64,000 nucleotides of DNA from Escherichia phage a20: the sequence record OQ067374.1; one strand, 5' to 3'. How positions within the stretch are numbered: position 1 is the stretch's first letter; each line of letters starts with the position of its first letter. The notes beneath the pieces are model-generated. The model was not told the origin of the DNA. It saw only the letters and a list, made by a program, of their open reading frames with translations, and searched no databases. A program made the translations under genes and the position numbers. Positions 1 through 64,000 of this stretch are shown in pieces.

Positions 1-946
1 TCAGTAGCTTTAGCACGCCATGATTTCTCTTCACGAATCATTTCACCTGTTTCTTCGTCAAGGAATTCGCGAGCATACCAACCGGCTTTAGGCTTAACTA
101 CAAAACCAATTTCAGTTGCCATTTCTAACAAGCCACTGAATGGGTCAATACCGCCATCAAAATTAACCGTGATCGGGAAAGTAGATTTCTCTTTAACTGT
201 GCGAGATTTTTCTGCTTTCAACGTGAAGTCATAACCGGTCAATTCTGTACCTTCTTTAACCTGACGTTTAGAGATAAAAAATACCGTGTTGGCAGAATAA
301 AGAATACCTGTACCACCGCCCATAATCTCTTTAGGATACAATCCGCCAATTTCCATTGCTGTATGGTTAATTGCAACACACGGAATATCTTTAATAGTCA
401 GATACGGGGTCACAATGCGGAACAGAGATTTAAGTGCCTTAGCACGAGACATATCACCTACAACTTTCTCGTTCAATGCATCTTCGGTTTCTTTCTTAGA
501 TGCAGTATTACCAATCGAGTCAATAAAGATAATAACTTTATCACCGCGTTCAATAGCGTCAAGCTGATTAGTCATATCGACTTTAAGTTGTTCGACAGAT
601 TGAATCGGAGTATGAACTACACGGTCTAAATCAACACCCATTGAACGAAAATAAGATTCTGAAGCACCGAATTCTGAGTCATAAAACAAACAGATTGCAT
701 CTTTATATTTCTTCATATACGCTGCAACCATAGTCAGCCCAAACAACGTTTTAAAGTGTTTAGAAGGAGCAGCAAAAATAGTTAAGCCTGATTGCAACCC
801 TGCATTCAGTGCACCACCTAATGCAATATTCAACATCGGAATACGAGTAGGGACTTCATCACGATTATTAAACAGCTTAGACTTAGTCAAGTCTGCAGTC
901 ATTTTAGAAGTAGAAGCTTTAATCAGACGAGATTTTAAATCAGACA
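1..946 (-). CDS. uvsX: UvsX RecA-like recombinase, 5' part only (3' end lies beyond window start)
   Basis: Minus-strand reading from ATG at plus 944-946 gives MSDLKSRLIKASTSK...; codons at the window edge read REFLDEETGEMIREEKSWRAK. Matches T4 UvsX as I recall it. Absent from the ORF track because it is truncated. Confidence 0.85.
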
Positions 947-1045
947 TTGTATTTTTCCATAGGCATCATTATATTTTACTCATGTTTAAAAGATAAGATG
1001 ATTATATACTAAGGGTTATACAGCATTTAAAACTTTAAATGGCTC

Positions 1046-1594
1046 TTAACGAGCCCATTTGATGATTTCTGTAATCAAAACATTACGTTCGCTTGCATTA
1101 AATCCTATAACTTTGTTAGCACCATCATGATTAAGTAATTGATACGTTTGGATTTTGTTATGAATTGCAAACTCTTCAAAATGTGAAATGACTGTATTAA
1201 AACCGAATGAAGACAAAGTAATAAGGTCGTCTTCAAAACTTTCAGTCATTTCGTTACGTGTTAAAATAATTGTGAACACATCATGGTTTTGGCAAAGACG
1301 AACATAATCCTGTTCATAAACGTCAAGAACCGAGTCCGCATCTTGTCGAATACGTCCATAAACCCAGTTACTAATATATCCACGGTCTAACAGATAAATC
1401 TTAGTAGGGTCTAAATAATTCAACATCGTTTCGAAACAGCCAACTTCATTTCGAGACTTAACATCGAAACGTCCATCAACTGTTCGTTTAGGGAAATCAA
1501 TCTTTACATATCTTTCACTAATTTCCATTATGTCATTAATGAAAGTTGTTTTACCAGCATTATCCGGGCCATCTACTAAAATAATTTTAGCCAT
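1046..1594 (-). CDS. P-loop kinase (NMP-kinase-like fold)
   Basis: 182 aa; Walker A GPDNAGKTT near N-terminus and LLDRGY resembling the thymidylate-kinase DRY motif. Lies where T4 has beta-gt. Confidence 0.5.
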   Translation of the reverse strand: MAKIILVDGPDNAGKTTFINDIMEISERYVKIDFPKRTVDGRFDVKSRNEVGCFETMLNYLDPTKIYLLDRGYISNWVYGRIRQDADSVLDVYEQDYVRLCQNHDVFTIILTRNEMTESFEDDLITLSSFGFNTVISHFEEFAIHNKIQTYQLLNHDGANKVIGFNASERNVLITEIIKWAR

Positions 1595-1595
1595 T

Positions 1596-2495
1596 TTATT
1601 CCTCGATTACGACATCTTCATATTTAGGTATATTATACGGTGAAGAAATTAAAGCATTAAAGTAGATGAACTCACCAAGACCTGGATGAAATACTTCTTC
1701 AGGATTTTCGAAATATTGAATCTTCGGACGTCCTTTAAGAATTTGATAGTATTCAGTTTTAGTTGGTTTAAAAATTCGAATCAACGCTTCTTCAGGATAC
1801 TTATTTCTGTCGAAGCTATTATTTGGATCGGTTATATAAAGCGGTTGGCCTAATTGAATTGCACATTCAACCACTTGTTCAAAACGATAGCATGGGTCAC
1901 TAATTCGAAATGGATGAAAAATACCATCTAGATGAATAGGAGCCAAATCACCTACAAGACGCTGCATGATGGAAGGACGTATAACTTTCTGCGTTACGAT
2001 AATCTTATTACCATCTGCACCTGCGTTAACCAGCACTTCTTTTTGACGTTCATTCAACACAGTAGTTTGAAGTGAACGATTAACCGACAACATATCGGTT
2101 TTTAAGAATTCGTCAATATAAAAACGTGGTTTATTAGGGTCTGCAGTGATATTGAAATTGAATTCTACATCAAAAGCGCCGTCATATCCGGTGATATCTG
2201 TGATTAGAAAATCACAATCATAATAAGCAATTAATGAATCAACCACAAATTCATTTTCAGTCCAGAAATATTTACGAGTGTTATACGCGTTATCTTTATA
2301 CCATAATGGAACAAACTTAAATTCTGGGAAAAGACGTTCACATTCTTTAATATCAGATGCATTACGTGGATATGTAATCACATCACCTGGATTAGCACGG
2401 TGCAAATGAAGTTGGAAGTTGCCATCCTTAAGGATAGCATACTGCCCAGTTTCATAAGACCGCATACTCAAAATAGGTACGCGGAAAATAGCCAT
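1596..2495 (-). CDS. hypothetical protein at the beta-glucosyltransferase locus
   Basis: 299 aa, tightly packed between the P-loop kinase and the hydroxymethylase; no resemblance to T4 beta-gt or alpha-gt as I recall them; contains a DCD (DxD-like) tripeptide. Confidence 0.55.
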   Translation of the reverse strand: MAIFRVPILSMRSYETGQYAILKDGNFQLHLHRANPGDVITYPRNASDIKECERLFPEFKFVPLWYKDNAYNTRKYFWTENEFVVDSLIAYYDCDFLITDITGYDGAFDVEFNFNITADPNKPRFYIDEFLKTDMLSVNRSLQTTVLNERQKEVLVNAGADGNKIIVTQKVIRPSIMQRLVGDLAPIHLDGIFHPFRISDPCYRFEQVVECAIQLGQPLYITDPNNSFDRNKYPEEALIRIFKPTKTEYYQILKGRPKIQYFENPEEVFHPGLGEFIYFNALISSPYNIPKYEDVVIEE

Positions 2496-3211
2496 TAGTC
2501 AAGGAATCCTTTAACATAATCAAAATCACGTTCAAACACATGGGCACTTACCATGGTATGAGTATAATCACCAACTTCTACACCACATTCGTTAGCGATA
2601 TAATGAAGTAATTTTCCTTGGAGATAAAAATCCAACTGCATAACAACAGCACAGTTCTGAGAACGCATATGACAGTGGGTATAAAGCTTACCATCACGAA
2701 TATAATAAGTCACTGAGTCAGTACATGGATATTCAAGAGTTTCGTCCGAATCAAGCAAAGCCTGATCAGAACTTTCTAGAATTTGGAACACAACTCTTCG
2801 AGAGTTAGGCTTCTCTTTAAGTTCTTTTAGAAGAGCTGGTAATTGGGCCGCAATGCGAGGACCATAGAAAGTGTTGAAGTTCGCCGGCAAAACATCTGAT
2901 TTTGGTTTAGAAATAAATTTAGCGACATTAGGATATGCCTTAAACGCTTCTTCTGCGTTGGTACCACCAGAAATCATAAACTTCCAGAAGTCTTCGGCAT
3001 ATTCATAAGAGATGCGGTTAATACGTGGGTCAGTCATTTTGAATGATGATGGAGTGTCAACAACTACTGTCATAGACCCAATTTCATTACAACGTCCAAT
3101 ACGAGAATCAGTTACGAATTCCGGGTTTTCTAAAATTTCACGATTGACTGCTTTAAATGCGGTTTGAAAATCTGCGGCTTTGATATATTTCATTGTGTTA
3201 TGTTTTCCCAT
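2495..3211 (-). CDS. 42: deoxypyrimidylate hydroxymethylase (thymidylate synthase superfamily, gp42-like, divergent)
   Basis: 238 aa; SRRVVFQ ... YPCTDSVTYYIRDGKLYTHCHMRSQN resembles the catalytic-Cys region of T4 dCMP hydroxymethylase; syntenic with gene 42; GAGGT precedes the ATG. Confidence 0.65.
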   Translation of the reverse strand: MGKHNTMKYIKAADFQTAFKAVNREILENPEFVTDSRIGRCNEIGSMTVVVDTPSSFKMTDPRINRISYEYAEDFWKFMISGGTNAEEAFKAYPNVAKFISKPKSDVLPANFNTFYGPRIAAQLPALLKELKEKPNSRRVVFQILESSDQALLDSDETLEYPCTDSVTYYIRDGKLYTHCHMRSQNCAVVMQLDFYLQGKLLHYIANECGVEVGDYTHTMVSAHVFERDFDYVKGFLD

Positions 3212-3253
3212 GTTTACCTCAATACAATTTATTATATACTCAATTCATAAAGC

Positions 3254-3493
3254 TTATTTGAATTTCTTAGCGATGTTGATATAACGTAAAGCTTCAGCAT
3301 CGATACTTCCAAGAACACTATGAAGAAATGCATCAGCGTAGTATTCCAATTGAACAGGTTCTTTAATCACTTTAGCCGCTTTGGTTCCAAACAGGCCCAT
3401 AAGGGCCTTTTTAAGAATTTGTTCATTAGTGTTCAGTTTCATAGTCAAAATCTCTTCATTAAGTTGGTGGTTAAAAGTTTTTCTAGAAATCAT
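3254..3493 (-). CDS. hypothetical small protein
   Basis: 79 aa ORF in operon context; no motif recognised. Confidence 0.4.
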   Translation of the reverse strand: MISRKTFNHQLNEEILTMKLNTNEQILKKALMGLFGTKAAKVIKEPVQLEYYADAFLHSVLGSIDAEALRYINIAKKFK

Positions 3494-4650
3494 TCTGGGT
3501 ACCTCAAAGCGTCATCAGAGTTAGTTATATCAATAATAGATATAGAATTTTCTGATAACCCATTTTTAGATAACTGACGTTTATAATATCTTTCACAATA
3601 TGTACACGTCGTCCCGCAGATTTCATTAGCACAATCGAAATCTGGATGTCTGAACCACCTTTTTTCTAAAAAGCCATCTAACAAAGAGGTTTCAATATTT
3701 ACTGTATGTGAAAACTCAGTTTCGTTTTCAAGAGTGAAAATAGTCTCTAAAGGCTTCCACAGTTCTAACAAATTACCTTCAAACTTTTCAGAAGCGTATG
3801 CTTCAAGAACTTTCAAAATGTAGTCTGTGCTACCTGTACGTCCTGAAACTTTGAATTGAGTGATACCAATATCATTATAAAGTTTCAAATCTTGAGGACG
3901 AACAAAACGAGTTCTCAACCAGTTAAATGGGTCTGTATCACGAGCTTTAATGCAGTGTTGCATTGGATATCCGTTTAAGGATTTAGCATCATCAGCTGTA
4001 ACATCAGTACTATGGAAAATATAGCAAGAGTCACGATAGCTACAATGTGTTGTATACCCTTTACCAGCATTAGAACAGAACTCATTTACAAGAACTTCAA
4101 ATATTATATTGTTCTTATTGCAAAACTCTGCTGCACGCTTCAGGAAAGAAACTGAACGGTTCTTATGAATTCCACAGCAGACCTTTTTGATATTATATTG
4201 GTCATGCAAGTATTTGATTTGAGTTACAGCATCGACATGTAGAATTGTTGAAACTTCAATCTCAATGTCTTTATTGACTTCACGAACAATTTCCATAACA
4301 ACAGGGTTAGCGATAGTAATACGCCATACGCCTATTGACCAAAGATACTGAACATAATCCTGAATAGCTTTCTTCTTCCACTCAACTAGTTCTCTTTTTG
4401 AACCAGGATTTATCGTGTTGAGTGTATAGTTAAAGCAAATACCTAATTCGTTACAACGTTTAACGTAATCTTCTAACATCTTTTTGTCAACGTCAGGAAG
4501 CCTAAAATCAGGTCTGGCTGCTACAAAAGCCATTTCTCTTGTAGAGCCGTATACTTCGTTTATCAAGCTATTAGGATAAGTTTTATTGAGCTCTACGATT
4601 TTATCAAGAAGAGCTAAATCAAAATTCGTTCCAATTTTAAAAGTATTCAT
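3490..4650 (-). CDS. hypothetical protein with C-terminal CX4CX3CX2C cysteine cluster
   Basis: 386 aa; C-terminal CANEICGTTCTYC plus further scattered Cys; no family confidently assigned. Confidence 0.6.
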   Translation of the reverse strand: MNTFKIGTNFDLALLDKIVELNKTYPNSLINEVYGSTREMAFVAARPDFRLPDVDKKMLEDYVKRCNELGICFNYTLNTINPGSKRELVEWKKKAIQDYVQYLWSIGVWRITIANPVVMEIVREVNKDIEIEVSTILHVDAVTQIKYLHDQYNIKKVCCGIHKNRSVSFLKRAAEFCNKNNIIFEVLVNEFCSNAGKGYTTHCSYRDSCYIFHSTDVTADDAKSLNGYPMQHCIKARDTDPFNWLRTRFVRPQDLKLYNDIGITQFKVSGRTGSTDYILKVLEAYASEKFEGNLLELWKPLETIFTLENETEFSHTVNIETSLLDGFLEKRWFRHPDFDCANEICGTTCTYCERYYKRQLSKNGLSENSISIIDITNSDDALRYPE

Positions 4651-4707
4651 TTTTTTTGCATCTCACGTTAATTGATGCGATGGTTTTTGCAGGTCTTACT
4701 TAAATTA

Positions 4708-5097
4708 TTATAGATTCGGTTTATATGATTTAAATGTTTCGAATTCGCCTTTATTCATAAGAGCTTTGAATTCGTCAGGACGCATAGCTTTGTCGTCGAT
4801 AATCCAATCATATACTGGTTTATGTGTTAGCAAATTATGGTACTTCAAACCAATGTTTTCCAAGTTCTGAATCAGACTTGGGAGAATGTCAATTGCTATA
4901 CGTCCAGGACCTACTGACTTCATACCGCGAGCAGTGTAAAGCGTTATGGTATGCCCTGCATCATACAGAGCATTAATAGCAGTCACCATTTCGACGTCTG
5001 GTTTGAAGTTCACGTAATCACGATTGTTATTCCACTCTGTTATACAATCATCGACGTCCACGCAAAGATGTAATGGTTTCATAGCAATATCCTTCAA
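4708..5097 (-). CDS. HAD-superfamily phosphatase-like protein
   Basis: 129 aa; LCVDVDDCIT resembles HAD motif I (DxDx); start may be the second Met at 5082. Its 5' end overlaps the 3' end of the homing endonuclease gene. Confidence 0.5.
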   Translation of the reverse strand: MKDIAMKPLHLCVDVDDCITEWNNNRDYVNFKPDVEMVTAINALYDAGHTITLYTARGMKSVGPGRIAIDILPSLIQNLENIGLKYHNLLTHKPVYDWIIDDKAMRPDEFKALMNKGEFETFKSYKPNL

Positions 5098-5809
5098 TAG
5101 AATTTTTAATATTATCAGCTATACGCTTTCTAGGAATACCCGTTTTCTTTTCAGCTATCCTAAGAGATTCATAGTAATTTTCGTTTATTTTAACAAATTT
5201 TTGAGACTTGTGAGCATTTTTGCTTTCGTCCTGATATCGATAATTAAGATATTTAGGCGATTTTACTCTCTTTTGAATCGTGGCAGAAGATATACCCAAA
5301 TCTTTAGCCGCTTCCCGACAGGATTCATAATATTTGCCATCTACATTAATCTTTAGACCATGTAATGCAGGTTTACCATACCTCCTGTGCTTTTCTTTAC
5401 CCCTAGCTATAGATTCAGCTGACAAAGTTTTACCCCATCTTGGGTTTTTATCACCAACTAAACGTCCTTTATTTGCCTTAGAAATTTTATCCTTGGACCT
5501 TTGGGATAACCCGTCAGAACCGCCTTCGCCACCAGTTTTAAGATTGTAATAATTTGGGTCTTTAACTATGTCTAATGTTATTAGAGCCTTTTCAGCTATT
5601 TTTAATTCTTCTCTCGAGCTATGGTAGGAAATGATTTCTTTAAGAAAATTTTCCTTCCCGTATTTCCTTTCAGCCTTTTTATATAATTTACCAGAACCTT
5701 TATATAAATCTAAAGGCTCGGCTTCTTCAGCCGAGTGCATTCCTAAATAAACTTTACCGTTTATAAGATTAGTAGTTTTGTAGAGATAATGTATCAAATT
5801 CGTTCCCAT
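5048..5809 (-). CDS. GIY-YIG homing endonuclease (seg-like)
   Basis: 253 aa; N-terminal IHYLYKTTNLINGKVYLGMHS is a GIY-YIG module; basic C-terminal DNA-binding region. Confidence 0.8.
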   Translation of the reverse strand: MGTNLIHYLYKTTNLINGKVYLGMHSAEEAEPLDLYKGSGKLYKKAERKYGKENFLKEIISYHSSREELKIAEKALITLDIVKDPNYYNLKTGGEGGSDGLSQRSKDKISKANKGRLVGDKNPRWGKTLSAESIARGKEKHRRYGKPALHGLKINVDGKYYESCREAAKDLGISSATIQKRVKSPKYLNYRYQDESKNAHKSQKFVKINENYYESLRIAEKKTGIPRKRIADNIKNSIEGYCYETITSLRGRR

Positions 5810-7479
5810 TGATGAGTGATATCGCCACCGATTGGACGATAGGAAACACCAGTTTCTTTATCAGTTAGTACCCATTTACCAGGATTTTTTGTAATCAGAG
5901 TAGCCGTTACAGGTTCTGCTACGTCATAACTAATAGAGCCGTCTTGAAGTACACGGCCCATATTACGTAATTGCTTAGTCAGAAGTTCCATACCTTTATA
6001 ATATGCGGCTACCGCTTTAAGTGGATTATTCTTGAAATAACCACCTAATGCAATCCAGATAATTGCCACTGCCAAATGATGATACTCGTTAAACGAACTC
6101 ATCTTTCCATATTTGTAAACTAATGGATTGATGTTAATAGTCACATTACAAGTTGTTTCATCAATAGTAAACTGTCCCCAGGTCGGATTAGCATTGAATT
6201 CATCATAACCTGAAACAGCATAAAGCACTTTAGCTTCATCATACAATTTTGGCCCGTAAATCTTGGTTTCGCCAAAATATCCACGAGGGTCGATAAACTT
6301 AACTTCGCCGTTATCAGTAATCATAGTATTACTGAAGTTCGGGTCACCATGAATAACAGAGTACTGTCCCTGAGAACGGTTATGATAACGAATAAGATGT
6401 TCTAAAGCTTGTTTCAGCATTGGCTTCAGACGTCCAATCTTAGTGTAGTTCACATGTGTGATTTTACCAAATGAATCAATCAATGGTTGAATGCTTTCAC
6501 AACGATCAATAACTTTCGTATAGAATTCTTTAGTGAAATCACGACGAACAGTTTCAGGACTTACAAAATAAGTGTCTGTGCTGAATTTCAGTGCATCTAA
6601 AATTGTATCAACAATTTGTGGACGAGCAAGACTTGATTTGGATTTAATATATTCAAATGCCGGCTTACCTTTAATGCGTTCCATTTCAAAGTTATTTTCA
6701 TTAACAGAAACTAACTGAGGGACTGAATCTGATTTCACTTTCAAATACCACGAAATCTCATCTTTCTGAAGAGCTCGGCCCTGTTCGGTTAATGCGAATT
6801 TAGTTACAGTTTCTTCACCGATTTCAACTGCATTAAAACTACGATTAAGTTCACGAACTTCATGAGCTTTTTCAAGTTTAGGCATATCACCTAAATCAAT
6901 TAGATTCATAAGCTCTGATTTATTGAATGCGCCGCTGTAAAGGAATTCTACGAAATCACGTCCTTTGCAGTATTCATGAATTTCTTCATCAGTAGAACCC
7001 ATATAGAATTCCCAGTCTTTGAACTGATAAATTCCTACAACATTACCACCTGTTGAACCTACGTTAGTGATATTTTCACCGTCGAAATTATATCGACATT
7101 CGTCGCCCTTAACATAGATTGCGTTAACATTCCAAGACCATGAACCAAAATCGGGAATAATATCACACCAGTTAACAATTACATTATGGCCGTCTAAATC
7201 TTTGTGTAATTTAGCAAGAGCATAAGCAGATCCATACGCTTCATCAACTGTACGAATAGTCACATTGAACCCTTCTTGCTCACAATAAGCTCGAACAGTT
7301 TCAGCAAATTTTGAATGAACTACTACAATAATTTCATCTGCGCCTAGGTCAGAATAAATTGTATACAAATTGCTCAGAATAGTGTCTTGTTTATAGTTAA
7401 CAAGCACCTTAGGAATATGGTGAGTAATTGGATATAAACGAGTTGCCAGTCCAGCACCAAGAATAACAGCTTTTTTCAT
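5794..7479 (-). CDS. bifunctional sugar-1-phosphate nucleotidyltransferase / APH-like sugar kinase
   Basis: 561 aa; N-terminus MKKAVILGAGLATRLYPITHHIPKVLV is the classic G-x-G-T-R-x-x-P nucleotidyltransferase signature; C-terminal VIHGDPNFSNTMI ... FIDPRG is the HGD-x4-N catalytic loop of APH/choline-kinase-type kinases. Confidence 0.75.
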   Translation of the reverse strand: MKKAVILGAGLATRLYPITHHIPKVLVNYKQDTILSNLYTIYSDLGADEIIVVVHSKFAETVRAYCEQEGFNVTIRTVDEAYGSAYALAKLHKDLDGHNVIVNWCDIIPDFGSWSWNVNAIYVKGDECRYNFDGENITNVGSTGGNVVGIYQFKDWEFYMGSTDEEIHEYCKGRDFVEFLYSGAFNKSELMNLIDLGDMPKLEKAHEVRELNRSFNAVEIGEETVTKFALTEQGRALQKDEISWYLKVKSDSVPQLVSVNENNFEMERIKGKPAFEYIKSKSSLARPQIVDTILDALKFSTDTYFVSPETVRRDFTKEFYTKVIDRCESIQPLIDSFGKITHVNYTKIGRLKPMLKQALEHLIRYHNRSQGQYSVIHGDPNFSNTMITDNGEVKFIDPRGYFGETKIYGPKLYDEAKVLYAVSGYDEFNANPTWGQFTIDETTCNVTININPLVYKYGKMSSFNEYHHLAVAIIWIALGGYFKNNPLKAVAAYYKGMELLTKQLRNMGRVLQDGSISYDVAEPVTATLITKNPGKWVLTDKETGVSYRPIGGDITHQWERI

Positions 7480-7663
7480 GTTGTGGTCCTCATTGGTAAG
7501 TAGGAGTATTGTACACTATTCTAGTTAAAGCATTCATACTTTGCTTGTAGTCCAATCATAATCCATCCAATTACAAGTGTTGGAATCATTACCGGAGCCG
7601 TTAAGCTCCAGTAGATAGTCATGACAAGCATCAATAGTAAAAGTCCTATTGCTATTGCTTTCA

Positions 7664-8296
7664 TTATTCGCCTCGTAACATGGCACCTAGTGCACCACCA
7701 GGGTGGAACTTAAGGAAATCATTAGAGGTAAATCCACGTTCAGACGAAAGGTTGATAGCAAACGTATCGATAAGCGCTAACAACAATGTAGTGGACATAG
7801 TCGGAGCCAGAGAATTCTCATCAACCTCTACTGCGATGCCTGTACAGAAAGAGTAATCAAAAAGGGCTTCATTTTCTTGTGGAATGTCTGGGTTACAATG
7901 CAACAGAATCTGTTTGACGTTCGGACGAATCATTTTAAGATGCTTAGCCACGCCTATCATTTCTTCAGTTTTACCAGAACGACTAATATGAATCAACACA
8001 TCATTAGGCGCAATGAATCCTGCATCACCGTGAGAATAATGCCCAGTGTTCAAGTACATACTCGGGATACCTAGTGAAGCAAAAGTCTCGGAAGCTTTAG
8101 TTGCGATATTAGCATTCTTACCAACACCTGTAATAATTACTCGGCTTTCATAATTACTAAGTCCCGGGCGTCGAAGAGTTTCTAGAATAGCATTATAACG
8201 AGCAGGGTTTTGACTAATTACTTTGGCCATAGCGGCCAAAGAAGAAGCTTGTTTTATGATTGCGTCAATAGCGATAGTAATAGGAGTAGTTTTCAT
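7664..8296 (-). CDS. SIS-domain sugar-phosphate isomerase (KdsD/KpsF-type, arabinose-5-phosphate isomerase-like, no CBS domains)
   Basis: 210 aa; VIITGVGKNANIATKASETFASLGIPS...HGDAGFIAPNDVLIHISRSGKTEE and LAPTMSTT...FHPGGALG align closely with the SIS domain of E. coli KdsD as I recall it. Confidence 0.75.
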   Translation of the reverse strand: MKTTPITIAIDAIIKQASSLAAMAKVISQNPARYNAILETLRRPGLSNYESRVIITGVGKNANIATKASETFASLGIPSMYLNTGHYSHGDAGFIAPNDVLIHISRSGKTEEMIGVAKHLKMIRPNVKQILLHCNPDIPQENEALFDYSFCTGIAVEVDENSLAPTMSTTLLLALIDTFAINLSSERGFTSNDFLKFHPGGALGAMLRGE

Positions 8297-8336
8297 ATTT
8301 CTCTCATTTAATTAGTTTACCGTCCATGGCATTATA

Positions 8337-11048
8337 TCAAAAATCGAACATATCGAACAGAGATGCTTTCTTCTCGTAATCGAGTTTCGCTGCTGATGTG
8401 AATCCTTCAAGTGGTTTAATAAATGTCTTCTCAAGGAGAACAGTGTAGTCCATCCAATGAAGTACGTCGTCTTTAATTAAATCTGTGATTTCAGTGCCAG
8501 AAGGCCATGCGATACATTTATCACCGAATGGGTTTCCTTCACGTAAAGGCAGAACATATACTTTTTCACCTTCTACAACTTGCGGTGCATCGATATTACC
8601 TTTGATAGCCCGGTTATATGTCAGAATTCCACGAATATGGAACGGACATTTGGGACCAGGGAATCCACCTACGTCATATTTAGCAATGTTATTCGCAGAA
8701 GATACCGACGCGATGCTAATATAATTCAATTGGCGGAATTCTTTTTCAAACTCTTTAAAATATTCTTGTAATGATTCTTCACCTTCTTGAAGCATACGAC
8801 GAATACATTCTTTAAGAGCTTTCTGTACTGCTTTAGGAGTCGAAGATTTCTGTGTTTCGAGACCCATGATTTTAAGCTTAGGTTCAGCGTATCTGGTTCC
8901 TTCCATATCCCACACGTTTAATGCATAACGTTTCTTACCAGTCCAGAATCCACCAATACCTTTAGAACCGAGCGGAGGACCAGCGATAGCTTCTCGGTCC
9001 ATGAACATCAAATGTTGCTTATTATTCATGTATTCGCACATTTCACGGAAACCTCTATCAATAGCAGGTTCCATACGTTCACGAGCGAACTTATCTAAGA
9101 AGTCTACCCAATGGTTGGTATCACGGAATTTAGATTCACCAACCTTATCGATAATTTTATCAGCAGATACGTAAATAGAGTCTGTATCACCATATAGAAC
9201 GAAAGCTTCACCTTCTGTACCACAAACTTCATTCAGATATTCATTAACTTTACGTTCAATCCACTGTAAAGCCATTTGACCAAATGTTGTGATTGCAGTA
9301 GCATTACGCAAATCATAATAACGGAACCAAACGTTGCCAAGTGCACCATAAAGTGAGTTGATAAGCAATTTACGGTTAATCTGTGCAGTCATACCTGCAA
9401 CTTCAGTACGTTGAGCTCTAAACAACATTTCATTAAGAGATTTAGCAGACAACTTTTTAATCTTTTCTTTAATCTCATCACTGAAGTCGAAACGATAATC
9501 AACATCTAATGGTTCGTCAACAGAAAGATTAGGATTATGCAATGCCTCTTTAATTATTTCACCATTACGTTGAGCTGCAAGCATGTAACCTTTATGTTCT
9601 TTACGTTGATTAAAGACCTTAGTGATTTCAGTTGGAACTACACCATCACGGTCTTTATAATACATCATGCCGTTAGGAGAGCAACTGTACACATCTGAAG
9701 GACGTTCAGCGATTGCGTTAATATAATCATGCAGTGGAGCTACTTTAAACGTTCCTGCTATTGTTTCCGGGCTAATATTCACTTGGCGAATAATACTTGG
9801 ATACAGAGATGTAAGGTCGAAACTCATTACATATTTGTATCGATTTGGAATAGGTTCCTTAACAAAAGCGCCAGGATAAGGTTGAACCGGGTGAGAACGA
9901 CCTTGTGGAATCACCTTGTTCTGCTCTTTAAGGCTATTAAAAATAATAGCATCCCATGTTTTAATTGGACTGAACACAGATTGAATCTGAATTTTAGCAT
10001 AATAACCCATGTCCAAGCTCAAGTTAATGAACTGGCGTTTAGCATCAATTTGCAATACACGATATACGTCGATGATGTTATAGCTTATATATCGTTGATG
10101 ATTACTTTCGCGAAGTTTAGAAATAGGACCGTCATATTTCAGTTTACCAACGTTCAATTCAAATTCTGAAATGTAATCCAGAGAATACGACGGTTGATTG
10201 GTAAAAGAGAATTTTTTGTAAAGGTCAATGTAATCAAGAACAGAGATACCGAACAATGTAATGATTTCACGAGAACCATACATGTTTTCGATAACTTTAA
10301 CACGAGTTTTACGATGCGGTGATAAACGTTTCGCAGTAGATTCGCCAAAAATATTCTTGATTCGGTTATACACATATGGAATATCAAATGACTCAACGTT
10401 CCATCCAGTCAAAATGACAGGAGTTTTCTGTTGCCAGAAGTTGAGATATTCCATCAACAATTCTTTTTCGTTATCGAACGGCATATAAATGATTTTATCG
10501 ATAATTTCAGATGGAACTTCATCACCGCCTTGTTCTTGAAGCTTAGCAGCGATTTCAATAGACCATTCTTCTACATTACCATACGGAGAATTCAATAGAT
10601 CAAATACGTAGAACCTGTCGTCAATTGAGTCATAATGGGTGATAGCATCAATCGGATGTTTTGCTTGTGACGGCTCAGGGAACCCATCCGGAGATGTTAC
10701 TTCGATGTCGAAGTTAGCCACACGAATTTTTGTATGGTCGTATTTGATTTCATAGTTATAAGTGTCAGACAAATACGCCAATTTGAAATCGTCCATGCCA
10801 AGTGCTTCAAGTCCGATATCTTCCATGCGTTTAATCCATTGGGAGGCATCACGCATATTAGCGAACAACTTACGAGTACACGGTTTACCGTAGATATCGA
10901 AATATTTCGTAGCCTGACTTTCTGGACAATGAGCAAACAGTGATGGTTTATATTCTACTTCACGAGTACGTTCACGGCCATTAGAATCGATGTAACGTTC
11001 AAAAATTGAATCACCAATCTGTTCAACCGTTAAGTAAAATTCTTTCAT
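8337..11048 (-). CDS. 43: DNA polymerase (family B)
   Basis: 903 aa; exonuclease FDIE and polymerase YGDTDS motifs; reads as RB69 gp43 from memory. Confidence 0.97.
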   Translation of the reverse strand: MKEFYLTVEQIGDSIFERYIDSNGRERTREVEYKPSLFAHCPESQATKYFDIYGKPCTRKLFANMRDASQWIKRMEDIGLEALGMDDFKLAYLSDTYNYEIKYDHTKIRVANFDIEVTSPDGFPEPSQAKHPIDAITHYDSIDDRFYVFDLLNSPYGNVEEWSIEIAAKLQEQGGDEVPSEIIDKIIYMPFDNEKELLMEYLNFWQQKTPVILTGWNVESFDIPYVYNRIKNIFGESTAKRLSPHRKTRVKVIENMYGSREIITLFGISVLDYIDLYKKFSFTNQPSYSLDYISEFELNVGKLKYDGPISKLRESNHQRYISYNIIDVYRVLQIDAKRQFINLSLDMGYYAKIQIQSVFSPIKTWDAIIFNSLKEQNKVIPQGRSHPVQPYPGAFVKEPIPNRYKYVMSFDLTSLYPSIIRQVNISPETIAGTFKVAPLHDYINAIAERPSDVYSCSPNGMMYYKDRDGVVPTEITKVFNQRKEHKGYMLAAQRNGEIIKEALHNPNLSVDEPLDVDYRFDFSDEIKEKIKKLSAKSLNEMLFRAQRTEVAGMTAQINRKLLINSLYGALGNVWFRYYDLRNATAITTFGQMALQWIERKVNEYLNEVCGTEGEAFVLYGDTDSIYVSADKIIDKVGESKFRDTNHWVDFLDKFARERMEPAIDRGFREMCEYMNNKQHLMFMDREAIAGPPLGSKGIGGFWTGKKRYALNVWDMEGTRYAEPKLKIMGLETQKSSTPKAVQKALKECIRRMLQEGEESLQEYFKEFEKEFRQLNYISIASVSSANNIAKYDVGGFPGPKCPFHIRGILTYNRAIKGNIDAPQVVEGEKVYVLPLREGNPFGDKCIAWPSGTEITDLIKDDVLHWMDYTVLLEKTFIKPLEGFTSAAKLDYEKKASLFDMFDF

Positions 11049-11129
11049 TTAATTTCCTTTAGACGAGTTATTGTCTTTTGTTTGTTGATGAACTTATTAT
11101 ACTCCAAATGGGACCGAAGTCCCATTGCT

Positions 11130-11498
11130 TTAATTACCAATTGTATATTTTGCTTTCAAAGTCCAGTCATCTTTCTGTTTAAAAGAGATAACACGAAAGT
11201 TATTAGTCAGGCCAAACAGATCTTCACGAGCAGAGTCTTCAATAACAATCAAGCCCCAGTCTTCAAGCAACTGGGCAATCGAATCACGTCGCTGATAGTC
11301 TTCACCGTCAATATCAACCTGACGTCCATCCATACGCAACATTTCTTTAAAGTGGACGATGTAATATTTACCTTGCTTTTGGAGTATATGACAGGACTGA
11401 TAAAGGACTTTATCCTTGTTATTAGCGATGCCCATACGGGTCAAAGTCTCTTTGACTTTCAGAAAATCTTCAGGGTTCTTCAATTTAATTTCGATCAT
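11130..11498 (-). CDS. regA: RegA translational repressor
   Basis: ORF track gives 11130..11507; T4 RegA begins MIEI..., so start set at the in-frame Met at 11498; strong match to T4 RegA. Confidence 0.9.
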   Translation of the reverse strand: MIEIKLKNPEDFLKVKETLTRMGIANNKDKVLYQSCHILQKQGKYYIVHFKEMLRMDGRQVDIDGEDYQRRDSIAQLLEDWGLIVIEDSAREDLFGLTNNFRVISFKQKDDWTLKAKYTIGN

Positions 11499-11500
11499 TT

Positions 11501-12064
11501 TTACCATTCCAATGCTAATTTTTTAAATTGTTTTTGTTCTTTCACATTTTTTGTAACTTCTTTGAGAAACTCATCAGTGACCATGGCCTTCAGTTCTTTA
11601 AGGACTATTGGCAACTTGTTATTTTTTTCAAGGAGCCGCTTATACTCGGTAGCATCATTCATGTTGATTGTGTAATGTTTCATCAACAGTTTGATAACTA
11701 GTAACTCTGAAGTGTCTTCAACTAGTTTAGCCCATTTAGAGAATCGACGACCACGCGGAATTGCCGCCATCATATAGTTGAAGTGTGCTTCATCACTTAA
11801 TTCAGAACCGACTAAGTTCATCATGTAAACAGCTGGCATACATTCCGGGAACTGGGATAATGAGTTCTCAACCATAAATTTTGAGTAGTCGACCTGAGCA
11901 ATTGACATAGATTTCTTTTCATTAATAGCATTAATGATTTTAAAGAATTCATTCTCAGGTTTTTCTTTAAACATATCAGCACATTTTTGAATCGCATCAG
12001 CGTCATTAGACTTCCATGCAATTTGGTGCTCGTTAAGCCGGACGTCATCATCGAATAAGTTCAT
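11501..12064 (-). CDS. 62: clamp loader small subunit
   Basis: 187 aa; synteny 45-44-62-regA-43 and similarity to T4 gp62. Confidence 0.9.
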
Positions 12065-12065
12065 A

Positions 12066-13028
12066 TTATTTCCAAGTCAGTTCACAAGTCAATTGAAGAA
12101 GCATATACATAACATGTAATTCAATATTACTAGCTAGTCCATGAAACTTATTATTTTCGCCTGCAATTTCGTAAAGCGAAATAATACTTTTACCAGGTGC
12201 AACTTGGTCATAACATTCTGAAACTAATTTATCGATGAACCATGAATAATCTGCAGCATATTTTGGAGCTAATGCACGAAGTTGTTTGATATCTTTGTTC
12301 TTCATTGCTTCGATAACATCAGAGACTGTGCCACGGTCATTAGTTACGATAGACAGAATACCTGCATCGAGAACACCTTTAGACGAGTACTGGTCTAATT
12401 GTCCAATTGTACGACGAAAGTCCGGGAAGTTCTTTTTAACCAGAGCTGCAACAACTTTCATATCAGCGATTTCGATATTTTCGTTCTTACAGATTTCAAC
12501 CATACGATGAATCATTTTCTTCATCATCGAGATTTTATCTTCTTCGGTTGGACGTCCGAATTCGATAACTCGACAACGACTACGTAATGGTTCAATAATT
12601 CCATCGATGTTGTTAGCAGTAATAATAATAGAACAGTTACTAGAGAATTCTTCCATGAATGTACGAAGGTGCCGTTGTGATTCAGCAAGGCCACTACGGT
12701 CAAATTCATCGATAACGATAACTTTCGGCTTGCCTTCCATTGAGACTGAACGAGCGAATGCAGTTAACGGACCACGCACAAAATCAATCTTACAATCAGA
12801 ACCGTTGACGAACATCATTTCAGCGTTGATATCGTTACATAATGCTTTTGCTACGGTTGTTTTACCTGTACCAGGAGAAGGAGAGTGCAAAATAATATGA
12901 GGAAGTTTTCCTTTAGATACTAAAGACTTGAATGTTTCATGGTCATACGCAGGCAGAATACATTCGTCAATGGAAGAAGGACGATATTTCTGTTCTAGAA
13001 TGTGTTCTTTGGAATTGATAGTAATCAT
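12066..13028 (-). CDS. 44: clamp loader large subunit (AAA+)
   Basis: 320 aa; Walker [11 protein letters not shown]; synteny. Confidence 0.92.
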
Positions 13029-13103
13029 GTAATTTTCCTCATTATCATTAAACTGGAGGATTTCTCCTCCATAATCGTACTACATTAAACGTAAAGCTTT
13101 GAC

Positions 13104-13790
13104 TTAGAAGTCGTGAGTAGAATCGGCTTCCATCGCAATAACATAACTTACTTGAGAGCTTTCAAACTTGGCTGCAACTTTATCACCAGCTCCCCACAAC
13201 ATTACTTTATAGTTACCTGGCTGGATTTTCATATTAGCCATATTGATTACGAAGTTAAAGTTGTTAGAACCATCATAATCGGTAAGAGTCAAAGAATACT
13301 TAGGACGAGTTAGTCCAGAATCTTCAACTTTATTATAGCCGTTGATAACAATTTTACCATCTTTATTTGTAATAGCAATTGTATCAATCTGAAGACCACG
13401 TGAAACTCGAAGCAATTGTTGAAGGTCTTCGGCTTTAATTTCAGTAATCACAGAAGCCACTGGGAATTGAATTGGCTTATTAGGAAAAACAATGGTGCTC
13501 TTGTCAGCGGCAGGCCAATAAACTGTGGAACGTGTGTCTGCAATTTTAATATTGCCATCAGTGTGCATTGAAATTTCAGCATCATCAGACACTAGACTCA
13601 AAATGCTTAAGAAGCTATTCAAATCATAAAGTGCTACGTCAAAATCAATTTCATCGGAGATATTTGCTTCCGCATAAGTGGTGCCATTAACTGCACGAGT
13701 CATAATAAATTTACCTTGACTCAGCAGAATGCCGGAGTTAATAGAGGCAAAGTTTTTCAGAATAGCGATAGTATCTTTAGACAGTTTCAT
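13104..13790 (-). CDS. 45: sliding clamp
   Basis: Start set at MKLSKD (T4 gp45 N-terminus); AAGGAAA SD upstream. Confidence 0.92.
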   Translation of the reverse strand: MKLSKDTIAILKNFASINSGILLSQGKFIMTRAVNGTTYAEANISDEIDFDVALYDLNSFLSILSLVSDDAEISMHTDGNIKIADTRSTVYWPAADKSTIVFPNKPIQFPVASVITEIKAEDLQQLLRVSRGLQIDTIAITNKDGKIVINGYNKVEDSGLTRPKYSLTLTDYDGSNNFNFVINMANMKIQPGNYKVMLWGAGDKVAAKFESSQVSYVIAMEADSTHDF

Positions 13791-13832
13791 TTTATTTCCT
13801 TTCAAGACAATTCAAAGTTTATAACAAATTTA

Positions 13833-14249
13833 TTATGCAGCAACCATCTGCTTTTTAATAGCTTCAGGCAGTGATTCAATATATTCTGGAATTTTAGAAG
13901 CAACAATTTCGCCAGCTGCAATTAGTTGTTCGTCGGCATCAACACAATAGAAATCTTCCAGACGCTCAGAACCGTCTTTATCAAGAACGATTTTTCCGCC
14001 AGCTTCAATAGAATCTTTATAGTGCTTACGCATCAGATGAATCCACATATCAGATACATCGTTATCAATAAAACCATAAATCATAAAACGAGTTTCTTGT
14101 GGCAAAGATTGGAGTTTTTTAGCACTTGCGTCATCACAATGCAGGACCCATGCTTTACGAACACGATTATGGTTATGTGGGTTAGCGTCAGTACGGATAG
14201 AAGTAACTTTCAGATCAGCAGCAGTGAAACCTTTAGCAGTAGTAAACAT
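13833..14249 (-). CDS. rpbA: RNA polymerase binding protein RpbA-like
   Basis: 138 aa directly upstream of gene 45, as in T4. Confidence 0.65.
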   Translation of the reverse strand: MFTTAKGFTAADLKVTSIRTDANPHNHNRVRKAWVLHCDDASAKKLQSLPQETRFMIYGFIDNDVSDMWIHLMRKHYKDSIEAGGKIVLDKDGSERLEDFYCVDADEQLIAAGEIVASKIPEYIESLPEAIKKQMVAA

Positions 14250-14261
14250 ATTATTTCTCTC

Positions 14262-14453
14262 TTATTCGTAGAAGTCGGTAACTGTCCATGCGGAATTGCG
14301 ATTAGACATTATTTTATTATACTCATCTTTAAAAGCAGATTTGAGCATTTGTTCAGTAACAATATGTTCTTCACCTGAAAACGTATTGGTCAAAACATAT
14401 CTTTTAATTTCAGGGACAACGAGAAGATGTTGTCCGGTTGAATACTCCGCCAT
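14262..14453 (-). CDS. hypothetical small protein
   Basis: 63 aa ORF between rpbA and the HNH gene. Confidence 0.45.
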   Translation of the reverse strand: MAEYSTGQHLLVVPEIKRYVLTNTFSGEEHIVTEQMLKSAFKDEYNKIMSNRNSAWTVTDFYE

Positions 14454-14530
14454 TATAAATCTCCGTGATTAAAGCAATATAAATAGGTTTATCAATTTAT
14501 CTGTTGCTGTATCAAATAAGGATTTAGTAA

Positions 14531-15247
14531 ATGAATTATAACTCAATATACGAAAAGCTTATCACCAATGCTAAATCAAGAAGTTTAGATGGTTATACAG
14601 AACGTCATCACATTATACCACAATGTTTAGGTGGAAGTGATGATGCTTTAAACTTAGTAGACTTAACACCGGAAGAACATTATTTGGCACATCAACTGTT
14701 GGTAAAAATCCATCCAGATAATGCCTCTTTAATATATGCCGCTCGTATGATGACCATATCATCTCCTAAAGCAGATAGAAGCAAAAACAAATTATTTGGA
14801 TGGCTTCGACGTAAGAATCAAGAAGTTCAAAAGAATAAAGAATTCACTGCTGAAACCCGTAAGAAAATGTCCGAGTCTGCAAAAAATAAACCAAAGATTA
14901 CCTGTCCACATTGTGGTTTAACTGGAACTGAAGGAAACATGCGACGTTGGCATTTTGATAATTGTAAACAAGGTCCAACGCCTAAAATAGTAAAACTTGA
15001 TCAAGAAACAAAAGATAAAATAATTAAAACCATGGCCACGAAAATTTGGAAAGAAGATTCTTGCCCGTTTTGTGGCTTAACTACTAAGTTATCGGCGTTA
15101 AAGCCACATATAAAATTCTGTAAATCAAATCCTAACAGAAAGAAAAAAGAGGACAAGAAAATTAAATGTCCTCATTGCGATAAAATAGGGATCCCTGCTA
15201 ATATGCATCGTTGGCATTTCGATAATTGTAAATATAAGCCTCATTAA
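14531..15247 (+). CDS. HNH homing endonuclease (mob-like) with C-terminal zinc-finger repeats
   Basis: 238 aa; ERHHIIPQCLGGSDD...EEHYLAH HNH core; three C-terminal CPHCG...HFDNC units; transcribed opposite to flanking genes. Confidence 0.8.
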   Translation: MNYNSIYEKLITNAKSRSLDGYTERHHIIPQCLGGSDDALNLVDLTPEEHYLAHQLLVKIHPDNASLIYAARMMTISSPKADRSKNKLFGWLRRKNQEVQKNKEFTAETRKKMSESAKNKPKITCPHCGLTGTEGNMRRWHFDNCKQGPTPKIVKLDQETKDKIIKTMATKIWKEDSCPFCGLTTKLSALKPHIKFCKSNPNRKKKEDKKIKCPHCDKIGIPANMHRWHFDNCKYKPH

Positions 15248-16932
15248 GAGGCTTTCATTACAGTAAATCGTCCAACTTTGCTCATTTGAAGATGTTGTCC
15301 ATAAGCTTGTGGGTCATGGTCTCTGTGACTAATTATAAACACGTTTGCATCGGTTAGAGAGTTAAGAATTGTTGAAATAGCTTTAATACCTTCAGAATCA
15401 GTCGCGGAATCCATGACTTCGTCCATAATTAATGTATTGATTCTAACGCCAGAGACCTTTTCAGCGATATCTCGCCATGTAAACAACAATGCGATATCGA
15501 TACGTGCCTTTTCACCTTGACTAAACGAAGCATAACTGAATTCTTCACGTCCACGTGATTTTATAGATTCATTGAATTCTTCGTCAATAGAAAACACATA
15601 ATCAGCTTCCATGATTTTAAGATAATGGTTAATCTGCTTGTTGAACAGAGGCACATATTTTTTAATGATAGCACCTTTAATACCAGAATCTTTTAACATA
15701 TCTGTGATAATACCGCGATGGTATTTTTCAAGAACGATATCCGATTTTGTTTTAATGATTTTATCAAGTTCTTTTTGAAGCAAAGCTATCTCATCGGCAT
15801 GGTCGATAAATTCCGCCGAGGCTTGTTCTATTGCAGCTTTAACTTTCTTAGCTTTATCAATAGTGGCAATCATTGCTTGTTTCTTGGTACGAATATCAGA
15901 TGCAAGGTCCTGTTTAGTCTTAACATTAGCTCTATATTCGTCCACTAGGACACTCAGATTATCTCTGTGACATGTAAGTTGCTCGAATGAGTGATTACAT
16001 TCGTGAAGCTTATCGGTAATCTTAGAGACAATAGGATCACCCTGGTGCAACTGTGATGCACAAGTAGGACATGTACCGCCATCATGATACATCTTAATAA
16101 CTTTGTTATATGAGTCAATTTTAGATTTAATCAAGAATGCTTCTTGTCCTATCTTGTTGAATGCCTCAGTAGGGTCTTCGTCAAGAACGATATTAAGTAG
16201 ACGCTCGTTAGCTTCTTCGATTTCTGCTTTTAATGAACGAGCTTCTTTGGCTAGGTCGTCATACATATTCTGTAGACGCGCTACATTATCACCAGATAAT
16301 TTCTTTTGGCGTTCGATATTCTCGTTATAAATCTTAATTTGTTGGATAACACCATCTTTCTTGGCATCGAGAACTTGTCCCTGGGAATTAAGTTCTCGAA
16401 CTTGAGACTTATTGATTTTATCCATTTCAGCGAGTGTGCCGACTTCTAAAAGGTCTTCGACAAGTTTTCTACGAGCAGGGGTGCTAAGAGCCATGAAAGG
16501 GGTATACCCTGCCGTCCCAAGCACAACGATTTGTTTAAAAGACGCGTATGACATTCCGATGCTACGTTCAAATTCTTCTTGGAAGTCACGACTGCTGGCA
16601 GATTCATCAAGACGAACACCGTCAACGGAGATTTCGAAAATATTGGGCTTTTGGCCACGTCTAATGAAGTATTTTTTATCATCGAATTCCATCCAAAGCT
16701 CAACTAAGAGCTCTTTCTTGTTCGTGCTATTAATGATTTGTCCTTTCTTAACATCACGAAATGGTTTACCGAAAAGTCCGAAAGTAATGGCTTCTAACAT
16801 CGTAGATTTACCACCGCCATTTTTACCAGTGATTAATGTCTTTTGGACTTTATCTAATTGGATATCAATAGGATTCCCACCTACCGACATGATGTTTTGA
16901 TAACGAACACGATTTAATTTAAATGATTTCAT
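15244..16932 (-). CDS. 46: recombination endonuclease subunit (Rad50/SbcC-like)
   Basis: 562 aa; Walker A GKNGGGKST; coiled-coil middle; synteny with 47. Confidence 0.92.
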   Translation of the reverse strand: MKSFKLNRVRYQNIMSVGGNPIDIQLDKVQKTLITGKNGGGKSTMLEAITFGLFGKPFRDVKKGQIINSTNKKELLVELWMEFDDKKYFIRRGQKPNIFEISVDGVRLDESASSRDFQEEFERSIGMSYASFKQIVVLGTAGYTPFMALSTPARRKLVEDLLEVGTLAEMDKINKSQVRELNSQGQVLDAKKDGVIQQIKIYNENIERQKKLSGDNVARLQNMYDDLAKEARSLKAEIEEANERLLNIVLDEDPTEAFNKIGQEAFLIKSKIDSYNKVIKMYHDGGTCPTCASQLHQGDPIVSKITDKLHECNHSFEQLTCHRDNLSVLVDEYRANVKTKQDLASDIRTKKQAMIATIDKAKKVKAAIEQASAEFIDHADEIALLQKELDKIIKTKSDIVLEKYHRGIITDMLKDSGIKGAIIKKYVPLFNKQINHYLKIMEADYVFSIDEEFNESIKSRGREEFSYASFSQGEKARIDIALLFTWRDIAEKVSGVRINTLIMDEVMDSATDSEGIKAISTILNSLTDANVFIISHRDHDPQAYGQHLQMSKVGRFTVMKAS

Positions 16933-17183
16933 ATGTATTCTCTTCGAATGAAGTCCTCTACATATTTTAACATGTCATCCCTATCAGCAAAATATTCATC
17001 TAGTTCTGCATACATAACAACACCTGGTGCGTACTCACAGGTAACATACATTGTTCCAAAGAAACGAGGAGTTGATTCCTCGTAATTCTCAGTCCATTCA
17101 ACGATACCAATATAACCGTCACCAATACTAAATTCATGACGATGGATTTCATAATCAGTCTTCGTCATTATACGCATCCTCAA
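16929..17183 (-). CDS. hypothetical protein
   Basis: 84 aa ORF between 47 and 46. Confidence 0.5.
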   Translation of the reverse strand: MRMRIMTKTDYEIHRHEFSIGDGYIGIVEWTENYEESTPRFFGTMYVTCEYAPGVVMYAELDEYFADRDDMLKYVEDFIRREYI

Positions 17184-17412
17184 TACACGCTTCAGCCATT
17201 TTAAGAATAGAGCCAGGAGTATCGTTGTCCATTATATTAAAGCTAAATTCAATAGCCCAGTCGGTGCAGACATGAACTGCTTTAACTTCATTGCCTTCAA
17301 CGCGTAATGGCTCAATCCAATACTTGATAGTGTTCTCGAATCCATCATCATCTTTAACGTCCATTTCAACTTCAAGCCTGAGTCCAGCATTGTTAAATTC
17401 ATCTAAAGTCAT
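17155..17412 (-). CDS. hypothetical protein
   Basis: 85 aa acidic ORF between 47 and 46. Confidence 0.5.
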   Translation of the reverse strand: MTLDEFNNAGLRLEVEMDVKDDDGFENTIKYWIEPLRVEGNEVKAVHVCTDWAIEFSFNIMDNDTPGSILKMAEACIEDAYNDED

Positions 17413-18428
17413 TGTGTTGCCTCAATATAAAGTTCGTTGGAATATTTGACCAGCGCTTCTCTGTCTTCGTCTGAGATATCTGGAATCGCGTCAATATATT
17501 CTTTAATGATATCTTGAAGTGATTTAATCTCGATTTCCTGGTCGTCATCAGATTCAACACTGTTATCAACTTTAGAAACCATACGAAGAGAGTGAACTAC
17601 TTTTTCAAGTTCAGATTCAAACTTAGTCAACTCTGAATCAATTTCTGATACTATAACACGTACAGCTAGATTAGTATAATCAGAATAATTGATTTTGCCT
17701 TTAAACGGATAAGTGATTCGTCGATGCCATGTTGTTTCATTAGGAATAAATTCCATACGTTCAACATCAGTGTCAAATACCCAGAATCCGCGCGGGTCGT
17801 TCTCATCACCTGCAGTAAGGGTCCATGGTGTCCCAATATATTTGACGTTAGCAGCTTCAGAGATTGTGTGGAAGTGGCCAGACCAGACTTGTTTATAAGT
17901 CTTTAAGAAATCAGGTTCAAGCCCATGAGACTTCATCCCTTTATAGAAATAAAAGCCATTCAGTTCCCAGTGCCCAACACAATACGCTGCAGAAGAAGTC
18001 TTGATGTGCTCTAAGATTTCACCTGTATTTTCTTCACACATCCATGGAACGATATCAATCAGACATCCGTCAAAATCTACAGTAGTTGGATGCTCGTAAA
18101 TAGTAAAGTTTTCAAATTGAGTTAACAATTCAGAAACAGTGTTAGGTGTTATTGTATTCTTAAACGCCATGTCATGGTTTCCTATCGTGACATGAACGTG
18201 AATGCCTGCTTTAGAAATCATATCAACGATTTCACGATTGAATTCCATTGTACGATGTGTTATTGCTTTACGGACGTCGAACCAATCACCGTACTGAATC
18301 CAAGTTTTAATCCCGTGTTTCTTAGAGTATTCAATTGCTTGACGAATACCATCACGTTGAATATCTTGAACCCATGGGTCGTCTTGTTTGACTCCGATAT
18401 GGAAGTCGCCTAAGTGCAAAATTTTCAT
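17409..18428 (-). CDS. 47: recombination endonuclease subunit (Mre11/SbcD-like)
   Basis: 339 aa; MKILHLGDFHIG metallophosphatase motif. Confidence 0.92.
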   Translation of the reverse strand: MKILHLGDFHIGVKQDDPWVQDIQRDGIRQAIEYSKKHGIKTWIQYGDWFDVRKAITHRTMEFNREIVDMISKAGIHVHVTIGNHDMAFKNTITPNTVSELLTQFENFTIYEHPTTVDFDGCLIDIVPWMCEENTGEILEHIKTSSAAYCVGHWELNGFYFYKGMKSHGLEPDFLKTYKQVWSGHFHTISEAANVKYIGTPWTLTAGDENDPRGFWVFDTDVERMEFIPNETTWHRRITYPFKGKINYSDYTNLAVRVIVSEIDSELTKFESELEKVVHSLRMVSKVDNSVESDDDQEIEIKSLQDIIKEYIDAIPDISDEDREALVKYSNELYIEATQ

Positions 18429-18472
18429 ATTATTTCCTCATTAGTTAATTCATTTTATCATCCGTTTATAAA

Positions 18473-18498
18473 GCAAAAAAGGAACTCCGAAGAGTTCC
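18473..18498 (-). terminator. rho-independent terminator-like hairpin
   Basis: GGAACTC-CGAA-GAGTTCC (plus 18481-18498) followed on the minus strand by a T-run (plus AAAAAA 18475-18480), just upstream of gene 47. Confidence 0.5.
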
Positions 18499-18671
18499 TA
18501 TCCACATAGTACACCGTACAGAGGCTCATTTGAACTTTTAAATCGAATGGGCTTGTACGTAATAGTTCCTTCGGCTTTAGCTTTATCATAAGACTCTTTA
18601 AAACGTCTCGTTCTTTCTGCTTTGCCTTTACGGATTTTATCGAAATTTTCAGAAGTCGGGATGTTCGTCAT
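18498..18671 (-). CDS. hypothetical small protein (not on ORF track)
   Basis: About 57 codons from ATG at 18671 with GAGG upstream; ends at the terminator hairpin. Hand translation, low confidence. Confidence 0.3.
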   Translation of the reverse strand: MTNIPTSENFDKIRKGKAERTRRFKESYDKAKAEGTITYKPIRFKSSNEPLYGVLCG

Positions 18672-18710
18672 GCATAAGCACCTCTCAGAAAATGCCTAAA
18701 TCAATTTCTC

Positions 18711-18932
18711 TCATCGTTTCCACCATTTCTTAACTTGAAATGAATCGACCCACACGAGTTGTTTTGGGTCTGCCTTTACAATAGGCGGACAAATTTCTGT
18801 AATAGAACCGTCGTGATATTCCTTTTCAGAAATTTTAACACAAAGAGGACCTCCCAATTTAAGGGTGAACCCTGCGTTCAGCTTCAGACGTTTAAACTTT
18901 GTTTGAACTAGCGCCATTAATGATGTCCTCAA
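18711..18932 (-). CDS. hypothetical protein
   Basis: 73 aa ORF in the 55-47 interval, where T4 carries alpha-gt. Confidence 0.4.
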   Translation of the reverse strand: MRTSLMALVQTKFKRLKLNAGFTLKLGGPLCVKISEKEYHDGSITEICPPIVKADPKQLVWVDSFQVKKWWKR

Positions 18933-19215
18933 TAGCCTGACGAGTAGTAACCCACTGGATTTTAATTAACTTGTCATTATATGGTTGTCGTAGAATATCC
19001 CGAGATTTCTTAATAGCATATTCGTAAGCTTCGAAGTTGTTTTGAATTGCTGCTTCTTGAGCATGAGCATAAAGACGGTTTAGTTCAAAACGATTCTTTT
19101 TAAGAATCTTTTCGGATTTTTTACGTGCTTCAGCTTCATTTTTCTTTTGGATTTCTTGTAGCATTTTAGCTACTGCATCTTCTGCTTCTTTATTTTCAAT
19201 AATCTCGGTAGTCAT
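18892..19215 (-). CDS. hypothetical coiled-coil protein
   Basis: 107 aa, charged and helical. Confidence 0.45.
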   Translation of the reverse strand: MTTEIIENKEAEDAVAKMLQEIQKKNEAEARKKSEKILKKNRFELNRLYAHAQEAAIQNNFEAYEYAIKKSRDILRQPYNDKLIKIQWVTTRQAIEDIINGASSNKV

Positions 19216-19216
19216 A

Positions 19217-19432
19217 TTATCTCATTAAATTAAAATAAAAACGTCCATCCTCTTCAATACAGAACTCATACTCAACCGGAGTCCCATTTATCGAAAATGA
19301 CACGTCATGTGGGTTCAAAGGGTCGATGTCAAAATTAATTTTAAATTCACGACCCAACAGTTTTACCAAATAAGGGATTGCTTCGTCAAAAGGTTCTTCT
19401 AAGTAGTTAGAGATGTCAATTGTCATCCTCAT
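19217..19432 (-). CDS. hypothetical protein
   Basis: Track ORF 19217..19510 overlaps gene 55; shortened to the internal Met at 19432. Confidence 0.35.
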
Positions 19433-19973
19433 ATAAAAAATCCAAACTAGGCGAATCGCTAACAACTTCCTTCTTTTCAGCCCCAGGAGCTTTATAAGCG
19501 GATTCTTCATAATGCGTCATTTTATCGTAGATGTCTTGAATAAACGTTTCATCTACCAACGCTACCATATCATCGTCATGACTGTCGTAGACATTATGAA
19601 CGAAGTAACTATATTTCTTTGCAACTTCCTTACGTTCTTTTTTGATACGTTGGACAAAAGCATTAAAACAAGCTCGAGTTATGTATGCATGTGGGTTATT
19701 GTACTTAGTTTCGTCGAAATTATGAAGTCCCTTAATAGAGGCTTCAATCCCATCTGCAATCATCTCCTGCTTCCAAGACTGGGTATATCCTGAAAAGTTG
19801 AAACGTTTGGACAGGCCTTCGGCGATAAGCATAATTGCTAAACCGATGGTATCATTCTGACGAATAATTTTGTTTGGGTCTTTATTATTTAAGAGCTCCT
19901 TTTTCCACTCGATTATAGCGGCGAGAAGCTCTTTATTATTCACATAGTTATTTTTAGGTTTTTGTTCAGTCAT
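19416..19973 (-). CDS. 55: late-transcription sigma factor
   Basis: 185 aa; near-identical over long stretches to T4 gp55 as I recall it. Confidence 0.93.
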
Positions 19974-20045
19974 AAGTACCTCTTAGCTCAATTCATAGGT
20001 CTATTATATCATAATATTTAGAGACCTATCTTAAAGCACGAGATA

Positions 20046-20315
20046 CTATCGGAGCAAACAATAAGCCTGAAACACTTTTTCCATTAAACGTTTGAACTCA
20101 TGGATATCGATATAAAGCTCAGTAAGACCGGCATTATAAAGAAAATCTAAAAAGTTCTCATGTGTTTCGTTATAGTCGCCTTCGTTTAATTGAGATACAT
20201 GAGTTTCCCAAAAACCAACACCTTTAACGAATGGAAAATACGTGACTTTCATGTATTCGTCAACATAAAATTCGCCCAGCTTTTCTTCAGTTATACTGAT
20301 TCGAGTTAATTTCAT
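20046..20315 (-). CDS. hypothetical protein
   Basis: 89 aa ORF. Confidence 0.5.
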   Translation of the reverse strand: MKLTRISITEEKLGEFYVDEYMKVTYFPFVKGVGFWETHVSQLNEGDYNETHENFLDFLYNAGLTELYIDIHEFKRLMEKVFQAYCLLR

Positions 20316-20539
20316 TCTAGTTCCTTTGCTGCTTCAAGAGCAGCATCCAGCGAATCAAATTGGTCAACGAAATCAATATTCAACGCATCGTCAACCGTAG
20401 CATATAACCACCATTGTTTGAATTCATATTCTAGGATAAATCCAGGCCCTTCAATCTGAGGAAGACCTAGGCTATTTGTACCAACTTCGTAACCAGCTAG
20501 ACGCAGGTCATTAATCAAAGTTTCTGTTAATACGCTCAT
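20312..20539 (-). CDS. hypothetical acidic protein
   Basis: 75 aa ORF, overlapping stop/start with neighbours. Confidence 0.5.
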   Translation of the reverse strand: MSVLTETLINDLRLAGYEVGTNSLGLPQIEGPGFILEYEFKQWWLYATVDDALNIDFVDQFDSLDAALEAAKELE

Positions 20540-20868
20540 TTTACCGCCTTAACAATTTTCAGGTCAACGAATTTTTTCTTACGTTGATTTTTCATACGAC
20601 GGATAGTCTTTTCAGAGATTTCATGTTTCTGATAAGCTTTAGATTCAACACCAAATGCAGTAACGTCAAATTCAGAAAGAATATATTGTACTAGAATTTC
20701 ACGAATAGAATTACGTCCAATTTTCTGGTCGTGTTTTTGCATGATTTCATAAAGACGGAATTCCCACGCGTCAAGAACTTGAGGAGTAACAATATTGCCG
20801 GATTCCAGAAGAGCAACAACTTTATCGAAAGCGAAAGAATTAACTACGTTTTTGATTTTAGTAGACAT
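20536..20868 (-). CDS. hypothetical protein
   Basis: Track ORF 20536..20916; start set at the internal ATG at 20868, which has GAGGAAAATAAT upstream. Confidence 0.5.
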   Translation of the reverse strand: MSTKIKNVVNSFAFDKVVALLESGNIVTPQVLDAWEFRLYEIMQKHDQKIGRNSIREILVQYILSEFDVTAFGVESKAYQKHEISEKTIRRMKNQRKKKFVDLKIVKAVK

Positions 20869-20934
20869 ATTATTTTCCTCGGTTATTTTATTATCCAACG
20901 AGAGAATTATACTCATCTCTCAAGAGTTTGTATA

Positions 20935-21174
20935 CTATTTTTTAAGCATGAAAAGTAAGTAATTTGTATCACGTGGAGTAATATCAACACCCATATCAAA
21001 GATGCCTTTATAGATTGGGTATTTGTTTTCGGTTGTATCGAAGCTGAAACTATTTCCATCACAACTAACAGTAATAGCATCTGTTAAAATGTCATACTCA
21101 ATCCTAACAATTGAATCCCCAATTTTAACGTCGAGGTGTTTTTTGAATTTGATAAAATCTAATTCTTGGGCCAT
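20935..21174 (-). CDS. hypothetical protein
   Basis: 79 aa ORF. Confidence 0.45.
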   Translation of the reverse strand: MAQELDFIKFKKHLDVKIGDSIVRIEYDILTDAITVSCDGNSFSFDTTENKYPIYKGIFDMGVDITPRDTNYLLFMLKK

Positions 21175-21237
21175 GATATTTTCCTCATTTTAAGACGATA
21201 GGAAGATAATAACATGACTTCCTATCGTTGTACATTA

Positions 21238-21438
21238 TTAACCGAACTTTTTAGCGCCTTTCCAGCCTTCGTACATAACTGCACAAGTCAGTAGTACAGC
21301 GTGCTGGCATTCTTTGTATTTGTAAATCCAGAACCAGCGTAAGAAGTCTTCATCCTCAACGCCGTTGAGTTTCATATTGGCAAAGAATTCGGCACGTTCT
21401 TCACGAAGTTTTTGAGATAACATAGATTCAGGATTCAT
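21238..21438 (-). CDS. hypothetical protein
   Basis: 66 aa ORF. Confidence 0.45.
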   Translation of the reverse strand: MNPESMLSQKLREERAEFFANMKLNGVEDEDFLRWFWIYKYKECQHAVLLTCAVMYEGWKGAKKFG

Positions 21439-21569
21439 TTTATATTCCAGACCCCATTTTCATCGATGAACTTAATCCAGTCATTTACAGACCATTTAGT
21501 TGTATCACCCTTTGGATTAACATTTAAAGTGTAGAACCCTTGCTTAAAAAGCCAGCGTTTGATATTCAT
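21435..21569 (-). CDS. hypothetical small protein
   Basis: Track ORF 21435..21662 shortened to the internal ATG at 21569 (GAGGAAATT upstream) to avoid overlap. Confidence 0.35.
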   Translation of the reverse strand: MNIKRWLFKQGFYTLNVNPKGDTTKWSVNDWIKFIDENGVWNIK

Positions 21570-21576
21570 AATTTCC

Positions 21577-21870
21577 TCAACTGTAACGATAACATTCGTT
21601 AGCTTTACGTTTGGCTTCAGTATGAGAAGTATTATAATCATAATCTTCTTTACTGTAAACATCTTTTTTCAACTTACGAACTTCTTTGCGGAGTTGTCGA
21701 TTCATTTCATTCTTGACTTCAGAATCAACGCCTTTCATACGTTTCCATTTATCTGAGCGGAAAATGTTTTCAACCATGTCTTTGTGGCTAACACCGTCAG
21801 GAGCTTTACGCTTACCAAAATAGTCGTAATCGCGAACTTTCAAATCTTTACGACGATATGTTTTACCCAT
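21577..21870 (-). CDS. hypothetical basic protein
   Basis: Track ORF 21577..21897; start set at the internal ATG at 21870 with GAGG upstream. Confidence 0.45.
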   Translation of the reverse strand: MGKTYRRKDLKVRDYDYFGKRKAPDGVSHKDMVENIFRSDKWKRMKGVDSEVKNEMNRQLRKEVRKLKKDVYSKEDYDYNTSHTEAKRKANECYRYS

Positions 21871-21877
21871 AAGTACC

Positions 21878-22126
21878 TCAGAGGTTGATTGATACAATGC
21901 GTTTGATAAAATTCACTTCACTTACTGAAAGGTCTTTAAGGCCAATTGCTTCTAAACGCTGAGTAAGCGTCAACATCGGGATATAATCCCATTGAGTTTT
22001 ATTTGCTTGATAAGTACGAACGCCATTAGCAATTTCAACATGCAAATCGGAAATGGTAACGAATACCGGTCGCTCGTCATTAACTTTAAGGGTTAGAACA
22101 ACTTTCTTTGAATCTAAACTAATCAT
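21878..22126 (-). CDS. hypothetical protein
   Basis: 82 aa ORF. Confidence 0.45.
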   Translation of the reverse strand: MISLDSKKVVLTLKVNDERPVFVTISDLHVEIANGVRTYQANKTQWDYIPMLTLTQRLEAIGLKDLSVSEVNFIKRIVSINL

Positions 22127-22425
22127 GGCTTAATTTCCTTCGCAATTGAACAGAAGATACCACGGTCACAAAGCATTTCGCCAATTTCTGGATATTTGAT
22201 TGAACGGTACCAAACATCCAGGCTTGAAACTCTGGTTATCTGTACTGCATTACCGTTGACGGAATAGTACTGGTCAACCTTAATTTCTTTATCTTCAATT
22301 GTCATTTTATTTTCCTCTATAGTAGATGGTTTAATCTTAACACGTCTATTGAGGATGTAAACTGTTTTATGAAAATATTTTCGATTTGAGAGGGGCACAA
22401 GGAGATAGTGAAGTGAAGATTCCAA
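22123..22425 (-). CDS. hypothetical protein
   Basis: 100 aa ORF. Confidence 0.45.
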   Translation of the reverse strand: MESSLHYLLVPLSNRKYFHKTVYILNRRVKIKPSTIEENKMTIEDKEIKVDQYYSVNGNAVQITRVSSLDVWYRSIKYPEIGEMLCDRGIFCSIAKEIKP

Positions 22426-22470
22426 TGGATTATATTAGAAATGAGATAAAGAAGACCAGGCGGCACCTGG

Positions 22471-22779
22471 TCAATCTTCTATGATATCAGAGTCATATCC
22501 TAATGAAATCAAGGACTTTTTAAACTCTGCAATATTCTTTTGTTTCTTATCATTTAAAAATATGACAGGATAACGAATATTAAGTGAAGTGAATCCTGCA
22601 CGTTTAGCAAGAGATACGATTAAAGGACGGTCATATTCAATCTTACCATTATTAGTGAGGACTTTATAAAATGTATAAGGAGCATTGAGCTCCTTTAAAA
22701 GTTTTGTAACAGTATAACATCCTGGACAACGTCCTACTTCTTCAGGGATGCCATAAATTTCAATCTTGTTGTGTTCCAC
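22471..22779 (-). CDS. nrdH: glutaredoxin-like protein
   Basis: 102 aa; CPGC active-site motif; adjacent to nrdG/nrdD. Confidence 0.75.
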   Translation of the reverse strand: MEHNKIEIYGIPEEVGRCPGCYTVTKLLKELNAPYTFYKVLTNNGKIEYDRPLIVSLAKRAGFTSLNIRYPVIFLNDKKQKNIAEFKKSLISLGYDSDIIED

Positions 22780-22781
22780 AA

Positions 22782-22994
22782 TTATTCCTTGCCAAGAACA
22801 GAATTCAGTTTATTAGTAATTTTGTCCAAACGTTCATTGAATTCGCTGGAGGATAAACCCTTTTCCGGAGAAATTAAACTAATCACGAAAAATACAACAG
22901 TAAAAGGAATAAGAAAAATAGCTCCAACTGCCATAAACAAAAAGAATGTTACAGTTGTAAGAAAATCAGCTAAACCTTTACGAAATTTATACAT
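22782..22994 (-). CDS. small membrane protein
   Basis: 70 aa with two hydrophobic helices. Confidence 0.45.
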   Translation of the reverse strand: MYKFRKGLADFLTTVTFFLFMAVGAIFLIPFTVVFFVISLISPEKGLSSSEFNERLDKITNKLNSVLGKE

Positions 22995-23104
22995 ATTTAC
23001 CCTTAATTAACTAAGCATTGATAAGCACTAAACTATATTGGGAATAAAATTCTGGACCAAAATGAAAAATCATATCATTTATAGTATCCATAATATAATT
23101 CAAT

Positions 23105-23575
23105 TTAATCATGTTTCCACACCCCATCGGTATTTGTCCAAAGTCGCTGATTATCTGATCCTCGCCACAGCTTTTTAGTCGGAAGATTTTTCTCATACTT
23201 CCCATCAATAATAACATCAACATATTTAAGCATTTCTAGCTGTTTAATATCTTCAAACTTATATCCTGTCCACAACCAAATGCTTTTATTTGGATAAAGA
23301 TTTTTTACTGTTTGAGCAATGCAATGAATAACATCTCGATTGTCAGGATAGAGAGGGTCTCCTCCAGTTATAGTCAATCCTTCTATATAATCATTATTCA
23401 AACATTCAATTAATTGTTCTAGTGTTTCACCGGTGAATGGAATACCATTTCTAGCATTCCATGTTGATTTATTATAACACCCTTCGCATTTATGCAAACA
23501 ACCTGTAACGAAAAGAACGACCCTGCAACCAGGGCCATTCACAAAATCGCAAGGATAAAATCTATCATAATTCAT
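23105..23575 (-). CDS. nrdG: anaerobic ribonucleotide reductase activating protein (radical SAM)
   Basis: 156 aa; CLHKCEGC CX3CX2C motif; overlaps the nrdD stop. Confidence 0.92.
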   Translation of the reverse strand: MNYDRFYPCDFVNGPGCRVVLFVTGCLHKCEGCYNKSTWNARNGIPFTGETLEQLIECLNNDYIEGLTITGGDPLYPDNRDVIHCIAQTVKNLYPNKSIWLWTGYKFEDIKQLEMLKYVDVIIDGKYEKNLPTKKLWRGSDNQRLWTNTDGVWKHD

Positions 23576-25389
23576 TGGTGTTTAACCCTATGCATGATTT
23601 CTTTATTTTTGCCTAGATTAAATCCGCGTTCGTTCGGATTTCCAAGATAACCGCATGTTCTTCTTATGGTGTTCATCTTTTTAGGATCAGTTTCTCCACA
23701 AACTGAACAAACAAATCCGTTTTCAGTAGGAGTCATTTCATGGGTACTTCCGCATGTAAAACATTTATCTACTGGCATATTAACACCAAAATAATCTAAA
23801 TGTTGTGCAGCATAATCCCATACAGCCTCAAGTCCTTTTAAGTTATTTTTCATATCAGGAAGTTCAACATAAGAAATATGACCGCCGGTCGCTATGAAAT
23901 GATATGGCGCTTCACGAGAAATCTTTTCAAACGGAGTAATATTTTCTTCTACTGAAACATGGAAACTATTAGTGTACCAGCCTTTATCAGTGACATCCTT
24001 TACACTTCCATATTTTTCTGTGTCGAGTTTACAGAAACGATAACACAAGTTTTCGGCAGGAGTAGAATATAAACTAAAAGCAAAACCGGTTCTTTCGGTC
24101 CACTGCTTAAGACGAGCATTCATTTTAGTTAAAATTTCCTGTCCAATATCACGACCGACAAGAATATTCAATTCGTGAATACCAATGTATCCTAGGGACA
24201 CTGAACTTCTACCGTTTTTAAATAACTCAATTATATCGTCATCAGGTTTAAGACGAACCCCGAATGCACCTTCTTGGTAAAGAATAGGAGCAACAGTCGC
24301 TTTAACTCCTTTTAAGGAACTAATTCTACACATCAAGGCTTCAAAACACAGGTCCATTCGTTCGTTAAATAGCTCAACAAATTTCTGTTCATTGAACTGT
24401 GTTCCAATATAAGAATCTAATGCTATACGAGGAAGATTCAGTGTTACAACGCCAAGATTATTACGACCGTCAAGAATTTCATTTCCAGTTGAATCTTTCC
24501 ATACACTCAAGAAACTACGGCAGCCCATTGGAGAAACAGGAACAGATGAACCGGTAATAGCTTTATTATTCTTAACCGAAATAACGTCAGGATACATTCT
24601 TTTGCTTGCACATTCTAACGCAAGTTGTTTAATATCATAGTTTGGATCGTCTTTATAAAGATTAACACCTTCTTCAATGAACATAACAAGCTTAGGGAAA
24701 ATAGGAGTTATCCCATCACGACCAAGACCTTTAATACGATTTTTCAGAATTGCTTTCTGAATCATTCGTTCAGTCCAGTCAGTTCCCGTACCAAATGTAA
24801 TTGTTACAAAAGGCGTTTGTCCGTTTGAACTAAAGAGAGTGTTTACTTCATATTCATAAGCTTGGAATGCGTCATAGACATCTTTTTCTGTTTTGGATTG
24901 AGCATAATTCAACGCATCAGCGATTTGCCATTTTTCTGCATCTTCAATATGTTTTGCATAGGTGCGTTTAACATAAGGAGAAAGTACTTTATCTACATTA
25001 GCAAAAGTCGTTCCGCCGTATTGGTGAGAAGCAACCTGTGCAGTAATTTGTGCCATAATTGCAGTAGCAACGCCAATTGATTTAGGAGTTTCAATCTGCG
25101 CATTACCTAGCTTAAATCCGTTTTCAAGCATTCCTTTTAAATCTACTAAACAACAATTAGTAAATGGAAGAGCAGGGGAATAATCAATATCATGGAAATG
25201 GATAATTCCGCTTTCATGTGCTTTCATAATAAAAGACGGGACCATATTTTTGGCAATGTGTTTAGACACAATACCAGCCATAAGGTCCCGTTGAGTTGGA
25301 AAAACACGAGAATCTTTATTAGCATTCTCGTTTAAAAGGTCTTTATTAGTTTTATGAATCAATCCTTCAATTTCTTTTTCAATTGTCAT
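23572..25389 (-). CDS. nrdD: anaerobic ribonucleoside-triphosphate reductase
   Basis: 605 aa; C-terminal glycyl-radical RRTCGYLG and Zn-ribbon cysteines; uninterrupted (no intron). Confidence 0.97.
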   Translation of the reverse strand: MTIEKEIEGLIHKTNKDLLNENANKDSRVFPTQRDLMAGIVSKHIAKNMVPSFIMKAHESGIIHFHDIDYSPALPFTNCCLVDLKGMLENGFKLGNAQIETPKSIGVATAIMAQITAQVASHQYGGTTFANVDKVLSPYVKRTYAKHIEDAEKWQIADALNYAQSKTEKDVYDAFQAYEYEVNTLFSSNGQTPFVTITFGTGTDWTERMIQKAILKNRIKGLGRDGITPIFPKLVMFIEEGVNLYKDDPNYDIKQLALECASKRMYPDVISVKNNKAITGSSVPVSPMGCRSFLSVWKDSTGNEILDGRNNLGVVTLNLPRIALDSYIGTQFNEQKFVELFNERMDLCFEALMCRISSLKGVKATVAPILYQEGAFGVRLKPDDDIIELFKNGRSSVSLGYIGIHELNILVGRDIGQEILTKMNARLKQWTERTGFAFSLYSTPAENLCYRFCKLDTEKYGSVKDVTDKGWYTNSFHVSVEENITPFEKISREAPYHFIATGGHISYVELPDMKNNLKGLEAVWDYAAQHLDYFGVNMPVDKCFTCGSTHEMTPTENGFVCSVCGETDPKKMNTIRRTCGYLGNPNERGFNLGKNKEIMHRVKHQ

Positions 25390-25859
25390 TTTAAACTCTT
25401 TCTAAGTTGCTTCTTAAATGAAGCTATTAACTGTGTTTTGGTGTCAGATTCATTATATTCAAATCCTCTTTGAAGCATCTCAGCCATCATTTCCTCTTTA
25501 CCTAGTCTTGAGAACTCTTTAGTTTTGTCTGGAACAAAATTAGGATGGATATTATTATAAGAATAATCTTGTTTCAAATAAGCAAGAAGAGCTTCAAGCC
25601 ATTCGAGGTAGTCAACATCACGTCCTTTAAGACCGGAACGGTTGAACTTATGCTTCATTTGACCTTCTGCTGCGTTGCACAGATTACAGAGTAATCCACG
25701 AACTCTACCGGCTTTTGGCCCGTTTAATTCGTGGTCGTGGTCAAGATGGTTACCTTGAACATCAGGGTCTAATTCACGGTGGCAAATAGGACACTTACCA
25801 TTCTGTGCATCATAAAATTTTTGTTTTTCTTCTTTATATTTTGCGCCTGATAATAACAT
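25386..25859 (-). CDS. 49: endonuclease VII (Holliday junction resolvase)
   Basis: 157 aa; strong match to T4 gp49 including the Zn-binding cysteines. Confidence 0.95.
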   Translation of the reverse strand: MLLSGAKYKEEKQKFYDAQNGKCPICHRELDPDVQGNHLDHDHELNGPKAGRVRGLLCNLCNAAEGQMKHKFNRSGLKGRDVDYLEWLEALLAYLKQDYSYNNIHPNFVPDKTKEFSRLGKEEMMAEMLQRGFEYNESDTKTQLIASFKKQLRKSLK

Positions 25860-26197
25860 GATAAACCCTTACCTTAAATAGATAAGGGTATTTATAATTT
25901 AGTAAACGTTATAAAAGTTACGATGAGAACGTTTAGCTTTGCGAAGCTGACGTTTAGTAGGACGAACTGTAAATGGTTGTCCGGAGAAAAAATTCGGATC
26001 GGTTTTAATAAGCAAATACCAATCATGCTTGCCATTTTTTAATAAACGGTACAATAATTTAACTTGCATAATAATCTCTTCCCATTTCCATATTAATTAA
26101 TTCATTTATTGAAGGTTCATCATAACACGTTTCTTCGTCGTTGTAAACTGTTTCGACGTCTGGCTCGACTGTCTCCCATCGAGCCGAATACCACGGT

Positions 26198-26533
26198 TTA
26201 ACCGCGGAGCTTATCGAGCTCTTCATAATCAATCCAGGATTCTAGTCCGGACGGCAAATCAGATTCAACATTCCACAGAAGCTCTTCGATGGCTTGTAGG
26301 CGATTATATTCTTCAACAGTAATAGTAACCATTGTTTCAGGCTTTTTAACCATCATGTCATTCATCAGAATGTACAGGTCTTCACAAACAGCTGGGTCGT
26401 CCCATGTCCATATTTCAGCATCTCGAACCAATGAAGCCGGAATCAAATTTAAAACTTCAAGCTTAGTAGGAGCGTCAGGGCCGAGAAGAGTTGCTACAAA
26501 TTTATATGCTTTGGCGAAATCAATATTGTTCAT
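26198..26533 (-). CDS. hypothetical acidic protein
   Basis: 111 aa ORF between nrdC and gene 49. Confidence 0.5.
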   Translation of the reverse strand: MNNIDFAKAYKFVATLLGPDAPTKLEVLNLIPASLVRDAEIWTWDDPAVCEDLYILMNDMMVKKPETMVTITVEEYNRLQAIEELLWNVESDLPSGLESWIDYEELDKLRG

Positions 26534-26793
26534 TTAAAATATTCTCGCAGTTGGTCAAATCCACCAATGTGACTTCCGTCAGGAGCAAACACTTGAGGCA
26601 TAGTCAATCCGACTTGTGATTCACGACCAAGCTTAACCAGAAGCTCAGCAATTTTCTCATCATCGAACACACCTTTTTCTGGCATAACATTAATGAATTC
26701 GAATGGCTGTTTCTTAACAGTCAGCAATCTTTTCGCATTATCACAGAAAACACAACGGTGAATAGTAGAGTCATACCCGTACACTTTAAACAT
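26530..26793 (-). CDS. nrdC: thioredoxin/glutaredoxin
   Basis: Track ORF 26530..26808; start set at MFKVYGYD (T4 NrdC N-terminus) with AAGGA upstream; CVFC active site. Confidence 0.9.
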   Translation of the reverse strand: MFKVYGYDSTIHRCVFCDNAKRLLTVKKQPFEFINVMPEKGVFDDEKIAELLVKLGRESQVGLTMPQVFAPDGSHIGGFDQLREYFK

Positions 26794-27199
26794 TATTTTT
26801 CCTTTCATCGATTAAATATGCAACACCAAATACAATACATGTAATAAAACCTGTGATACCGATAGAGAACATCAACACTGTACCAAAGAACCAAATCAGG
26901 TTATCTTTAGTAGTTTGTTTGATATCCATCTCACGAATTTCTATAGCTATCGTATCACCTTTATTCAGAAGCGTATAAAACGACGGTGATACACGCCTGT
27001 CAAAAACTCGTCCTTGCTCATCTTTATAGACGGCAATAAATTCTAATTTAGAATATTTTCCTGTAGATTGACCTGAAATTAATTCCACTACCTCCACAGG
27101 AATTACTTTAGTTTCCATGTAAGTATTCTGGCTGTTCCAAATGAATGGAATGATGGCAAAAACTAAAGCTGCAATAAAACAACGAAGGCTATATCTCAT
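26786..27199 (-). CDS. membrane protein
   Basis: 137 aa; N- and C-terminal hydrophobic helices. Confidence 0.5.
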   Translation of the reverse strand: MRYSLRCFIAALVFAIIPFIWNSQNTYMETKVIPVEVVELISGQSTGKYSKLEFIAVYKDEQGRVFDRRVSPSFYTLLNKGDTIAIEIREMDIKQTTKDNLIWFFGTVLMFSIGITGFITCIVFGVAYLIDERKNNV

Positions 27200-27504
27200 T
27201 ATAATGTTCTCTCAAATTTGTGGAAGCATTTACGGCATTTCAATTTCAAGTTATCAGTGGTCCAGTTAACCAGTTGGACTTGGATAGTTCCACATTCTGG
27301 GCATGGATGTTTTGCTGCCGATTTGGCAGCATTTTCACGTCGTTCAACCATTTTCATGATTTCGTTCCATGCCGGAGGAACGAACTCTTCTTCACCGTGG
27401 ATTTTATCTCGCTGAACAAATTCAATCTTTGAACTATCATCAATAAACTTAACCAAGTCATGATTAGTGCTCATATCAATATCCTCTAAAAGACGTAGTT
27501 TCAT
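27199..27504 (-). CDS. hypothetical Zn-ribbon protein
   Basis: 101 aa; CPECG...CRKC pair. Confidence 0.5.
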   Translation of the reverse strand: MKLRLLEDIDMSTNHDLVKFIDDSSKIEFVQRDKIHGEEEFVPPAWNEIMKMVERRENAAKSAAKHPCPECGTIQVQLVNWTTDNLKLKCRKCFHKFERTL

Positions 27505-28454
27505 TATAAAACCTCAATGGCATTTCGTAAACCATCCGCTTTCGCATTCAGAGCTTTTAACGATTTAGTTTGTTCTGCAATCTGGGCTTCGACTTCTTTC
27601 AGACGAGATTTGAGATATTCGCGTTCTTCTCTTAAGTTATCAACTTTTTCTGCTTTAGGCTCTTTAATAGGCTTAGGTTTATACGTATTAGGGTTCTTCA
27701 GTTTAATTTGAATTCGAGAACTGAATAACATTGAACCGTTATCTTCGGTTTCACTGTGTATTTCTACCACGTCCATGATTCTTAACATCATGCGAAGTTT
27801 ATAAGACAGCGAACGAACGGTTTTATTGTGCTTCTTAATTTCTTCAGCTTTCATGGTGCCGAGATTACGTGAGTAGTAATAAGGAACCTGAATATCAATT
27901 GATAATGATGCGGTACCATTACCGGTTGGTTTGAACACTGCAGTAACCCAATCTTTAGCATGAACTGTATTTGTACGATCATCGCCGCCTGTGAATAATT
28001 TACGAGAATGTTTAAAAAGCATATTCACTTGGTTATTGAATTCACAAGCAAATTTATCAGCAAATTTAGTTTCAGGAATGGTAGTTAACCAATCAGCCAA
28101 ATGAGTCTTTTTAACATCATTAACAATAGTGAATTCAACCAAATCGGTTTTAGATGTCACAGATTTAATAAAGCTCGGCTTCATAAAGTTTTTAATGTTA
28201 TCGCGAGCTACAGTAGAAGATAATAAACGAGAACGTTTGAACCATTGAAGCAACGTCCCTAACGAATGAGAATACGCATTTTGAGTATCTTTACAGATAT
28301 GATTTTCTTGGCCTATGTATGTACCAAAATCGCGAAGAATACCACTTACTACATCTCGGTGTGGAACATCAAATCCTAGTGCACCAGAAGCACGTTGGGC
28401 ATGAACGTTAGCGATAAGACCTGCAAAGTATTCAATGTAATGTGAACGTGTCAT
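27504..28454 (-). CDS. hypothetical protein with C-terminal coiled coil
   Basis: 316 aa; promoter cassette directly upstream. Confidence 0.55.
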   Translation of the reverse strand: MTRSHYIEYFAGLIANVHAQRASGALGFDVPHRDVVSGILRDFGTYIGQENHICKDTQNAYSHSLGTLLQWFKRSRLLSSTVARDNIKNFMKPSFIKSVTSKTDLVEFTIVNDVKKTHLADWLTTIPETKFADKFACEFNNQVNMLFKHSRKLFTGGDDRTNTVHAKDWVTAVFKPTGNGTASLSIDIQVPYYYSRNLGTMKAEEIKKHNKTVRSLSYKLRMMLRIMDVVEIHSETEDNGSMLFSSRIQIKLKNPNTYKPKPIKEPKAEKVDNLREEREYLKSRLKEVEAQIAEQTKSLKALNAKADGLRNAIEVL

Positions 28455-28482
28455 AATATTTTCCTCTCGTTAAGATAGATTC

Positions 28483-28512
28483 ATTATACTCCAACCATCC
28501 TTGGTTGTAAAC
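28483..28512 (-). promoter_or_regulatory. early-promoter-like cassette with spacer hairpin (PeSL-like)
   Basis: Minus strand: GTTTAC (plus 28507-28512), 18-bp spacer containing hairpin CAACCA-TCCT-TGGTTG, TATAAT (plus 28483-28488); SD and ATG of the 27504..28454 gene follow. Confidence 0.5.
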
Positions 28513-28516
28513 TATT

Positions 28517-29476
28517 TTATGATTTTAACGCATTCATTGCGTTAAAAAGTTTAGAATACTGCAACTGGAGATTCGTTACAACACTTTGAGCATCACGAAG
28601 CTTAGCTTGTGCTTTGTCAAGTTCAACAGACAGTTGGTCCATAGTGGCCTTGATTTGATTGTAACGGTAATCTTCGGCCGGAAGAAGGTCATTAGAAACA
28701 TTTAGTTTTACTGCAGACAGTTTGCACACATTTGGCAAACCTTTAAACATTGATTTACCCGAAGTAGAATAAGCACTTAGGACTTCGGCCTGTTCAATTG
28801 GGGTCCCAGTAAGCGATGCTTCAAACAATGCATTTTCCTTTTTAAGATTTTGATAATATTCGGAGTCTTTGTGCCACCATGGCGCAGGAACCTTTTTACC
28901 AATAGATACACGAGCCTGGATAGCGATATGGCCCTTATTCTTGATAGGGTCGATAATATTAAGCTCACGAGAATAAATTGCTTTAATCTGGTGGATATTA
29001 TCACCTAAAACTTCCAACGCTTGGTGGAATACACGAGCAACGTTATCATTCTTAGGTTTATACGTAAGAGTGAACTCGTTCTCACTGATAACCATGATTT
29101 CTAACTTATCGTAAGTATATTTCAAATGTTTCATGTTAATTGCTTGAGGACGAATACGAGAAGCAATGGCCATCAGATTGTTAAGGTTATTCCGGAACTG
29201 CTTAGCGAAATATTGTCCTTCACCACCAATACAAAAATTACGAAGTTTCTGTTTGGCTAATAAACGGCTGAACTCACCATTTTTAATGAACTCTTTAACG
29301 GGTGTGTTAGTAACGCATTCAAATTGAGTAAACTTACGAGAAGTAATCCCATAATATGAACAGATTTCCTCAATCTCTTCAGGAGTCTTTACAGGCATAC
29401 GGATAGGATTAGGTCCTGGAGTATATGCGTTCGAGGTAAATTCTTTGATAAGTTCTCTACGTGTAATAAAAGCCAT
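28517..29476 (-). CDS. hypothetical protein with C-terminal coiled coil
   Basis: 319 aa; same promoter cassette upstream. Confidence 0.55.
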   Translation of the reverse strand: MAFITRRELIKEFTSNAYTPGPNPIRMPVKTPEEIEEICSYYGITSRKFTQFECVTNTPVKEFIKNGEFSRLLAKQKLRNFCIGGEGQYFAKQFRNNLNNLMAIASRIRPQAINMKHLKYTYDKLEIMVISENEFTLTYKPKNDNVARVFHQALEVLGDNIHQIKAIYSRELNIIDPIKNKGHIAIQARVSIGKKVPAPWWHKDSEYYQNLKKENALFEASLTGTPIEQAEVLSAYSTSGKSMFKGLPNVCKLSAVKLNVSNDLLPAEDYRYNQIKATMDQLSVELDKAQAKLRDAQSVVTNLQLQYSKLFNAMNALKS

Positions 29477-29502
29477 TTTATATTCCTCATGTTGAAAAAT
29501 TT

Positions 29503-29532
29503 ATTATACTCCAACCATCCTTGGTTGTACAT
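29503..29532 (-). promoter_or_regulatory. early-promoter-like cassette with spacer hairpin (PeSL-like)
   Basis: Near-identical copy of the 28483-28512 element (TATAAT at plus 29503-29508, same CAACCA-TCCT-TGGTTG hairpin, -35 variant ATGTAC). Confidence 0.45.
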
Positions 29533-30527
29533 CATTCCTTAAGAAGTTTTACTACTTGAATAAGATTAGCTCGTTCTGTTTTATTTTTACCGTTTAAGCC
29601 TGCTAATCGTGAGATTTCATCGTCAGTCTGTTGAATAGTTACATTAAGTTCGTTAATCAAAGCTTCAAAGTATTTGATTTGCTCAGCATGTTTTGATTCA
29701 AATTTCTGAACCGGAATAACGTCTTGATTCAGTTCATCAATAAGGTCTTTAAGAGCATCTTCTTGGTTGATATCATATTCAACTTCTTTTATTTCTTCAA
29801 CGAGCTCGTCTTTATATCTAACGTCTTTTAGTCCTGGAGCTGGTCCTAAAATCTCTTCTTTAAGAGTACAAACATATCCAATACGATATCCAGTGCCGTC
29901 TCGCTTGATATCAACTTCGTCGATAAATCCACAATGTTTAAGACCAGAGCCGATTAGGTTAAAATATCCTTGACGTCGTCCTTCAAACGTTACACGAACT
30001 ACTAAGACGGTTTTGCCACTGACCTTTTGAAGCTCACATTTATAAAAGTCTGTTGAACCTGAATAACATGGATGAGTTTTAAAGTTCATCTGACGATCTA
30101 GACCCATTTGTAAGCGTGCTGATACGGCCATAAAACGTGTTTGGTTCTCGTTAAGATGAGCAACAATCCATTTCAAAGGCATTTTACACTGTTCACGACC
30201 GAACAAATCAGTACGTCCTAGATTACGCAGGATGTTGTTAGAGTTAATCATCGACAGAACGTTAAGTTTATTCAGCGCGCTGAAGATTCCATCAGCCATT
30301 GATTTTCCGTAACCTTTACACGCTTTAATAAGCGCTCGCGGCAGATTAGTATAGATTTCAGACGGCATATGAAAATCAAATTTACTAGTCAGTAATTGAT
30401 GAACTTGGATAGCAATTTGCTCATAATTAAGTGCTCTGCGATCATTATGGTCTTTAAACCACACTTTAATCTGTGAAGCACATAAACCGTTAATTTCATG
30501 TTTTACCGCATCAGATGTAATGCTCAT
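29532..30527 (-). CDS. hypothetical protein with C-terminal coiled coil
   Basis: 331 aa. Confidence 0.55.
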   Translation of the reverse strand: MSITSDAVKHEINGLCASQIKVWFKDHNDRRALNYEQIAIQVHQLLTSKFDFHMPSEIYTNLPRALIKACKGYGKSMADGIFSALNKLNVLSMINSNNILRNLGRTDLFGREQCKMPLKWIVAHLNENQTRFMAVSARLQMGLDRQMNFKTHPCYSGSTDFYKCELQKVSGKTVLVVRVTFEGRRQGYFNLIGSGLKHCGFIDEVDIKRDGTGYRIGYVCTLKEEILGPAPGLKDVRYKDELVEEIKEVEYDINQEDALKDLIDELNQDVIPVQKFESKHAEQIKYFEALINELNVTIQQTDDEISRLAGLNGKNKTERANLIQVVKLLKE

Positions 30528-30589
30528 AACTATTTCCTCAGATTGAATTGGAACTCAAAACCATTATAACCCGTCCTTGGGTAAAGCGT

Positions 30590-31117
30590 TTATGCGTGAA
30601 CCGTCTTTAAACGTTCTTCAAATTTCCGAAGAGTACTAATACGTTCTGCTTTCTGTTTTGTATAGTTTGCAATACGTTCTGAAGTGAGAGCGTATCGTTC
30701 GTTTACTGTTTCTTTCATGAAGTCAGGGATTTCACGAGAAGCTTTAATTTCATCAAACTTATCGAGTACTGCCTGGTCTTCAGCGATTAAATTTTCGTAC
30801 ATCTCGATATCTTTCTTGATAAACTCGATATCTTCCTGGGTTACTTTGGATAAACGAGACGCTTTATCCTTTTTGTACTGCTCGTTAGTTTCACGAGACC
30901 AGAATAATGTACGTTTTTTGTTAGTGTTTTTGTAGACTTCCACAATTCCAACTGAATCGATGATAGCAATCCAATTCCAGCGAGATTTGAAAATCTGACC
31001 TCCATCCACGGTAATCTCGTTACCATAAGCAACGTCATTAAAGAACTTGCTTTGTGCTTCAGATTTAAATTTACCGTCGTTATAATTTACCAGGTTGAAA
31101 ATATCTTTAGCGTTCAT
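30590..31117 (-). CDS. hypothetical protein
   Basis: 175 aa; GGAGGTAAAAC precedes the ATG. Confidence 0.55.
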   Translation of the reverse strand: MNAKDIFNLVNYNDGKFKSEAQSKFFNDVAYGNEITVDGGQIFKSRWNWIAIIDSVGIVEVYKNTNKKRTLFWSRETNEQYKKDKASRLSKVTQEDIEFIKKDIEMYENLIAEDQAVLDKFDEIKASREIPDFMKETVNERYALTSERIANYTKQKAERISTLRKFEERLKTVHA

Positions 31118-31144
31118 GTTTTACCTCCAGTAGTTGATAGGTCT

Positions 31145-31173
31145 ATAATAACATAACCATAGACCTTGTAAAC
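31145..31173 (-). promoter_or_regulatory. early-promoter-like element with hairpin
   Basis: Minus strand GTTTAC (plus 31168-31173), 17 bp, TATTAT (plus 31145-31150); inverted repeat AGGTCTAT/ATAGACCT spans the -10. Confidence 0.45.
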
Positions 31174-31175
31174 AA

Positions 31176-31463
31176 CTAAAAGAAACTTTTTTCGGTATTT
31201 TTTCCACTGAACCAAACAGACTTCGGTATTTTTTGTAATTTTTCAGATTTAAGTTTCTCTTCCTGTTCTTTCTTATATGCATCCTTGTCGTACTGGAACA
31301 ACTCTAGGGCATTCTTTTGTAGACGGTCTAAGGTAATTAAGGCTTTAGTTTTTCCTTTCAAGGAAGAGTCCTGGCGAACCTCCTCGCTATATTGCATCGT
31401 AGAACTAACCATACGATGAGCATACAGTTCGACTGCGGCTTTAATTTTTTGCATAAAATCCAT
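31176..31463 (-). CDS. hypothetical protein
   Basis: 95 aa ORF. Confidence 0.45.
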   Translation of the reverse strand: MDFMQKIKAAVELYAHRMVSSTMQYSEEVRQDSSLKGKTKALITLDRLQKNALELFQYDKDAYKKEQEEKLKSEKLQKIPKSVWFSGKNTEKSFF

Positions 31464-31601
31464 AACATATCCTCTTTGATTTGTACACCATTATTTTTAA
31501 ATATTTCTATGCCCTCAGTAAGTTCCTGGTGTCCTTCTTTGAGGTAAGCCATATGATTATTCATCTTTATGGCTTTTGTTACCTCAGAACTTCCTATAAG
31601 C

Positions 31602-32603
31602 TTATTTCAGTAAAGTTACTTCAGAGATTTCCTCCCAACCATCTTTATCAGTTGAAATAAAATCCGCTACATAAAGAGCCGTACGTAATGATACATTGCG
31701 AAGACGAGATACGTTAGCCTTCATCCAGGACAATGCTTTATACGTTTCTGCATCCGTCAGGCCACGTTTCTGCATCATGTCAGTAGATAATATTACATCT
31801 TCAACTCGAACCATAATCTCTTCATTAGAGTGTACTCCAAGGTCCAAATACACTGAACGAGATACTAAAGCTTGAAGGTGCGGAGCAAGTTTCGAACCGC
31901 GTTCTAACTCTTTATCGATATCAACGTTTGTAATGAAAACGATAGTACCTTCAAACTCAAATTCTTTATCAATACCCTTATCATCGAGATAAGATGACGC
32001 AGTGCTCCAACAAACTTTGCGTTTATCTCCGGTATCTAATGCTGCTTTAAGAAGGTTCAAGATGTCCATATCTGAGAATACATCAACGTCGTCGATTAAG
32101 AGAACGCTGTATGCATCACGGTTGAGCCAAAGTTGTTCGTAAAGGCCAATACCAGAGATTTTACCATTAATGCTTTTGTATTTGATGAAACCATTATCAT
32201 TAGCATTATTAAGTGCTTTATCCAGAGAATACGTCTTACCAATACCAGCTGCACCTGAAATAATGAGTGAACGAATTTTGCCATCGATAATGCCGTTCGT
32301 CATCATGTTCATTACTTTAAAGCGTTTGTTGATACGAGTTTTCATATCTTCAGTGCTTTCAACAACTGCAACTGGTGATGTCTCAACTCCTTCCATTACG
32401 ATGTCTGATTTGAAGACCCATACTCCACGTTCAGAACCATCAATCATAACGAAAATTTTACCATCACCTAAGTGGGAACATTCAGGATTAAGCTTTGCCG
32501 GGAACCAGGTCTTTGTGGCAACATAAGAACCAGAGATTTCGTTATTACGATAGATACCTTTTTTGATTTGAACGTTGAACATTTTATTCTCCAATTTACT
32601 CAT
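31602..32603 (-). CDS. AAA-type P-loop ATPase
   Basis: 333 aa; Walker A GAAGIGKT and Walker B LLIDDVD. Confidence 0.6.
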   Translation of the reverse strand: MSKLENKMFNVQIKKGIYRNNEISGSYVATKTWFPAKLNPECSHLGDGKIFVMIDGSERGVWVFKSDIVMEGVETSPVAVVESTEDMKTRINKRFKVMNMMTNGIIDGKIRSLIISGAAGIGKTYSLDKALNNANDNGFIKYKSINGKISGIGLYEQLWLNRDAYSVLLIDDVDVFSDMDILNLLKAALDTGDKRKVCWSTASSYLDDKGIDKEFEFEGTIVFITNVDIDKELERGSKLAPHLQALVSRSVYLDLGVHSNEEIMVRVEDVILSTDMMQKRGLTDAETYKALSWMKANVSRLRNVSLRTALYVADFISTDKDGWEEISEVTLLK

Positions 32604-32620
32604 TTCGTTTCGATAGGTCT

Positions 32621-32649
32621 ATAATAACATATCCTAAAAGCATGTACAC
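32621..32649 (-). promoter_or_regulatory. promoter-like element (possible MotA-type)
   Basis: Minus strand GTGTAC...ATGCTTTTA (MotA-box-like) and TATTAT (plus 32621-32626) upstream of the ATPase gene. Confidence 0.35.
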
Positions 32650-32670
32650 TACTTTTTTAAATATTTTAAC

Positions 32671-32694
32671 CCCCTAAAGGGACCCGAAGGTCCC
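32671..32694 (-). terminator. terminator-like hairpin
   Basis: GGGACC-CGAA-GGTCCC (plus 32679-32694), tetraloop hairpin just downstream of the 32700..32966 gene; weak U-tract. Confidence 0.35.
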
Positions 32695-32699
32695 CACAT

Positions 32700-32966
32700 T
32701 TACTTATCGCACTTAGCAACATAATTAGGCATATCACAGAATACAGAGCGAGTAACTACTCGGCCCTTTGACCATGCTTCAGTTGCTTGTCCGGCCGTGC
32801 TATTAATATAGCTTGATTTAATGTTCTCAATACCCTGAGAATGTGATGCATTTACCGAACCGTTGGAAGGCCCAGAAGACTGGTTACCACCAGCTCCTGC
32901 ACCTGTGGTAGCACCAACAGAGAATGCCATCATTACTGCGAATAAACCAATTACTAATTTTTTCAT
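32700..32966 (-). CDS. small secreted protein (signal peptide)
   Basis: 88 aa; hydrophobic N-terminus MKKLVIGLFAVMMAFSVGA, Gly/Ser-rich middle, C-terminal Cys pair. Confidence 0.55.
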   Translation of the reverse strand: MKKLVIGLFAVMMAFSVGATTGAGAGGNQSSGPSNGSVNASHSQGIENIKSSYINSTAGQATEAWSKGRVVTRSVFCDMPNYVAKCDK

Positions 32967-32997
32967 ATTTACCTCAAGTTAAGGGTTATTTATCTAT

Positions 32998-33984
32998 TTA
33001 TTTATAGTAAGAATTATGATTTTCGAGATAGACTTGCTCAAGGAAATCATCCCAGAAACTCATATCTACTTTTTGTTGCATACCGTTCTTAGCGGCTTGT
33101 TCCGATGCTTGTTCAACTTGGTCAACGATATCTTCTAGGAATTCTTGTACAGTTTTAAACGTATGTTTACCAAGCTTAACATCGAGAATAAATGGAGCAT
33201 CCTGAAGTGGGTAAACTAAGTCGCCGGTTTTGTAAATTTCCAATAGTTGAAGTCCACCACGACATGCATGACTCAATGCTTTCCAGTCAATACCTTCGTT
33301 GGCTTCCGCCTTACGAGCACGTTCACCGTAGTTCTCTTCCAGTTTAACCAGGATGGCATTGAACTCTTTATTGGTTAACGTATCTTGGAATTTACGGTCT
33401 AACAGATTATAGAATGTTTGCTTACCTGTTTTCTCGTTTTCGGTTTCAACCCACGAAGCAAATTCACCTATAGGCAGAACATTCTTCATATGTGATAAAC
33501 GAATTACTGCACCATTATCAAAGTATTGTCCCCATTCATTAGAACGTTTAAGGGCTTGACGAAGAACAGCCAGTCGAGAACCCTTGACACCGTATTTAGA
33601 AGCTTGCTTACGGACATACCCTAAATAAGATTTCATGTTAGTGGTATAGAAACGAGACCTGTTATCTTGAATATACTTCCATACATCAGGCAAATCAGAT
33701 TTAACTACTAGACTTTGTGGAGTGTGAAGCATATCTAATGCGACGGTTTCACCATCTGCAGCTAGTTTAAAGAAATATTTGAGACTATATAACTCATGGT
33801 CTACGTCGTCTTTTGTGTTCTTAGAAGATGTGTTATTCGTGTTCTTGCTCATGTGTTCTTTAACGTTACCGGTCAAGATATCACGAGCATGAGGGACATA
33901 AATTTCTTTAAAATCAACGTCAGATTCAGGGGTAGACGTTCCATAAAGGTGGCTACCAAAGTAAGCCTTAACAATCGTTTTCAT
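32998..33984 (-). CDS. Pol-beta-superfamily nucleotidyltransferase-like protein
   Basis: 328 aa; N-terminal GSHLYGTSTPESDVDF fits the GS-x(9-13)-DxD nucleotidyltransferase signature. Confidence 0.5.
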   Translation of the reverse strand: MKTIVKAYFGSHLYGTSTPESDVDFKEIYVPHARDILTGNVKEHMSKNTNNTSSKNTKDDVDHELYSLKYFFKLAADGETVALDMLHTPQSLVVKSDLPDVWKYIQDNRSRFYTTNMKSYLGYVRKQASKYGVKGSRLAVLRQALKRSNEWGQYFDNGAVIRLSHMKNVLPIGEFASWVETENEKTGKQTFYNLLDRKFQDTLTNKEFNAILVKLEENYGERARKAEANEGIDWKALSHACRGGLQLLEIYKTGDLVYPLQDAPFILDVKLGKHTFKTVQEFLEDIVDQVEQASEQAAKNGMQQKVDMSFWDDFLEQVYLENHNSYYK

Positions 33985-34750
33985 TATTCACTTTCCTTTC
34001 ATAATCTTCAATGAACTGTAATATTAAGCGTTGGTAATTTGATTTAGGATAACCCATTTTACTAATATGGGTTCCGAAAGCCCCACGCTTAGGTCGATTC
34101 AATTTAATCCAAAGTTCGTAAAGCATATCATAATCTTCCCAGTGTTTACCAGTTCGTTGTCTAGCTTTAGACGCTTCAGACTGTCTCTTTTTAGTTTCTG
34201 GATTATCTAGGGCCTTTTTAACAGCTCTTGAATGCCGTTCTTTAACATCATCTCTCTTAAAGGCCTCTTTGATAGCAGTAGATATTTTTGCTTTAACTTC
34301 AGGTCTATTCTGTGCCTCTATTTGAGAATCTGACATTTTAGCCTTTATCTCAGGGAGGCTCATGGTCGCTGAACGCTTATCACGATATTCTTGTGATTCC
34401 CATATATCTTTCATTCTATTAGAGTGAATTTCTGAAAACTTTTCCCTTACGTCTTTATAGCCTCTTGAGGTTAATTTAAGATTTCGTCCTAAAGCATCTT
34501 CGCCTAAATTATAGAACGCCCAGTAAGCGTAAATCAATCCTTCAGAGTTTGGGTGAATTTTTGATAATAACCAATGAGCGATAAAATGTTCCCTGGCAGT
34601 CAATAAAACTTTATTACTCGGGTCATCACTCCCTCCAATACATGAAGGGATTATGTGATGGGATTCAGTATAATAATTCAACTCAGACTTATCACTGCCT
34701 CTAAGTTTTCCTCGTTGAATTATTGCATCATAACATTTGATATAATTCAT
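33968..34750 (-). CDS. HNH homing endonuclease (mob-like), paralog of 14531..15247
   Basis: 260 aa; N-terminal ...YTESHHIIPSCIGGSDD...REHFIAH parallels the plus-strand HNH gene. Confidence 0.75.
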   Translation of the reverse strand: MNYIKCYDAIIQRGKLRGSDKSELNYYTESHHIIPSCIGGSDDPSNKVLLTAREHFIAHWLLSKIHPNSEGLIYAYWAFYNLGEDALGRNLKLTSRGYKDVREKFSEIHSNRMKDIWESQEYRDKRSATMSLPEIKAKMSDSQIEAQNRPEVKAKISTAIKEAFKRDDVKERHSRAVKKALDNPETKKRQSEASKARQRTGKHWEDYDMLYELWIKLNRPKRGAFGTHISKMGYPKSNYQRLILQFIEDYERKVNNENDC

Positions 34751-35223
34751 TTGCCTGGCTTGTATTCAAGAGTAGGACACACTTTAGCTTTACGAGCTTT
34801 TAAAAATTCAACGATAATCGATTTCTTACGTTCAATAGGCTCAAGTCCATTTTTAATTCGTTCTTGGTTTTGTGCAATGAGCTCAATTTCTTTATAATAT
34901 TTTCTGTCGTTATATTTGTCTAACAACCAAGACGGACCAATTACCAACCCGGTAGCAATAAAAGCCATGACTGCTACCATTAAAATGCCTACACCAATTG
35001 AAGCCAGAACTAATGTCCATAGACTGCTAAAAACAAAGAATTTAGTTAAAATTTCCTGGCCAATGATTGTGACTGCTGCTAAAATCGCAAATCCAATAAT
35101 TGAAGCAGCCAATACCGGGAGAAACGTTTTCCAAAAATAAGCACACAACGTTTTCGGACGATTCCATGTACTATTGAACGCGGCATAAATTTTAAAATGC
35201 CAAGAGTTTTCATTGATAATCAT
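34747..35223 (-). CDS. membrane protein
   Basis: 158 aa with multiple hydrophobic helices. Confidence 0.5.
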   Translation of the reverse strand: MIINENSWHFKIYAAFNSTWNRPKTLCAYFWKTFLPVLAASIIGFAILAAVTIIGQEILTKFFVFSSLWTLVLASIGVGILMVAVMAFIATGLVIGPSWLLDKYNDRKYYKEIELIAQNQERIKNGLEPIERKKSIIVEFLKARKAKVCPTLEYKPGK

Positions 35224-35232
35224 AATAATTCC

Positions 35233-35775
35233 TTATTTCAAAGTTGGGATAATAGAATCGAGATAAGCTTTAAGAGCAACTGCTTCATCTTTGTCTAATG
35301 TAATGATATGTTGACGAAGGTCATCAATTTGGCGAATAACTACGACATCACCGTCTTCATAAGAAGGATTAACTCCCAGGACTGTTGTATAGTCAGGGCG
35401 ATCCTGATTTGTAATAAAAGCATTACGGCATTTAGCCCATTGAAGTTTGGCCTTTTTGGCTGTTTCAGATTCCATGAATTCTTTCACCTTAGTGACAAAT
35501 GTTTTCCAATTATTAATAGAAAAACATTCATCTTCGGTTTCGATATTAACCCCACTATAAAGTCCGTGATAAAAACGAACTTGAAGGTCTTCGTCAATGT
35601 TAATTACAGATGCATGACCTGGTGGATTGAGTTTCAAAATCTTGTCTAGTTCCATAGGAAGAATAGTAACAACATCATCTTCTTGCGTCAGAACGTACGC
35701 ATAACCACGTTTTTCGATACATAAATCACCAAACAACTCAGTCGTTTCAATTACAGTTTTCATATTATTCACCAA
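35233..35775 (-). CDS. hypothetical protein
   Basis: 180 aa ORF. Confidence 0.55.
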   Translation of the reverse strand: MVNNMKTVIETTELFGDLCIEKRGYAYVLTQEDDVVTILPMELDKILKLNPPGHASVINIDEDLQVRFYHGLYSGVNIETEDECFSINNWKTFVTKVKEFMESETAKKAKLQWAKCRNAFITNQDRPDYTTVLGVNPSYEDGDVVVIRQIDDLRQHIITLDKDEAVALKAYLDSIIPTLK

Positions 35776-35999
35776 TTAAAGTTTCAACAAAATTCACCAA
35801 ATCATTCTGACGAGCATCAACCTGATTTCTATAAAAATTAAATAAGATCCATTTCACAGGTCATTTTACCATACTCGCTTCAATAAGATTCATTACACCA
35901 TTTACCATGTTATACGTAAACATCGGATAATTGTATTGTACTACAACATAAGCGATAAGCAAAAGTTTCATTTTGTTCTCCATTTGTTTTGGTAGGACT

Positions 36000-36029
36000 A
36001 CTATAACATAGTCCTACCAAGTTGTAAAC
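36000..36029 (-). promoter_or_regulatory. early-promoter-like cassette with hairpin
   Basis: Minus strand GTTTAC (plus 36024-36029), 18 bp, TATAGT (plus 36000-36005); inverted repeat TAGGACTA/TAGTCCTA flanks the -10. Confidence 0.45.
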
Positions 36030-36235
36030 TACCGATTGTGTTTTAAATGTTGATAAAGTTCTTCAACTTGTTTAGGGTCCAAAACAATTAAGTCATTTTC
36101 TTGACGAAGATAAATCCATCCCTTATCCCCAGGGCCATTTTTACAAAACATCGCCACCATATCATCATCTTCAGCGCTTTCAGGTAAAAGTTCAAGTACA
36201 CCGTCTTCAGATTTTCCAGTATAATCGTAAAGCAT
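36029..36235 (-). CDS. hypothetical acidic protein
   Basis: Track ORF 36029..36286 shortened to the internal ATG at 36235, which has GAGGA upstream. Confidence 0.45.
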   Translation of the reverse strand: MLYDYTGKSEDGVLELLPESAEDDDMVAMFCKNGPGDKGWIYLRQENDLIVLDPKQVEELYQHLKHNR

Positions 36236-36242
36236 AATATCC

Positions 36243-36422
36243 TCACATAATCTCGTTAACATACATTTGCAATTCGGTGTGGGCATCAGCCATCTTTTTC
36301 ATAGCTCTGTTAATGTCGATGTCTCCATCTTCGCAACCATGAGCATTTTCCCAATCAGATACCGCATTAGCGTACTCTTCAATCAAAAACATTAACTTAG
36401 AAATTTTTTCTTTACGTGTCAT
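36243..36422 (-). CDS. hypothetical small protein
   Basis: Track ORF 36243..36509 starts at TTG inside the duplicated segment; the likely start is ATG at 36422 (MTRKEKISK...) with GAGGAG upstream. Confidence 0.5.
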   Translation of the reverse strand: MTRKEKISKLMFLIEEYANAVSDWENAHGCEDGDIDINRAMKKMADAHTELQMYVNEIM

Positions 36423-36449
36423 AACGTTCTCCTCTAGTAAGTAAGGTTT

Positions 36450-36478
36450 ACTATAACACAACCTGAGGAGAAGTAAAC
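36450..36478 (-). promoter_or_regulatory. early-promoter-like cassette (copy 1)
   Basis: Minus strand GTTTAC (plus 36473-36478), 17 bp, TATAGT (plus 36450-36455); inverted repeat TTCTCCTC/GAGGAGAA pairs the SD with a spacer segment. Confidence 0.5.
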
Positions 36479-36576
36479 TGATAGATGCCAAAAAGCCCCT
36501 ACTCTTCAATCAAAAACATTAACTTAGAAATTTTTTCTTTACGTGTCATAACGTTCTCCTCTAGTAAGTAAGGTTT

Positions 36577-36605
36577 ACTATAACACAACCTGAGGAGAAG
36601 TAAAC
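36577..36605 (-). promoter_or_regulatory. early-promoter-like cassette (copy 2, within the tandem duplication)
   Basis: Identical to copy 1, shifted by 127 bp; would drive a truncated 16-codon ORF and read into copy 1. Confidence 0.45.
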
Positions 36606-36613
36606 TGATAGAT

Positions 36614-36644
36614 GCCAAAAAGCCCCAACCTTTCGGAAGGGGCT
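36614..36644 (-). terminator. rho-independent terminator
   Basis: Hairpin AGCCCC-AACCTTTCGGAA-GGGGCT (plus 36621-36644) followed on the minus strand by TTTTTGGCAT; downstream of the 36651..36953 gene. Confidence 0.55.
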
Positions 36645-36650
36645 AGTAAA

Positions 36651-36953
36651 TTAGATAGATGTAGGCTCTAATTTTATTTTCATGAACTCGGCAAATTGTC
36701 TGGCAGTTTTTATGCCTTGTTCGTGACATTCAAATGCATCATCACAGGGGCTATTTTTGTAATGCTTTGCCATATACTTATAGAATTTTTCAGAATTCTC
36801 GACATTTTGAATTTCAAACAAAGTATATACGTTTTTAATCCCTGATTCCATAAAGTTATCAAAATATGGGTCGATATATGCAGTACCAACGATAGGAGTT
36901 GTTGCTGCAAAAAACCCCAGCATCGCCATGACAGCTATCGCTCTTAAGGCCAT
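36651..36953 (-). CDS. small secreted protein (signal peptide)
   Basis: 100 aa; N-terminus MALRAIAVMAMLGFFAATTPIVGTA. Confidence 0.55.
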   Translation of the reverse strand: MALRAIAVMAMLGFFAATTPIVGTAYIDPYFDNFMESGIKNVYTLFEIQNVENSEKFYKYMAKHYKNSPCDDAFECHEQGIKTARQFAEFMKIKLEPTSI

Positions 36954-36965
36954 ATAGGCCTCCTG

Positions 36966-37178
36966 TTAATTTTGGCCAGTATTTATTTTTCGCCTTTGGA
37001 CGGCCTTAACATCTGTGAGGTATTTTTCCAGCTTGCGCTTGCGTGTATAATCAGCTTTAGAACCAGTTTGACGGATATCCTCGTTTAAATGAGAAATAGA
37101 ATGTCCTAATTCTCTTCGGATTTCATCCAATTGGGTTACAGTAAGATTACGAAGTTGTCTTTCGTTTAATTGCTGCAT
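36966..37178 (-). CDS. hypothetical basic protein
   Basis: 70 aa ORF. Confidence 0.45.
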
Positions 37179-37205
37179 ATATACCTCTTGGTTAGATATT
37201 AGTAT

Positions 37206-37787
37206 TTATAACAATCCTGTCAAATCATTCCAATGCTTCCGGCATAATGACACATATCTATCAGTATCACCAATTTCAATTTGACTGCCATCTGTAATTG
37301 GAAGTCCGTCTTCCGTGACTCTAGCTACCATTGTGGCCTTTTTACCACAATGACAGACACCTTTAAGTTCAACAAGCTTATCGGCAATAGCCATTAATGC
37401 TTGAGAACCTTCAAATAGATTACCTTTAAAATCTGTTCGTAGTCCATATGCCATTACCGGCACATTGTATACGTCAACAATACGACTAAGTTGATACACC
37501 TTTTCAGTAGTTAAGAACTGAGCTTCGTCAACAAATACGCAGTGAATATCCTTTTGTGCTGCAGCCCATTTATAGAATTCAAAGATATCCATGTCTTTTG
37601 TAATTATATTGGCATCTTGACGAATACCAATACGGGAGACTATTTCACCCTTTGAATCACGAGTATCAATAGCCGGTTTAAGAACTAATACACCCATGCC
37701 ACGTTCTTTATAGTTATGTGCGGCAGTAAGTAATGAAGCAGACTTACCAGCGTTCATAGCGGCATAGGTAAAAATTAAACTAGCCAT
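37206..37787 (-). CDS. tk: thymidine kinase
   Basis: 193 aa; P-loop AAMNAGKS and C-terminal Zn-binding cysteines. Confidence 0.9.
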   Translation of the reverse strand: MASLIFTYAAMNAGKSASLLTAAHNYKERGMGVLVLKPAIDTRDSKGEIVSRIGIRQDANIITKDMDIFEFYKWAAAQKDIHCVFVDEAQFLTTEKVYQLSRIVDVYNVPVMAYGLRTDFKGNLFEGSQALMAIADKLVELKGVCHCGKKATMVARVTEDGLPITDGSQIEIGDTDRYVSLCRKHWNDLTGLL

Positions 37788-37796
37788 AAGAGTCCT

Positions 37797-37979
37797 TTAT
37801 AGTGAATTCACGTAGTCAATGAGTTCTTGTTCTTTCCTGTCAAATGATTCCATCAATGCGTGATATTCTTCATCTGTTAAAGGAGCATATTCATCGTACG
37901 CATTGGTGGCTGCTTGCTCATCCAATAGGTCATGGATAAGTTCGAACAGTTTAGCTTTCTCTTCTTTAGTTAATTTCAT
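37797..37979 (-). CDS. hypothetical acidic protein
   Basis: 60 aa ORF. Confidence 0.4.
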   Translation of the reverse strand: MKLTKEEKAKLFELIHDLLDEQAATNAYDEYAPLTDEEYHALMESFDRKEQELIDYVNSL

Positions 37980-38203
37980 TTAGGTTCACCTTCTTTAACG
38001 AAATCTGGGTAAGGGTAAAATCCTGAGTAAAACCCTTCACCTTTATGATTGCTACAACCTTTGTTTGAACAGTAACACCAATAATCAAAATCACAGGCCA
38101 TTTCGTCATTGCATAGAGCAAATACTACAGGCCATTCACACTTTTCGCATTTAGCGCCTTTAATAATTTTTGTTTGACTCATAACCATTTGACCTGCATG
38201 CAA
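37976..38203 (-). CDS. hypothetical Cys-rich protein
   Basis: 75 aa with about 10 Cys; start may be an internal Met (about 38182). Confidence 0.45.
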   Translation of the reverse strand: MHAGQMVMSQTKIIKGAKCEKCEWPVVFALCNDEMACDFDYWCYCSNKGCSNHKGEGFYSGFYPYPDFVKEGEPK

Positions 38204-38406
38204 TATTCTTCGACATGCTTTTTACGACCTTTCTTATCAATAAAGGTATATTCCATAAAGCGTCCATGATAACGACGTTCAACATCGTGAGGGGTGTTAA
38301 TAGGACACTTAGTCTGACGAATTTCTTCCCATTCACGAATAATAACTGCTTTATTCTTTGGGTCATACGGGTGAGGATAATGCACATTCATAACAATGGT
38401 TCCCAA
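38179..38406 (-). CDS. hypothetical protein
   Basis: 75 aa; preferred over the overlapping alternative frame 38160..38387 because it abuts neighbours without large overlap; likely starts at the internal Met. Confidence 0.4.
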   Translation of the reverse strand: MGTIVMNVHYPHPYDPKNKAVIIREWEEIRQTKCPINTPHDVERRYHGRFMEYTFIDKKGRKKHVEEYCMQVKWL

Positions 38407-38885
38407 TCAACAATCACAATTTCTAGTTTAGTGGAATATGTATCAAGAATTTCTTCAATGATATCCCAGTTTCCACCACCTATACCTGCTCCAATTCTTG
38501 GCATGTAAATCACAGGCTTTGCTATCTTATTCTTTCCGAATTTATTTAATTCTATTATACAATTCATTAAAGCAGAGTACTCAAAATTAGGTCCGGGCTC
38601 AAACTGTGTATAAAGATTAAAGCAATAAGCTTTATGGGTCTTAAAATATTTTTCATAAACCGAATAGGAACCGAGTTTAGACTCGTCTCCGAATTCGGTT
38701 TGAAGTTTATCGGCTTCTAAAATTTTTGGATAAGCCTTTGCTAATTGGCCTGCTACACCGGCGCCCATTGTATGAAAACAATTACACCCATGAGCAATAT
38801 TATTACCTTTAGAAAACAGGGCGACAATATCGCCCTTGATATAGTTTTTAATCACTTGCTGCAAGTCCTCTATTATAAGAGTCAA
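38388..38885 (-). CDS. macro-domain protein (ADP-ribose binding/processing)
   Basis: 165 aa; NNIAHGCNC...MGAGVAGQLAK and PRIGAGIGGG resemble macro-domain glycine-rich motifs; track start is a non-ATG codon. Confidence 0.55.
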   Translation of the reverse strand: MTLIIEDLQQVIKNYIKGDIVALFSKGNNIAHGCNCFHTMGAGVAGQLAKAYPKILEADKLQTEFGDESKLGSYSVYEKYFKTHKAYCFNLYTQFEPGPNFEYSALMNCIIELNKFGKNKIAKPVIYMPRIGAGIGGGNWDIIEEILDTYSTKLEIVIVDWEPLL

Positions 38886-39195
38886 CTAGACGGTCCACCA
38901 TAGAATTGCATGCTGCCTTATCTTTAGGTTCCGCCACCGAGCATTCTAATATTTGCCATTTTTTATAGTATCTTTTAATTAAGGTAGACGCCTTGAACCT
39001 ACTAGACGCCCCATCTTTTTCTCCGTCTTTATACGCATATAACAATTTTTGTGAAAAATCTACTTTACACTCTTGACTTTTACCACAATAATCAGACGCC
39101 GTTCTGTTTGTATACTCCGTTACATCAGTATATGTAGTATTAGCAAGAGCGTTAAATGAAACCAAGCCAACTATTAAAGCCAACATTTTGGTCAT
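38848..39195 (-). CDS. secreted protein (signal peptide); syntenic with T4 vs
   Basis: 115 aa; N-terminus MTKMLALIVGLVSFNALA; position between regB and tk matches T4 vs, but I cannot confirm sequence similarity. Confidence 0.45.
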   Translation of the reverse strand: MTKMLALIVGLVSFNALANTTYTDVTEYTNRTASDYCGKSQECKVDFSQKLLYAYKDGEKDGASSRFKASTLIKRYYKKWQILECSVAEPKDKAACNSMVDRLVDSYNRGLAASD

Positions 39196-39734
39196 TCTTT
39201 TATTTCCAGTAGTTTATTTGATTTAAGGTAATTAGCCTTTTCTAGGACTTCAGAAGCATATTTACTTCCAGCACTTGTCTTCCATCCCGCATTATATGAG
39301 GATATAGCTTTTCTTATATCCCCGTTATGTATATTTAACCAGTAAGAAAATTCGATATAAGCCCATCTGGTTGAATTAGACCGCTTAGATAGCATTTTCT
39401 TAATTTGGGCATCAGTCATATTATAACCAAGCTGGTTAATTCTTGCCCTCATTGTTGGTAGATAATTTTGGAACATTCCATACGCATGGTGACCTTTCTT
39501 ATCTTTAAGATTAATGCCGGCAGATGATTCTTGCCATAGTATTGCGGCCATTATGTATCCAAGTCCTTTCTTATGCATATTTTCATGCGTTTTAAATTTT
39601 CCGTCCTTAGAAAACTGTTCCCCAAACTGATAAGCATAATTCAAGTTATCGAGTTGGACATTACTAAAAGTATGCTCGGAGCTATGTGCTGATAATGAAA
39701 GAGCAAATAGACCAGCGAGTAGTGCTTTTCTCAT
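39192..39734 (-). CDS. periplasmic lytic-transglycosylase-like protein
   Basis: 180 aa; signal peptide; WQESSAG...YGMFQ resembles the SLT catalytic E-S and GLMQ motifs. Confidence 0.5.
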   Translation of the reverse strand: MRKALLAGLFALSLSAHSSEHTFSNVQLDNLNYAYQFGEQFSKDGKFKTHENMHKKGLGYIMAAILWQESSAGINLKDKKGHHAYGMFQNYLPTMRARINQLGYNMTDAQIKKMLSKRSNSTRWAYIEFSYWLNIHNGDIRKAISSYNAGWKTSAGSKYASEVLEKANYLKSNKLLEIKE

Positions 39735-39742
39735 GTTTACCT

Positions 39743-40201
39743 CTAGATTTTAATCACTGCTTTAGAAGCTTTTCCTGGTAGTCGTTTACTGTTAATAATA
39801 GCCATTCTGCATTGAAGAGTCTTCATTTTGAATGCCGGATTTTCGCGACAAACTGTAAGTCCCAACCAAAGATTTCCATCAGTTATTTCTAAACGGCCTG
39901 GACGGTATTCGACACCTTCGACAAAATCTTCATCAACATCTGGACGTGCCGGCATTGATAAAAATTCTGCAACTTCTTTAACATGATTTTTTACTTTACG
40001 AAATAATTCAAAAACGTAATTCTCATCTATTTCTCTCTGGATGGCACGATCTAAGAGATGTTGAGAATACTTGATATGAAAGCCTGGTAGTCCAAGAGAC
40101 TTTGCAGCATCTTTTATACTGGCATTTATTTTGCGGAACTCCGTTTCAAAGATTCGACGGAGTTTATTACGGCGGATAAAAACGTCTGAATTGATAGTCA
40201 T
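39743..40201 (-). CDS. regB: RegB site-specific endoribonuclease
   Basis: 152 aa; strong match to T4 RegB as I recall it. Confidence 0.9.
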   Translation of the reverse strand: MTINSDVFIRRNKLRRIFETEFRKINASIKDAAKSLGLPGFHIKYSQHLLDRAIQREIDENYVFELFRKVKNHVKEVAEFLSMPARPDVDEDFVEGVEYRPGRLEITDGNLWLGLTVCRENPAFKMKTLQCRMAIINSKRLPGKASKAVIKI

Positions 40202-40207
40202 TTTGAT

Positions 40208-40258
40208 TTCTCCTCTAGTTGACAGGTCTATAGTAACACAACTAGAGGAGAAGTAAAC
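40208..40258 (-). promoter_or_regulatory. promoter cassette with SD-sequestering inverted repeat upstream of regB
   Basis: Minus strand GTTTAC (plus 40253-40258), 17 bp, TACTAT (plus 40230-40235); 14-bp inverted repeat TTCTCCTCTAGTTG (40208-40221) / CAACTAGAGGAGAA (40239-40252) pairs the regB SD with the spacer. Confidence 0.5.
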
Positions 40259-40262
40259 TACT

Positions 40263-40478
40263 TTATTGATAAAATGGAGTTAAAGCCCAAGATTCTTTAG
40301 ATACCATATTGGCGAAATGCCTCATCTCTTCGATTTGGCGACGACGCTGGTCAGCATAGTCTTCTTCGCCTTCTTCCTTACAATCTTCAAGGTCTTCTTC
40401 AAGATACTTTAAGTATTCACTACAAATTTTGTTGACTTTTTCTTGGAAGTCCAATAACCCAGTAATAGTAGAAGCCAT
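40263..40478 (-). CDS. hypothetical acidic protein
   Basis: 71 aa ORF. Confidence 0.45.
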   Translation of the reverse strand: MASTITGLLDFQEKVNKICSEYLKYLEEDLEDCKEEGEEDYADQRRRQIEEMRHFANMVSKESWALTPFYQ

Positions 40479-40723
40479 TAGTATTTTTCCTCAGGCTGAA
40501 ATACTGCGCGGCAAGCCCACATACTAGCTTCCTTTAGACGCTCTTTAGCACAGTTAAGTTGGGACAAAGCCGTCAGAGCTTCAGGAGTATTTGCTGATAA
40601 TGCTTCTTCTGCCAGGGCGTCCAGAATAAGTCCTAAACGAACTTCAGCATCTTTGATAGCATTCACTTTACCGATTTTATCATCGGTATGCGGCTTGTAG
40701 CCTTTGATGTCTTCAATCGACAT
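40478..40723 (-). CDS. hypothetical protein
   Basis: Track ORF 40478..40891 shortened to the internal ATG at 40723 (GAGGAAA upstream); the longer N-terminus overlaps the better-looking 40713..40937 frame. Confidence 0.4.
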   Translation of the reverse strand: MSIEDIKGYKPHTDDKIGKVNAIKDAEVRLGLILDALAEEALSANTPEALTALSQLNCAKERLKEASMWACRAVFQPEEKY

Positions 40724-40937
40724 AAGGAATTTCCTCATCGGTGGCAAGGTCATATTCGACCAATTGGATAGGCTCATTAATACCATATCCACGTACAGTG
40801 ATATCAGTTGTCGGATAGTTTCCAGTAATATCACCCGTTCTAAATGCTTCAATGAATGATTGCTCGCCTGAGCAACTAAACCAGGCGGCAAAACATTTTA
40901 AAACATCTTCAGACCCTTCTATAATCAATTTAGCCAT
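40713..40937 (-). CDS. hypothetical acidic protein
   Basis: 74 aa; start overlaps the stop of the upstream glycyl-radical gene. Confidence 0.45.
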   Translation of the reverse strand: MAKLIIEGSEDVLKCFAAWFSCSGEQSFIEAFRTGDITGNYPTTDITVRGYGINEPIQLVEYDLATDEEIPYVD

Positions 40938-41299
40938 TATAGACTCTCAGTAAAGGTACGAGCGATAACGTCGCGCTGCTGTTCCGGAGTCAGAGAGTTA
41001 AAGCGAACTGCATATCCGGATACACGGATGGTCAGCTGCGGATATTTTTCCGGATGCTTAACTGCATCTTCCAGAGTTTCACGACGCAGAACGTTAACGT
41101 TCAGGTGTTGACCACCTTCAATTTTAACTTTAGGTTGATGTTCAATTTCAATTTCACGAGCATGCAAACCGTAGAAAATTTCCGGGTCTACAATAGCGTC
41201 TTCTTTAAAAGTCTTAGAGACAATAATCCGGGCTTGAGTACTGTCTTCAAAATAAATAGTGCCTTTATGTGCACCTTCAAGAATTTGATATGCTTTCAT
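40937..41299 (-). CDS. autonomous glycyl radical cofactor (GrcA/YfiD-like; T4 Y06I-like)
   Basis: 120 aa; C-terminal [25 protein letters not shown] carries the pyruvate formate-lyase glycyl-radical motif RVSGY. Confidence 0.7.
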
Positions 41300-41305
41300 A
41301 TAACC

Positions 41306-41614
41306 TCAATTAGAAAATAAATTTATCCAAGATTTTTCTTTAATCAAAAATGGGTCGGAATTAAACGCCATTAAACTTTGAGTGATTAATCCCTTAAATG
41401 GCCCATCAATAAATTCCATTTTGAAATGCGGAATACTAGTCATCAACCGTGCATTAGGAGCAGTACAAAGAACCTGCTGCCCTGCGAACGGACCTTTAGT
41501 CAAACGATATCGTTTAGGTTTAAAATGGTAAATCTCATAATTTTCTACAAGAGCCCTTTTATTGCATACTGGGCTGTTATAACAATACTCAAAAACTTCA
41601 ATAGTGGTCATCAT
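41306..41614 (-). CDS. hypothetical protein
   Basis: 102 aa ORF. Confidence 0.45.
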   Translation of the reverse strand: MMTTIEVFEYCYNSPVCNKRALVENYEIYHFKPKRYRLTKGPFAGQQVLCTAPNARLMTSIPHFKMEFIDGPFKGLITQSLMAFNSDPFLIKEKSWINLFSN

Positions 41615-42150
41615 TGCATTCCAATCACAAAAAATTGAGGACGAGCATTACCGCCGATGCAATATTTGCTTTTGCAGCAGTGCTGTACTGTTTTAATGTG
41701 GACATTGTAAATCTTATCCATATCAGGAGCTTTAATAGGCTCGTCAATTATATACAGAATACGAGAAAGCGTTAATCCACGAAATTTAGAACCTTCATTG
41801 CCAATAAAACTACGAACAGAATCAGTAAATAAACGGAATCGAATATCATCGCTAGAATAACGAGAAAATTCTTTTTCAATGTTGCCAGCAGAAATTTTAG
41901 CGTAAGCTGAAGTATTAGAAAGAACAATAACTGTTCCACCATCATACAGCCAATTAACAGCAAAATTAGTTACTGCGGTCGATTTACCTGATTGTCTGCC
42001 GCCGTCTAAACGAAGTGTACAGTACTGCTTGAGTACGTCTTCAAATGGTGGGGCATAACCGTTCTTACAAATTTCTTCTACTCTAGCATCAGAATGGTGT
42101 GTAAAAGCATTCATCAGGGATAGATAAGGACCAGTTAAAAATGTTCTCAT
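41611..42150 (-). CDS. P-loop NTPase
   Basis: 179 aa; Walker A GGRQSGKST and Walker B-like ILYIIDEP. Confidence 0.5.
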   Translation of the reverse strand: MRTFLTGPYLSLMNAFTHHSDARVEEICKNGYAPPFEDVLKQYCTLRLDGGRQSGKSTAVTNFAVNWLYDGGTVIVLSNTSAYAKISAGNIEKEFSRYSSDDIRFRLFTDSVRSFIGNEGSKFRGLTLSRILYIIDEPIKAPDMDKIYNVHIKTVQHCCKSKYCIGGNARPQFFVIGMQ

Positions 42151-42322
42151 TTAGTTTCTCTTTTAGGTTGGGCCATTCCGTGGCACATGTTAGGTCCTTC
42201 GACTCGCTATGTAAACCCATTACCGCATTGCGCTCGACCTTATTACAGGTTGGAAAAGGTACATCACTCAGAGGACTCGACGTTCATGAGGAGAGGTTGC
42301 GTTTCCCTTTATTAGGCAAGAA

Positions 42323-42652
42323 TTATACTCTAGGCTTTTGAGCTTGTTTGGTATTGGATTCCCATGCGGCTTTGGTAATTTTGTTAGCGGCATAACCAAA
42401 GGCATTAGATAGAACACCTTTAGAGTTGAATACATCCAATCCAATAAGTACACCGGCTGTGTTAAATTTAGGAGCAAAGTACGCATTAGTTTTAGAAAGA
42501 GCTTTTTTCAATTCAGGGTCTTGAACCAAGCCATCAAAAACGCCTTTACTATTTACTTTGTATGTTACTTTGGGATTTTTACCTTCTTCGATAGCAGCTT
42601 TCTGTTCCGCAGATAATGTAACTTCAGTGATAAACTCCTGATATGTTTTCAT
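42323..42652 (-). CDS. internal-protein-like head protein with capsid-targeting N-terminus
   Basis: 109 aa; N-terminus MKTYQEFITE matches the T4 internal protein capsid targeting sequence. Confidence 0.6.
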   Translation of the reverse strand: MKTYQEFITEVTLSAEQKAAIEEGKNPKVTYKVNSKGVFDGLVQDPELKKALSKTNAYFAPKFNTAGVLIGLDVFNSKGVLSNAFGYAANKITKAAWESNTKQAQKPRV

Positions 42653-42677
42653 TTTGTTCCTATTGTTTTAATTTATG

Positions 42678-42992
42678 TTATTCTTTAGGGAAGTTTTTAG
42701 AGTATGCATCATAAAGTTTATTACCAATACGACGGAAGACTTTAGCTGCAAAACGGTTTTCAGGGTTTTTAATCATGATTTGCATCATGTAAGTTCCTGC
42801 ATCCGAAAGAGCTTCTTCATAGTACCCATTAATTTCTTTAAGAGTCCTACGTTTACCACCAGGACCGTCAACAGTAATTTTCCATTTACCTGTAGAAGTG
42901 CGGCTCGGTGGCTCAACTTGTTCAATCCAAATATAACCACCTTCAACGCGTTGGTTGGCGGATTCTGCAATAAATTCTTTATACGTTTTCAT
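42678..42992 (-). CDS. internal-protein-like head protein with capsid-targeting N-terminus
   Basis: 104 aa; N-terminus MKTYKEFIAE. Confidence 0.6.
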   Translation of the reverse strand: MKTYKEFIAESANQRVEGGYIWIEQVEPPSRTSTGKWKITVDGPGGKRRTLKEINGYYEEALSDAGTYMMQIMIKNPENRFAAKVFRRIGNKLYDAYSKNFPKE

Positions 42993-43055
42993 TTTTGTTT
43001 CCTTGTTTGTTTTGATAGAGTAATTATACCATATTAATACTTAAGCGTAAACAAT

Positions 43056-43316
43056 TTAAGCTTTACCGCCAGAAATAATTCCGAAGTTGTTAAAATCATA
43101 TCCAATATCGTCAACATCTACTTTAGGACTTGCTACAACATAAGCAATTTCACTACGTTTTGCATAGGTGTTGATTTCTTTACCATCGCCACCTAAGAAA
43201 GAATACCCATTACGTTTTAATGAGCCAAAGTCTTCCGCATCACCAATGAAAGCTTTAACTTTAAATTTAGGACCTTTGGCATCTGCTTCAATGATAAATT
43301 CTTGATACATTTTCAT
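43056..43316 (-). CDS. internal-protein-like head protein with capsid-targeting N-terminus
   Basis: 86 aa; N-terminus MKMYQEFIIE. Confidence 0.55.
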   Translation of the reverse strand: MKMYQEFIIEADAKGPKFKVKAFIGDAEDFGSLKRNGYSFLGGDGKEINTYAKRSEIAYVVASPKVDVDDIGYDFNNFGIISGGKA

Positions 43317-43322
43317 TTTTCC

Positions 43323-43736
43323 TTAGTAAATTGATTTACCATAGTATTTGTACCAAGTCGGACGTTGAGCAATTTTTTCATCTAAGCGTGCTTGACTTAT
43401 CGCAATGGACGCTTCGGACGGGACATAATTATTACGAAATTCGGCAGGGATGTCGGAAATATCCTGGACTGTCGTGTCCTTGATTTTGAAACCACGTTTC
43501 AAACATTCAGCGATTAGCTCGATTTGACGTAAACGTAAAAATTCGAGTTTGTCGTAAAAGAATGTTACGTGACCTGTGCCTAAGATAAATGTTGGAGAGA
43601 TTTTAAAATCCTTTACACGTTTACCGTTTTGAACATGTTTACGGACTGCACCAAATACGCGTGGTAATTCACGATACTCAGCCATAAGATGTTGGTCGGA
43701 CAGTTCAGAAACAAGTGTTAAATTGATACGAGTCAT
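43323..43736 (-). CDS. denV: endonuclease V (pyrimidine dimer DNA glycosylase)
   Basis: Track ORF 43323..43748; start set at MTRINLTL (T4 DenV N-terminus); GGAGGAAATT precedes the ATG. Confidence 0.93.
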
Positions 43737-43738
43737 AA

Positions 43739-43793
43739 TTTCCTCCAAGTAGTTGATGAATGTATAGTATCAAAGTCCTTGGAGGAAGTAAAC
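43739..43793 (-). promoter_or_regulatory. promoter cassette with SD-sequestering inverted repeat upstream of denV
   Basis: Minus strand GTTTAC (plus 43788-43793), 18 bp, TACTAT (plus 43764-43769); 10-bp inverted repeat TTCCTCCAAG / CTTGGAGGAA includes the denV SD. Confidence 0.5.
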
Positions 43794-43794
43794 A

Positions 43795-44076
43795 CTATTT
43801 TTCTGAAGCGCCTGAAATATATTTTTCAAGACGTTGTTTCATTAGCGAGCCGTTCTTAGCGATTTCTTCCGGTTTATCGCACATACGCAACAATGCTTCA
43901 AGCTTAACGATATCGCTGGTGCGCTCAAATTTGCGAGTGTCTATCTTACTAGCAAGTTCAGAAATACGTGCTAATAGACTTTCAGCTTCAACCAAAGCTG
44001 CACCTAGCTTAGTTGCAAATGTGTCAGTAGCTTCATTAAGAATAGATTCTGATAAAAATTCACTATATGTTTTCAT
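43795..44076 (-). CDS. internal-protein-like head protein with capsid-targeting N-terminus
   Basis: Track ORF 43795..44091; start set at [10 protein letters not shown] (44076). Confidence 0.55.
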
Positions 44077-44561
44077 ATATACGCTTTCCAAGTTCCTGTT
44101 TTAAATGTTGAGATTACGCGTTTCGCGCGATTAGGTGTCTGACGATACCATTTAGATTGGGCGAGATTTACTGCCGCCTCGTCCCAACGTTTCTGTTGAA
44201 GCATACGAAGAGAATTAGTAAAACCAGCGACGCCTGCTACACCCATTTGGAAGACCATATTGACCAATGCACATCGACGAACCGCATCTAAAGAATCATA
44301 TACCGGTTTAAGTTTAGCATTACCCAAGATTCCGCGAACGGCTTTATCAACGTCTTCATTAAATAGCTTTTCAGCCTCATCAAGGGTAATTGTACCGTTG
44401 CATTTACGACCGATCATTCTGTCAAGTTCAGCTTTAGCTACGGCTAAAGACGGATTCTTTGTTACTAAATGGCCTATGCCAATCGTCCAAAAGCCTTCAG
44501 TGTCTTTGTATAAAGTCAGTCTAAGACCTTCGTCATTACGAAGCATTTCAAATATATTCAT
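44073..44561 (-). CDS. e: lysozyme (endolysin)
   Basis: Start set at [15 protein letters not shown] (T4 lysozyme N-terminus); catalytic Glu and Asp context conserved. Confidence 0.95.
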
Positions 44562-44562
44562 A

Positions 44563-44588
44563 ATACCTCCCACGTTTATAGGAGGTAT
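44563..44588 (-). promoter_or_regulatory. hairpin sequestering the lysozyme SD, with late-promoter-like loop
   Basis: Inverted repeat ATACCTCC (plus 44563-44570) / GGAGGTAT (44581-44588); the minus-strand loop reads TATAAACGTG, close to the T4 late promoter TATAAATA; same architecture as described for T4 gene e. Confidence 0.5.
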
Positions 44589-44595
44589 TTATTAC

Positions 44596-45054
44596 TTATA
44601 GGAGGGTAGTGAGCACCTTATATAATGATTTGCCCATTACATATTCCCATTGAGAAGGTTTAATTAAAGCGAATGCATCAAATTCAGGAATCTGACGTCC
44701 GTCTGGGAATGTATGATAGGAATTACAAACACTATTTCTGAATTGCTCGTGCTCTACAGGGATGGTATATAAGAACAGATGAATATTCTTATTGTCTGAG
44801 TAATGATGTTCACCTAGGTCTTTCAGGAAGGCAGGGTCATATTGTGTAAACCCAGTTTCTTCTTCGCATTCACGAATAGCGGCTTCAATAGGAGATTCGC
44901 CAGGTTCGACACGGCCTTTAGGAATATCCCACCGATGAGCTAAAGAACCTTTAGGACGAGAACCAGTTACACGCCCCATGAATAATTCTTTATCTTCGGT
45001 AAGGAAAATAATACCGGCTGATAGTTCTTTCACTTTATTTTTCTTACTCATCAT
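44596..45054 (-). CDS. nudE: Nudix hydrolase
   Basis: 152 aa; Nudix box GRVEPGESPIEAAIRECEEETG. Confidence 0.85.
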   Translation of the reverse strand: MMSKKNKVKELSAGIIFLTEDKELFMGRVTGSRPKGSLAHRWDIPKGRVEPGESPIEAAIRECEEETGFTQYDPAFLKDLGEHHYSDNKNIHLFLYTIPVEHEQFRNSVCNSYHTFPDGRQIPEFDAFALIKPSQWEYVMGKSLYKVLTTLL

Positions 45055-45295
45055 CTCGGTCCCATGATTTGGCCATTAATTCGGACATAAATTCTTCAAT
45101 GCGCGTTTCTTTAGATGGACTTTCACTATTAGAGACCGCAAGTTTGTAATCTGCAATAGGACAGAACATATCAAGGTCCATATTAAGATCGTCTTTGATT
45201 TTTTCTTCTGACACATCTTTATCGTATGTGTACAGATAACTATCACATGATTCTGATTTAATGTAAATTGCTATACTCATCTCAAATTCCTGCAT
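45044..45295 (-). CDS. hypothetical acidic protein
   Basis: 83 aa ORF. Confidence 0.45.
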   Translation of the reverse strand: MQEFEMSIAIYIKSESCDSYLYTYDKDVSEEKIKDDLNMDLDMFCPIADYKLAVSNSESPSKETRIEEFMSELMAKSWDRDDE

Positions 45296-45756
45296 TCGGT
45301 AATAAAACGTTCAACTTCATTATTCTTGGCCTTTATCTTGTCTTTACGTTCTTGTAAACTACTTTTAACAAGATTAATAATGATGCCTACAGTACCTCCA
45401 CCAATAATACCACCAATAATACTTACAATAGTAGATGCTAATAAGATAGCGATAATATCTAGTACAGCAAAGGCACTTACTTTAGTACTAAAAAACCATA
45501 CCGACGGTACAAATATAATCCATCCTGTTATCCATTGGCACTTATTGAAAAACTTTTCAAGCTCAGCTTGGGTTGTTCGTATTACTTCATCGATAGGTTG
45601 ATATCCATTAATGTATCTGTTCACGATAATACCTGCTGGCTGGTTGATTTTAAATTCTTGGCAAATATGTTTCACTAAGTAGGATGGACATCCTGTCCAA
45701 TCTACTGAATAGTATGAAATACCTTCGTCGCCATCGTCTATATTATTGTTAATCAT
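45277..45756 (-). CDS. membrane protein
   Basis: 159 aa; hydrophobic helices with a GGIIGGG segment. Confidence 0.5.
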   Translation of the reverse strand: MINNNIDDGDEGISYYSVDWTGCPSYLVKHICQEFKINQPAGIIVNRYINGYQPIDEVIRTTQAELEKFFNKCQWITGWIIFVPSVWFFSTKVSAFAVLDIIAILLASTIVSIIGGIIGGGTVGIIINLVKSSLQERKDKIKAKNNEVERFITECRNLR

Positions 45757-46259
45757 TACCAGCCTTCCATAGGGAATTCCAGATAAACTTGGGCATTGAC
45801 ACGAATTTCATTGGTAATCTTTTTAACTCGGTCTGTATTACGAGATACACGTCCGAACCAACGCCATCCGTTACTAATTGCACGAGAACCAGTGTGCCAT
45901 GTTTGCCAATCAAACTGAAGAAGAGTACGATCTGGAGCTTCCCATTCAGTGTTTAAACAACAAACAGACCATGTAGGAGCAACGAAATCGGTGAATCTAA
46001 TATCATGGTCTGCAACTAGTTTAGCAATAGCTCCGATATCATGAATCATAATACCTGGGGCTAATAAAGATTTTCTGCTATGGCTAGCCGTTTTCTCGGT
46101 GGTCTCATAAGAAGACGACCAGTACCATTTACGTCCAGTTGCAACATATCGTAATGAATCAACTAAAGACGTAGGTGGATTTACCTTATCTCGGAACTCT
46201 TCGAACATTGAGTCAATATCATTATTTTGGTTTCGCATGTTAACTCCTTTATTATCCAA
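45756..46259 (-). CDS. hypothetical protein
   Basis: 167 aa, Trp-rich; no motif recognised. Confidence 0.5.
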   Translation of the reverse strand: MDNKGVNMRNQNNDIDSMFEEFRDKVNPPTSLVDSLRYVATGRKWYWSSSYETTEKTASHSRKSLLAPGIMIHDIGAIAKLVADHDIRFTDFVAPTWSVCCLNTEWEAPDRTLLQFDWQTWHTGSRAISNGWRWFGRVSRNTDRVKKITNEIRVNAQVYLEFPMEGW

Positions 46260-46287
46260 AAGGAGGACCGGAGTCCTCCGTATTATT

Positions 46288-46881
46288 TTATTTCAAAGAG
46301 TTAATATATTCTTGTACATCAGCAGAAGTGGTTTCGACGCCGGCTGGAGTGCCATTGAACGTTTCAACACGAGTCAGAGTGTCTTCGATATCAACCTTAG
46401 TCAGTGCAGCTATTTCAATTACATCATCGGCCGTAGAGATACCAAGGGCATTGGCTGCTCGAGTTTCACGAATGTATTCGAGTTTGATTGCCAGGTTCTG
46501 ACGAGCATCGTCAAGTTCAACCACCTTACGAGCAATTTCAATTCGCATAGCGGCATACCCGTCAGCCTTTGTATTAAGTTGTTCGGCAGTTCGACGATAC
46601 AGAAGACCAAGCTTAGCATGCATGGTAACATCTTGTCCTTCAGCCAGGAGCTTACGAATTTCACGTTCCTTAGAAGCGGCTTGCTTGTTCTTTTCATTAA
46701 CAAGTTCGCGAATACGTTTTTCTTCATTAATAGATTTAACAGAAGCCGTTTTTAGTTCTTTGATTTGGGTAATCAACTTATCTGCAGCTGCGTTATACTG
46801 TTCTTCGACAGTCAGATTTTTAGCCATAGCAGTACCCAGTTTAGTGCGGATGAATTCGACAAGTTTCTTCAGTGTGTTCAT
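46288..46881 (-). CDS. coiled-coil protein (possibly PspA/IM30-like)
   Basis: Track ORF 46288..46896 starts at a non-ATG codon; set to ATG at 46881 (MNTLKKLV) with AAGG upstream; long amphipathic helices. Confidence 0.5.
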
Positions 46882-46922
46882 ATTATTACCTTTCAATTGG
46901 TGGTTTATTATCCAACGAGAGC

Positions 46923-46952
46923 ATTATACTCTGCTCTCAAGAGTTTGTAAAT
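46923..46952 (-). promoter_or_regulatory. promoter-like cassette with -10 in a hairpin loop
   Basis: Minus strand ATTTAC, 18 bp, TATAAT (plus 46923-46928) inside hairpin GAGAGC/GCTCTC; a variant copy at 20906-20935 has stem GAGAGA/TCTCTC (compensatory change). Confidence 0.4.
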
Positions 46953-47179
46953 TATTTTTTAATCAAATTGACATAAAACTTGGCGTCTTCGGGGTGCATG
47001 CCTTCGCAGTATTCTTCAACCATGAACTTCTTAACAGCTTCATAAGGACCACTCAGATTAAGCTCAGTTGTCCAGAACTTGGAATCTTGGACTGAATCGA
47101 TACGAACTTCAGGGTGTCGGTTGCGAATAACTTCTTCGGTGTATTCATAATCAACGACATCAATACTAACTTTAGCCAT
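46952..47179 (-). CDS. hypothetical acidic protein
   Basis: 75 aa; AGAGGAAAACAAA precedes the ATG. Confidence 0.5.
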   Translation of the reverse strand: MAKVSIDVVDYEYTEEVIRNRHPEVRIDSVQDSKFWTTELNLSGPYEAVKKFMVEEYCEGMHPEDAKFYVNLIKK

Positions 47180-47207
47180 TTTGTTTTCCTCTTGATTTGA
47201 TAGGACT

Positions 47208-47237
47208 ACTATAACATAAACTTACTTAGATGTAAAT
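47208..47237 (-). promoter_or_regulatory. early-promoter-like element
   Basis: Minus strand ATTTAC (plus 47232-47237), 18 bp, TATAGT (plus 47208-47213). Confidence 0.4.
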
Positions 47238-47390
47238 TATTTCAACGTCACCTTTAGCTGCTTTATAACCTTCAGCCCAAGATACAACAGAGTTTTTATC
47301 TGAGGATTCAAATTCAGGCATTGGACTTTCACCAATATTCACACAGTATGTTTCTTCATTTTCATCGAACCAAATAATTAAAGTAGTCAT
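47226..47390 (-). CDS. hypothetical small protein (not on ORF track)
   Basis: 54 codons from ATG at 47390 with GGAGTAAACAAA upstream; hand translation MTTLIIWFDENEE... Confidence 0.3.
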   Translation of the reverse strand: MTTLIIWFDENEETYCVNIGESPMPEFESSDKNSVVSWAEGYKAAKGDVEIIYI

Positions 47391-47420
47391 TTTGTTTACT
47401 CCTCTGTAGTTGATAAGTCT

Positions 47421-47450
47421 ATAGTATCACCATCCTTGGTGCTTGTACAT
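47421..47450 (-). promoter_or_regulatory. early-promoter-like cassette with spacer hairpin (PeSL-like)
   Basis: TACTAT (plus 47421-47426) and ATGTAC flank hairpin CACCA-TCCT-TGGTG, a variant of the 28483 and 29503 hairpins. Confidence 0.4.
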
Positions 47451-47458
47451 CATTATTT

Positions 47459-47764
47459 TTAATTTTTCCAACTTAACAACTTGTAGTGTCCTTCATTCAT
47501 ACGTGGTTTATCCCAAGAAATACTAATATATGATTCACTGTCAATAGAAATCGCCGGGTTTTTCTCTACCGTAAGACCTTCACTTTCCAGCCATTCAATA
47601 GTATTTGCGCATAAATCGGAAGAACACCTCATCGGGAACCGGCAAGATTTTTCACCTTTAGCTGCAGTGTTATACATCTTTTCTAAAATACGCTTTTGCA
47701 CGTTTTTAAAAATAGTTTCAGCAGATTCTTCAGATTTTTTATTCAGTTCAGTGTAAAGACTCAT
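47459..47764 (-). CDS. hypothetical protein
   Basis: 101 aa; GAGGAGAATATT precedes the ATG. Confidence 0.5.
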   Translation of the reverse strand: MSLYTELNKKSEESAETIFKNVQKRILEKMYNTAAKGEKSCRFPMRCSSDLCANTIEWLESEGLTVEKNPAISIDSESYISISWDKPRMNEGHYKLLSWKN

Positions 47765-47792
47765 AATATTCTCCTCTGTGGTTGATAAGTCT

Positions 47793-47821
47793 ATAGTATC
47801 ATGTCCTTAGAAGAAGTAAAC
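47793..47821 (-). promoter_or_regulatory. early-promoter-like element
   Basis: Minus strand GTTTAC (plus 47816-47821), 17 bp, TACTAT (plus 47793-47798). Confidence 0.45.
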
Positions 47822-47852
47822 ATCTTTATGAAATATTTTTATGCCCTAGATG

Positions 47853-47881
47853 CCAAAAAGCCCCAACCATAAGGAAGGGGC
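47853..47881 (-). terminator. rho-independent terminator (same hairpin family as 36621-36644)
   Basis: GCCCCAACCATAAGGAAGGGGC preceded on plus by GCCAAAAA, giving a U-run after the hairpin on the minus strand; immediately downstream of the 47888..48352 gene. Confidence 0.55.
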
Positions 47882-47887
47882 ATTCTA

Positions 47888-48352
47888 TTATTTAATTTGT
47901 TTAGCAGACCAGATACGGTCTTTAATAAGTTTTTGGATATCTTCAACATACTCAAGGCTATGAGCGTGAGGATTATCTTTGAAGCTATGTGCTCGTGCCA
48001 GTTTCTGTCCTTCTGTTTTGATTACTAAAAGCTCTTTAAGAATTGCTTCATACTTAGAAATAATTCCTTTGGCGATATTTTTTTCTTGAGCTGCTTTAGG
48101 GTCCGCTTTTGGCGCAGGTGCTTTACCTGTAGCTTTCTGGAACAATTCACCTGATGCAGCTAGGCTTTTAAAAACTCGGCTAACAGTATTAGCATTAGTA
48201 AAACCTTCGGCTTTAAAATCTCTAATAAAACGGAAACGTTCTTCATCAGAGGCGTCTTTGTAAGAATATTTACCTGCTTGAATTGCTGCAATCGCAGCGG
48301 CTTTTACATCTGAACTAGATTGTTCAGTCAAAAATTCAGCGTATGATTTCAT
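47888..48352 (-). CDS. internal-protein-like head protein with capsid-targeting N-terminus
   Basis: 154 aa; N-terminus MKSYAEFLTE. Confidence 0.55.
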   Translation of the reverse strand: MKSYAEFLTEQSSSDVKAAAIAAIQAGKYSYKDASDEERFRFIRDFKAEGFTNANTVSRVFKSLAASGELFQKATGKAPAPKADPKAAQEKNIAKGIISKYEAILKELLVIKTEGQKLARAHSFKDNPHAHSLEYVEDIQKLIKDRIWSAKQIK

Positions 48353-48394
48353 GTTGCTTTTCCTAAGTTAATTAACTTATCTATTTATTATTAT

Positions 48395-48425
48395 GCCAAA
48401 AAGCCCCAACCTTTCGGAAGGGGCT
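48395..48425 (-). terminator. rho-independent terminator (third copy of the hairpin family)
   Basis: AGCCCC-AACCTTTCGGAA-GGGGCT (plus 48402-48425) with GCCAAAAA on its plus-strand 5' side; separates the RNA-gene region from the internal-protein gene. Confidence 0.55.
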
Positions 48426-48477
48426 AAGCCTTGCGGCAACCTTGTCGGGGTTTCCACCTGCTAAGGCAAGTGTTTGT

Positions 48478-48569
48478 ACGAAACGCCGGGATTCGAACCC
48501 GGTTATTAAGCAGTTGACGCTACTCAATATTTTTAAAAGGCCATATCTCGACCATATCCGAACGTTCCG
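48478..48569 (-). ncRNA. tRNA-like element / possible stable RNA or tRNA remnant
   Basis: Minus strand has a canonical T-arm CCGGG-TTCGAAT-CCCGG and a 3' acceptor strand CGTTTCG that can pair with CGGAACG about 85 nt upstream, but the D and anticodon arms do not fold canonically. Confidence 0.3.
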
Positions 48570-48737
48570 TCAAAAACGCTACTCGGCTTACGGCAAAGAT
48601 ATTTCCTCGAATCGATAATTCTGTGCGCCGTTTCTGCTGTGATGTAAGGGGATATTAACAAATCGTAAAGATTTATTAAGACCAGTCCTTACTCAGGGAA
48701 CATCAGTCCGACGACTTACCGGTAGCGACCCGGCTTC

Positions 48738-49082
48738 TTATTTTGGCATATCATCAATTTGCTCTCGACGCCGACGCCATAGATTAATCGCTTCATTAAC
48801 ACATTCGGCGTTTGGTATATGACGGCAATAATATAATGATTCGCGTTTCTGGAATCGATGTTGCAATGGGATTTCGTTTAAAAGGTCTTTACGGTCAAAG
48901 TATTCAAAACTAGTTAACCCGTAACGATTTTTAATGAACTTCCAATGTCCAAATTCATTTTGAACATAAATGTAATCGGCATGCTGATACAGCGAATTAA
49001 TCAATCGATGAGAAATAACTGTATCATATTCGTTAAAATAAAACGTTAAATCATGAACTACCAGATAAATATTGCCTTTCAT
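48738..49082 (-). CDS. hypothetical protein
   Basis: Track ORF 48738..49130 would overlap the tRNA; start set at the internal ATG at 49082 (MKGNIYLVVHD) with GAGGAAAAT upstream. Confidence 0.5.
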   Translation of the reverse strand: MKGNIYLVVHDLTFYFNEYDTVISHRLINSLYQHADYIYVQNEFGHWKFIKNRYGLTSFEYFDRKDLLNEIPLQHRFQKRESLYYCRHIPNAECVNEAINLWRRRREQIDDMPK

Positions 49083-49100
49083 ATTTTCCTCACTTAAAGT

Positions 49101-49177
49101 TGGTCGAGACAGAAGGATTCTAACCTTCAACCTACGGATTAGAAGTCCGTTGCTCCATACAATTGAGCTATGCCTCG
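49101..49177 (-). tRNA. tRNA-Arg (anticodon TCT)
   Basis: Hand fold of 77 nt: acceptor CGAGGCA/TGTCTCG, D-stem GCTC/GAGC, anticodon stem ACGGA/TCCGT with loop CTTCTAA, T-stem GAAGG/CCTTC, discriminator A, encoded CCA; T-loop is TTAGAAT (non-canonical). Confidence 0.65.
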
Positions 49178-49183
49178 AATATA

Positions 49184-49257
49184 TGACCCAGACCAGATTC
49201 GAACTGGTAACCTTTCCCTTATGAGGGGACTGCTGCTAACCATTGAGCTACAGGGCC
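49184..49257 (-). tRNA. tRNA with CAT anticodon (Met, or Ile if lysidine-modified)
   Basis: Hand fold of 74 nt: acceptor GGCCCTG/CTGGGTC (one mismatch), anticodon loop CTCATAA, T-arm ACCAG-TTCGAAT-CTGGT, no encoded CCA; D-arm imperfect. Confidence 0.5.
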
Positions 49258-49336
49258 TAAATAACTTTCTATTATGAAAGGCACTTTAGAGCACCTTTGG
49301 TAATAGAGGGTACGAATTAATAATAACACATAATTC

Positions 49337-49852
49337 TTAAAGCAAATCAATCATTTTAACAGTCGGCAAAACAATTTCTTCTTCAATATAAGCGAATTCA
49401 ACACGTTCAACTACACGCAAGAAATCATAGTCGTAGTATTCAGAAGCATAGCCAAGAATATCAATAAGTCCTTGAGATATCTCATCGCCTTTCACAAAGA
49501 ACAGGTCGAATACACGCGATTCGTCTTCTTCAGATTTATTACCAAGGTCGACTTCAATATCAAAGACCTTTTTAATGAATTCTGGATAAAGCTGGTCTGA
49601 GAACAGCCCTTCAACCAAGTATTCATAGATTAAAAGCGAGCAATCACTGAATGGTGTATTACCACAGTAACGTTCAGCTTTAGTGCTGGAATGACGACTC
49701 TTAAATTTCTTCAAGAGATATTTAAACTGTTGGAGCTCATGCTCTTCCACACCAAATAATGTTTTGGTTTTATAGTTGTCGCCGTCATTTTCCCAAGTAG
49801 TGACATCAATTACGTAACCCTTAGGAATTGTACTGCCTAAACAAATATTCAT
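49337..49852 (-). CDS. hypothetical acidic protein
   Basis: 171 aa ORF. Confidence 0.55.
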   Translation of the reverse strand: MNICLGSTIPKGYVIDVTTWENDGDNYKTKTLFGVEEHELQQFKYLLKKFKSRHSSTKAERYCGNTPFSDCSLLIYEYLVEGLFSDQLYPEFIKKVFDIEVDLGNKSEEDESRVFDLFFVKGDEISQGLIDILGYASEYYDYDFLRVVERVEFAYIEEEIVLPTVKMIDLL

Positions 49853-49856
49853 TTAC

Positions 49857-50147
49857 TCACCGTACCATATTAATGTAATTATATTCAATGCAACGTAATT
49901 TCAAAGGATTCTTGAAAATATCATATTCAAGAGGGCCTTTTTCTGTTTCAATAAAGAAATCAAAGTTAACTGTGTTAAATTTATCATCTTCACAGAGTAA
50001 TTTAACCTGTGAAGATGAACGGTCGATATAAACCTTTTCAACCTCAAAGTTAGTCAGAATACCGTAGTCATCGACTAGTGCTTTAGCTGCACGTTGATCG
50101 CTTTCATATCCATTCTCAATGGACGATACTTTAGCATAAAGAATCAT
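49857..50147 (-). CDS. hypothetical protein
   Basis: 96 aa ORF. Confidence 0.5.
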   Translation of the reverse strand: MILYAKVSSIENGYESDQRAAKALVDDYGILTNFEVEKVYIDRSSSQVKLLCEDDKFNTVNFDFFIETEKGPLEYDIFKNPLKLRCIEYNYINMVR

Positions 50148-50524
50148 GAATGTTCCACCACTTCAAAAGTATGTGCACTGACAATCTGGTACCAGTCAAA
50201 ATTTTCTTCAGCATTTTTGTAGATTTCACGAAGAGCTTCAACAGTTTTTCCTGTAGCAACAAGATCGTCAATACCGCCAAGAGGATAACAGTCGTAACCA
50301 GCAAACAGAAGGAAATTAATAGTTTCTGTAGGTTCTGGATGCAGAATACCGTTATCATCTACCACTTCAAAGAAAGTGTAAGAAGGAGTACAAGTTTTAA
50401 TCCAAGCCCATGCTTGAGCCGCTGAATCAAATGGTCTGCGTATCAAACGACAATCATGGTCTTTAGAAGGATTTGCTTCAAAATCCGCATATACATGATA
50501 TTTCATTTTACCCACCTTTTGCAA
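50144..50524 (-). CDS. hypothetical protein
   Basis: 126 aa ORF. Confidence 0.5.
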   Translation of the reverse strand: MQKVGKMKYHVYADFEANPSKDHDCRLIRRPFDSAAQAWAWIKTCTPSYTFFEVVDDNGILHPEPTETINFLLFAGYDCYPLGGIDDLVATGKTVEALREIYKNAEENFDWYQIVSAHTFEVVEHS

Positions 50525-50714
50525 TTTTATCCATAACGATAGCGATTAAGCCGATTAGAAATGCTACTACCAATGAGATAGAATTTTCTGTTGTTGTCAG
50601 TAGTCCACAAATGAATCCTACAAACATCGAAAAACTAAAAGCCATTGAAGCAATTACTACAGCAACATTACGAATCAGTTCAGCGCGTTTCATTTTATTT
50701 CTCCATTTACTCAT
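50508..50714 (-). CDS. small membrane protein
   Basis: 68 aa; two hydrophobic helices. Confidence 0.5.
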   Translation of the reverse strand: MSKWRNKMKRAELIRNVAVVIASMAFSFSMFVGFICGLLTTTENSISLVVAFLIGLIAIVMDKIAKGG

Positions 50715-50723
50715 TTGTTTTGA

Positions 50724-50760
50724 TAGGACTACTATAACATAGTCCTATCAGCATGTAAAC
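50724..50760 (-). promoter_or_regulatory. early-promoter-like cassette with hairpin
   Basis: Minus strand GTTTAC (plus 50755-50760), 18 bp, TATAGT (plus 50731-50736); inverted repeat TAGGACTA/TAGTCCTA identical to the 36000 element. Confidence 0.45.
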
Positions 50761-50763
50761 TAC

Positions 50764-51051
50764 TTACAGAAGAGTTTTTGCAATAATTTTAAGCTGAGCT
50801 ACAGAAATATGCTTAGCTTTAAACAGTGCAGTCTCTTCAGCCGGAGAGATAACAATAGTAGCGCCATCTTTCTTAGCAGACCATCCATCCCCTAAGTAAA
50901 CAGTACCTTTTACTTCTTCGCCGTCAACCAGGCCGATCATTGGTTTACCCTCACGTCCTTTATTTGCTTTAATAACTTCGGAAGTAAGGGTTGCTTCGGT
51001 TAGAGTAGAAACGTTAGCATCAGGTGATATAAATTCTTTATAGGTTTTCAT
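50764..51051 (-). CDS. internal-protein-like head protein with capsid-targeting N-terminus
   Basis: 95 aa; N-terminus MKTYKEFISPD; AAGGAAATAAA precedes the ATG. Confidence 0.55.
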   Translation of the reverse strand: MKTYKEFISPDANVSTLTEATLTSEVIKANKGREGKPMIGLVDGEEVKGTVYLGDGWSAKKDGATIVISPAEETALFKAKHISVAQLKIIAKTLL

Positions 51052-51085
51052 TTTATTTCCTTGAGGTCGTTTATTTGATAGGATG

Positions 51086-51115
51086 ATAGTAACACGCCAT
51101 CATCCTTATGTAAAC
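51086..51115 (-). promoter_or_regulatory. early-promoter-like cassette with hairpin
   Basis: Minus strand GTTTAC (plus 51110-51115), 18 bp, TACTAT (plus 51086-51091); inverted repeat AGGATGAT/ATCATCCT flanks the -10. Confidence 0.45.
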
Positions 51116-51127
51116 TGTTTTGTGAAA

Positions 51128-51813
<686 letters not shown>

Positions 51814-51817
51814 TTTA

Positions 51818-52552
51818 TTACCTTAAGATTGTTTCAATTTTAGAATAAAGCTCTTCTAAAGAGCCGTCGTTTGTAATAACTAAATCGCCTTCTTCAATAG
51901 GCAACCCAGCTTCTGTAATATGTTTATCTGTGGATTCCGTACCAGAGCGAACCACATGAATAACTGTAGCACCCATCGCTCTAGCGGTTTCCATTTCATG
52001 GACTTGGCGTGTATCGGTTACAACATAGTAATCGAAATCACTTCCAATATAATCCATATAGTTTAATGCAAAAAGTTTAACCCAATACATACGGTCAAAT
52101 AAATTAACGACAACATCCGTACCGAGGGCTTGCATAAGACGGCGGATTGACCATGTGTCGTTGATATTATTTATAGCTTCACGCAGGGCTTCATATGGTT
52201 TAATATCTAGATATGAATACCCACCTTCTAATGATGATAATACTTTAACATTATTAATTGGTAAATATTGACTTTGTAAATAAATTAGCGCTTCTTCCAT
52301 TAATTCAATAACATCCAACTTATTGAGATTTAATGGTGTTTCACGGTCGTATCCAATGCCTTCAAAGTATTCGTATTTCAACTCTGTGAATACATCAGGA
52401 TCTTCAGCATGTTTACGTCCCCAGGCTATTGCTAGAGCGTCTTTAATCGGATATGCCAATTGGTATTTTACGGATTTAAAGTTTGAATTGATGTAATCAG
52501 CAGTAGTGTCTTTACCACTACGTTTGATGCCACTTAAAAAGATTAGCTCCAT
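51818..52552 (-). CDS. 1: deoxynucleoside monophosphate kinase
   Basis: 244 aa; LSGIKRSGKDTTAD P-loop and strong match to T4 gp1. Confidence 0.93.
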   Translation of the reverse strand: MELIFLSGIKRSGKDTTADYINSNFKSVKYQLAYPIKDALAIAWGRKHAEDPDVFTELKYEYFEGIGYDRETPLNLNKLDVIELMEEALIYLQSQYLPINNVKVLSSLEGGYSYLDIKPYEALREAINNINDTWSIRRLMQALGTDVVVNLFDRMYWVKLFALNYMDYIGSDFDYYVVTDTRQVHEMETARAMGATVIHVVRSGTESTDKHITEAGLPIEEGDLVITNDGSLEELYSKIETILR

Positions 52553-52605
52553 AGGTTTTCCTCATATAATTTATGAGTGATTATAACATACGGAGCTAGA
52601 AGCGA

Positions 52606-53196
52606 TTAACGCAAAGAAGGGTGTCTAGAAATGGATTTAGATTCGACCGCTTGTCGTGGTTGTTGAGATACAATGACTTCGCCATCTTTTTCTATCGTCA
52701 TATACGCATAGTGAATAGTTGCTACGCACGTAACGGCAGGGTCAGAGTCTTCAGTGTAACTAAATTCAATTTCACTCAAATCAGAAATCCATGGTTTATA
52801 GAAATTTGCCGTCAAAACGACTTCAGTCTTATTGTTGTTTAAAATGTGCAAAGTAACAAACTCAGGACCATCGGAGTGGGCCGTATTATGTCCGGTTATA
52901 TAGTTATTAGTGCTGAGCATCCATTTATACATGTTCATCCAGGACGTCATGTCTTCATCAACTATAAATCGTACAATAAAAGGGTCATATTCAAATGTGG
53001 TGCCTGCACGCATTGCACGTCCTAACCCCATTGTGCCTGTCACAGTTTCAACAACAGGAATTCTCACACCTGGCAGTGGAGCCGTTTGGGCATTGAGCAC
53101 AAAACCTGAAGTTCGTGTACTATCCGGGATATCCACAACAAAGTTTGTTATATTTGTTTGGTTAAAAATCTGTCTCGTTGGACGAGTCATAAGCAC
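52606..53196 (-). CDS. 3: tail completion / sheath stabilizer protein
   Basis: 196 aa; assigned by synteny between gene 1 and gene 2. Confidence 0.6.
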   Translation of the reverse strand: MLMTRPTRQIFNQTNITNFVVDIPDSTRTSGFVLNAQTAPLPGVRIPVVETVTGTMGLGRAMRAGTTFEYDPFIVRFIVDEDMTSWMNMYKWMLSTNNYITGHNTAHSDGPEFVTLHILNNNKTEVVLTANFYKPWISDLSEIEFSYTEDSDPAVTCVATIHYAYMTIEKDGEVIVSQQPRQAVESKSISRHPSLR

Positions 53197-53292
53197 CTCA
53201 AAAACGCTTTAATAAAAATGCAGTATAATGGTTTTAGGTCTCTTCCATTAATCTGGTTCAACAGAATATCAGAAGAACGGAAGAGAATAGAA

Positions 53293-54114
53293 TTAAGATT
53301 TCCAAACAGTATTCGCAGAGAAACGTTTTCCTTTTGACATAAACTGCTGAGTAGGTAACATGATTATGTTGGCCCAGTCTTTAGGAGCTATTTCTGTTAT
53401 TGTTCCTCTAATGTGGCCTGGCAGGTATGCTTTAATCATTTTGTCCGCACCTTGAAATCCTTTCACCTTGCTCCAGTCTATCTTCAACTTTGTGTTATTA
53501 GTAATAGTAGTTGTGCTAGCATATTGCTTCAGCAATTCTTCAAGAAACTGTTGTCGTGCTTTAGGTGGGATATAGTGCAAGTTTAACCCATACATCAAAT
53601 TATGTTTACCTAATCCTAAATAAATAATCAAAGGATATCTGTCCCAATACGGCAGAGTATCTTTATGTTTAGCATCATACACGTAAGTATAAATTTTGCC
53701 TGGCGTAGGCTTGACTACTTTATGACCTTTTACACTTTTCTTAATTGTTTCAACAAACCACTTAGATGATTTGTTGTTTACTGCTGCGCCTTCATTTCTA
53801 ATCTTTTCTCGTATTGAACTGCGAAACGAGTTTATCATCAGAAGTTGACGTTCTTGCTTATTGAGTTTATTTTTAGGTTTAGATTCAAGCGTTTCAATTT
53901 TCTGTGCAGTCTTAATAGATGATGCATATCTAGACATTGCAGATGTAAACGACGAGTATTTTATTCCTTTTGATTCTGCAAATGCTTTTGCAGTGATTCC
54001 TTTCTCTTTAGCTTTCTTGTATTCTAATCCTATCTCAATCCATTTTCTTTCATTCATAGACTGAGCAATCTTAGGGGCTTGTACGCCTTCAGATATAATT
54101 TGGAATATGCTCAT
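53293..54114 (-). CDS. 2: DNA end protector protein
   Basis: 273 aa; synteny and size match T4 gp2. Confidence 0.75.
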
Positions 54115-54116
54115 AA

Positions 54117-54566
54117 TTACCCCTTGTATCCGAGTTTTCTAAGTCCGTCTTCGGTTAGAACTCGAAATTTTATATTTCTCTTTTCAGCAACAGCTGAGGC
54201 AGCTTTCCATTTATCACAGTTCACAGACCACACGTAGATCTCGTTCATATAACGTTTCTTTGCTGCAGTCGTAAGATTTGCAGGCTTAATAGGTGGTTGA
54301 GTTTCTTTCTTTGGTTTTATTTCTACAAAGAACTCTTGACCTGATGCATCTTTCATCCATATGTCCATATAGTATCGACGTTTCTTACCTTCAGCATTAC
54401 AAAAATATGGAATTACTGCTGTTTCACTACCCCATGCAATAATTTCTGGATTTTTATCCAACCATTCGAAAAAGAATTTTTCCCAGTTTGAACGATACGT
54501 TATTTTGGTATGGTCTCCACGGTATTTTTTTAAATTTTTTGGGACCCATTTACCAGAGTAGGCCAT
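54117..54566 (-). CDS. 4: head completion protein
   Basis: Track ORF 54117..54710; start set at [11 protein letters not shown] (T4 gp4 N-terminus); AAGGAGG precedes the ATG. Confidence 0.9.
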
Positions 54567-54577
54567 GTTGTCCTCCT

Positions 54578-54600
54578 TATAAATAGTATTATTATTTATA
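54578..54600. promoter_or_regulatory. divergent pair of T4-type late promoters (TATAAATA)
   Basis: Plus strand TATAAATA at 54578-54585 (toward gene 53) and minus strand TATAAATA at plus 54593-54600 (toward gene 4), both in the 61-bp divergent intergenic region. Confidence 0.6.
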
Positions 54601-54627
54601 CCAATTTCATATTGGAAGGAGACTATC

Positions 54628-55203
54628 TTGTTATTTACATTCTTCGACCCAATAGGATATAGTGCTAAAACAGTTAATAAGAATGCACCTACTATTCCTA
54701 TGACAGACATATTTCGTAACTATAAAGAGTACTTTAAGCGTGTTGCTGCCAATTATAGATTACGTTCTTATTATATTAAAGGCTCTCCGCGTCCTGAAGA
54801 ACTAGCAAACATAATTTATGGCAACCCTCAATTATACTGGGTCCTTTTGATGTGTAATGATAACTATGATCCGTATTATGGTTGGATTACATCTCAGGAA
54901 GCAGCGTATCAAGCTTCTATTCAGAAATATGCTAATGCAGGCGGAGACCAAATTCTTTATCATATTAACGAGAACCGTGAGAAATTTTACAATTTGGTTT
55001 CATATCCAGACGAGCCTTTAGTGTGGTACGATAAAGGTGATGAAGCTCGTAAGTATCCGCAATATAAAGGACCTTTAGCTGCAGTAGATACTTATGAAGC
55101 GGCAGTATTAGATAATGAAAAACTTCGTAAAATAAAAATTGTTGCAAAAGAAGATATAAACTCGTTTATTACTGATTTGATTCGTGAGATGGAGATTGCA
55201 TAA
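54628..55203 (+). CDS. 53: baseplate wedge protein
   Basis: 191 aa; TTG start with GGAAGGAG SD; strong match to T4 gp53. Confidence 0.9.
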   Translation: MLFTFFDPIGYSAKTVNKNAPTIPMTDIFRNYKEYFKRVAANYRLRSYYIKGSPRPEELANIIYGNPQLYWVLLMCNDNYDPYYGWITSQEAAYQASIQKYANAGGDQILYHINENREKFYNLVSYPDEPLVWYDKGDEARKYPQYKGPLAAVDTYEAAVLDNEKLRKIKIVAKEDINSFITDLIREMEIA

Positions 55204-56936
55204 TGGAAATGATTAGCAGTAGCCTTAATTGGTTCGTGGGTGTTGTCGAGGACAGAATGGACCCATTAAAACAAGGGCGAGTTCGAGTGCGAGTAGTTGG
55301 GCTTCATACCGCACAGAGAGTACAAGGCGATGTGCAGGGTATTCCTACAGAAAAACTTCCATGGATGACTGTTATTCAACCTATTACGTCTGCATCAATG
55401 TCAGGTATTGGTGGTTCTGTTACAGGTCCTGTTGAAGGAACTCGAGTATATGGTCATTTCTTAGACAAATGGAAAACAAACGGTATTGTACTTGGTACAT
55501 ATGGCGGAATCGTACGTGAAAAGCCTAATAGACTTGAAGGTTTTTCAGACCCGACGGGCCAGTATCCACGACGTTTAGGTAATGATACGAACGTATTAAA
55601 CCAAGGTGGTGAAGCTGGTTATTATTCGAACTCTAACGTAATTCAAGATAACAACTTAGATTATGGTATAAACCCAGACGATACAGATTTAGCAAATATT
55701 CCAGAAGATGACGACCCTAATTTTACAATAACAGAAATGTTACGTCGTGACGAAGGTCTTCGTGATAAAGTGTATTGGGACCATCTCGGGTATCCTACAG
55801 TAGGTATTGGACACCTTATCGTAATGGAAAAGACCCGAGATATGTCTCGAATTAATAAATTGTTATCTGATCAAGTAGGGCGTGAAGTAACAGGAAATCC
55901 GGGAACTATTACATTAGAAGAAGCAACAGCGTTATTTGAGAAGGACCTTGCTAAGATGCAGAAAGACATTCGTTCTAATTCTAAAGTAGGTCCTGTTTAT
56001 GCTAAAATGAACAGATCTCGCCAAATGGCATTAGAAAACATGTGCTTCCAAATGGGCGTTGGTGGTGTAGCAAAATTCAATACTATGCTTAAAGCAATGG
56101 CCGAAGGTGATTGGAAAACTGCATACAAATCCGGGCGCGATTCATTATGGTTCCAACAGACTAAAGGACGCGCTTCACGTGTAACAACAATTATTTTAAC
56201 CGGTAACATGGAATCATACGGTGTTCCTGTTAAAACACCGCCTTCACCAGGAGTTGGTGCCGATTTAGTTACTAGAAATACCGATTCAGAAGACCCGGCT
56301 GGTCCTCCTGTTCCATTAGATTCACGCATCCTTTTTAAAGAACCGGAATCAAGTTATCGTGGTGAGTATCCATATGTTCATGCTATGGAAACAGAAAGCG
56401 GTCATATCCAAGAATTTGACGATACTCCAGGTAATGAACGTTATCGTTTAGTTCATCCAACAGGGTCATATGAGGAAGTTTCTCCGTCTGGGCGTCGTAC
56501 TCGTAAAACTGTAGAAGACCTTTTTGACATCACTAATGGTGATGGGAACTTCTTGATTTCTGGCGATAAGCTTGTTAACGTTGGTGCTAATGAAATATAT
56601 TATAACATGGCAGACCGCCTCCATCAAATAGACGGCAATGACACAATCTTTATTCGTGGTAACCAATCTAAAACTGTTGAAGGCGATGGAACTCTTTACG
56701 TTAAGGGTAATATCAAAATAGTTGTTGACGGAAATGCAGATATTCTTGTTAAAGGTGATGCTAAAACTCAGGTCGAAGGGAATCATGATTACACCGTCAA
56801 CGGAAACGTTAAATGGACTGTTAATGGTAATGTTGATATGACTGTTGCCGGGGATTGGGCAGAAACAATGTCTACAATGAGCTCAGTAGCTTCAGGACAA
56901 TACACTGTTGACGGATCTCGTATTGATATTGGGTAA
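55203..56936 (+). CDS. 5: baseplate hub / tail lysozyme / cell-puncturing spike
   Basis: 577 aa; internal lysozyme domain (EGLRDKVYWDHLGYPTVGIGHL) and C-terminal beta-helix repeats. Confidence 0.95.
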   Translation: MEMISSSLNWFVGVVEDRMDPLKQGRVRVRVVGLHTAQRVQGDVQGIPTEKLPWMTVIQPITSASMSGIGGSVTGPVEGTRVYGHFLDKWKTNGIVLGTYGGIVREKPNRLEGFSDPTGQYPRRLGNDTNVLNQGGEAGYYSNSNVIQDNNLDYGINPDDTDLANIPEDDDPNFTITEMLRRDEGLRDKVYWDHLGYPTVGIGHLIVMEKTRDMSRINKLLSDQVGREVTGNPGTITLEEATALFEKDLAKMQKDIRSNSKVGPVYAKMNRSRQMALENMCFQMGVGGVAKFNTMLKAMAEGDWKTAYKSGRDSLWFQQTKGRASRVTTIILTGNMESYGVPVKTPPSPGVGADLVTRNTDSEDPAGPPVPLDSRILFKEPESSYRGEYPYVHAMETESGHIQEFDDTPGNERYRLVHPTGSYEEVSPSGRRTRKTVEDLFDITNGDGNFLISGDKLVNVGANEIYYNMADRLHQIDGNDTIFIRGNQSKTVEGDGTLYVKGNIKIVVDGNADILVKGDAKTQVEGNHDYTVNGNVKWTVNGNVDMTVAGDWAETMSTMSSVASGQYTVDGSRIDIG

Positions 56937-56939
56937 TAT

Positions 56940-57455
56940 ATGGCACAAATACTTCCTTTAAATACCGACTTAGGAGAAGACATGGAAGGGGCGTCTATTG
57001 ACGTCCTTTTTACTCCACAGTTAGAAACAACCGAAACTTTAGTGTCAATAAATATAACAGATTATGAACCGACACAAGGCATTACGGTAGATGGTAATCG
57101 TTTATATGGAACATATGAAAGTGTGTTTAGCTTTTCTTCGGACGCATTGAAATACCGATTAAATGACGATTTTGAAACCGCATCTTCATGGGATGATTTA
57201 CCAAAAGATGAGTCCACACAGTTATATTTGTGGAGAGCTCCTCAGAATCTTCGTAAAGTGTTTAGTTATACGGTTGAAATGATTTATAACTACCAAGAAG
57301 AAAGTTCATCAGGCGGTTCTAGAAGTGACTCTGGTACAGAACCTCCACCGGCTCCAGTACAAAAAACTCTTACTAAGGTTTATACAAAAACTATAGTAGG
57401 AAATTGGAGCAAATGGGCTCATCAATTACGAAACTATGTTTATGTGAGGCCGTGA
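56940..57455 (+). CDS. 5.1: baseplate-associated protein
   Basis: 171 aa between gene 5 and the PAAR protein; synteny. Confidence 0.6.
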
Positions 57456-57457
57456 AA

Positions 57458-57751
57458 ATGTCTGGCTTAAGTTACGACAAGTGCGTTACAACAGGTCATG
57501 AAGCATGGCCTCCTACTGTAATAAATGCTTCCCAATCTAAAGTGTTCACCGGCGGTATTCCTGTTCTTGTAGCAGGAGACCAAATAACACCTCATACAGA
57601 AATTAAAAAACCATACGAGACTCATGGAGGTGTTACTGAACCTCGTACATCTAAAGTATACGTCACCGGTAAAAAGGCCGTTCAAATGGCTGACCCAATT
57701 TCATGCGGGGATACTGTTTCTCAGGCCTCGTCAAAAGTCTTTATCAAATAG
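57458..57751 (+). CDS. 5.4: PAAR-repeat spike tip protein
   Basis: Track ORF 57404..57751; start set at [10 protein letters not shown] (T4 gp5.4 N-terminus). Confidence 0.85.
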
Positions 57752-57759
57752 GAATTAAA

Positions 57760-59733
57760 ATGGCAAACACTCCTGTAAATTATCAATTAACCCGAACAGC
57801 GAATGCTATTCCCGAGATTTTTATCGGGGGCACATTTGCCGAAATCAAACAGAACATTATCGAATGGCTTAATGGGCAGAATGAATTTCTTGATTATGAT
57901 TTTGAAGGTTCACGCTTAAACGTATTGTGCGACCTTTTAGCATATAACACTCTTTACATCCAACAGTTCAGTAATAGTGCAGTGTATGAAAGTTTTATGC
58001 GTACTGCAAACTTGCGTAGTTCTGTTGTACAAGCGGCTCAAGATAACGGATATCTGCCTTCATCTAAATCAGCAGCACAAACAGAAATTATGCTCACATG
58101 TACGGATGCATTAAATAGAAACTATATCACCATTCCACGTGGCACTCGTTTCTTAGCATACGCTAAAGATACTTCTGTTAACCCGTATAACTTTGTTTCT
58201 ACTGAAGATGTCATTGTAGTTAAAGACAAAAATAACCAATATTTTCCACGTCTTCGATTAGCTCAAGGACGTATTGTTCGCACTGAATTAACATTTGATA
58301 AATTAAAACCTATCATTATTCGTGATAAGAATATTGACCGTAATTTGGTTAAGTTGTATGTTGACGGAGCAGAATGGATTAACTGGACTCGTAAGTCGAT
58401 GGTTCACGCTGGTTCTACGTCAACAATCTATTATATGCGTGAAACAGTTGACGGGAACACCGAATTTTATTTTGGTGAAGGCGAAATCTCTATTAACACG
58501 TCAGAAGGTGCGTTAACGTCTAACTATATTGGTGGCCTTAAACCTGTTCAGGGTTCTAAAATCGTAATTGAGTATATTTCTACTAATGGCGCAGATGCTA
58601 ACGGTGCTGTAGGATTTTCTTATGCTGATACATTAGCTAATATCACTGTAATCGGTATTAACGAGAACCCTAGCAATAACCCAGACTTTGTTGGGGCCGA
58701 TGGTGGTGGTGACCCTGAAGATATTGAACGTATCCGCGAATTAGGCACAATTAAACGCGAAACTCAACAACGTTGTGTAACCGCTTCCGACTATGACACA
58801 TTCGTCTCTGAGCGGTTTGGTTCTATTATTCAAGCGGTTCAAACATTCACAGATTCATCTAAACCAGGGTACGCATATATTGCTGCTAAGCCTAAATCTG
58901 GATTGTATTTGACTTCTGTCCAACGCGATGATATCAAAAACTATTTGAATGATTATAACTTAGGGACTATTACACCTGTTGTTATTTCGCCTGATTATTT
59001 GTTTATCAAAATGAATATCAAAGTTACATACGCGTTGAATAAACTCCAAGAATCAGAACAATATCTTGAAGGGCAGATTATTAATAAAATAGACCGATAT
59101 TATATTGAAGATGTAGAAATTTTTAACTCATCGTTTGCAAAATCTAAAATGCTAACTTATGTCGATGATGCAGATATTTCTATTATTGGTTCTTCAGCTA
59201 CCATTCAAATGGTTCGCGAAGTACAAAACTTCTATAAAACGCCTGAGGCCGGTATTAAATACAATAATCAGATTAAAGATAGATCGATGGAATCTAATAT
59301 ATTCTCGTTTGATTCGCACAGACCTAATCCAGAAAATGCAAACGAAACTATTAAATACGGTGTTCGCATAGTATCTTCCGACCGTAATGACCGTGGCATA
59401 GGTCAAGTTATTATTGGTCCATTTGCAGACGGTGATGTTGTTGAAAACGAAAATATACAACCTTATACAGGTAATGATTTTAATAAACTTACTGTTACTG
59501 ACGGACGAAACAAATACTATTCAATTGGTGAAGTGAATTATCCTGCCGATTCGATTTATTGGAACATTGCTAAAATTGACCTCACTTCAGACCGTTTTGA
59601 AGTTCAAACAATTGAACTTTATTCCGACCCTGCAGATGATATTATTTTTACAAAGGATGGTTCTTTAATCGTATTCGAAAATGACTTACGTCCTCAGTAC
59701 TTAACTATAGATTTGGAGCCTATTTCACAATGA
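57760..59733 (+). CDS. 6: baseplate wedge protein
   Basis: Track ORF 57703..59733; start set at MANTPVNYQL (T4 gp6 N-terminus). Confidence 0.93.
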   Translation: MANTPVNYQLTRTANAIPEIFIGGTFAEIKQNIIEWLNGQNEFLDYDFEGSRLNVLCDLLAYNTLYIQQFSNSAVYESFMRTANLRSSVVQAAQDNGYLPSSKSAAQTEIMLTCTDALNRNYITIPRGTRFLAYAKDTSVNPYNFVSTEDVIVVKDKNNQYFPRLRLAQGRIVRTELTFDKLKPIIIRDKNIDRNLVKLYVDGAEWINWTRKSMVHAGSTSTIYYMRETVDGNTEFYFGEGEISINTSEGALTSNYIGGLKPVQGSKIVIEYISTNGADANGAVGFSYADTLANITVIGINENPSNNPDFVGADGGGDPEDIERIRELGTIKRETQQRCVTASDYDTFVSERFGSIIQAVQTFTDSSKPGYAYIAAKPKSGLYLTSVQRDDIKNYLNDYNLGTITPVVISPDYLFIKMNIKVTYALNKLQESEQYLEGQIINKIDRYYIEDVEIFNSSFAKSKMLTYVDDADISIIGSSATIQMVREVQNFYKTPEAGIKYNNQIKDRSMESNIFSFDSHRPNPENANETIKYGVRIVSSDRNDRGIGQVIIGPFADGDVVENENIQPYTGNDFNKLTVTDGRNKYYSIGEVNYPADSIYWNIAKIDLTSDRFEVQTIELYSDPADDIIFTKDGSLIVFENDLRPQYLTIDLEPISQ

Positions 59734-62700
59734 CAGTAAAAGCGCCAGCAGTCACAAGTCTCAGAATATCCAAGTTGTCCGCTAACCAAGTTCAAATACG
59801 CTGGGATGACGTTGGTGCTAATTTCTACTATTTCGTAGAAATCGCTGAGACTAAAACGGCAGACGGGGAGATAATTCCACCTGCCAGCTACAGATGGATA
59901 AATTTAGGATATACTCCTAATAGCAACTGGTTCGAAAGTAGCTTAGACCCATTAACTTCTTATATTATTCGTGTATCAACTGCCGCCGAAGGCTTCGAGA
60001 GATCTGATTGGGTATATACCGAAATATTTGAATCATTTCAGACTAACGCGTATACATTTCAACATATGATTGAAATGCAATTGGCTAACACTTTTATTAG
60101 AGAAAAATTTACAAATAACAACATGGCTTATGTCGATTTTAATAACGACACTATAATGGCAGCTCTAATGAATGAATCGTTCCAATTTAGCCCTGCTTAT
60201 GCAGATATTTCATCTATTAAAAATTTCATTATTGGCGAAAATGAGTATCATGAAATTCAAGGTTCGATTCAACAGGTGTGTCATGATATAAACCGTGTTT
60301 ATTTGATGGAATCCGAAGGAATTCTTTATTTGTTTGAACGGTATCAGCCTGTGGTTAAAGTCTCTAATGATAAGGGACAAACCTGGAAATCGGTTAAATT
60401 GTTTAATGACCGTGTAGGGTACCCTGTATCAAGAACAGTGTATTACCAGACAGATTACACCACGTATGTTCTTGGGTATGATAAATTATTTTACGGCCGT
60501 AAATCAACTGACGTTCGTTGGTCTGCTGATGATGTGAGATTTAGTTCTCAAGATATAACATTTGCTAAAGTTGGTGACCAGTTAAATTTAGGATTTGATG
60601 TAGAAATATTTGGTAACTATGCATCATTACCTGCTAACGTATCACGTATTGCAGAAGCTATCGTTTGCAATGACGATTATGTATACGTTGCTGCTCGAGA
60701 TAAAGTTCGTTTTATTAAAACTAGTAATGCCCCTATTGATTCAGACCCGTTATCTCCGACATATTCCGAACGTTTGTTTGAACAAGAAACATTTAACATC
60801 ACAGGTAACCCTAAGGCAGTTTGCTATAAAATGGATTCTGTCGGTGGTAAAATATTTGCACTGATTATCGGTGAAGTTGTTAATCTTAATGACGACCCGA
60901 GGACTACTCCTATTGTTGATTCTGCTGATAAGGGTGTTTACGTTCTAGACCATGATGCTGGCACATTTAAACGTGTGTTTGGTAATACTGAAGAAGAACG
61001 CCGTCGTATTGAACCTGGGTACACCAGTATGTCTACTGATGGTGTTGAGTTATCTATTTCATCTAGTAATTTTAAATTTTTAGAATCAGATATTGTTAAT
61101 GACCCAAAAACACAAATCAAGTACGGTTTAATCGGTGCTGTTAAATATGAGTATCCTCGCGAATGGTTGGCTGATAAACATTATCATATGATGGCATTTA
61201 TTTCAACTGAAGACTCTCAATGGGAATCGTTCACTCCTCAACCGATGGAATACTATGCCGAGCCATTCTTTAGTTATTCTAGAAAGTCTGGTACTCGATG
61301 TTGGATTAATAACTCAGACAAGGCCGTTGTAATTTATTCTGATTTACTTTACACTAAGGTTATTGAGAATCATCCACTTAGTTCTTCAGACCGTGAAGTT
61401 CATGAATATTGGAAGGACGGTGACTGTACAATAGTGATGCCTAACGTAGATTTCACCGGATTTAAAAAATATGCATCCGGCATGATTTTCTATAAATCAT
61501 CAGGTGAGATTATTTCTTATTATGATTTTAGTTATCGTGTTAGAGATAATGTTTCTATAATTTGGAAGCCTACTAATATATTCTTAACAGCATCGTTACA
61601 AAACCAAGAAAAAGATACCACATGGACTCCTGTAGAAGAGAATGGTATTGCAGACCCAGATTTACGACCATTGCTCACTACAATGATGCCAGAGTCTTAT
61701 CTTTTAGATAATACAAACTTCGAAGCATTCTGCGAGGCTTATATTCAGTATCTTTCTGACGGTTATGGGACCCATTATAACAACCTTTTGAATCTTATTA
61801 AAAATCAATATCCGCGCGAAGAACATGCGTGGGAATATTTATGGTCTGAGATTTATAAACGAAACATTTACTTAAACGCCGAAAAACGCGACTTAGTGTC
61901 TCGTTTCTTTGAATCAAGAAGTTATGACTTCTATTCAACTAAAGGAACTGAAGCATCATATAAATTCTTGTTTAAAGTGCTTTATAACGAAGATGTTGAA
62001 ATTGAAATTGAATCTAGTTCCGGGACCGAATATGATATCATCATTGAATCTGATTCGTTGACAGAAGATTTGGTCGGACAAACCATATACACCGCGACAG
62101 GACGTTGTAATGTGACGTATATCGAGAGAAGTTACTCTAAAGGTAAATTACAATGGACTGTAACAATTCACAACCTCTTAGGACGTTTAATCCAAGGACA
62201 GGAAGTTAAAGCTGAAAGACTCCCTGGTTTTGAAGGTGAAATTGTTCGTGGTATTAAAGGTAAAGAGCTTTCTCAGAACAACATCGATTACATAAATCGT
62301 GGTAGAGCATACTACGTAATGAAGATTAAATCTAAACTTCCATCATCTCGTTGGAAATCAGACGTATTACGTTTTGTTCATCCGGTTGGATTTGGATTTA
62401 TCGCAATTACCCTTCTCACAATGTTTATTAACACCGGATTAACACTTAAACATGTTGAAACCATTATTAATAAATACAAAAACTATAAGTGGGATTCTGG
62501 ATTACCGACTAAATATGCAGACCGAGTGGCTAAATTAGACCCACAAGGAAATGTTGAGTTTGACCCTATTACAGGTAAAGCGATATATGAAATAGGCCCT
62601 ATGGCTGGTCAAGATTATCCATTACCTGAAGATTATAACGCTGAAAACAATAACTCCATATTTCAAGGTCAACTTCCATCGGAACGACGTAAACTGATGA

Positions 62701-62828
62701 GCCCATTATTTGATGCGTCCGGAACAACATTCTCTAGATTTAGAGATTTGGTTGAACAACGGTTAATCGATAATGTAGGAAATCCAAGAGACCCCGTGAA
62801 TCCACCACAGGTTAAATTAGATGAATGA
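59730..62828 (+). CDS. 7: baseplate wedge protein
   Basis: 1032 aa; size and synteny match T4 gp7. Confidence 0.93.
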   Translation: MTVKAPAVTSLRISKLSANQVQIRWDDVGANFYYFVEIAETKTADGEIIPPASYRWINLGYTPNSNWFESSLDPLTSYIIRVSTAAEGFERSDWVYTEIFESFQTNAYTFQHMIEMQLANTFIREKFTNNNMAYVDFNNDTIMAALMNESFQFSPAYADISSIKNFIIGENEYHEIQGSIQQVCHDINRVYLMESEGILYLFERYQPVVKVSNDKGQTWKSVKLFNDRVGYPVSRTVYYQTDYTTYVLGYDKLFYGRKSTDVRWSADDVRFSSQDITFAKVGDQLNLGFDVEIFGNYASLPANVSRIAEAIVCNDDYVYVAARDKVRFIKTSNAPIDSDPLSPTYSERLFEQETFNITGNPKAVCYKMDSVGGKIFALIIGEVVNLNDDPRTTPIVDSADKGVYVLDHDAGTFKRVFGNTEEERRRIEPGYTSMSTDGVELSISSSNFKFLESDIVNDPKTQIKYGLIGAVKYEYPREWLADKHYHMMAFISTEDSQWESFTPQPMEYYAEPFFSYSRKSGTRCWINNSDKAVVIYSDLLYTKVIENHPLSSSDREVHEYWKDGDCTIVMPNVDFTGFKKYASGMIFYKSSGEIISYYDFSYRVRDNVSIIWKPTNIFLTASLQNQEKDTTWTPVEENGIADPDLRPLLTTMMPESYLLDNTNFEAFCEAYIQYLSDGYGTHYNNLLNLIKNQYPREEHAWEYLWSEIYKRNIYLNAEKRDLVSRFFESRSYDFYSTKGTEASYKFLFKVLYNEDVEIEIESSSGTEYDIIIESDSLTEDLVGQTIYTATGRCNVTYIERSYSKGKLQWTVTIHNLLGRLIQGQEVKAERLPGFEGEIVRGIKGKELSQNNIDYINRGRAYYVMKIKSKLPSSRWKSDVLRFVHPVGFGFIAITLLTMFINTGLTLKHVETIINKYKNYKWDSGLPTKYADRVAKLDPQGNVEFDPITGKAIYEIGPMAGQDYPLPEDYNAENNNSIFQGQLPSERRKLMSPLFDASGTTFSRFRDLVEQRLIDNVGNPRDPVNPPQVKLDE

Positions 62829-63825
62829 TTCAAGTGTTATCTATCGTGCAATAGTTACATCAAAATTTAGAACAGAGAAAATGCTGAATTTTTATAATTC
62901 AGTTGGGGATGGAGATGATAAGAACTCCATTTATATTACGTTTGGACGTTCAGAGCCTTGGGCGTCAAATGAAAATGAGGTGGGCTTCGCCCCACCTTAT
63001 CCTACAGATTCTGTTCTTGGTGTTACTGATATGTGGACCCATATGATGGGTACCGTTAAAGTTTTACCTTCAATGTTAGATTCTGTTATTCCTAGACGTG
63101 ATTGGGGAGATGTGCGATATCCAGACCCTTACACGTTTAGAATTAACGATATAGTCGCATGTAATACTGCTCCGTACAACGCGACAGAAGTTGGAGCCGG
63201 TTGGTTAATTTACCGTTGTTTAGATGTCCCTGACGTAGGGCTCTGTTCAATAGAATCTTTAGATAATAAAGATGAATGTCTTAAATTAGGTGGTAAATGG
63301 ACTCCGTCTGTTCGTTCTATGTCTCCTCCTGAAGGCAGAGGCGATGCTAATGGGGTTATCGAAACCGGTGATGGATATATTTGGGAATATCTTTATGAGA
63401 TTCCTGCCGATGTGTCAATTAACCGTTGCACTAACGAATATCTTGTAGTTCCATGGCCCGAAGAAATTAAAGAAGACCCCACCCGTTGGGGATATGAAAA
63501 TAACTTAACTTGGCAACAAGATGACTACGGTTTGATTTACCGTGTTAAAGCTAATACGATGCGGTTTAAAGCATATTTTGATTCTGTTTATTTCCCTGAG
63601 GCAGCTTTGCCTGGTAACAAGGGTTTTAGACAGATATCAATTATCGCAAACCCGTTAGAAGCTAAGAAAAATCCAAATGACCCTAATGTTAAAGCAGAAA
63701 AGGATTATTACGACCCTAGAGACCTGCAACGTCATTCCGGTGAAATGATTTATATGGAAAACCGACCACCTGTTATTATGGCAATGGACCAAACAGAAGA
63801 AATTAACATTTTGTTTATGTTTTAA
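62821..63825 (+). CDS. 8: baseplate wedge protein
   Basis: 334 aa; size and synteny match T4 gp8. Confidence 0.93.
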   Translation: MNDSSVIYRAIVTSKFRTEKMLNFYNSVGDGDDKNSIYITFGRSEPWASNENEVGFAPPYPTDSVLGVTDMWTHMMGTVKVLPSMLDSVIPRRDWGDVRYPDPYTFRINDIVACNTAPYNATEVGAGWLIYRCLDVPDVGLCSIESLDNKDECLKLGGKWTPSVRSMSPPEGRGDANGVIETGDGYIWEYLYEIPADVSINRCTNEYLVVPWPEEIKEDPTRWGYENNLTWQQDDYGLIYRVKANTMRFKAYFDSVYFPEAALPGNKGFRQISIIANPLEAKKNPNDPNVKAEKDYYDPRDLQRHSGEMIYMENRPPVIMAMDQTEEINILFMF

Positions 63826-63827
63826 TT

Positions 63828-63852
63828 AGGGAGCCTTCGGGCTCCCATTTTT
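63828..63852 (+). terminator. rho-independent terminator after gene 8
   Basis: GGGAGCC-TTCG-GGCTCCC followed by ATTTTTG, starting 3 bp after the gene 8 stop. Confidence 0.6.
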
Positions 63853-63857
63853 GTATC

Positions 63858-63865
63858 TATAAATA
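63858..63865 (+). promoter_or_regulatory. T4-type late promoter (TATAAATA) for gene 9
   Basis: Exact TATAAATA about 33 bp upstream of the gene 9 ATG at 63898. Confidence 0.55.
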
Positions 63866-63897
63866 GAATATAATATCGGACAACAAAAGGCAGAATT

Positions 63898-64000
63898 ATG
63901 GCATTTTTTAAGCAAACTCCTAAACAATTAATTGATACCGGCGAAATTGGTAATGCCTCAACAGGTGATATCTTATTCGACGGTGGTAATAAAATAAATG
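63898..64000 (+). CDS. 9: baseplate wedge / tail fiber socket protein, 5' part only
   Basis: MAFFKQTPKQLIDTGEIGNASTGDILFDGGNKIN matches the T4 gp9 N-terminus; runs off the window end. Confidence 0.85.
   Translation, partial: MAFFKQTPKQLIDTGEIGNASTGDILFDGGNKIN

Follow-up and report, generated by a model that had tools for sequence, protein, structure and literature searches.

A minus-strand family of promoter-leader cassettes

The window analyzed here is a 64,000-nucleotide stretch of Escherichia phage a20 (OQ067374.1), a Mosigvirus, that is, an RB69-like T-even phage of the T4 type. A motif search of the window for GTTTAC-N17/18-TA(T/C)(A/T)(A/G)T returned 13 exact matches, each on the minus strand and at positions from 21631 to 51115, whereas in 100 shuffled sequences the mean count was 0.31 and the highest 2. 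The initial annotation had counted at least 14 sites; that number is reached only when one or two mismatches are allowed in the -35 box, as in four of the sites it cited (GTATAC at 20906, ATTTAC at 46923, and ATGTAC at 29503 and 47421). A profile HMM built from the sites recovered 22 promoter-leader cassettes at E <= 1.3e-3, every one of them on the minus strand and within 20861 to 51128. Nineteen occupy the gap directly upstream of an open reading frame (ORF), with a Shine-Dalgarno (SD) sequence and ATG 26 to 41 nt past the -10; the other three (21631, 26119, and 27503) are intragenic or overlap a start codon. The cassette family is real and strand specific.

Each cassette is about 70 nt long and comprises an A-rich UP region, GTTTAC, a 17- to 18-bp spacer, and a TGn-extended -10 (TGn-TAnnnT), followed by an unstructured leader, a GGAG-type SD, and ATG. 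Nolan et al. (2006) published a list of predicted RB69 early promoters (Pe), and 20 of the 22 cassettes coincide with positions on it. In addition, the T4 regB promoter, whose ortholog here is the 40230 site, has been called a typical early promoter (PMC3014915). Together with the sigma-70-type anatomy, these correspondences bear out the earlier suggestion that the sites are early promoters.

Predicted structures embedded in the cassettes

Most cassettes fall into three classes by their RNA structures, all of which are predicted. The stem straddles the -10 in type A (8 cassettes). In type B (6 cassettes, including those of regB and denV), the spacer is a putative anti-SD for the downstream gene, and the arms are lineage specific in five lineages. 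Type C (3 cassettes) has a 5- to 6-bp hairpin with an AGGA loop within the spacer. About 5 of the 22 lack notable structure. The spacer, upstream of the -10, always holds the left arm. By single-sequence minimum free energy (MFE), the -10-straddling hairpins at 21198, 21631, 31145, 36000, 46923, 50731, and 51086 have z scores of -2.65 to -6.0, while the hairpin at 20906 (-0.8) and those in the spacer, three in all (-0.4 to -1.0), do not reach significance. Several apparent hairpins are really, in the modeled folds, the near ends of longer helices that extend to the SD. All coordinates that follow refer to minus-strand features.

Among type A cassettes, the one at 20866..20935 (GTATAC-18-TATAAT; RB69 Pe:42515) holds its -10 in the loop of GAGAGA-tgagTATAAT-TCTCTC (arms at 20921-20916 and 20905-20900; z = -0.8 alone) and precedes a gp55.2-like gene with its ATG at 20868. 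Its paralog at 46879..46952 (ATTTAC-18-TATAAT; z = -2.65; breakpoint at 46943-46957) carries GAGAGC-agagTATAAT-GCTCTC, with arms at 46938-46933 and 46922-46917. Both stems are as the initial annotation quoted them. At 21172..21235 (ATGTAC-18-TATTAT; RB69 Pe:42816), a 9- to 11-bp stem, GATAGGAAG / CTTCCTATC, surrounds the -10 (z = -5.3), and its arms are kept in orthologs despite an inverted loop (L019) or a shortened one (JN02). The weak example at 21567..21660 (AGAAG / CTTCT plus an extension; z = -3.0; RB69 Pe:43242) lies inside or at the end of the upstream ORF, 61 nt separating its -10 from the ATG; the promoter is conserved in T4. Upstream of an nrdC.9-like gene, the cassette at 31115..31173 pairs GGTCTAT with ATAGACC around TATTAT (z = -3.2), whereas in its T4 ortholog GTTCCTCTGTGGT pairs instead with ACTACGGAGGAAC, SD included. 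The 12-bp stem at 35969..36029, TTGGTAGGACTA / TAGTCCTACCAA, has an 8-nt loop with TATAG of the -10 (z = -6.0). A 10-bp stem, GATAGGACTA / TAGTCCTATC, marks 50691..50760 (z = -5.5; breakpoint at 50712; RB69 Pe:76459) and reads GGTAGG/CCTACC in L022 and TAGGGT/ACCCTA in T4. Finally, AGGATGAT / ATCATCCT flank TACTAT at 51049..51115 (z = -3.6; breakpoint at 51083; RB69 Pe:77187); the arms of the T4 ortholog are TGATGAGGTA / TACCTCATCA.

In the type B cassette of regB (40199..40258; RB69 Pe:61376; breakpoint at 40262), spacer TTCTCCTCTAGTTG is predicted to form a 14-bp helix with the SD-containing CAACTAGAGGAGAA (z = -4.3, E = -21.6); the distal arms differ among five lineages. In the denV cassette (43734..43793; z = -4.7; RB69 Pe:64934), TTCCTCCAAG faces CTTGGAGGAA, again with the SD, and the corresponding arms are TCTCCTGTAG / CTACAGGAGA in T4, 14 bp long in L012, and 9 bp long in L013. 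A 127-bp duplication has produced two type B cassettes. The downstream copy (36420..36478) pairs spacer TTCTCCTC with SD GAGGAGAA (E = -15.7), and the upstream copy (36547..36605) is followed by a truncated ORF of 16 codons. Weak type B complementarity is seen at 22303..22362 (spacer ATCCTC versus SD GAGGA; -10 TAAGAT; RB69 Pe:43945) and at 47762..47821 (TTCTTCT versus AGAGGAGAA; breakpoints at 47776 and 47827).

The type C hairpins quoted by the initial annotation are likewise all present when read on the minus strand. CAACCA-agga-TGGTTG occurs at 28452..28512, upstream of an nrdC.3-like gene (z = -0.7 alone, with a stem that covaries across loci and phages), and at 29474..29532 (-35 ATGTAC), upstream of a paralogous nrdC.5-like gene; CACCA-agga-TGGTG lies at 47388..47450, 24 nt from an upstream breakpoint (47474).

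Among the cassettes without notable structure, the promoter-like site at 26067..26148 (GTTTAC-18-TATGAT; E = 1.3e-3; RB69 Pe:48639) is intragenic. At 27472..27532 (GTTTAC-18-TATAAT), the -10 overlaps the nrdC.2 start codon; it is doubtful that this site is the promoter of nrdC.2, and it is absent from the published RB69 list and poorly conserved in T4. The cassette at 32580..32649 (GTGTAC-17-TATTAT; breakpoint at 32642) has a leader SD that matches the RegB consensus GGAGAATAAAA, and the orthologous cassettes of other lineages have type A stems, whose sequences differ. The remaining two are 42990..43052 (GTTTAC-18-TATAAT; RB69 Pe:64193) and 47177..47237 (ATTTAC-18-TATAGT), which has the conserved right-hand motif AGTCCTATCAA and no complementary left arm.

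Terminators and rearrangement breakpoints

Terminator scans with a loop limit of 3 to 8 nt listed no cassette hairpin, and none of the cassettes resembles an intrinsic terminator. Just one cassette has a terminator next to it: a canonical one (AGCCCC-ttccgaaaggtt-GGGGCT-TTTTT), read from the sequence at 36617..36644, lies directly upstream of the 36605 promoter; it is missing from the scans, whose loop limit is exceeded by its 12-nt loop. Nine of 34 breakpoint clusters are no more than 10 nt from a cassette, where random positions would give 7.2% (p = 5e-4). The proposed coincidence of cassettes with breakpoints is therefore seen, but not significantly above that at other gene junctions: breakpoints hit 9 of 19 cassette-bearing junctions versus 13 of 52 others (p = 0.067), or 6 of 16 others whose gap is 30 nt or more (p = 0.40).

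These results bear on the original proposal for promoter-plus-stem-loop cassettes (PeSLs), in which the stem-loops terminate or attenuate upstream transcription, insulating each gene, and the cassettes exist mainly as movable connectors through which recombination shuffles modules. In anatomy the window cassettes conform to the published definition, the breakpoint enrichment over random positions fits, and there are a chimeric cassette in phage JN02 and one tandemly duplicated cassette in the window. Moreover, one RB49 PeSL stem-loop, tested experimentally, cut lacZ expression as strongly as rrnB T1, a terminator-like drop in downstream expression that counts against an anti-SD explanation. 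However, no cassette hairpin has a U tract, the stems are short and A/T rich compared with the GGGG/CCCC stems of RB49, and termination would leave unexplained why the arms covary specifically with the SD region 25 to 30 nt away. Given also the junction comparisons, we regard this proposal as unlikely, if still a serious candidate.

Predicted masking of the SD in read-through RNA

Transcripts that start at the cassette's own promoter lack the left arm, which is upstream of the -10, and so cannot form the helix; only read-through RNA from upstream can. Read-through is plausible because no terminator-like site coincides with a cassette hairpin and T4 early transcripts run into downstream genes (PMC2988021). 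Own-transcript leaders fold at about 0 kcal/mol, and the predicted mean unpaired probability of the SD, 0.70 in the own transcript, drops to 0.40 when the RNA is a read-through product. The predicted drop is from 0.72 to 0.00 at 36450, from 0.72 to 0.17 at 22334, and from 0.35 to 0.05 at 47793. Full masking is predicted for 27% of clusters; the figure is 10.7% if the upstream part comes from another cassette and 5.4% if it is random sequence. Mean accessibility does not differ between own and other upstream parts (0.40 versus 0.42); thus, masking is in part common to the whole family or a general consequence of adding sequence. Because 5 of 22 cassettes are structureless and only about one-quarter mask the SD, no single function holds for the whole family.

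The same helix could instead serve translational coupling: on polycistronic RNA it would keep the SD masked until it is melted by a ribosome completing the upstream gene, so that read-through expression is coupled rather than blocked. The predicted masking agrees with this, as does the upstream stop codon, which in most cassettes lies 1 to 12 nt before the -35 and hence 8 to 18 nt from the left arm; a ribosome terminating there might partly open the helix. From its position on the stop codon, however, the ribosome would extend over no more than the initial few base pairs of a 10- to 15-bp helix, and T4 precedents of the same geometry block translation. We consider coupling improbable.

Selection on pairing

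Across 56 cassette clusters, a spacer pairs with its own downstream region at -10.7 kcal/mol versus -7.1 kcal/mol for nonself combinations (z = -11.5; matched by 0 of 20,000 permutations). Between-lineage swap tests gave 1/120 for regB, 2/120 for denV, and 1/24 for the 36000 locus. In alignment A3 (36000-locus orthologs), 98.1% of cells are paired versus 26 to 65% when slid, and T4 and Mosigvirus differ at four stem positions, each of which has changed on both sides with pairing intact. Alignments A2 (80% paired versus 63.5% shuffled and 44 to 53% slid, with both sides changed in 12 of 15 pairs) and A4 (89.6% versus 70.4% shuffled) agree, although they were built in helix register or from stem-search sequences and are biased toward pairing. 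Stability is higher for the sense strand than for the antisense strand (p = 0.02), and G·U outnumbers A·C within stems (38 versus 21, counted over nonindependent sequences).

The initial annotation had argued for selection from one compensatory pair between 20906 and 46923. That pair is confirmed: 3 of 43 aligned positions differ, and two of them are partners in one stem pair (chance about 0.007, calculated post hoc). In orthologs of 20906 this pair is A-T, C-G, or broken (C/T), and JN02 has a chimeric copy at the locus; the A-T and C-G versions may have been passed from one of the two paralogous cassettes to the other by exchange. The self/nonself energies, swap tests, and pair counts on three alignments make a stronger case than that single pair. 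Compensatory and G·U-type changes between paralogs and orthologs show that the embedded inverted repeats are held by selection.

Selection could in principle act on DNA, with the repeats as sites for a dimeric protein, such as an early-promoter shut-off factor, or as extruded structures (hairpins or cruciforms) with an influence on promoter opening or recombination. Type A repeats are centered on the -10, T4 early-promoter shut-off has been described as incompletely understood, and the loop inverted between intact arms in one IMG/VR relative is a DNA-level event. Against a single sequence-specific protein, the arms vary by cassette (GAGAGA, GGTCTAT, AGGATGAT, GTAGGACTA). Pairing, not sequence, is what is kept. 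The variants, mostly of G·U type on the sense strand, would be C·A mismatches on the other strand of a cruciform, and type B arms extend into the SD; a DNA-level element is thus quite improbable. It is more improbable still that no structure is selected and the palindromes arise incidentally from conserved promoter motifs (a spacer AGGA and a TCCT ahead of the start site) together with recent cassette duplication: AGGA at about -24 to -20 and CCTATCAA past the -10 do recur family-wide, the 28483 and 29503 hairpins precede tandem paralogous genes, and short hairpins are individually not significant, but the same motifs pair far less well in nonself than in self combinations, the stems of orthologs have changed on both sides with pairing kept, and the swap tests and A3 pairing also contradict this reading.

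Interpretation and comparison with known systems

The explanation that we favor, with modest confidence in it as a whole, is that the cassettes are early promoters of the nrdC-tk-regB-denV-e region, of the PeSL kind and read by host sigma-70 polymerase, whose helices form only in read-through RNA and, in type B, act against the SD. For type B (regB, denV, and 36450/36577; weakly 47793 and 22334), the spacer would be an anti-SD: the downstream SD of read-through RNA would be locked in a 10- to 15-bp helix and poorly translated, while in the short promoter-proximal transcript it would be free. With the left arm upstream of the -10, translation is implied from promoter-proximal transcripts only, and protein synthesis would thereby be tied to the brief early-promoter window. 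The type B helix might also shield the GGAG of read-through RNA from RegB, which is inhibited by secondary structure (PMC3014915; PMC1702504). In types A and C, the helix would be an intercistronic hairpin confined to read-through RNA, with attenuation or pausing, or RNA-end protection, as candidate roles. As a secondary effect, the cassettes may serve as homology patches where modules exchange or duplicate, since they resemble one another.

This kind of element is already known, because 20 of the 22 cassettes are on the 2006 RB69 list and PeSLs were described for T4/PST in 2014. The published PeSL definition agrees with the window cassettes in each feature, which supports the resemblance that the initial annotation had proposed; the consensus given for T4/PST PeSLs is TTTACW-N17-TAYWAT with AGNA-loop-TCNT stems. 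What goes beyond the published promoters and cassettes is that several repeats are predicted to pair the spacer with the following gene's ribosome-binding site, with no terminator formed. In T4, SD masking of this kind is established for e, soc, 49, and I-TevI (PMC3014915; PMC2988022), which the type B cassettes resemble, with the difference that type B cassettes use an early promoter.

A family of early-promoter cassettes in the hyperplastic early region

Over 16 kb (28000-44000), the window is 96-99% identical to many Mosigvirus genomes, e.g., BEU50, NRG-P0074, APCEc01, and mar005P1. By the annotation of the relatives mar005P1, NRG-P0074, and RB69, positions ~20-52 kb contain the minus-strand early region 55.x-nrdG/D-49-nrdC.x-tk-vs-regB-denV-e-...-57B, the part of T-even phage genomes classically described as hyperplastic. 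The window contains 13 exact matches to the pattern GTTTAC-N17/18-TAYWRT, exclusively on the minus strand, where 0.31 would be expected. The initial annotation had counted at least 14 such sites; the window search confirmed the motif, but four other sites named there deviate from it at one or two positions in the -35. A profile hidden Markov model (HMM) trained on 17 sites (cutoff, E <= 1.3e-3) identified 22 members between 20861 and 51128, comprising the 13 exact and 9 near matches to the early-promoter pattern. All are on the minus strand, which is the coding strand of the early cluster. Each member is a cassette of ~70 nucleotides (nt) that includes an early promoter and leader, and is named by one coordinate within it.

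When anchored on the -10, the family has the consensus aTTTAC...TGTTATaAT, and its members share the order A-rich upstream region, (G)TTTAC, TGT-TATaAT, CCTATCAA, leader, Shine-Dalgarno sequence (SD), and ATG. An UP region is present, as A-rich runs (e.g., aaaaaata and cataaaaca) lie 5' of the -35 in many cassettes. Leaders are without structure, the SD is GGAG or GAGGA, and the ATG lies 26 to 41 nt 3' of the -10. Throughout the family, AGGA recurs in the spacer (approximately -24 to -20 relative to the start site), and its complement, TCCT, sits just 5' of a conserved ATCAA at the presumed start site (-5 to +5); this recurrence may reflect polymerase recognition, RNA pairing, or both. An Rfam scan of the whole window placed no known RNA family at the cassettes, and its sole matches were two adjoining tRNA genes (49104-49257, minus strand).

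The early promoters of RB69 have been predicted previously (58 promoters; positions in Additional file 3 of Nolan et al. 2006, PMC1524935), and 20 of the 22 cassettes, mapped by BLAST alignment to RB69, coincide with promoters on that list. This agreement, together with the consensus features, upholds the reading of these sites as early promoters. The regB promoter ortholog of the 40230 cassette is also documented in T4 (PMC3014915). For early promoters of this type, starts are expected right after infection, 6-8 nt 3' of the -10; in the literature searched, we found no start-site map for RB69 and no modern one for T4. Three minus-strand members (21631, 26119, and 27503) lie inside a coding sequence or across a start codon. 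At 27503, the -10 (TATAAT, 27503-27508) covers the ATG of the nrdC.2 homolog (tataATGaaa), so transcripts from this site would not carry that start codon. The 27503 site is missing from the published RB69 list and degenerate in T4, and it is doubtful as a promoter.

Three types of embedded stem

Every hairpin quoted in the initial annotation is present, and its comparison of these sites to promoter-early-stem-loop (PeSL) cassettes was accurate. By the published definition (Arbiol et al. 2010, PMC2839356; Comeau et al. 2014, PMC4122927), a PeSL joins an AT-rich region to a sigma-70-like early promoter, a stem-loop that mostly lies between the -35 and -10 or over the -10, an SD, and a start codon. 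For T4/PST, to which the concept was extended, the consensus is TTTACW-N17-TAYWAT, and the stems have the form AGNA-loop-TCNT. The window cassettes fit the composite definition, with 17 of 22 carrying a stem in or around the promoter: 8 have a stem around the -10 (type A), 6 pair the spacer with the SD (type B), and 3 have a spacer hairpin with an AGGA loop (type C). Approximately five cassettes have no notable structure. When cassettes were tested singly, minimum free energy (MFE) z-scores ran from -2.65 to -6.0 for seven hairpins straddling the -10, and neither the 20906 hairpin nor the three spacer hairpins reached significance by this measure.

The type B pattern was found by folding every cassette through to its ATG. 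In the predicted folds, the spacer begins with a pyrimidine-rich stretch that pairs with the downstream gene's SD in the 40230 (regB), 43764 (denV), and duplicated 36450/36577 cassettes, and more weakly in 47793 and 22334. The four strong cases fold at -15.7 to -21.6 kcal/mol (z down to -4.7), and the leader of the transcript made from the cassette's own promoter folds at ~0 kcal/mol.

Pairing is maintained while the arms diverge

To assess pairing across the family, we assembled cassettes from the window, T4 (AF158101, 40-80 kb), mar005P1, and 16 IMG/VR regB neighborhoods; grouping at 75% identity left 56 clusters. Each spacer was then evaluated for its duplex energy, first with the segment downstream of it and then with the corresponding segment of every other cluster. 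Mean duplex energy was -10.7 kcal/mol for self pairs and -7.1 kcal/mol for non-self pairs, a self mean reached by 0 of 20000 permutations (z = -11.5), and duplexes of <= -12 kcal/mol made up 36% of self pairs versus 8% of non-self pairs. Thus, the palindromes do not merely reflect the shared motifs AGGA and TCCT, which rules out shared promoter motifs as their sole source.

The regB spacer/SD helix was found in five lineages with differing distal arms. These are TTCTCCTCTAGTTG / CAACTAGAGGAGAA in Mosigvirus; TTTTCCTCTTGACTG / CAGTTAAGAGGAGAA, including two G.U pairs, in the T4 group; TTTCTCCTCTTTATG / CATAAAGAGGAGAAA in locus L011; TCTCCTGTAAG / CTTACAGGAGA in L014 and L017; and a weaker match accompanied by a local GGGCCAT/ATGGCCC stem in L015 and L016. 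The helix is absent from a sixth, distant lineage (L018). The denV helix behaves the same way across lineages. Exchanging arms between lineages in swap tests gave much weaker duplexes: the observed assignment ranked best of 120 for regB and best of 24 for the 36000 locus, and for denV only 2 of 120 assignments equaled or beat it.

Alignments of the individual types were consistent with this result. The MAFFT alignment of the whole regB promoter-leader placed the arms out of register and was excluded from counting; instead, we used a type B alignment of 14 sequences anchored to the proposed register, which is biased in favor of pairing. In it, 80% of cells are paired, compared to 63.5% when shuffled (0/500) and 44-53% when slid, and both sides changed in 12 of 15 pairs. 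This objection to register anchoring does not apply to type A, where nine orthologs of the 36000 cassette (35969-36029) align in MAFFT without gaps. There, 98.1% of cells are paired (26-65% when slid), and at each of the four stem positions where T4 and Mosigvirus differ, both sides changed and pairing was retained. In type C, 89.6% of cells are paired versus 70.4% when shuffled, and the AGGA loop is constant while the stem varies (CAACCA/TGGTTG, CACCA/TGGTG, CGCCA/TGGTG, ACACCA/TGGTGT, CCACA/TGTGG, and AGCCA/TGGCT). Collectively, the self/non-self comparison, the swap tests, and the three alignments argue that the cassette stem-loops are selected as structures and are not chance palindromes.

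The initial annotation had based its case for selection on a compensatory pair between two paralogs. This pair is present as described: of 43 positions, 3 differ between the 20906 and 46923 copies, and 2 of these 3 are the partners of the apical stem pair (chance probability, ~0.007, judged post hoc). A pattern scan of viral contigs for this subfamily yielded four loci, too few for statistics, including a variant in L019 (IMG/VR contig 3300029310_000132). At the 20906 locus, the apical pair is A-T in the window, A-T with a seventh C-G pair in RB69, C-G in L019, and a C/T mismatch in JN02 (L025). The JN02 ortholog of 20866-20935 is a chimeric cassette, with a left half of the 46923 type and a right half of the 20906 type, so the double change may have passed from one paralog to the other through recombination that crossed over within the loop. 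Events of this kind have been reported for RB49 PeSLs. The pair may therefore reflect paralog exchange, and the ortholog data are the cleaner support for selection.

The conserved structure probably acts in RNA

Conserved pairing could serve a DNA-binding protein or a transcript. Sense-strand duplexes are more stable than antisense ones (Wilcoxon p = 0.02). Within stems, 38 G.U-type pairs were counted against 21 A.C-type mismatches (p = 0.036, with sequences that are not independent), and the alignment of 36000 orthologs contains eight G.U cells and two unpaired cells. These data favor a structure that acts in the sense-strand nucleic acid, most simply RNA. Variation of the arm sequences from cassette to cassette, with pairing preserved, speaks against one shared DNA-binding protein, and the protein-operator reading was set aside on this basis.

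Within RNA, the hairpins could be terminators. Scans of 20001-58000 yielded no terminator-like site that coincides with a cassette hairpin, and this reading was not adopted. Tails 3' of the cassette stems are A-rich, and no cassette hairpin is followed by a U tract, so a classical terminator role is not supported for types A and C. The one terminator that adjoins a cassette is a separate element, a canonical intrinsic terminator at 36617-36644 (minus strand; AGCCCC, 12-nt loop, GGGGCT, T run) that immediately precedes the 36605 promoter. The automatic scans, which limit loops to 3-8 nt, did not report it. In read-through RNA, i.e., transcripts arriving from upstream, types A and C would place a selected hairpin just 5' of the leader, where attenuation or protection of an RNA end is possible.

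A subset of spacers is predicted to mask the downstream SD

In every case, the left (spacer-side) arm lies 5' of the -10. RNA from the cassette's own promoter therefore does not contain this arm, and the helices can form only in read-through RNA. In T4, early transcription is known to continue into the genes that follow (PMC2988021). Predicted SD accessibility is 0.70 in the own transcript and drops to 0.40 when the RNA reads through from upstream. The SD is predicted to be almost fully paired in 27% of cassette clusters, compared to 10.7% with the upstream half of a foreign cassette (Fisher p = 0.002) and 5.4% with random upstream sequence (p = 5e-6). Mean SD accessibility does not differ between own and foreign upstream halves, and only the fully masked fraction separates them. 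Strong masking thus belongs to a subset rather than to the whole family, and the notion that all cassettes mask the SD was rejected. For regB, denV, and the 36450 and 36577 cassettes (and, more weakly, 47793 and 22334), transcripts from upstream promoters are predicted to hold the SD in a stable helix, and these predicted helices are conserved with covariation.

Long T4 transcripts of e, soc, 49, I-TevI, and segB, and of Aeh1 mobE, sequester the ribosome-binding site (RBS) in a helix (PMC3014915, section 29; PMC2988022, section 12). In these genes, a promoter within the hairpin generates a short, translatable transcript without the 5' arm (PMC3014915, PMC2988022). The type B mechanism would most likely follow this established principle: the 5' arm is the promoter spacer, so internal-promoter transcripts begin without it; long read-through RNA would sequester the RBS; and the short early-promoter transcript would be translatable. 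Translation would then be confined to the minutes when the early promoter fires. Such confinement would fit the needs of regB, whose product has to be held within narrow limits and cleaves the SD of its own mRNA (PMC3014915). Since RegB is inhibited by secondary structure (PMC3014915, PMC1702504), the type B helix would also protect the GGAG in read-through RNA. Exact matches to GGAGRAYARAA, the published RegB/S1 target consensus, are present in several leaders, including those of 36000 (35975-35985, GGAGAACAAAA) and 32621 (cassette, 32580-32649; SD region, 32586-32596, GGAGAATAAAA), so these early mRNAs are likely RegB substrates.

We therefore raise a tentative model, which we regard as plausible but somewhat short of probable. 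Certain T-even early-promoter spacers would double as an anti-SD for the next gene (regB and denV, in at least five lineages), so that the promoter of origin sets both translation and RegB cleavage, with proximal transcripts open and read-through transcripts closed. Many T-even PeSL stem-loops would then be translational or nuclease shields at the RNA level rather than terminators, and selection would act on the promoter twice, at the DNA level for polymerase and at the RNA level for pairing. We found no description of an anti-SD embedded in an early promoter at regB or denV in the literature searched, which excludes much older T4 work.

Cassettes and genome shuffling

The initial annotation also linked the cassettes to modular shuffling. 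Comparison of the window to six close relatives defined 34 breakpoint clusters in 20-52 kb, 9 of which are no more than 10 nt from a cassette (32642, 36501, 40262, 46950, 47474, 47776, 47827, 50712, and 51083), where 7.2% would be expected at random positions (p = 5e-4). Most breakpoints sit at gene junctions anyway, however, and against a gene-junction null for these clusters the enrichment vanishes: 9 of 19 cassette-bearing junctions were hit, versus 13 of 52 others (p = 0.067) or 6 of 16 others with a gap of >=30 nt (p = 0.40). The coincidence is thus real relative to random positions but not significantly above that of other gene junctions; it is compatible with cassettes serving as homology patches, and a preference is not demonstrated by the breakpoint data.

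The JN02 chimera, a loop inversion in L019, and a duplication in the window are suggestive as individual shuffling events. For mini-circles, a product attributed to recombination between adjacent PeSLs, the chimera and the duplication are no more than suggestive. In the L019 ortholog of 21172-21235, the arms (GATAGGAAG / CTTCCTATC) are intact and the 12-nt loop with the -10 reads as the reverse complement (ataataacacgt against acatgttattat); inversion of this kind would destroy the promoter and keep the hairpin. The JN02 ortholog of the same segment has a 3-nt loop deletion that shortens the promoter spacer and leaves the stem intact. The window duplication is a 127-bp tandem repeat on the minus strand (36373-36626; copies, 36626-36500 and 36499-36373) that contains a terminator 3' arm, an entire early-promoter cassette, and 16 codons from the start of the downstream gene; its upstream copy ends in a stop codon made by the junction. 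This segment is single copy in all six relatives compared, and the window-specific duplication could be real or an assembly artifact.

Two other rearranged places have no cassette. A minus-strand open reading frame (ORF) of 260 amino acids (33968-34750), a homing endonuclease by the NRG-P0074 annotation, is missing from RB69, mar005P1, and JN02 (breakpoints, 33988 and 34759) and has no flanking cassettes. At 45939-45946, RB69, mar005P1, and JN02 have ~4 kb of extra ORFs that are absent from the window, and NRG-P0074 differs again, with 45946-50712 replaced; no cassette lies at this junction.

Significance and comparison to known systems

As first stated, the finding is a reidentification of known elements in one more RB69-like genome, which is of use for annotation and is no discovery: this kind of element, the T-even early promoter or PeSL cassette, is already published, and most members were predicted at orthologous RB69 positions. 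What is added is comparative evidence for selection on the repeats and a subset that joins the promoter spacer to the RBS of the next gene. The comparative evidence that the embedded repeats are selected is solid. If the proposed control is confirmed, the T4 principle that the promoter of origin decides translatability would extend from late to immediate-early genes such as regB. It would also help account for the extra conserved positions of T4 early promoters, and the terminator role of T-even PeSL stem-loops would need to be reread. For engineering of T4-type phages, moving or deleting an early promoter would then alter downstream translation from read-through RNA.

Like intrinsic terminators, the cassette hairpins are intergenic; they differ in having no U tract and, in several cases, loops of 8-20 nt. 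With T4-type early promoters (PMC1524935; Hinton 2010, PMC2988021), the cassettes share the UP element, GTTTAC -35, TGn, -10, and extra conserved positions. Published accounts treat this extra conservation as polymerase-recognition information, and they do not describe inverted repeats or covariation. With PeSLs (PMC2839356, PMC4122927), the cassettes share their anatomy and their location between small genes of hyperplastic early regions, and types A and C agree with the T4/PST consensus and stems. Published work assigns the PeSL stem-loop a terminator or attenuator role, whereas the window stems have no terminator signature, and the association with breakpoints does not exceed that of other gene junctions here. 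Spacer-SD pairing, found in a quarter of window cassettes, is not mentioned in the accessible portions of the PeSL papers.

Type B shares an SD held in a helix and an internal promoter with T4 e/soc/49/I-TevI, segB, and Aeh1 mobE; regB and denV do not appear in the accessible portions of the published lists of RBS-sequestering hairpins (PMC3014915, PMC2988022). The known systems use a late (or middle) internal promoter, and translation is thereby delayed. In type B, an early sigma-70 promoter takes this place and its own spacer forms the 5' arm; the predicted effect is translation confined to the earliest minutes. Because its internal promoter is early rather than late or middle, type B is a variant of the e/soc/49/I-TevI class rather than a strict member.

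Follow-up and report, generated by a model that had tools for sequence, protein, structure and literature searches.

Three consecutive genes on the minus strand of a 64,000-nt window (the whole stretch of DNA analysed, record OQ067374.1, from a Mosigvirus, that is, an RB69-like T4-type phage) are best explained as diverged paralogs of nrdC.3, nrdC.5 and nrdC.6 that would be expressed from promoters of their own, the middle one being subject to excision of the PeSL (promoter-early stem-loop) type, and that are likely counter-defence accessory genes. We put the probability of this overall explanation at about three in four. Both the genes and the kind of cassette found between them were known before, and the idea of shuffling is that of the published PeSL model for T4-type phages (Arbiol et al. 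2010, PMC2839356; Comeau et al. 2014, PMC4122927). Indeed, PeSLs have already been marked at about 43-51 kb of PST/T4, the region studied here (Comeau et al. 2014, PMC4122927).

Identity and kinship of the three genes

The initial annotation pointed to three successive ORFs of similar size, and this is what the locus contains: W1 (27504..28454, 316 aa), W2 (28517..29476, 319 aa) and W3 (29532..30527, 331 aa), all on the minus strand and each starting with ATG behind a Shine-Dalgarno (SD) sequence. They lie in the nrdC-mobD hyperplastic region, in a segment that is 95-99% identical to 140 Mosigvirus-type records. W1 is directly followed by a conserved neighbour, nrdC.2, while a homolog of nrdC.7 occupies the nrdC.1 position (26786-27199), moved relative to T4.

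W1 is an ortholog of nrdC.3 (75% identity with that of RB14, 55% with that of T4) and matches phrog_1435 over its full length (residues 1-316, E 4e-105), a family that also takes in T4 nrdC.3 and nrdC.4; its homologs carry PF26897. W2 is a full-length DUF7235 protein (PF23882; 411 bits for a Pfam gathering cut-off of 30, E 3e-123, residues 15-318 of 319) and a member of phrog_2351. Both are the families of T4 NrdC.5, which itself matches DUF7235 over its full length with 421 bits (E 5e-126), although W2 and T4 NrdC.5 are only about 23-25% identical. W3 is nrdC.6-like, with a full-length match to phrog_2257 (E 3.5e-127), 33% identity with T4-type nrdC.6 and an hhalign probability of 99.8% with RB14 nrdC.6; its homologs carry PF26899. 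An exhaustive search for representatives of the W3 family among 1.84 billion proteins returned six clusters only and added no diversity, a scan of IMG/VR with the nrdC.3/4 alignment returned only seven loci, and among PDB chain sequences no significant homolog was detected (lowest E 0.0024, a lone 20.7-bit match judged spurious).

Direct BLASTP comparison among W1, W2 and W3 reveals no similarity, and the three fall into separate PHROGs and Pfam families. Both observations are what one would expect of three unrelated ORFs whose resemblance stems from the amphipathic helix often seen at the end of phage accessory proteins of such length, the cassettes between them being alike as strong, near-consensus early promoters. 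The same reading draws on the fact that an early apparent link, obtained by a first hhalign comparison and iterative HMM merging of the families, was an artefact of the coiled coil and of P0033, a natural nrdC.5::nrdC.3 fusion. Profile-profile comparisons were therefore redone with the last 60 aa trimmed to remove the coiled coil, and with P0033 left out; a MAFFT alignment of all three families put motifs out of register and was not used as a profile.

After trimming, nrdC.3 and nrdC.4 are linked with a probability of 97.6% (E 3e-12), and the nrdC.3/4 profile matches that of W2, nrdC.5, IME08 orf82 and X20 gp085 over 188 collinear columns (95%, E 4.8e-8). A profile of W3/nrdC.6 merged with the Karamvirus 332-aa family matches nrdC.3/4/5 with a probability of 95% (E 3.9e-8) and nrdC.3/4 alone with 94% (E 1.5e-7), the 95% figure hinging on this merger: the trimmed link between the two merged families is itself weak (E 0.011), as is the trimmed link of the W3 family without the Karamvirus bridge (16%, E 1.6e-3). 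Reversed-profile controls were negative (E 0.1-0.6) and unrelated neighbouring proteins gave E values of 0.02-0.6; negative controls were a conserved roughly 260-aa neighbour in other genera and ORFs of Ac42, both unrelated. Weak collinear cross-matches also connect phrogs 1435, 2351, 26858, 33957, 23608, 12512 and 31182. The order of secondary structures is the same in the AF2 models of W1 and W3, which are poor (pLDDT 52 from a 29-sequence alignment and 47 from 5 sequences, respectively); a Foldseek search of BFVD with these poor models retrieved T4-like phage proteins of roughly 300-370 aa at low TM-score.

Trimmed probabilities of 94-98%, collinear alignments and negative reversed controls argue against unrelated ORFs, a reading that we consider very unlikely, and they overturn the initial impression, formed by eye, that the N-terminal domains are unrelated. 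These domains are remote homologs, detected by profile methods only. W1, W2 and W3 are ancient and strongly diverged paralogs, as are T4 nrdC.4 and several genes of roughly 330 aa found at the locus in other T4-like genera. In their common architecture, a helical N-terminal part with two conserved motifs would be followed by a small beta region, then by a linker, and lastly by a C-terminal coiled coil of roughly 50 aa.

The coiled coils had been predicted at the end of each ORF, and a heptad-patterned C-terminal helix of roughly 50 aa is found in all three. The test was a home-made heptad score of a/d hydrophobicity, distinct from COILS or Marcoil, compared with the 95th percentile of shuffles. 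This threshold is exceeded only at the C-termini, in W1 (aa 267-316, 27507..27656, minus strand; 0.82 for a threshold of 0.60), W2 (aa 267-319, 28520..28678, minus strand; 0.90 for 0.57) and W3 (aa 281-331, 29535..29687, minus strand), where the pattern is interrupted at GLNGKN and aa 281-309 score above threshold; W1 has one further, internal helix (203-231). The segments agree with what we asked of a coiled coil, namely a/d periodicity over at least four heptads, a predicted helix and absence of proline. AF2 places a long helix at residues 275-315 of W1 (pLDDT 66-79), and broken helices within residues 255-330 of W3 (281-294, 302-312 and 316-330). The W2 segment resembles that of T4 NrdC.5 (LxxQxSKLxNAxNAL). 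With the same score, no segment of this kind was seen in W4 and W6, two neighbouring genes.

Promoter cassettes and their spacer hairpin

The near-identical promoter-hairpin cassettes proposed initially are real, in that segments 28474-28516 and 29494-29536 match over 43 nt with 86% identity and contain a core of 27 nt without any difference; the hairpin, however, lies inside the promoter spacer and not beside the promoter. On the minus strand of the region, no other site matches the sigma-70 type as well as these two cassettes. Cassette 1 (28455..28516, minus strand; 11/12 match), the predicted T4-type early promoter of W1, consists of a -35 element TTTACA (28511-28506), a 17-nt spacer and a -10 element TATAAT (28488-28483), with a predicted transcription start near 28476, followed by the SD GAGAGGAAAA and the ATG. 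Cassette 2 (29477..29531, minus strand; TGTACA-17-TATAAT, 10/12 match), the predicted early promoter of W2, has its -35 element (29531-29526) abutting the W3 stop codon and its -10 element at 29508-29503. SD and ATG are located 20-30 nt downstream of both promoters, and a scan of the minus strand between genes found no terminator-like site. Judging from the sequence and from homology to T4, the promoters of W1 and W2 would be active copies of one T4-type early promoter cassette. The 19-nt spacer CAACCAAGGATGGTTGGAG is present in exactly two copies in the 64 kb, for 0 expected from shuffles; its identity in the two cassettes falls outside any promoter consensus, and other early promoters of the window differ in their spacers, which again speaks against a fortuitous likeness of strong promoters. 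A second look-alike pair of cassettes is present at 31.1 and 32.6 kb.

Ahead of W3 lies a third, degenerate relative of the cassettes (30563..30589, minus strand). We assigned middle promoters on the basis of a MotA box about 12 +/- 1 bp upstream of the -10 element together with homology to a mapped promoter. This element, CGCTTTA-N13-TATAAT, fits the layout of a MotA-dependent middle promoter, and is composed of a MotA-box-like CGCTTTA (30588-30582), an imperfect AGGA-loop hairpin (30582-30569) and a -10 element TATAAT (30568-30563). Comparison with T4, RB14 and IME08 relates it to T4 PnrdC.7, a mapped middle promoter with its start site at 53325 (Hinton 2010, PMC2988021, Table 1): the W3 element ACGCTTTACCCAAGGACGGGTTATAAT aligns with T4 CCGCTTTATACCAAGGATGGTATAAT, the two having in common a GCTTTA MotA-box-like motif, the -10 element and the AGGA-loop hairpin. 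Unlike in T4, the element directly precedes the nrdC.6-like gene, and its hairpin has one mismatch. By this homology, the W3 promoter is a putative middle promoter of the PnrdC.7 type.

The cassettes share several features with PeSLs. They are short composites of a strong sigma-70-type promoter, a stem-loop, an SD and an ATG, placed between non-essential ORFs of the hyperplastic region; repeated copies flank single ORFs and stand close together (28.5, 29.5 and, degenerate, 30.6 kb); and the published T-even promoter consensus, TTTACW-N17-TAYWAT, fits them. They also differ from PeSLs. The PeSL stem-loop is a terminator located just upstream of the promoter, whereas the one found here is short, lies within the -35/-10 spacer, lacks a U-tract and has no predicted terminator activity; the stop codon of each upstream gene abuts the -35 element; and the stem is CCA...TGG around an AGGA loop, as opposed to the published AGNA/TCNT and GGGG/CCCC stems.

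The spacer hairpin of cassette 1 (CAACCA-AGGA-TGGTTG, 28492..28507, minus strand) has a 6-bp stem and an RNA deltaG of -5.3 kcal/mol, and that of cassette 2 (29512-29527) likewise has 6 bp. A role as intrinsic terminator was rejected on account of the weak stem and the missing U-tract, and the hairpin was also considered as a target of RegB (GGAG), a motif that follows it in some copies only. It is nevertheless conceivable that the hairpin (stem-AAGGAU-stem) is itself functional and the main cause of cassette conservation, in which case recombination would be a side effect of the repeat. Such a hairpin might govern the processing or stability of read-through RNA, or be the target of a protein. 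Seven different versions, drawn from Mosigvirus, Tequatrovirus and Dhakavirus, keep the loop and closing pairs unchanged, and their stems vary with compensatory changes (90.5% of cells paired, 4/6 pairs compensatory, a score reached by 0/500 shuffles). Moreover, AGGA-loop hairpins with a stem of at least 5 number 15 in 207 kb versus 1-7 for control loops, all those of promoter type (14/14) being on the gene-sense strand, and a further copy resides in an unrelated early promoter (47428-47441). These figures are tempered by ascertainment bias, most instances coming from a scan that required a stem, and by the shared descent of homologous positions in related phages, which do not count as independent cases. 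In addition, the hairpin is weak and lacks a U-tract, an Rfam search of 27-33 kb gave no match, and the AGGA near -22 may just be part of the T4 early-promoter consensus. We thus hold a functional hairpin as the main cause to be possible, if on the doubtful side; it would in any case be compatible with a role of the cassettes in recombination.

Probable loss of W2 by recombination between cassettes

The two cassettes form direct repeats around W2, 1020 nt apart. W2 is exactly absent from phage JM10 and from 20 other Mosigvirus records, that is, about one in seven (21/155), the W2-less junctions matching with identities of 90.6 to 100%. At the JM10 junction stands a single hybrid cassette, part cassette 1 and part cassette 2, whose crossover falls within the common 27-nt core, a position that is hard to reconcile with three unrelated ORFs behind ordinary promoters. 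Homologous recombination between the repeats would excise W2 and leave one hybrid, still functional-looking promoter. PeSL recombination likewise removes or swaps an ORF between close relatives, and by this analogy we interpret the W2 indel at the cassettes as modular shuffling of the PeSL type.

The locus had been read as the product of cassette-mediated accretion of a diversified protein family. A single family and cassettes that are genuine recombination substrates are borne out by our data; the documented event, for its part, is a loss of W2, not an accretion. The order nrdC.6-nrdC.5-(nrdC.4)-nrdC.3 is also that of Tequatrovirus and Dhakavirus, which implies that the array is older than the present cassettes and than the split of the genera, and loss is favoured over accretion for this reason. 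True accretion would require that the W2-less state be ancestral in Mosigvirus, and that W2 entered the space between its two neighbours through cassette-mediated integration, for example of a PeSL mini-circle. Direct repeats around W2 are expected of an integrated mini-circle, the most divergent Mosig-type phage, ESCO47, has the W2-less junction (90.6% identity), and in phage moha the upstream repeat is prolonged by a remnant of a W2-type 3' end, a possible footprint of duplication or integration. W2-less records are nonetheless a minority, and Tequatrovirus and Dhakavirus, too, have a gene of the nrdC.5 family separating nrdC.6 from nrdC.4/nrdC.3, so that an ancestral W2 with recurrent deletion is the simplest history and insertion of W2 is unlikely.

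Besides the loss of W2, comparison across relatives, as called for initially, shows that the locus is not invariant: genes of the family number two to four depending on the genus, W3 is frameshifted in one relative, another carries an additional small gene, nrdC.3 alleles have been swapped between genera, and the P0033 fusion has arisen. The locus is a clean natural case, from a third T-even genus, in which promoter cassettes serve as portable sites of recombination for the gain or removal of individual accessory genes that bring their own expression signals; the states before and after the W2 indel are both represented among sequenced isolates. For phage therapy, the presence or absence of W2 may flag host-range differences among near-identical Mosigvirus isolates.

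A likely role in counter-defence

With T4 nrdC.5, infection is reported to succeed again in the face of the Dsr1 sirtuin defence (Srikant et al. 2022, PMC9391042). W2 belongs to the same Pfam family and PHROG, occupies the same position downstream of a nrdC.6-type gene, and is likewise an early non-essential gene; its likeness to this anti-Dsr1 protein is by family only, given the low identity. W1, W2 and W3 also share one 8-kb block of early genes, dispensable and fast-varying, with members of T-even anti-defence islands (which also include Pin, directed against Lon). The neighbouring gp49.2 blocks OLD (PMC13096335), NrdC.1 blocks Septu and the gene at the NrdC.8 position blocks Druantia III (bioRxiv 10.1101/2025.11.20.689424). 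Several members of these islands have thus been assigned a defence system, but none has been assigned to nrdC.3, nrdC.4, nrdC.6 or the Mosigvirus copies. In HIDEN-SEQ, nrdC.3-.6 are non-essential, and for the strains that the text highlights they were not flagged as conditionally essential (bioRxiv 10.1101/2025.11.20.689424).

Counter-defence is therefore the role that we infer as likeliest for W1, W2 and W3: the variable N-terminal domain would bind a protein of host immunity, while oligomerisation of the inhibitor would fall to the coiled coil. A bolder proposal, which we regard as speculative and rather improbable, is that nrdC.3, nrdC.4, nrdC.5/DUF7235, nrdC.6 and the hypervariable roughly 330-aa genes make up one fast-evolving modular counter-defence family, with a variable target-binding head and a conserved coiled-coil stalk, each paralog or allele being tuned to a host immune system, and the array being reshuffled via cassettes whose covarying AAGGAU-loop hairpin would be a recombination or RNA signal.

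Four T4 genes of unknown function are now grouped with the only member that has a phenotype, NrdC.5, with its anti-Dsr1 effect. This grouping provides a concrete counter-defence hypothesis for nrdC.3, nrdC.4, nrdC.6 and their Mosigvirus counterparts.

Gene content and paralogy of the block

Three co-directional minus-strand ORFs lie at 27.5-30.5 kb of the window: W1 (27504-28454, 316 aa), W2 (28517-29476, 319 aa) and W3 (29532-30527, 331 aa), their sizes and positions being those of the initial annotation. They are flanked on one side by homologs of nrdD, endonuclease VII (gp49), nrdC and nrdC.2, and on the other by nrdC.8, nrdC.10 and nrdC.11 homologs; the block is part of the nrdC-mobD hyperplastic region of T-even phages. 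The region is matched by 140 records at 95-99% identity (megablast), and its gene content is RB69-like (Mosigvirus). W1 (phrog_1435) is 75% identical to RB14 nrdC.3 and only 55% to T4 nrdC.3; as the RB14-type and T4-type alleles share only 60% identity, the allele has crossed genus boundaries. Like T4 NrdC.5, to which it is only about 24% identical, W2 belongs over its full length to Pfam DUF7235 and phrog_2351. W3 (phrog_2257) is 33% identical to T4-type nrdC.6 and belongs to a tiny family (6 clusters among 1.84 billion proteins). Among the neighbors, W4 (30590-31117, minus strand) is 84% identical to RB14 NrdC.8, and a 137-aa membrane-protein gene (26786-27199, minus strand) is homologous to nrdC.7 (40% identity to RB14 nrdC.7, E 1e-24). 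It occupies the position of nrdC.1, flanked by nrdC.2 and nrdC, and is displaced relative to T4, a PnrdC.7-type promoter having remained upstream of W3.

Pairwise BLASTP of W1, W2 and W3 against each other gave no match, and strong links in first profile runs were artefacts of a fusion protein, P0033, and of the mutual attraction of coiled coils. A naturally occurring chimeric ORF, P0033 (contigs up to 167 kb) joins nrdC.5 residues ~135-270 in frame to nrdC.3, from ...VNMLFKHARKLF on; a deletion between these two paralogs took out nrdC.4. The chimera caused spurious cross-family matches until left out. Profiles were therefore redone without it, with the last 60 residues trimmed, and enriched with loci from T4, RB14, IME08, ABTNLsp5, X20, UTI-K4 and IMG/VR contigs. 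With hhalign, nrdC.3 matched nrdC.4 (probability 97.6%, E 3e-12), the W2 family matched the T4-type nrdC.5 family (98%, E 1.5e-13 at full length; 89%, E 2e-6 trimmed), and the nrdC.3/4 group matched the nrdC.5/W2 group over 188 collinear columns (95%, E 4.8e-8), anchored by an N-terminal TRxxxIxxF and by two motifs, S(R)LLSxxxARxxLxNF and FxxxFxxNxxxLxxxAxKL. The W3/nrdC.6 family alone reached 89% (E 2e-6) at full length and only 16% (E 1.6e-3) once trimmed. It is bridged by a Karamvirus 332-aa family from the same locus (phrog_31182), which scores 88% to nrdC.6/W3 and 59-75% to nrdC.3/4/5; merged and trimmed, the two families reached 95% (E 3.9e-8) against nrdC.3/4/5 and 94% (E 1.5e-7) against nrdC.3/4 alone. 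Controls with reversed profiles (E 0.1-0.6) and with unrelated neighbor proteins (E 0.02-0.6) were negative. Cross-hits between PHROGs agree with this: seven families of ~300-350-aa proteins encoded at the locus are joined by weak, collinear matches.

We conclude that W1, W2 and W3 are all diverged paralogs, W3 being the least secure link. The N-terminal domains, which had looked unrelated by eye, are connected by trimmed profiles at 94-95%, for W3 only through the Karamvirus bridge. This nrdC.3/.4/.5/.6 superfamily link may be new. A sequence search of the PDB found no homolog of these proteins; AF2 models of W1 and W3 are poor (pLDDT 52 and 47), and element order agrees in both: six helices to ~150, a beta-hairpin at 162-179, a helix, two strands, a linker and one or more C-terminal helices. 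The coiled coil proposed at the end of each ORF is borne out by these long helices, drawn by AF2 for W1 and W3, and by a simple heptad score that rises above the 95th percentile of shuffled sequences at residues 267-316 of W1, 267-319 of W2 and 281-309 of W3, no such segment being found in the neighboring genes W4 and W6 (nrdC.10 homolog).

In the Jiaodavirus, Ursula, Karamvirus and Winklervirus loci (L012, L013, L015 and L011), a well-conserved ~260-aa gene (65-75% identity) adjoins a ~330-aa gene that is barely recognizable between genera and falls in a separate PHROG in each, an extreme local rate heterogeneity.

Promoter cassettes and the spacer hairpin

The near-identity noticed between the cassettes before W1 (28474-28516) and W2 (29494-29536) amounts to 86% over 43 nt, with an identical 27-nt core; their 19-nt spacer is found at just these two sites in the 64 kb, where none is expected. 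On the coding strand, one reads ...TAA AATA GTTTACAACCAAGGATGGTTGGAGTATAAT ... GAGAGGAAAATATT ATG and the other ...TGA TGTACAACCAAGGATGGTTGGAGTATAAT ... ATGAGGAATATAAA ATG. Both are predicted, from sequence, to be early promoters of the T4 type, their -35 and -10 elements 17 nt apart, and the element before W3 (ACGCTTTACCCAAGGACGGGTTATAAT) is the homolog of PnrdC.7, a middle promoter mapped experimentally in T4 (PMC2988021). A second look-alike early-promoter pair, 81% identical over 42 nt, precedes W4 and W6 (31136-31177 and 32612-32653, minus strand), so that repeated cassettes are a general feature of the block. Two further minus-strand elements were observed: a consensus early promoter at 27503-27531 (GTTTACGAAATGCCATTGAGGTTTTATAAT) inside the last W1 codons, its -10 overlapping the W1 stop and the nrdC.2 start, and, directly upstream of the W6 promoter (~32670-32690), a stable C(UUCG)G-type hairpin (GGGGACCTTCGGGTCCC then TTT), which probably serves the upstream gene as a terminator or stability element.

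Within the promoter spacer of the cassettes sits a hairpin, CAACCA-AGGA-TGGTTG. Seven distinct versions (one shared by the window's W1 and W2 copies, those before W3 and at 47428, T4 nrdC.3, nrdC.4 and nrdC.7, and IME08 nrdC.4) keep an invariant CA-AGGA-TG core with differing, complementary outer stems. Paired cells make up 90.5%, compensatory changes affect 4/6 pairs and 0/500 shuffles reach the score, against 21-43% pairing in slid controls; these figures come from a scan that required a stem (ascertainment) and from copies that share ancestry. Hairpins with an AGGA loop are several-fold commoner than those with control loops, and the promoter-type ones are all on the sense strand. No Rfam family matches. 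The hairpin could possibly have a function of its own, and a spacer hairpin with covarying stems may be new. The copy at 47428-47441 (minus strand; CACCA-AGGA-TGGTG) is remote from the nrdC block; the spacer that holds it is early-promoter-like (TGTACA...TACTAT) and precedes a 54-aa ORF (47226-47390).

Recombination at the cassettes

W2 lies between the W1 and W2 cassettes, which form direct repeats at a spacing of 1020 nt. What is missing in phage JM10 is precisely W2: the W1-side flank is joined there to the W3 3' end, and the crossover falls within the 27 nt that both cassettes share. When probed with 261 nt across this junction, 21 of 155 Mosigvirus-type records match contiguously (90.6-100% identity) and the rest show a split match, a count that agrees with W2 in 132 records and a Mosig-type W3 in about 152. 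This clean presence/absence polymorphism of W2 at a cassette may be new.

Phage moha (L018, 2699-3000) resembles Dhakavirus in having an additional gene, of 66 aa, between its W3 and W2 homologs. Its upstream repeat continues into a relic of a W2-type 3' end (AATGAATGCATTAAAATCATAA), which is non-coding and directly precedes the cassette; this relic is the footprint of a duplication. In ChristianSchoenbein (Bas46; L020, 3448-4445), the W3 homolog (96% nucleotide identity) has a 2-nt frameshift indel after codon 47 and is split in the annotation into ORFs of 85 and 239 aa, reflecting a pseudogene or a sequencing error. The initial annotation had set invariance of the locus among relatives, along with unrelated folds, against its own reading; the W2 losses, the moha gene, the frameshifted W3 and the 2-4 such genes found across genera make the locus clearly not invariant. 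The order nrdC.6-nrdC.5-(nrdC.4)-nrdC.3 recurs in Tequatrovirus and Dhakavirus, and the array is therefore old. The proposed cassette-mediated accretion holds for a diversified family and for recombination at the cassettes, but the documented event is most simply a loss of W2, not a gain; overall, the observation was real and the idea largely right.

Known elements and possible function

Recombination at W2 follows the model of the promoter-early stem-loop cassettes (PeSLs) of T4-type phages (Arbiol et al. 2010, PMC2839356; Comeau et al. 2014, PMC4122927), for which those papers give a T-even promoter consensus of TTTACW-N17-TAYWAT; on the PST/T4 map, they place PeSLs at roughly 43-51 kb. The window departs from this in one defining respect: a published PeSL has its stem-loop before the promoter, as a transcription terminator, whereas the window's hairpin lies inside the promoter spacer, is weak (-5.3 kcal/mol) and lacks a U-tract, and the W1-W3 intergenic regions contain no predicted terminator. 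Cassette mechanism and genes are thus both of already known kinds.

Transposon maps of T4 and Bas37 indicate that nrdC.3-.6 are all non-essential (bioRxiv 10.1101/2025.11.20.689424). T4 nrdC.5 restores plating on Dsr1-bearing cells (PMC9391042), gp49.2, encoded nearby, blocks OLD (PMC13096335), and a 2025 preprint reports that NrdC.1 blocks Septu and that Bas37_0203 inhibits Druantia III (bioRxiv 10.1101/2025.11.20.689424); by position and length (175 aa), Bas37_0203 is the NrdC.8 ortholog, of the family of W4. These activities place W1-W3 in an anti-defence island. The most likely role of W1-W3 would be in counter-defence, with a variable head joined to an oligomerizing coiled coil.

Follow-up and report, generated by a model that had tools for sequence, protein, structure and literature searches.

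A stand-alone macrodomain encoded by tk.4 of a Mosigvirus phage and its probable action against DarTG2 defence

The open reading frame at 38388-38885 (minus strand; 165 codons when counted from the TTG at 38885) of Escherichia phage a20 (sequence record OQ067374.1) raises the question of what kind of protein it encodes and what the phage gains from it. An earlier note on this DNA had read the frame as a macro-domain protein in the tk-regB accessory region on account of its glycine-rich motifs, and had proposed that such a protein could reverse ADP-ribosylation-based host defence or process ADP-ribose-derived signals. The window, by which we mean the whole stretch of 64,000 nucleotides that was analysed, is collinear over its full length with Mosigvirus mar005P1 at 94-98.5% identity, and the 25 kb around the gene are ~96% identical to many Mosigvirus genomes; the window derives from an RB69-like, T4-like phage of the genus Mosigvirus. 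The local gene order, rI, rI.1, tk, tk.1, tk.2, tk.3, tk.4, vs, vs.1, regB, is that of T4, so the tk-regB setting had been recognised correctly, and the frame occupies the position of tk.4.

The Pfam Macro profile (PF01661) matches the protein at 28.1 bits against a gathering cut-off of 22 (E 2.2e-6), and thus the profile search that the earlier note had proposed came out above threshold, with residues 32-146 aligned to profile positions 2-117 of 118. PHROG 335, which is labelled 'phosphatase', was matched at 4e-66. Solved macrodomains were retrieved by sequence alone: BT1257 as the best PDB match (2FG1/2AFC, 2e-11), yeast Poa1p (6LFQ and others, ~1e-8), SCO6735 (5E3B), human TARG1 and DarG, of which two macrodomains were matched by the window protein sequence at 1.8e-3 and 3.6e-3. 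With a profile of the 78-sequence family, the matches to PDB macrodomains improved to between 1e-17 and 3e-12. An AlphaFold2 model built with a 78-sequence alignment reached a pLDDT of 95.9 and a pTM of 0.91 (single-sequence input gave a pLDDT of 41). When the PDB was searched with this model using Foldseek, 140 matches were obtained at E<=0.001, headed by TARG1 (2.6e-10), Poa1p with ADP-ribose (1.1e-9), Thermus (Taq) DarG with ADPr (6.7e-8) and BT1257 (1.3e-7), with Mtb DarG, SCO6735 and then viral macrodomains (Mac1) further down; the best 50 of the 140 are macrodomains or designed proteins that are also weakly similar in sequence. The predicted fold is the three-layer alpha/beta/alpha macro fold, and the structure prediction, for which a non-macro fold had been named beforehand as counter-evidence, therefore agrees with the profile and with the PDB sequence matches in bearing out the assignment as a macro-domain protein.

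Both glycine-rich motifs to which the earlier note had pointed are present, and they align with ADP-ribose-binding loops. The first, MGAGVAG (residues 30-36 in the numbering of the 155-residue protein; 38748-38768, minus strand), aligns as the macrodomain phosphate-binding loop, with G33 and A35 invariant in 117 family members, and matches its counterpart in DarG, TARG1 and PhiKZ gp104. The second, PRIGAGIGGGNW (residues 119-130; 38466-38501, minus strand), aligns as the substrate/diphosphate-binding loop; P119, I121, G122 and G124 do not vary within the family, and G122 and G124 align with G126 and G128 of SCO6735 (PMC9411070). In the ADP-ribose-bound structures, the two loops aligned with these motifs clamp the diphosphate of ADP-ribose, and the tk.4 product is predicted to bind ADP-ribose by the same pair of glycine-rich loops.

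The window protein is 85% identical to T4 Tk.4 over 155 amino acids and 96% identical to RB69 Tk.4. Because of this high full-length identity and the same gene order, the gene is the ortholog of T4 tk.4, whose product carries the RefSeq label 'phosphatase; contains A1pp phosphatase motif'. Differences from T4 tk.4 are distributed over codon positions 1, 2 and 3 as 19/9/64, which identifies a conserved coding gene and not a chance frame; 49 of the differing codons are synonymous and 24 non-synonymous, a pattern that indicates purifying selection. The tk.4 frame is thus a real gene encoding a single-domain macrodomain. Its family is widespread, with homologs detected by tblastn in 2839 of 50,697 phage records (~5.6%) from many hosts.

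The frame itself therefore stands as it had been read, but its 5' boundary is to be moved. The true start is likely the GTG at 38855, giving 155 amino acids, rather than the TTG at 38885, giving 165, because T4 Tk.4 and the annotated Mosigvirus orthologs, likewise of 155 amino acids, begin at that residue; the TTG was rejected on these grounds of homology. The coding sequence of tk.4 (adfM), as defined by the open reading frame and the ortholog alignment and characterised by Pfam Macro and AlphaFold2/Foldseek, accordingly extends over 38388-38855 on the minus strand, from the GTG at 38855-38853 to a TGA at 38390-38388, and comprises a single macro domain with no additional domain. A GAGGA sequence is located 10 nt upstream of the GTG. 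The ten in-frame codons that precede it from the TTG (38856-38885, minus strand) fall within the 3' end of vs, are missing in T4 Tk.4 and the annotated orthologs, and are probably not translated.

The neighbours, placed by the list of open reading frames and the annotated gene order, are tightly packed. The upstream gene vs, coding for the valyl-tRNA synthetase modifier (38848-39195, minus strand), overlaps the tk.4 start by 8 nt (38848-38855), and at its other end the stop codon of tk.4 and the ATG of the downstream gene tk.3 (38179-38391, minus strand) run into each other in the sequence ATGA (38388-38391). These two overlaps suggest translational coupling along vs-tk.4-tk.3 within one transcription unit. 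A scan of 36.5-41.5 kb gave 14 promoter-like sites where 16.5 were expected, and 7 terminator-like sites where 3.8 (sd 2.1) were expected, both at or near background. A terminator-like hairpin, AGGGCGATATTGTCGCCCT, with 8 pairs and followed by GTTTTCTAAA, is found at 38818-38836 (minus strand) inside codons 7-13 of tk.4; it may have arisen by chance, or it may be an RNA element where vs and tk.4 meet. It is also observed that two conditionally essential genes adjoin here, as no other T4 gene was depleted as strongly as vs in minimal medium in the transposon study described below (10.1101/2025.11.20.689424).

The function of the T4 ortholog has been reported in the HIDEN-SEQ preprint (bioRxiv 10.1101/2025.11.20.689424, 20 Nov 2025), in which a T4 transposon library was grown on a host expressing DarTG2. 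Under this defence, tk.4 alone emerged as a significant hit; its clean knockout rendered T4 sensitive to DarTG2, and the gene was dispensable on plain K-12 (10.1101/2025.11.20.689424). The authors renamed it adfM, for anti-DarT factor macrodomain, noted the structural likeness to the macrodomain of Mtb DarG, and stated that removal of ADP-ribose from DNA by Tk.4 'seems likely' (10.1101/2025.11.20.689424). Previously, DarTG2 resistance had been found to persist in T2 and T4 phages devoid of the NADAR factor AdfN, implying a second factor (PMC11825919). Our literature search returned no functional work on Tk.4 beyond the HIDEN-SEQ preprint and no enzymatic assay of T4 Tk.4 or a close relative. 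The anti-DarTG2 role of Tk.4/AdfM is therefore already known via the T4 ortholog, and by transfer from T4 we infer the same role in the Mosigvirus phage. The suggestion that the protein reverses an ADP-ribosylation-based defence thus finds support in what is reported for T4 under DarTG2 (10.1101/2025.11.20.689424), and it confirms that a small anti-defence enzyme can be recognised from motifs alone, without tools.

The active site was examined by aligning the 117 family members with reference macrodomains, and the result was checked by hhalign, HMMER and MAFFT alignments. Two positions stand out. Asn25 (codon 38781-38783, minus strand) is Asn in 116 of the 117 members and is equivalent to N22 of DarG, N27 of SCO6735 and N23 of PhiKZ gp104; the column contains Asn also in BT1257, and Ser in TARG1. 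Mutants of the equivalent Asn are less active in DarG (N22A, PMC5179494), SCO6735 (N27S, PMC9411070) and PhiKZ AdfM (N23A, PMC13309987). Gln84 (codon 38604-38606, minus strand), which is Gln in 117 of 117 members, occupies the column of the catalytic Lys (K80 in Taq DarG, K84 in TARG1). This column holds Lys in TaqDarG, MtbDarG, TARG1 and PhiKZ gp104, and Gln in BT1257 and in SCO6735, where the equivalent residue is Gln85. As judged from these alignments, the replacement of the catalytic Lys of DarG, TARG1 and PhiKZ AdfM by an invariant Gln is a property of the Tk.4 family, and it is the new element of the present analysis. The mechanism of DarG should not be transferred to Tk.4 as a matter of course, because Gln84 stands in place of Lys80, which is essential in DarG: K80A inactivates that enzyme (PMC5179494). 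Precedent for a Gln-type site is provided by SCO6735, which outpaces both DarG and TARG1 in stripping thymidine-linked ADP-ribose from DNA and protects E. coli against DarT; its Q85A/E and N27S mutants have no thymidine-ADPr-DNA hydrolase activity (PMC9411070). As SCO6735 shows, a Gln-type active site is competent for hydrolysis of thymidine-linked ADP-ribose (PMC9411070). The window protein has a loop of 8 residues between Gln84 and a conserved Tyr, as do 86 of the 94 relatives that could be scored; this loop comprises 13 residues in SCO6735, 14 in BT1257 and 15 in the macro homolog of Vibrio phage Bennett, an Adpp-like gene discussed below.

Taken together, we consider it probable that the Mosigvirus Tk.4/AdfM is a stand-alone macrodomain that counters DarTG2 by de-ADP-ribosylating phage DNA. 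The macro fold, the orthology to T4 Tk.4, the conserved Asn/Gln pair and the glycine-rich loops form the basis that the analysis itself provides. In the proposed sequence of events, the 155-residue macrodomain would be expressed from the tightly packed vs-tk.4-tk.3 string; upon infection of a DarTG2 host, DarT2 would attach ADP-ribose to thymidines of single-stranded phage DNA, within the TNTC motif, and thereby block replication; the two glycine-rich loops of the phage protein would bind the ADP-ribose moiety; and Gln84, held by Asn25, would position the distal ribose such that the ribose-thymine bond is hydrolysed and the DNA restored. The phage macrodomain would thereby act as an 'orphan antitoxin' that dispenses with the DarT-binding domain of DarG. 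There is a precedent in a phage macrodomain of an unrelated lineage: in vitro, PhiKZ gp104 frees a DNA oligonucleotide of the ADP-ribose attached by DarT2 (PMC13309987). Elsewhere in the window, a 152-residue open reading frame at 44596-45054 (minus strand) displays a visible Nudix box, GRVEPGESPIEAAIRECEEETGF, adjoins the lysozyme gene e (44073-44573) and corresponds to an annotated 'nudix hydrolase' of phage LF82-1; this frame could conceivably be linked to the ADP-ribose that the macrodomain would release.

Several observations weigh against this mechanism or invite other ones. A hydrolase in the style of DarG would be at odds with the lack of Lys80 and with the score of 30.4 bits against the DarG equivalog (NCBIfam NF048014), for which the cut-off is 250 bits and of which only profile positions 4-146 of 338 are matched; DarG proper was therefore rejected as an identification, the absence of Lys80, the absence of a second domain in a protein of 155 residues and the neighbours vs and tk.3 rather than darT leading to the same result. 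The Lys34, Lys89 and long mobile loop of SCO6735, which are tied to DNA binding (PMC9411070), are likewise missing. Protection might be afforded with no catalysis at all, in that Tk.4 binds DarT2 directly, or masks or sequesters ADP-ribosylated DNA or ADP-ribose-derived molecules. Although devoid of catalytic activity, the Q85A mutant of SCO6735 remains an inhibitor of DarT in vitro, and a stronger one than the DarG or TARG1 mutants (PMC9411070); Tk.4 lacks the catalytic Lys of DarG and TARG1, and the literature search found no published enzymology of Tk.4. Against such a role, the Asn25/Gln84 pair and the glycine-rich loops have been kept across the 117 homologs down to ~35-40% identity, as is typical of an active site; the isolated DarG macrodomain with K80A does not inhibit DarT (PMC5179494), and in wild-type SCO6735 the same Asn/Gln pair goes together with high hydrolase activity (PMC9411070). 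Protection by binding alone is thus regarded as most unlikely, and hydrolysis, rather than binding, would by analogy be the mode of action of Tk.4. It is also very unlikely, in our estimate, that Tk.4 acts chiefly on a substrate other than DarT2-modified DNA, such as proteins or RNA ADP-ribosylated by the phage enzymes Alt, ModA and ModB or by other defence transferases, with the DarTG2 phenotype reflecting one of several activities. The closest folds, TARG1 and SCO6735, de-ADP-ribosylate proteins as well, and the family is spread across many hosts; but the literature search disclosed no link of Tk.4 to substrates of the Alt/ModA/ModB type, and both the uniqueness of the hit under DarTG2 and the dispensability on plain K-12 (10.1101/2025.11.20.689424) speak against this reading.

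The remaining alternative is contained in the historical 'A1pp phosphatase' label, and it bears directly on the DNA-repair reading, since homologs of 35% identity are ADPR-1''-phosphate phosphatases. Tk.4 would then be an enzyme of the Poa1p/Adpp type that converts the ADPR-1''-phosphate produced by RES-type NAD+ phosphorylases (aRES defence) to ADP-ribose. According to a January 2026 preprint, 15% of NARP1 operons carry a Poa1p-like macro gene, Adpp, and the Adpp of Vibrio phage Gary, when purified, turns ADPR-1''-phosphate into ADP-ribose, from which NARP1 rebuilds NAD+ and defeats aRES (10.64898/2026.01.28.702374). Not only the labels of T4 Tk.4 and PHROG 335 but also the prominence of Poa1p (6LFQ) among the best sequence and fold matches fit such an activity, as does a Poa1p-like motif, HxCNC...G.G.A.QL, which includes the residue aligned with Poa1p H23. 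The Gary enzyme, a homolog of Tk.4, acts as a phosphatase on ADPR-1P in vitro, and aRES is not overcome without it (10.64898/2026.01.28.702374); the homolog in Vibrio phage Bennett (35-36% identity) is located between Adps and Namat. The latter locus (NC_055829.1, 105370-108376; macro homolog at L004:5001-5477 within L004:4129-7135) was observed to have a NARP1-AP arrangement, the flanking genes being annotated as 'ribose-phosphate pyrophosphokinase' (Adps-like) and 'nicotinamide phosphoribosyl transferase' (Namat-like). When an Adpp is taken to be a macro-domain gene no more than two genes away from an Adps and Namat pair, the Bennett gene belongs to this class and the window gene falls outside it.

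An Adpp is useful only together with NARP1 (Adps and Namat), and the neighbours of tk.4 are vs and tk.3, not NARP1 genes. With the Bennett proteins as queries, tblastn detected neither Adps nor Namat in the 64-kb window, nor in the complete genome of Mosigvirus mar005P1, which is 96-98% identical to the window and carries the macro gene. A phage-wide search for Namat offers weak evidence in the same direction: the 30 of 2041 matches that were listed include Felixounavirus- and rV5-like Escherichia phages but no T4-like genome of 168-170 kb. In addition, the phenotype of the T4 ortholog is specific to DarTG2 and not to aRES, and the loop after Gln84 has 8 residues as opposed to 15 in the Bennett homolog. 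Because Adpp requires Adps and Namat, which were found in neither the window nor mar005P1, a main role as Adpp, or in a NARP1-AP system, was judged unlikely for the window gene, although a side activity of Tk.4 on ADPR-1''-phosphate is possible. The processing of ADP-ribose-derived signals, the other function that had been suggested for this gene, thus holds for the distant Adpp homologs (10.64898/2026.01.28.702374) but probably not for tk.4 itself. At least two functional types, AdfM acting against DarTG2 and Adpp acting against aRES, thus appear to be united in PHROG 335.

A more speculative extension of the preferred reading, de-ADP-ribosylation of phage DNA, is that the Tk.4 type constitutes a mechanistically distinct subclass, with Gln in place of Lys, a short loop and none of the SCO6735-type lysines, that is perhaps bifunctional, acting on thymidine-ADPr DNA and on ADPR-1''-phosphate, or else acting on ADP-ribosylated RNA. 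Bifunctionality is raised by the fact that relatives of 35% identity are Adpp enzymes; on balance, we regard this extension as rather doubtful. If it were true, at least two NAD+-based defences would be countered by a single small phage protein that is very widespread (~5.6% of phage records).

Comparison with known systems places Tk.4 closest to its T4 counterpart, with which it shares the length of 155 residues, the flanking genes tk.3 and vs, and every conserved residue. The T4 gene, from a Tequatrovirus, begins with ATG and overlaps vs by 4 nt, whereas the gene of the present Mosigvirus phage begins with GTG and overlaps vs by 8 nt. Adpp and Poa1p have the CNC...G.G motif and the Gln in common with Tk.4. 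The Gln-type, ALC1-like macrodomains SCO6735 (5E3B) and BT1257 (2FG1) agree with it in the Gln column, the partner Asn and the glycines of the IG(A/C)G loop; however, they are only 23-31% identical to Tk.4, in which Lys34, Lys89 and Val25 of SCO6735 are replaced by Ala32, Gly88 and Gly23. The mobile loop of SCO6735, ~5 residues longer than in DarG or TARG1 and bearing Lys89 and Lys93, has no equivalent in Tk.4. The DarG macrodomain of DarTG2 (5M31/5M3E/5M3I) belongs to the same fold class (Foldseek E 7e-8 to 2e-7, TM ~0.75); its Asn N22 and both glycine-rich loops are conserved in Tk.4, and the substrate is presumed to be the same. In contrast, DarG possesses the catalytic Lys80 and a C-terminal DarT-binding domain, whereas Tk.4 has Gln84, no second domain and no adjacent darT.

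PhiKZ gp104, also named 'AdfM' (Cell Rep 2026, PMC13309987), is likewise a phage-encoded, stand-alone anti-DarTG2 macrodomain, and its N23 aligns with Asn25 of Tk.4. Its activity is proven in vitro, whereas that of Tk.4 is predicted. The two proteins are only 19% identical (hhalign probability 96%), and gp104 is closely DarG-like, matching Mtb DarG at 9e-25 and containing an FPTK(x)xWR motif with the Lys, which Tk.4 lacks. By these alignments, PhiKZ gp104 and Tk.4 are assigned to different macrodomain lineages, the former Lys-type and DarG-like, the latter Gln-type and BT1257/Poa1p-like, and the use of one name, AdfM, for both could mislead the transfer of annotations.
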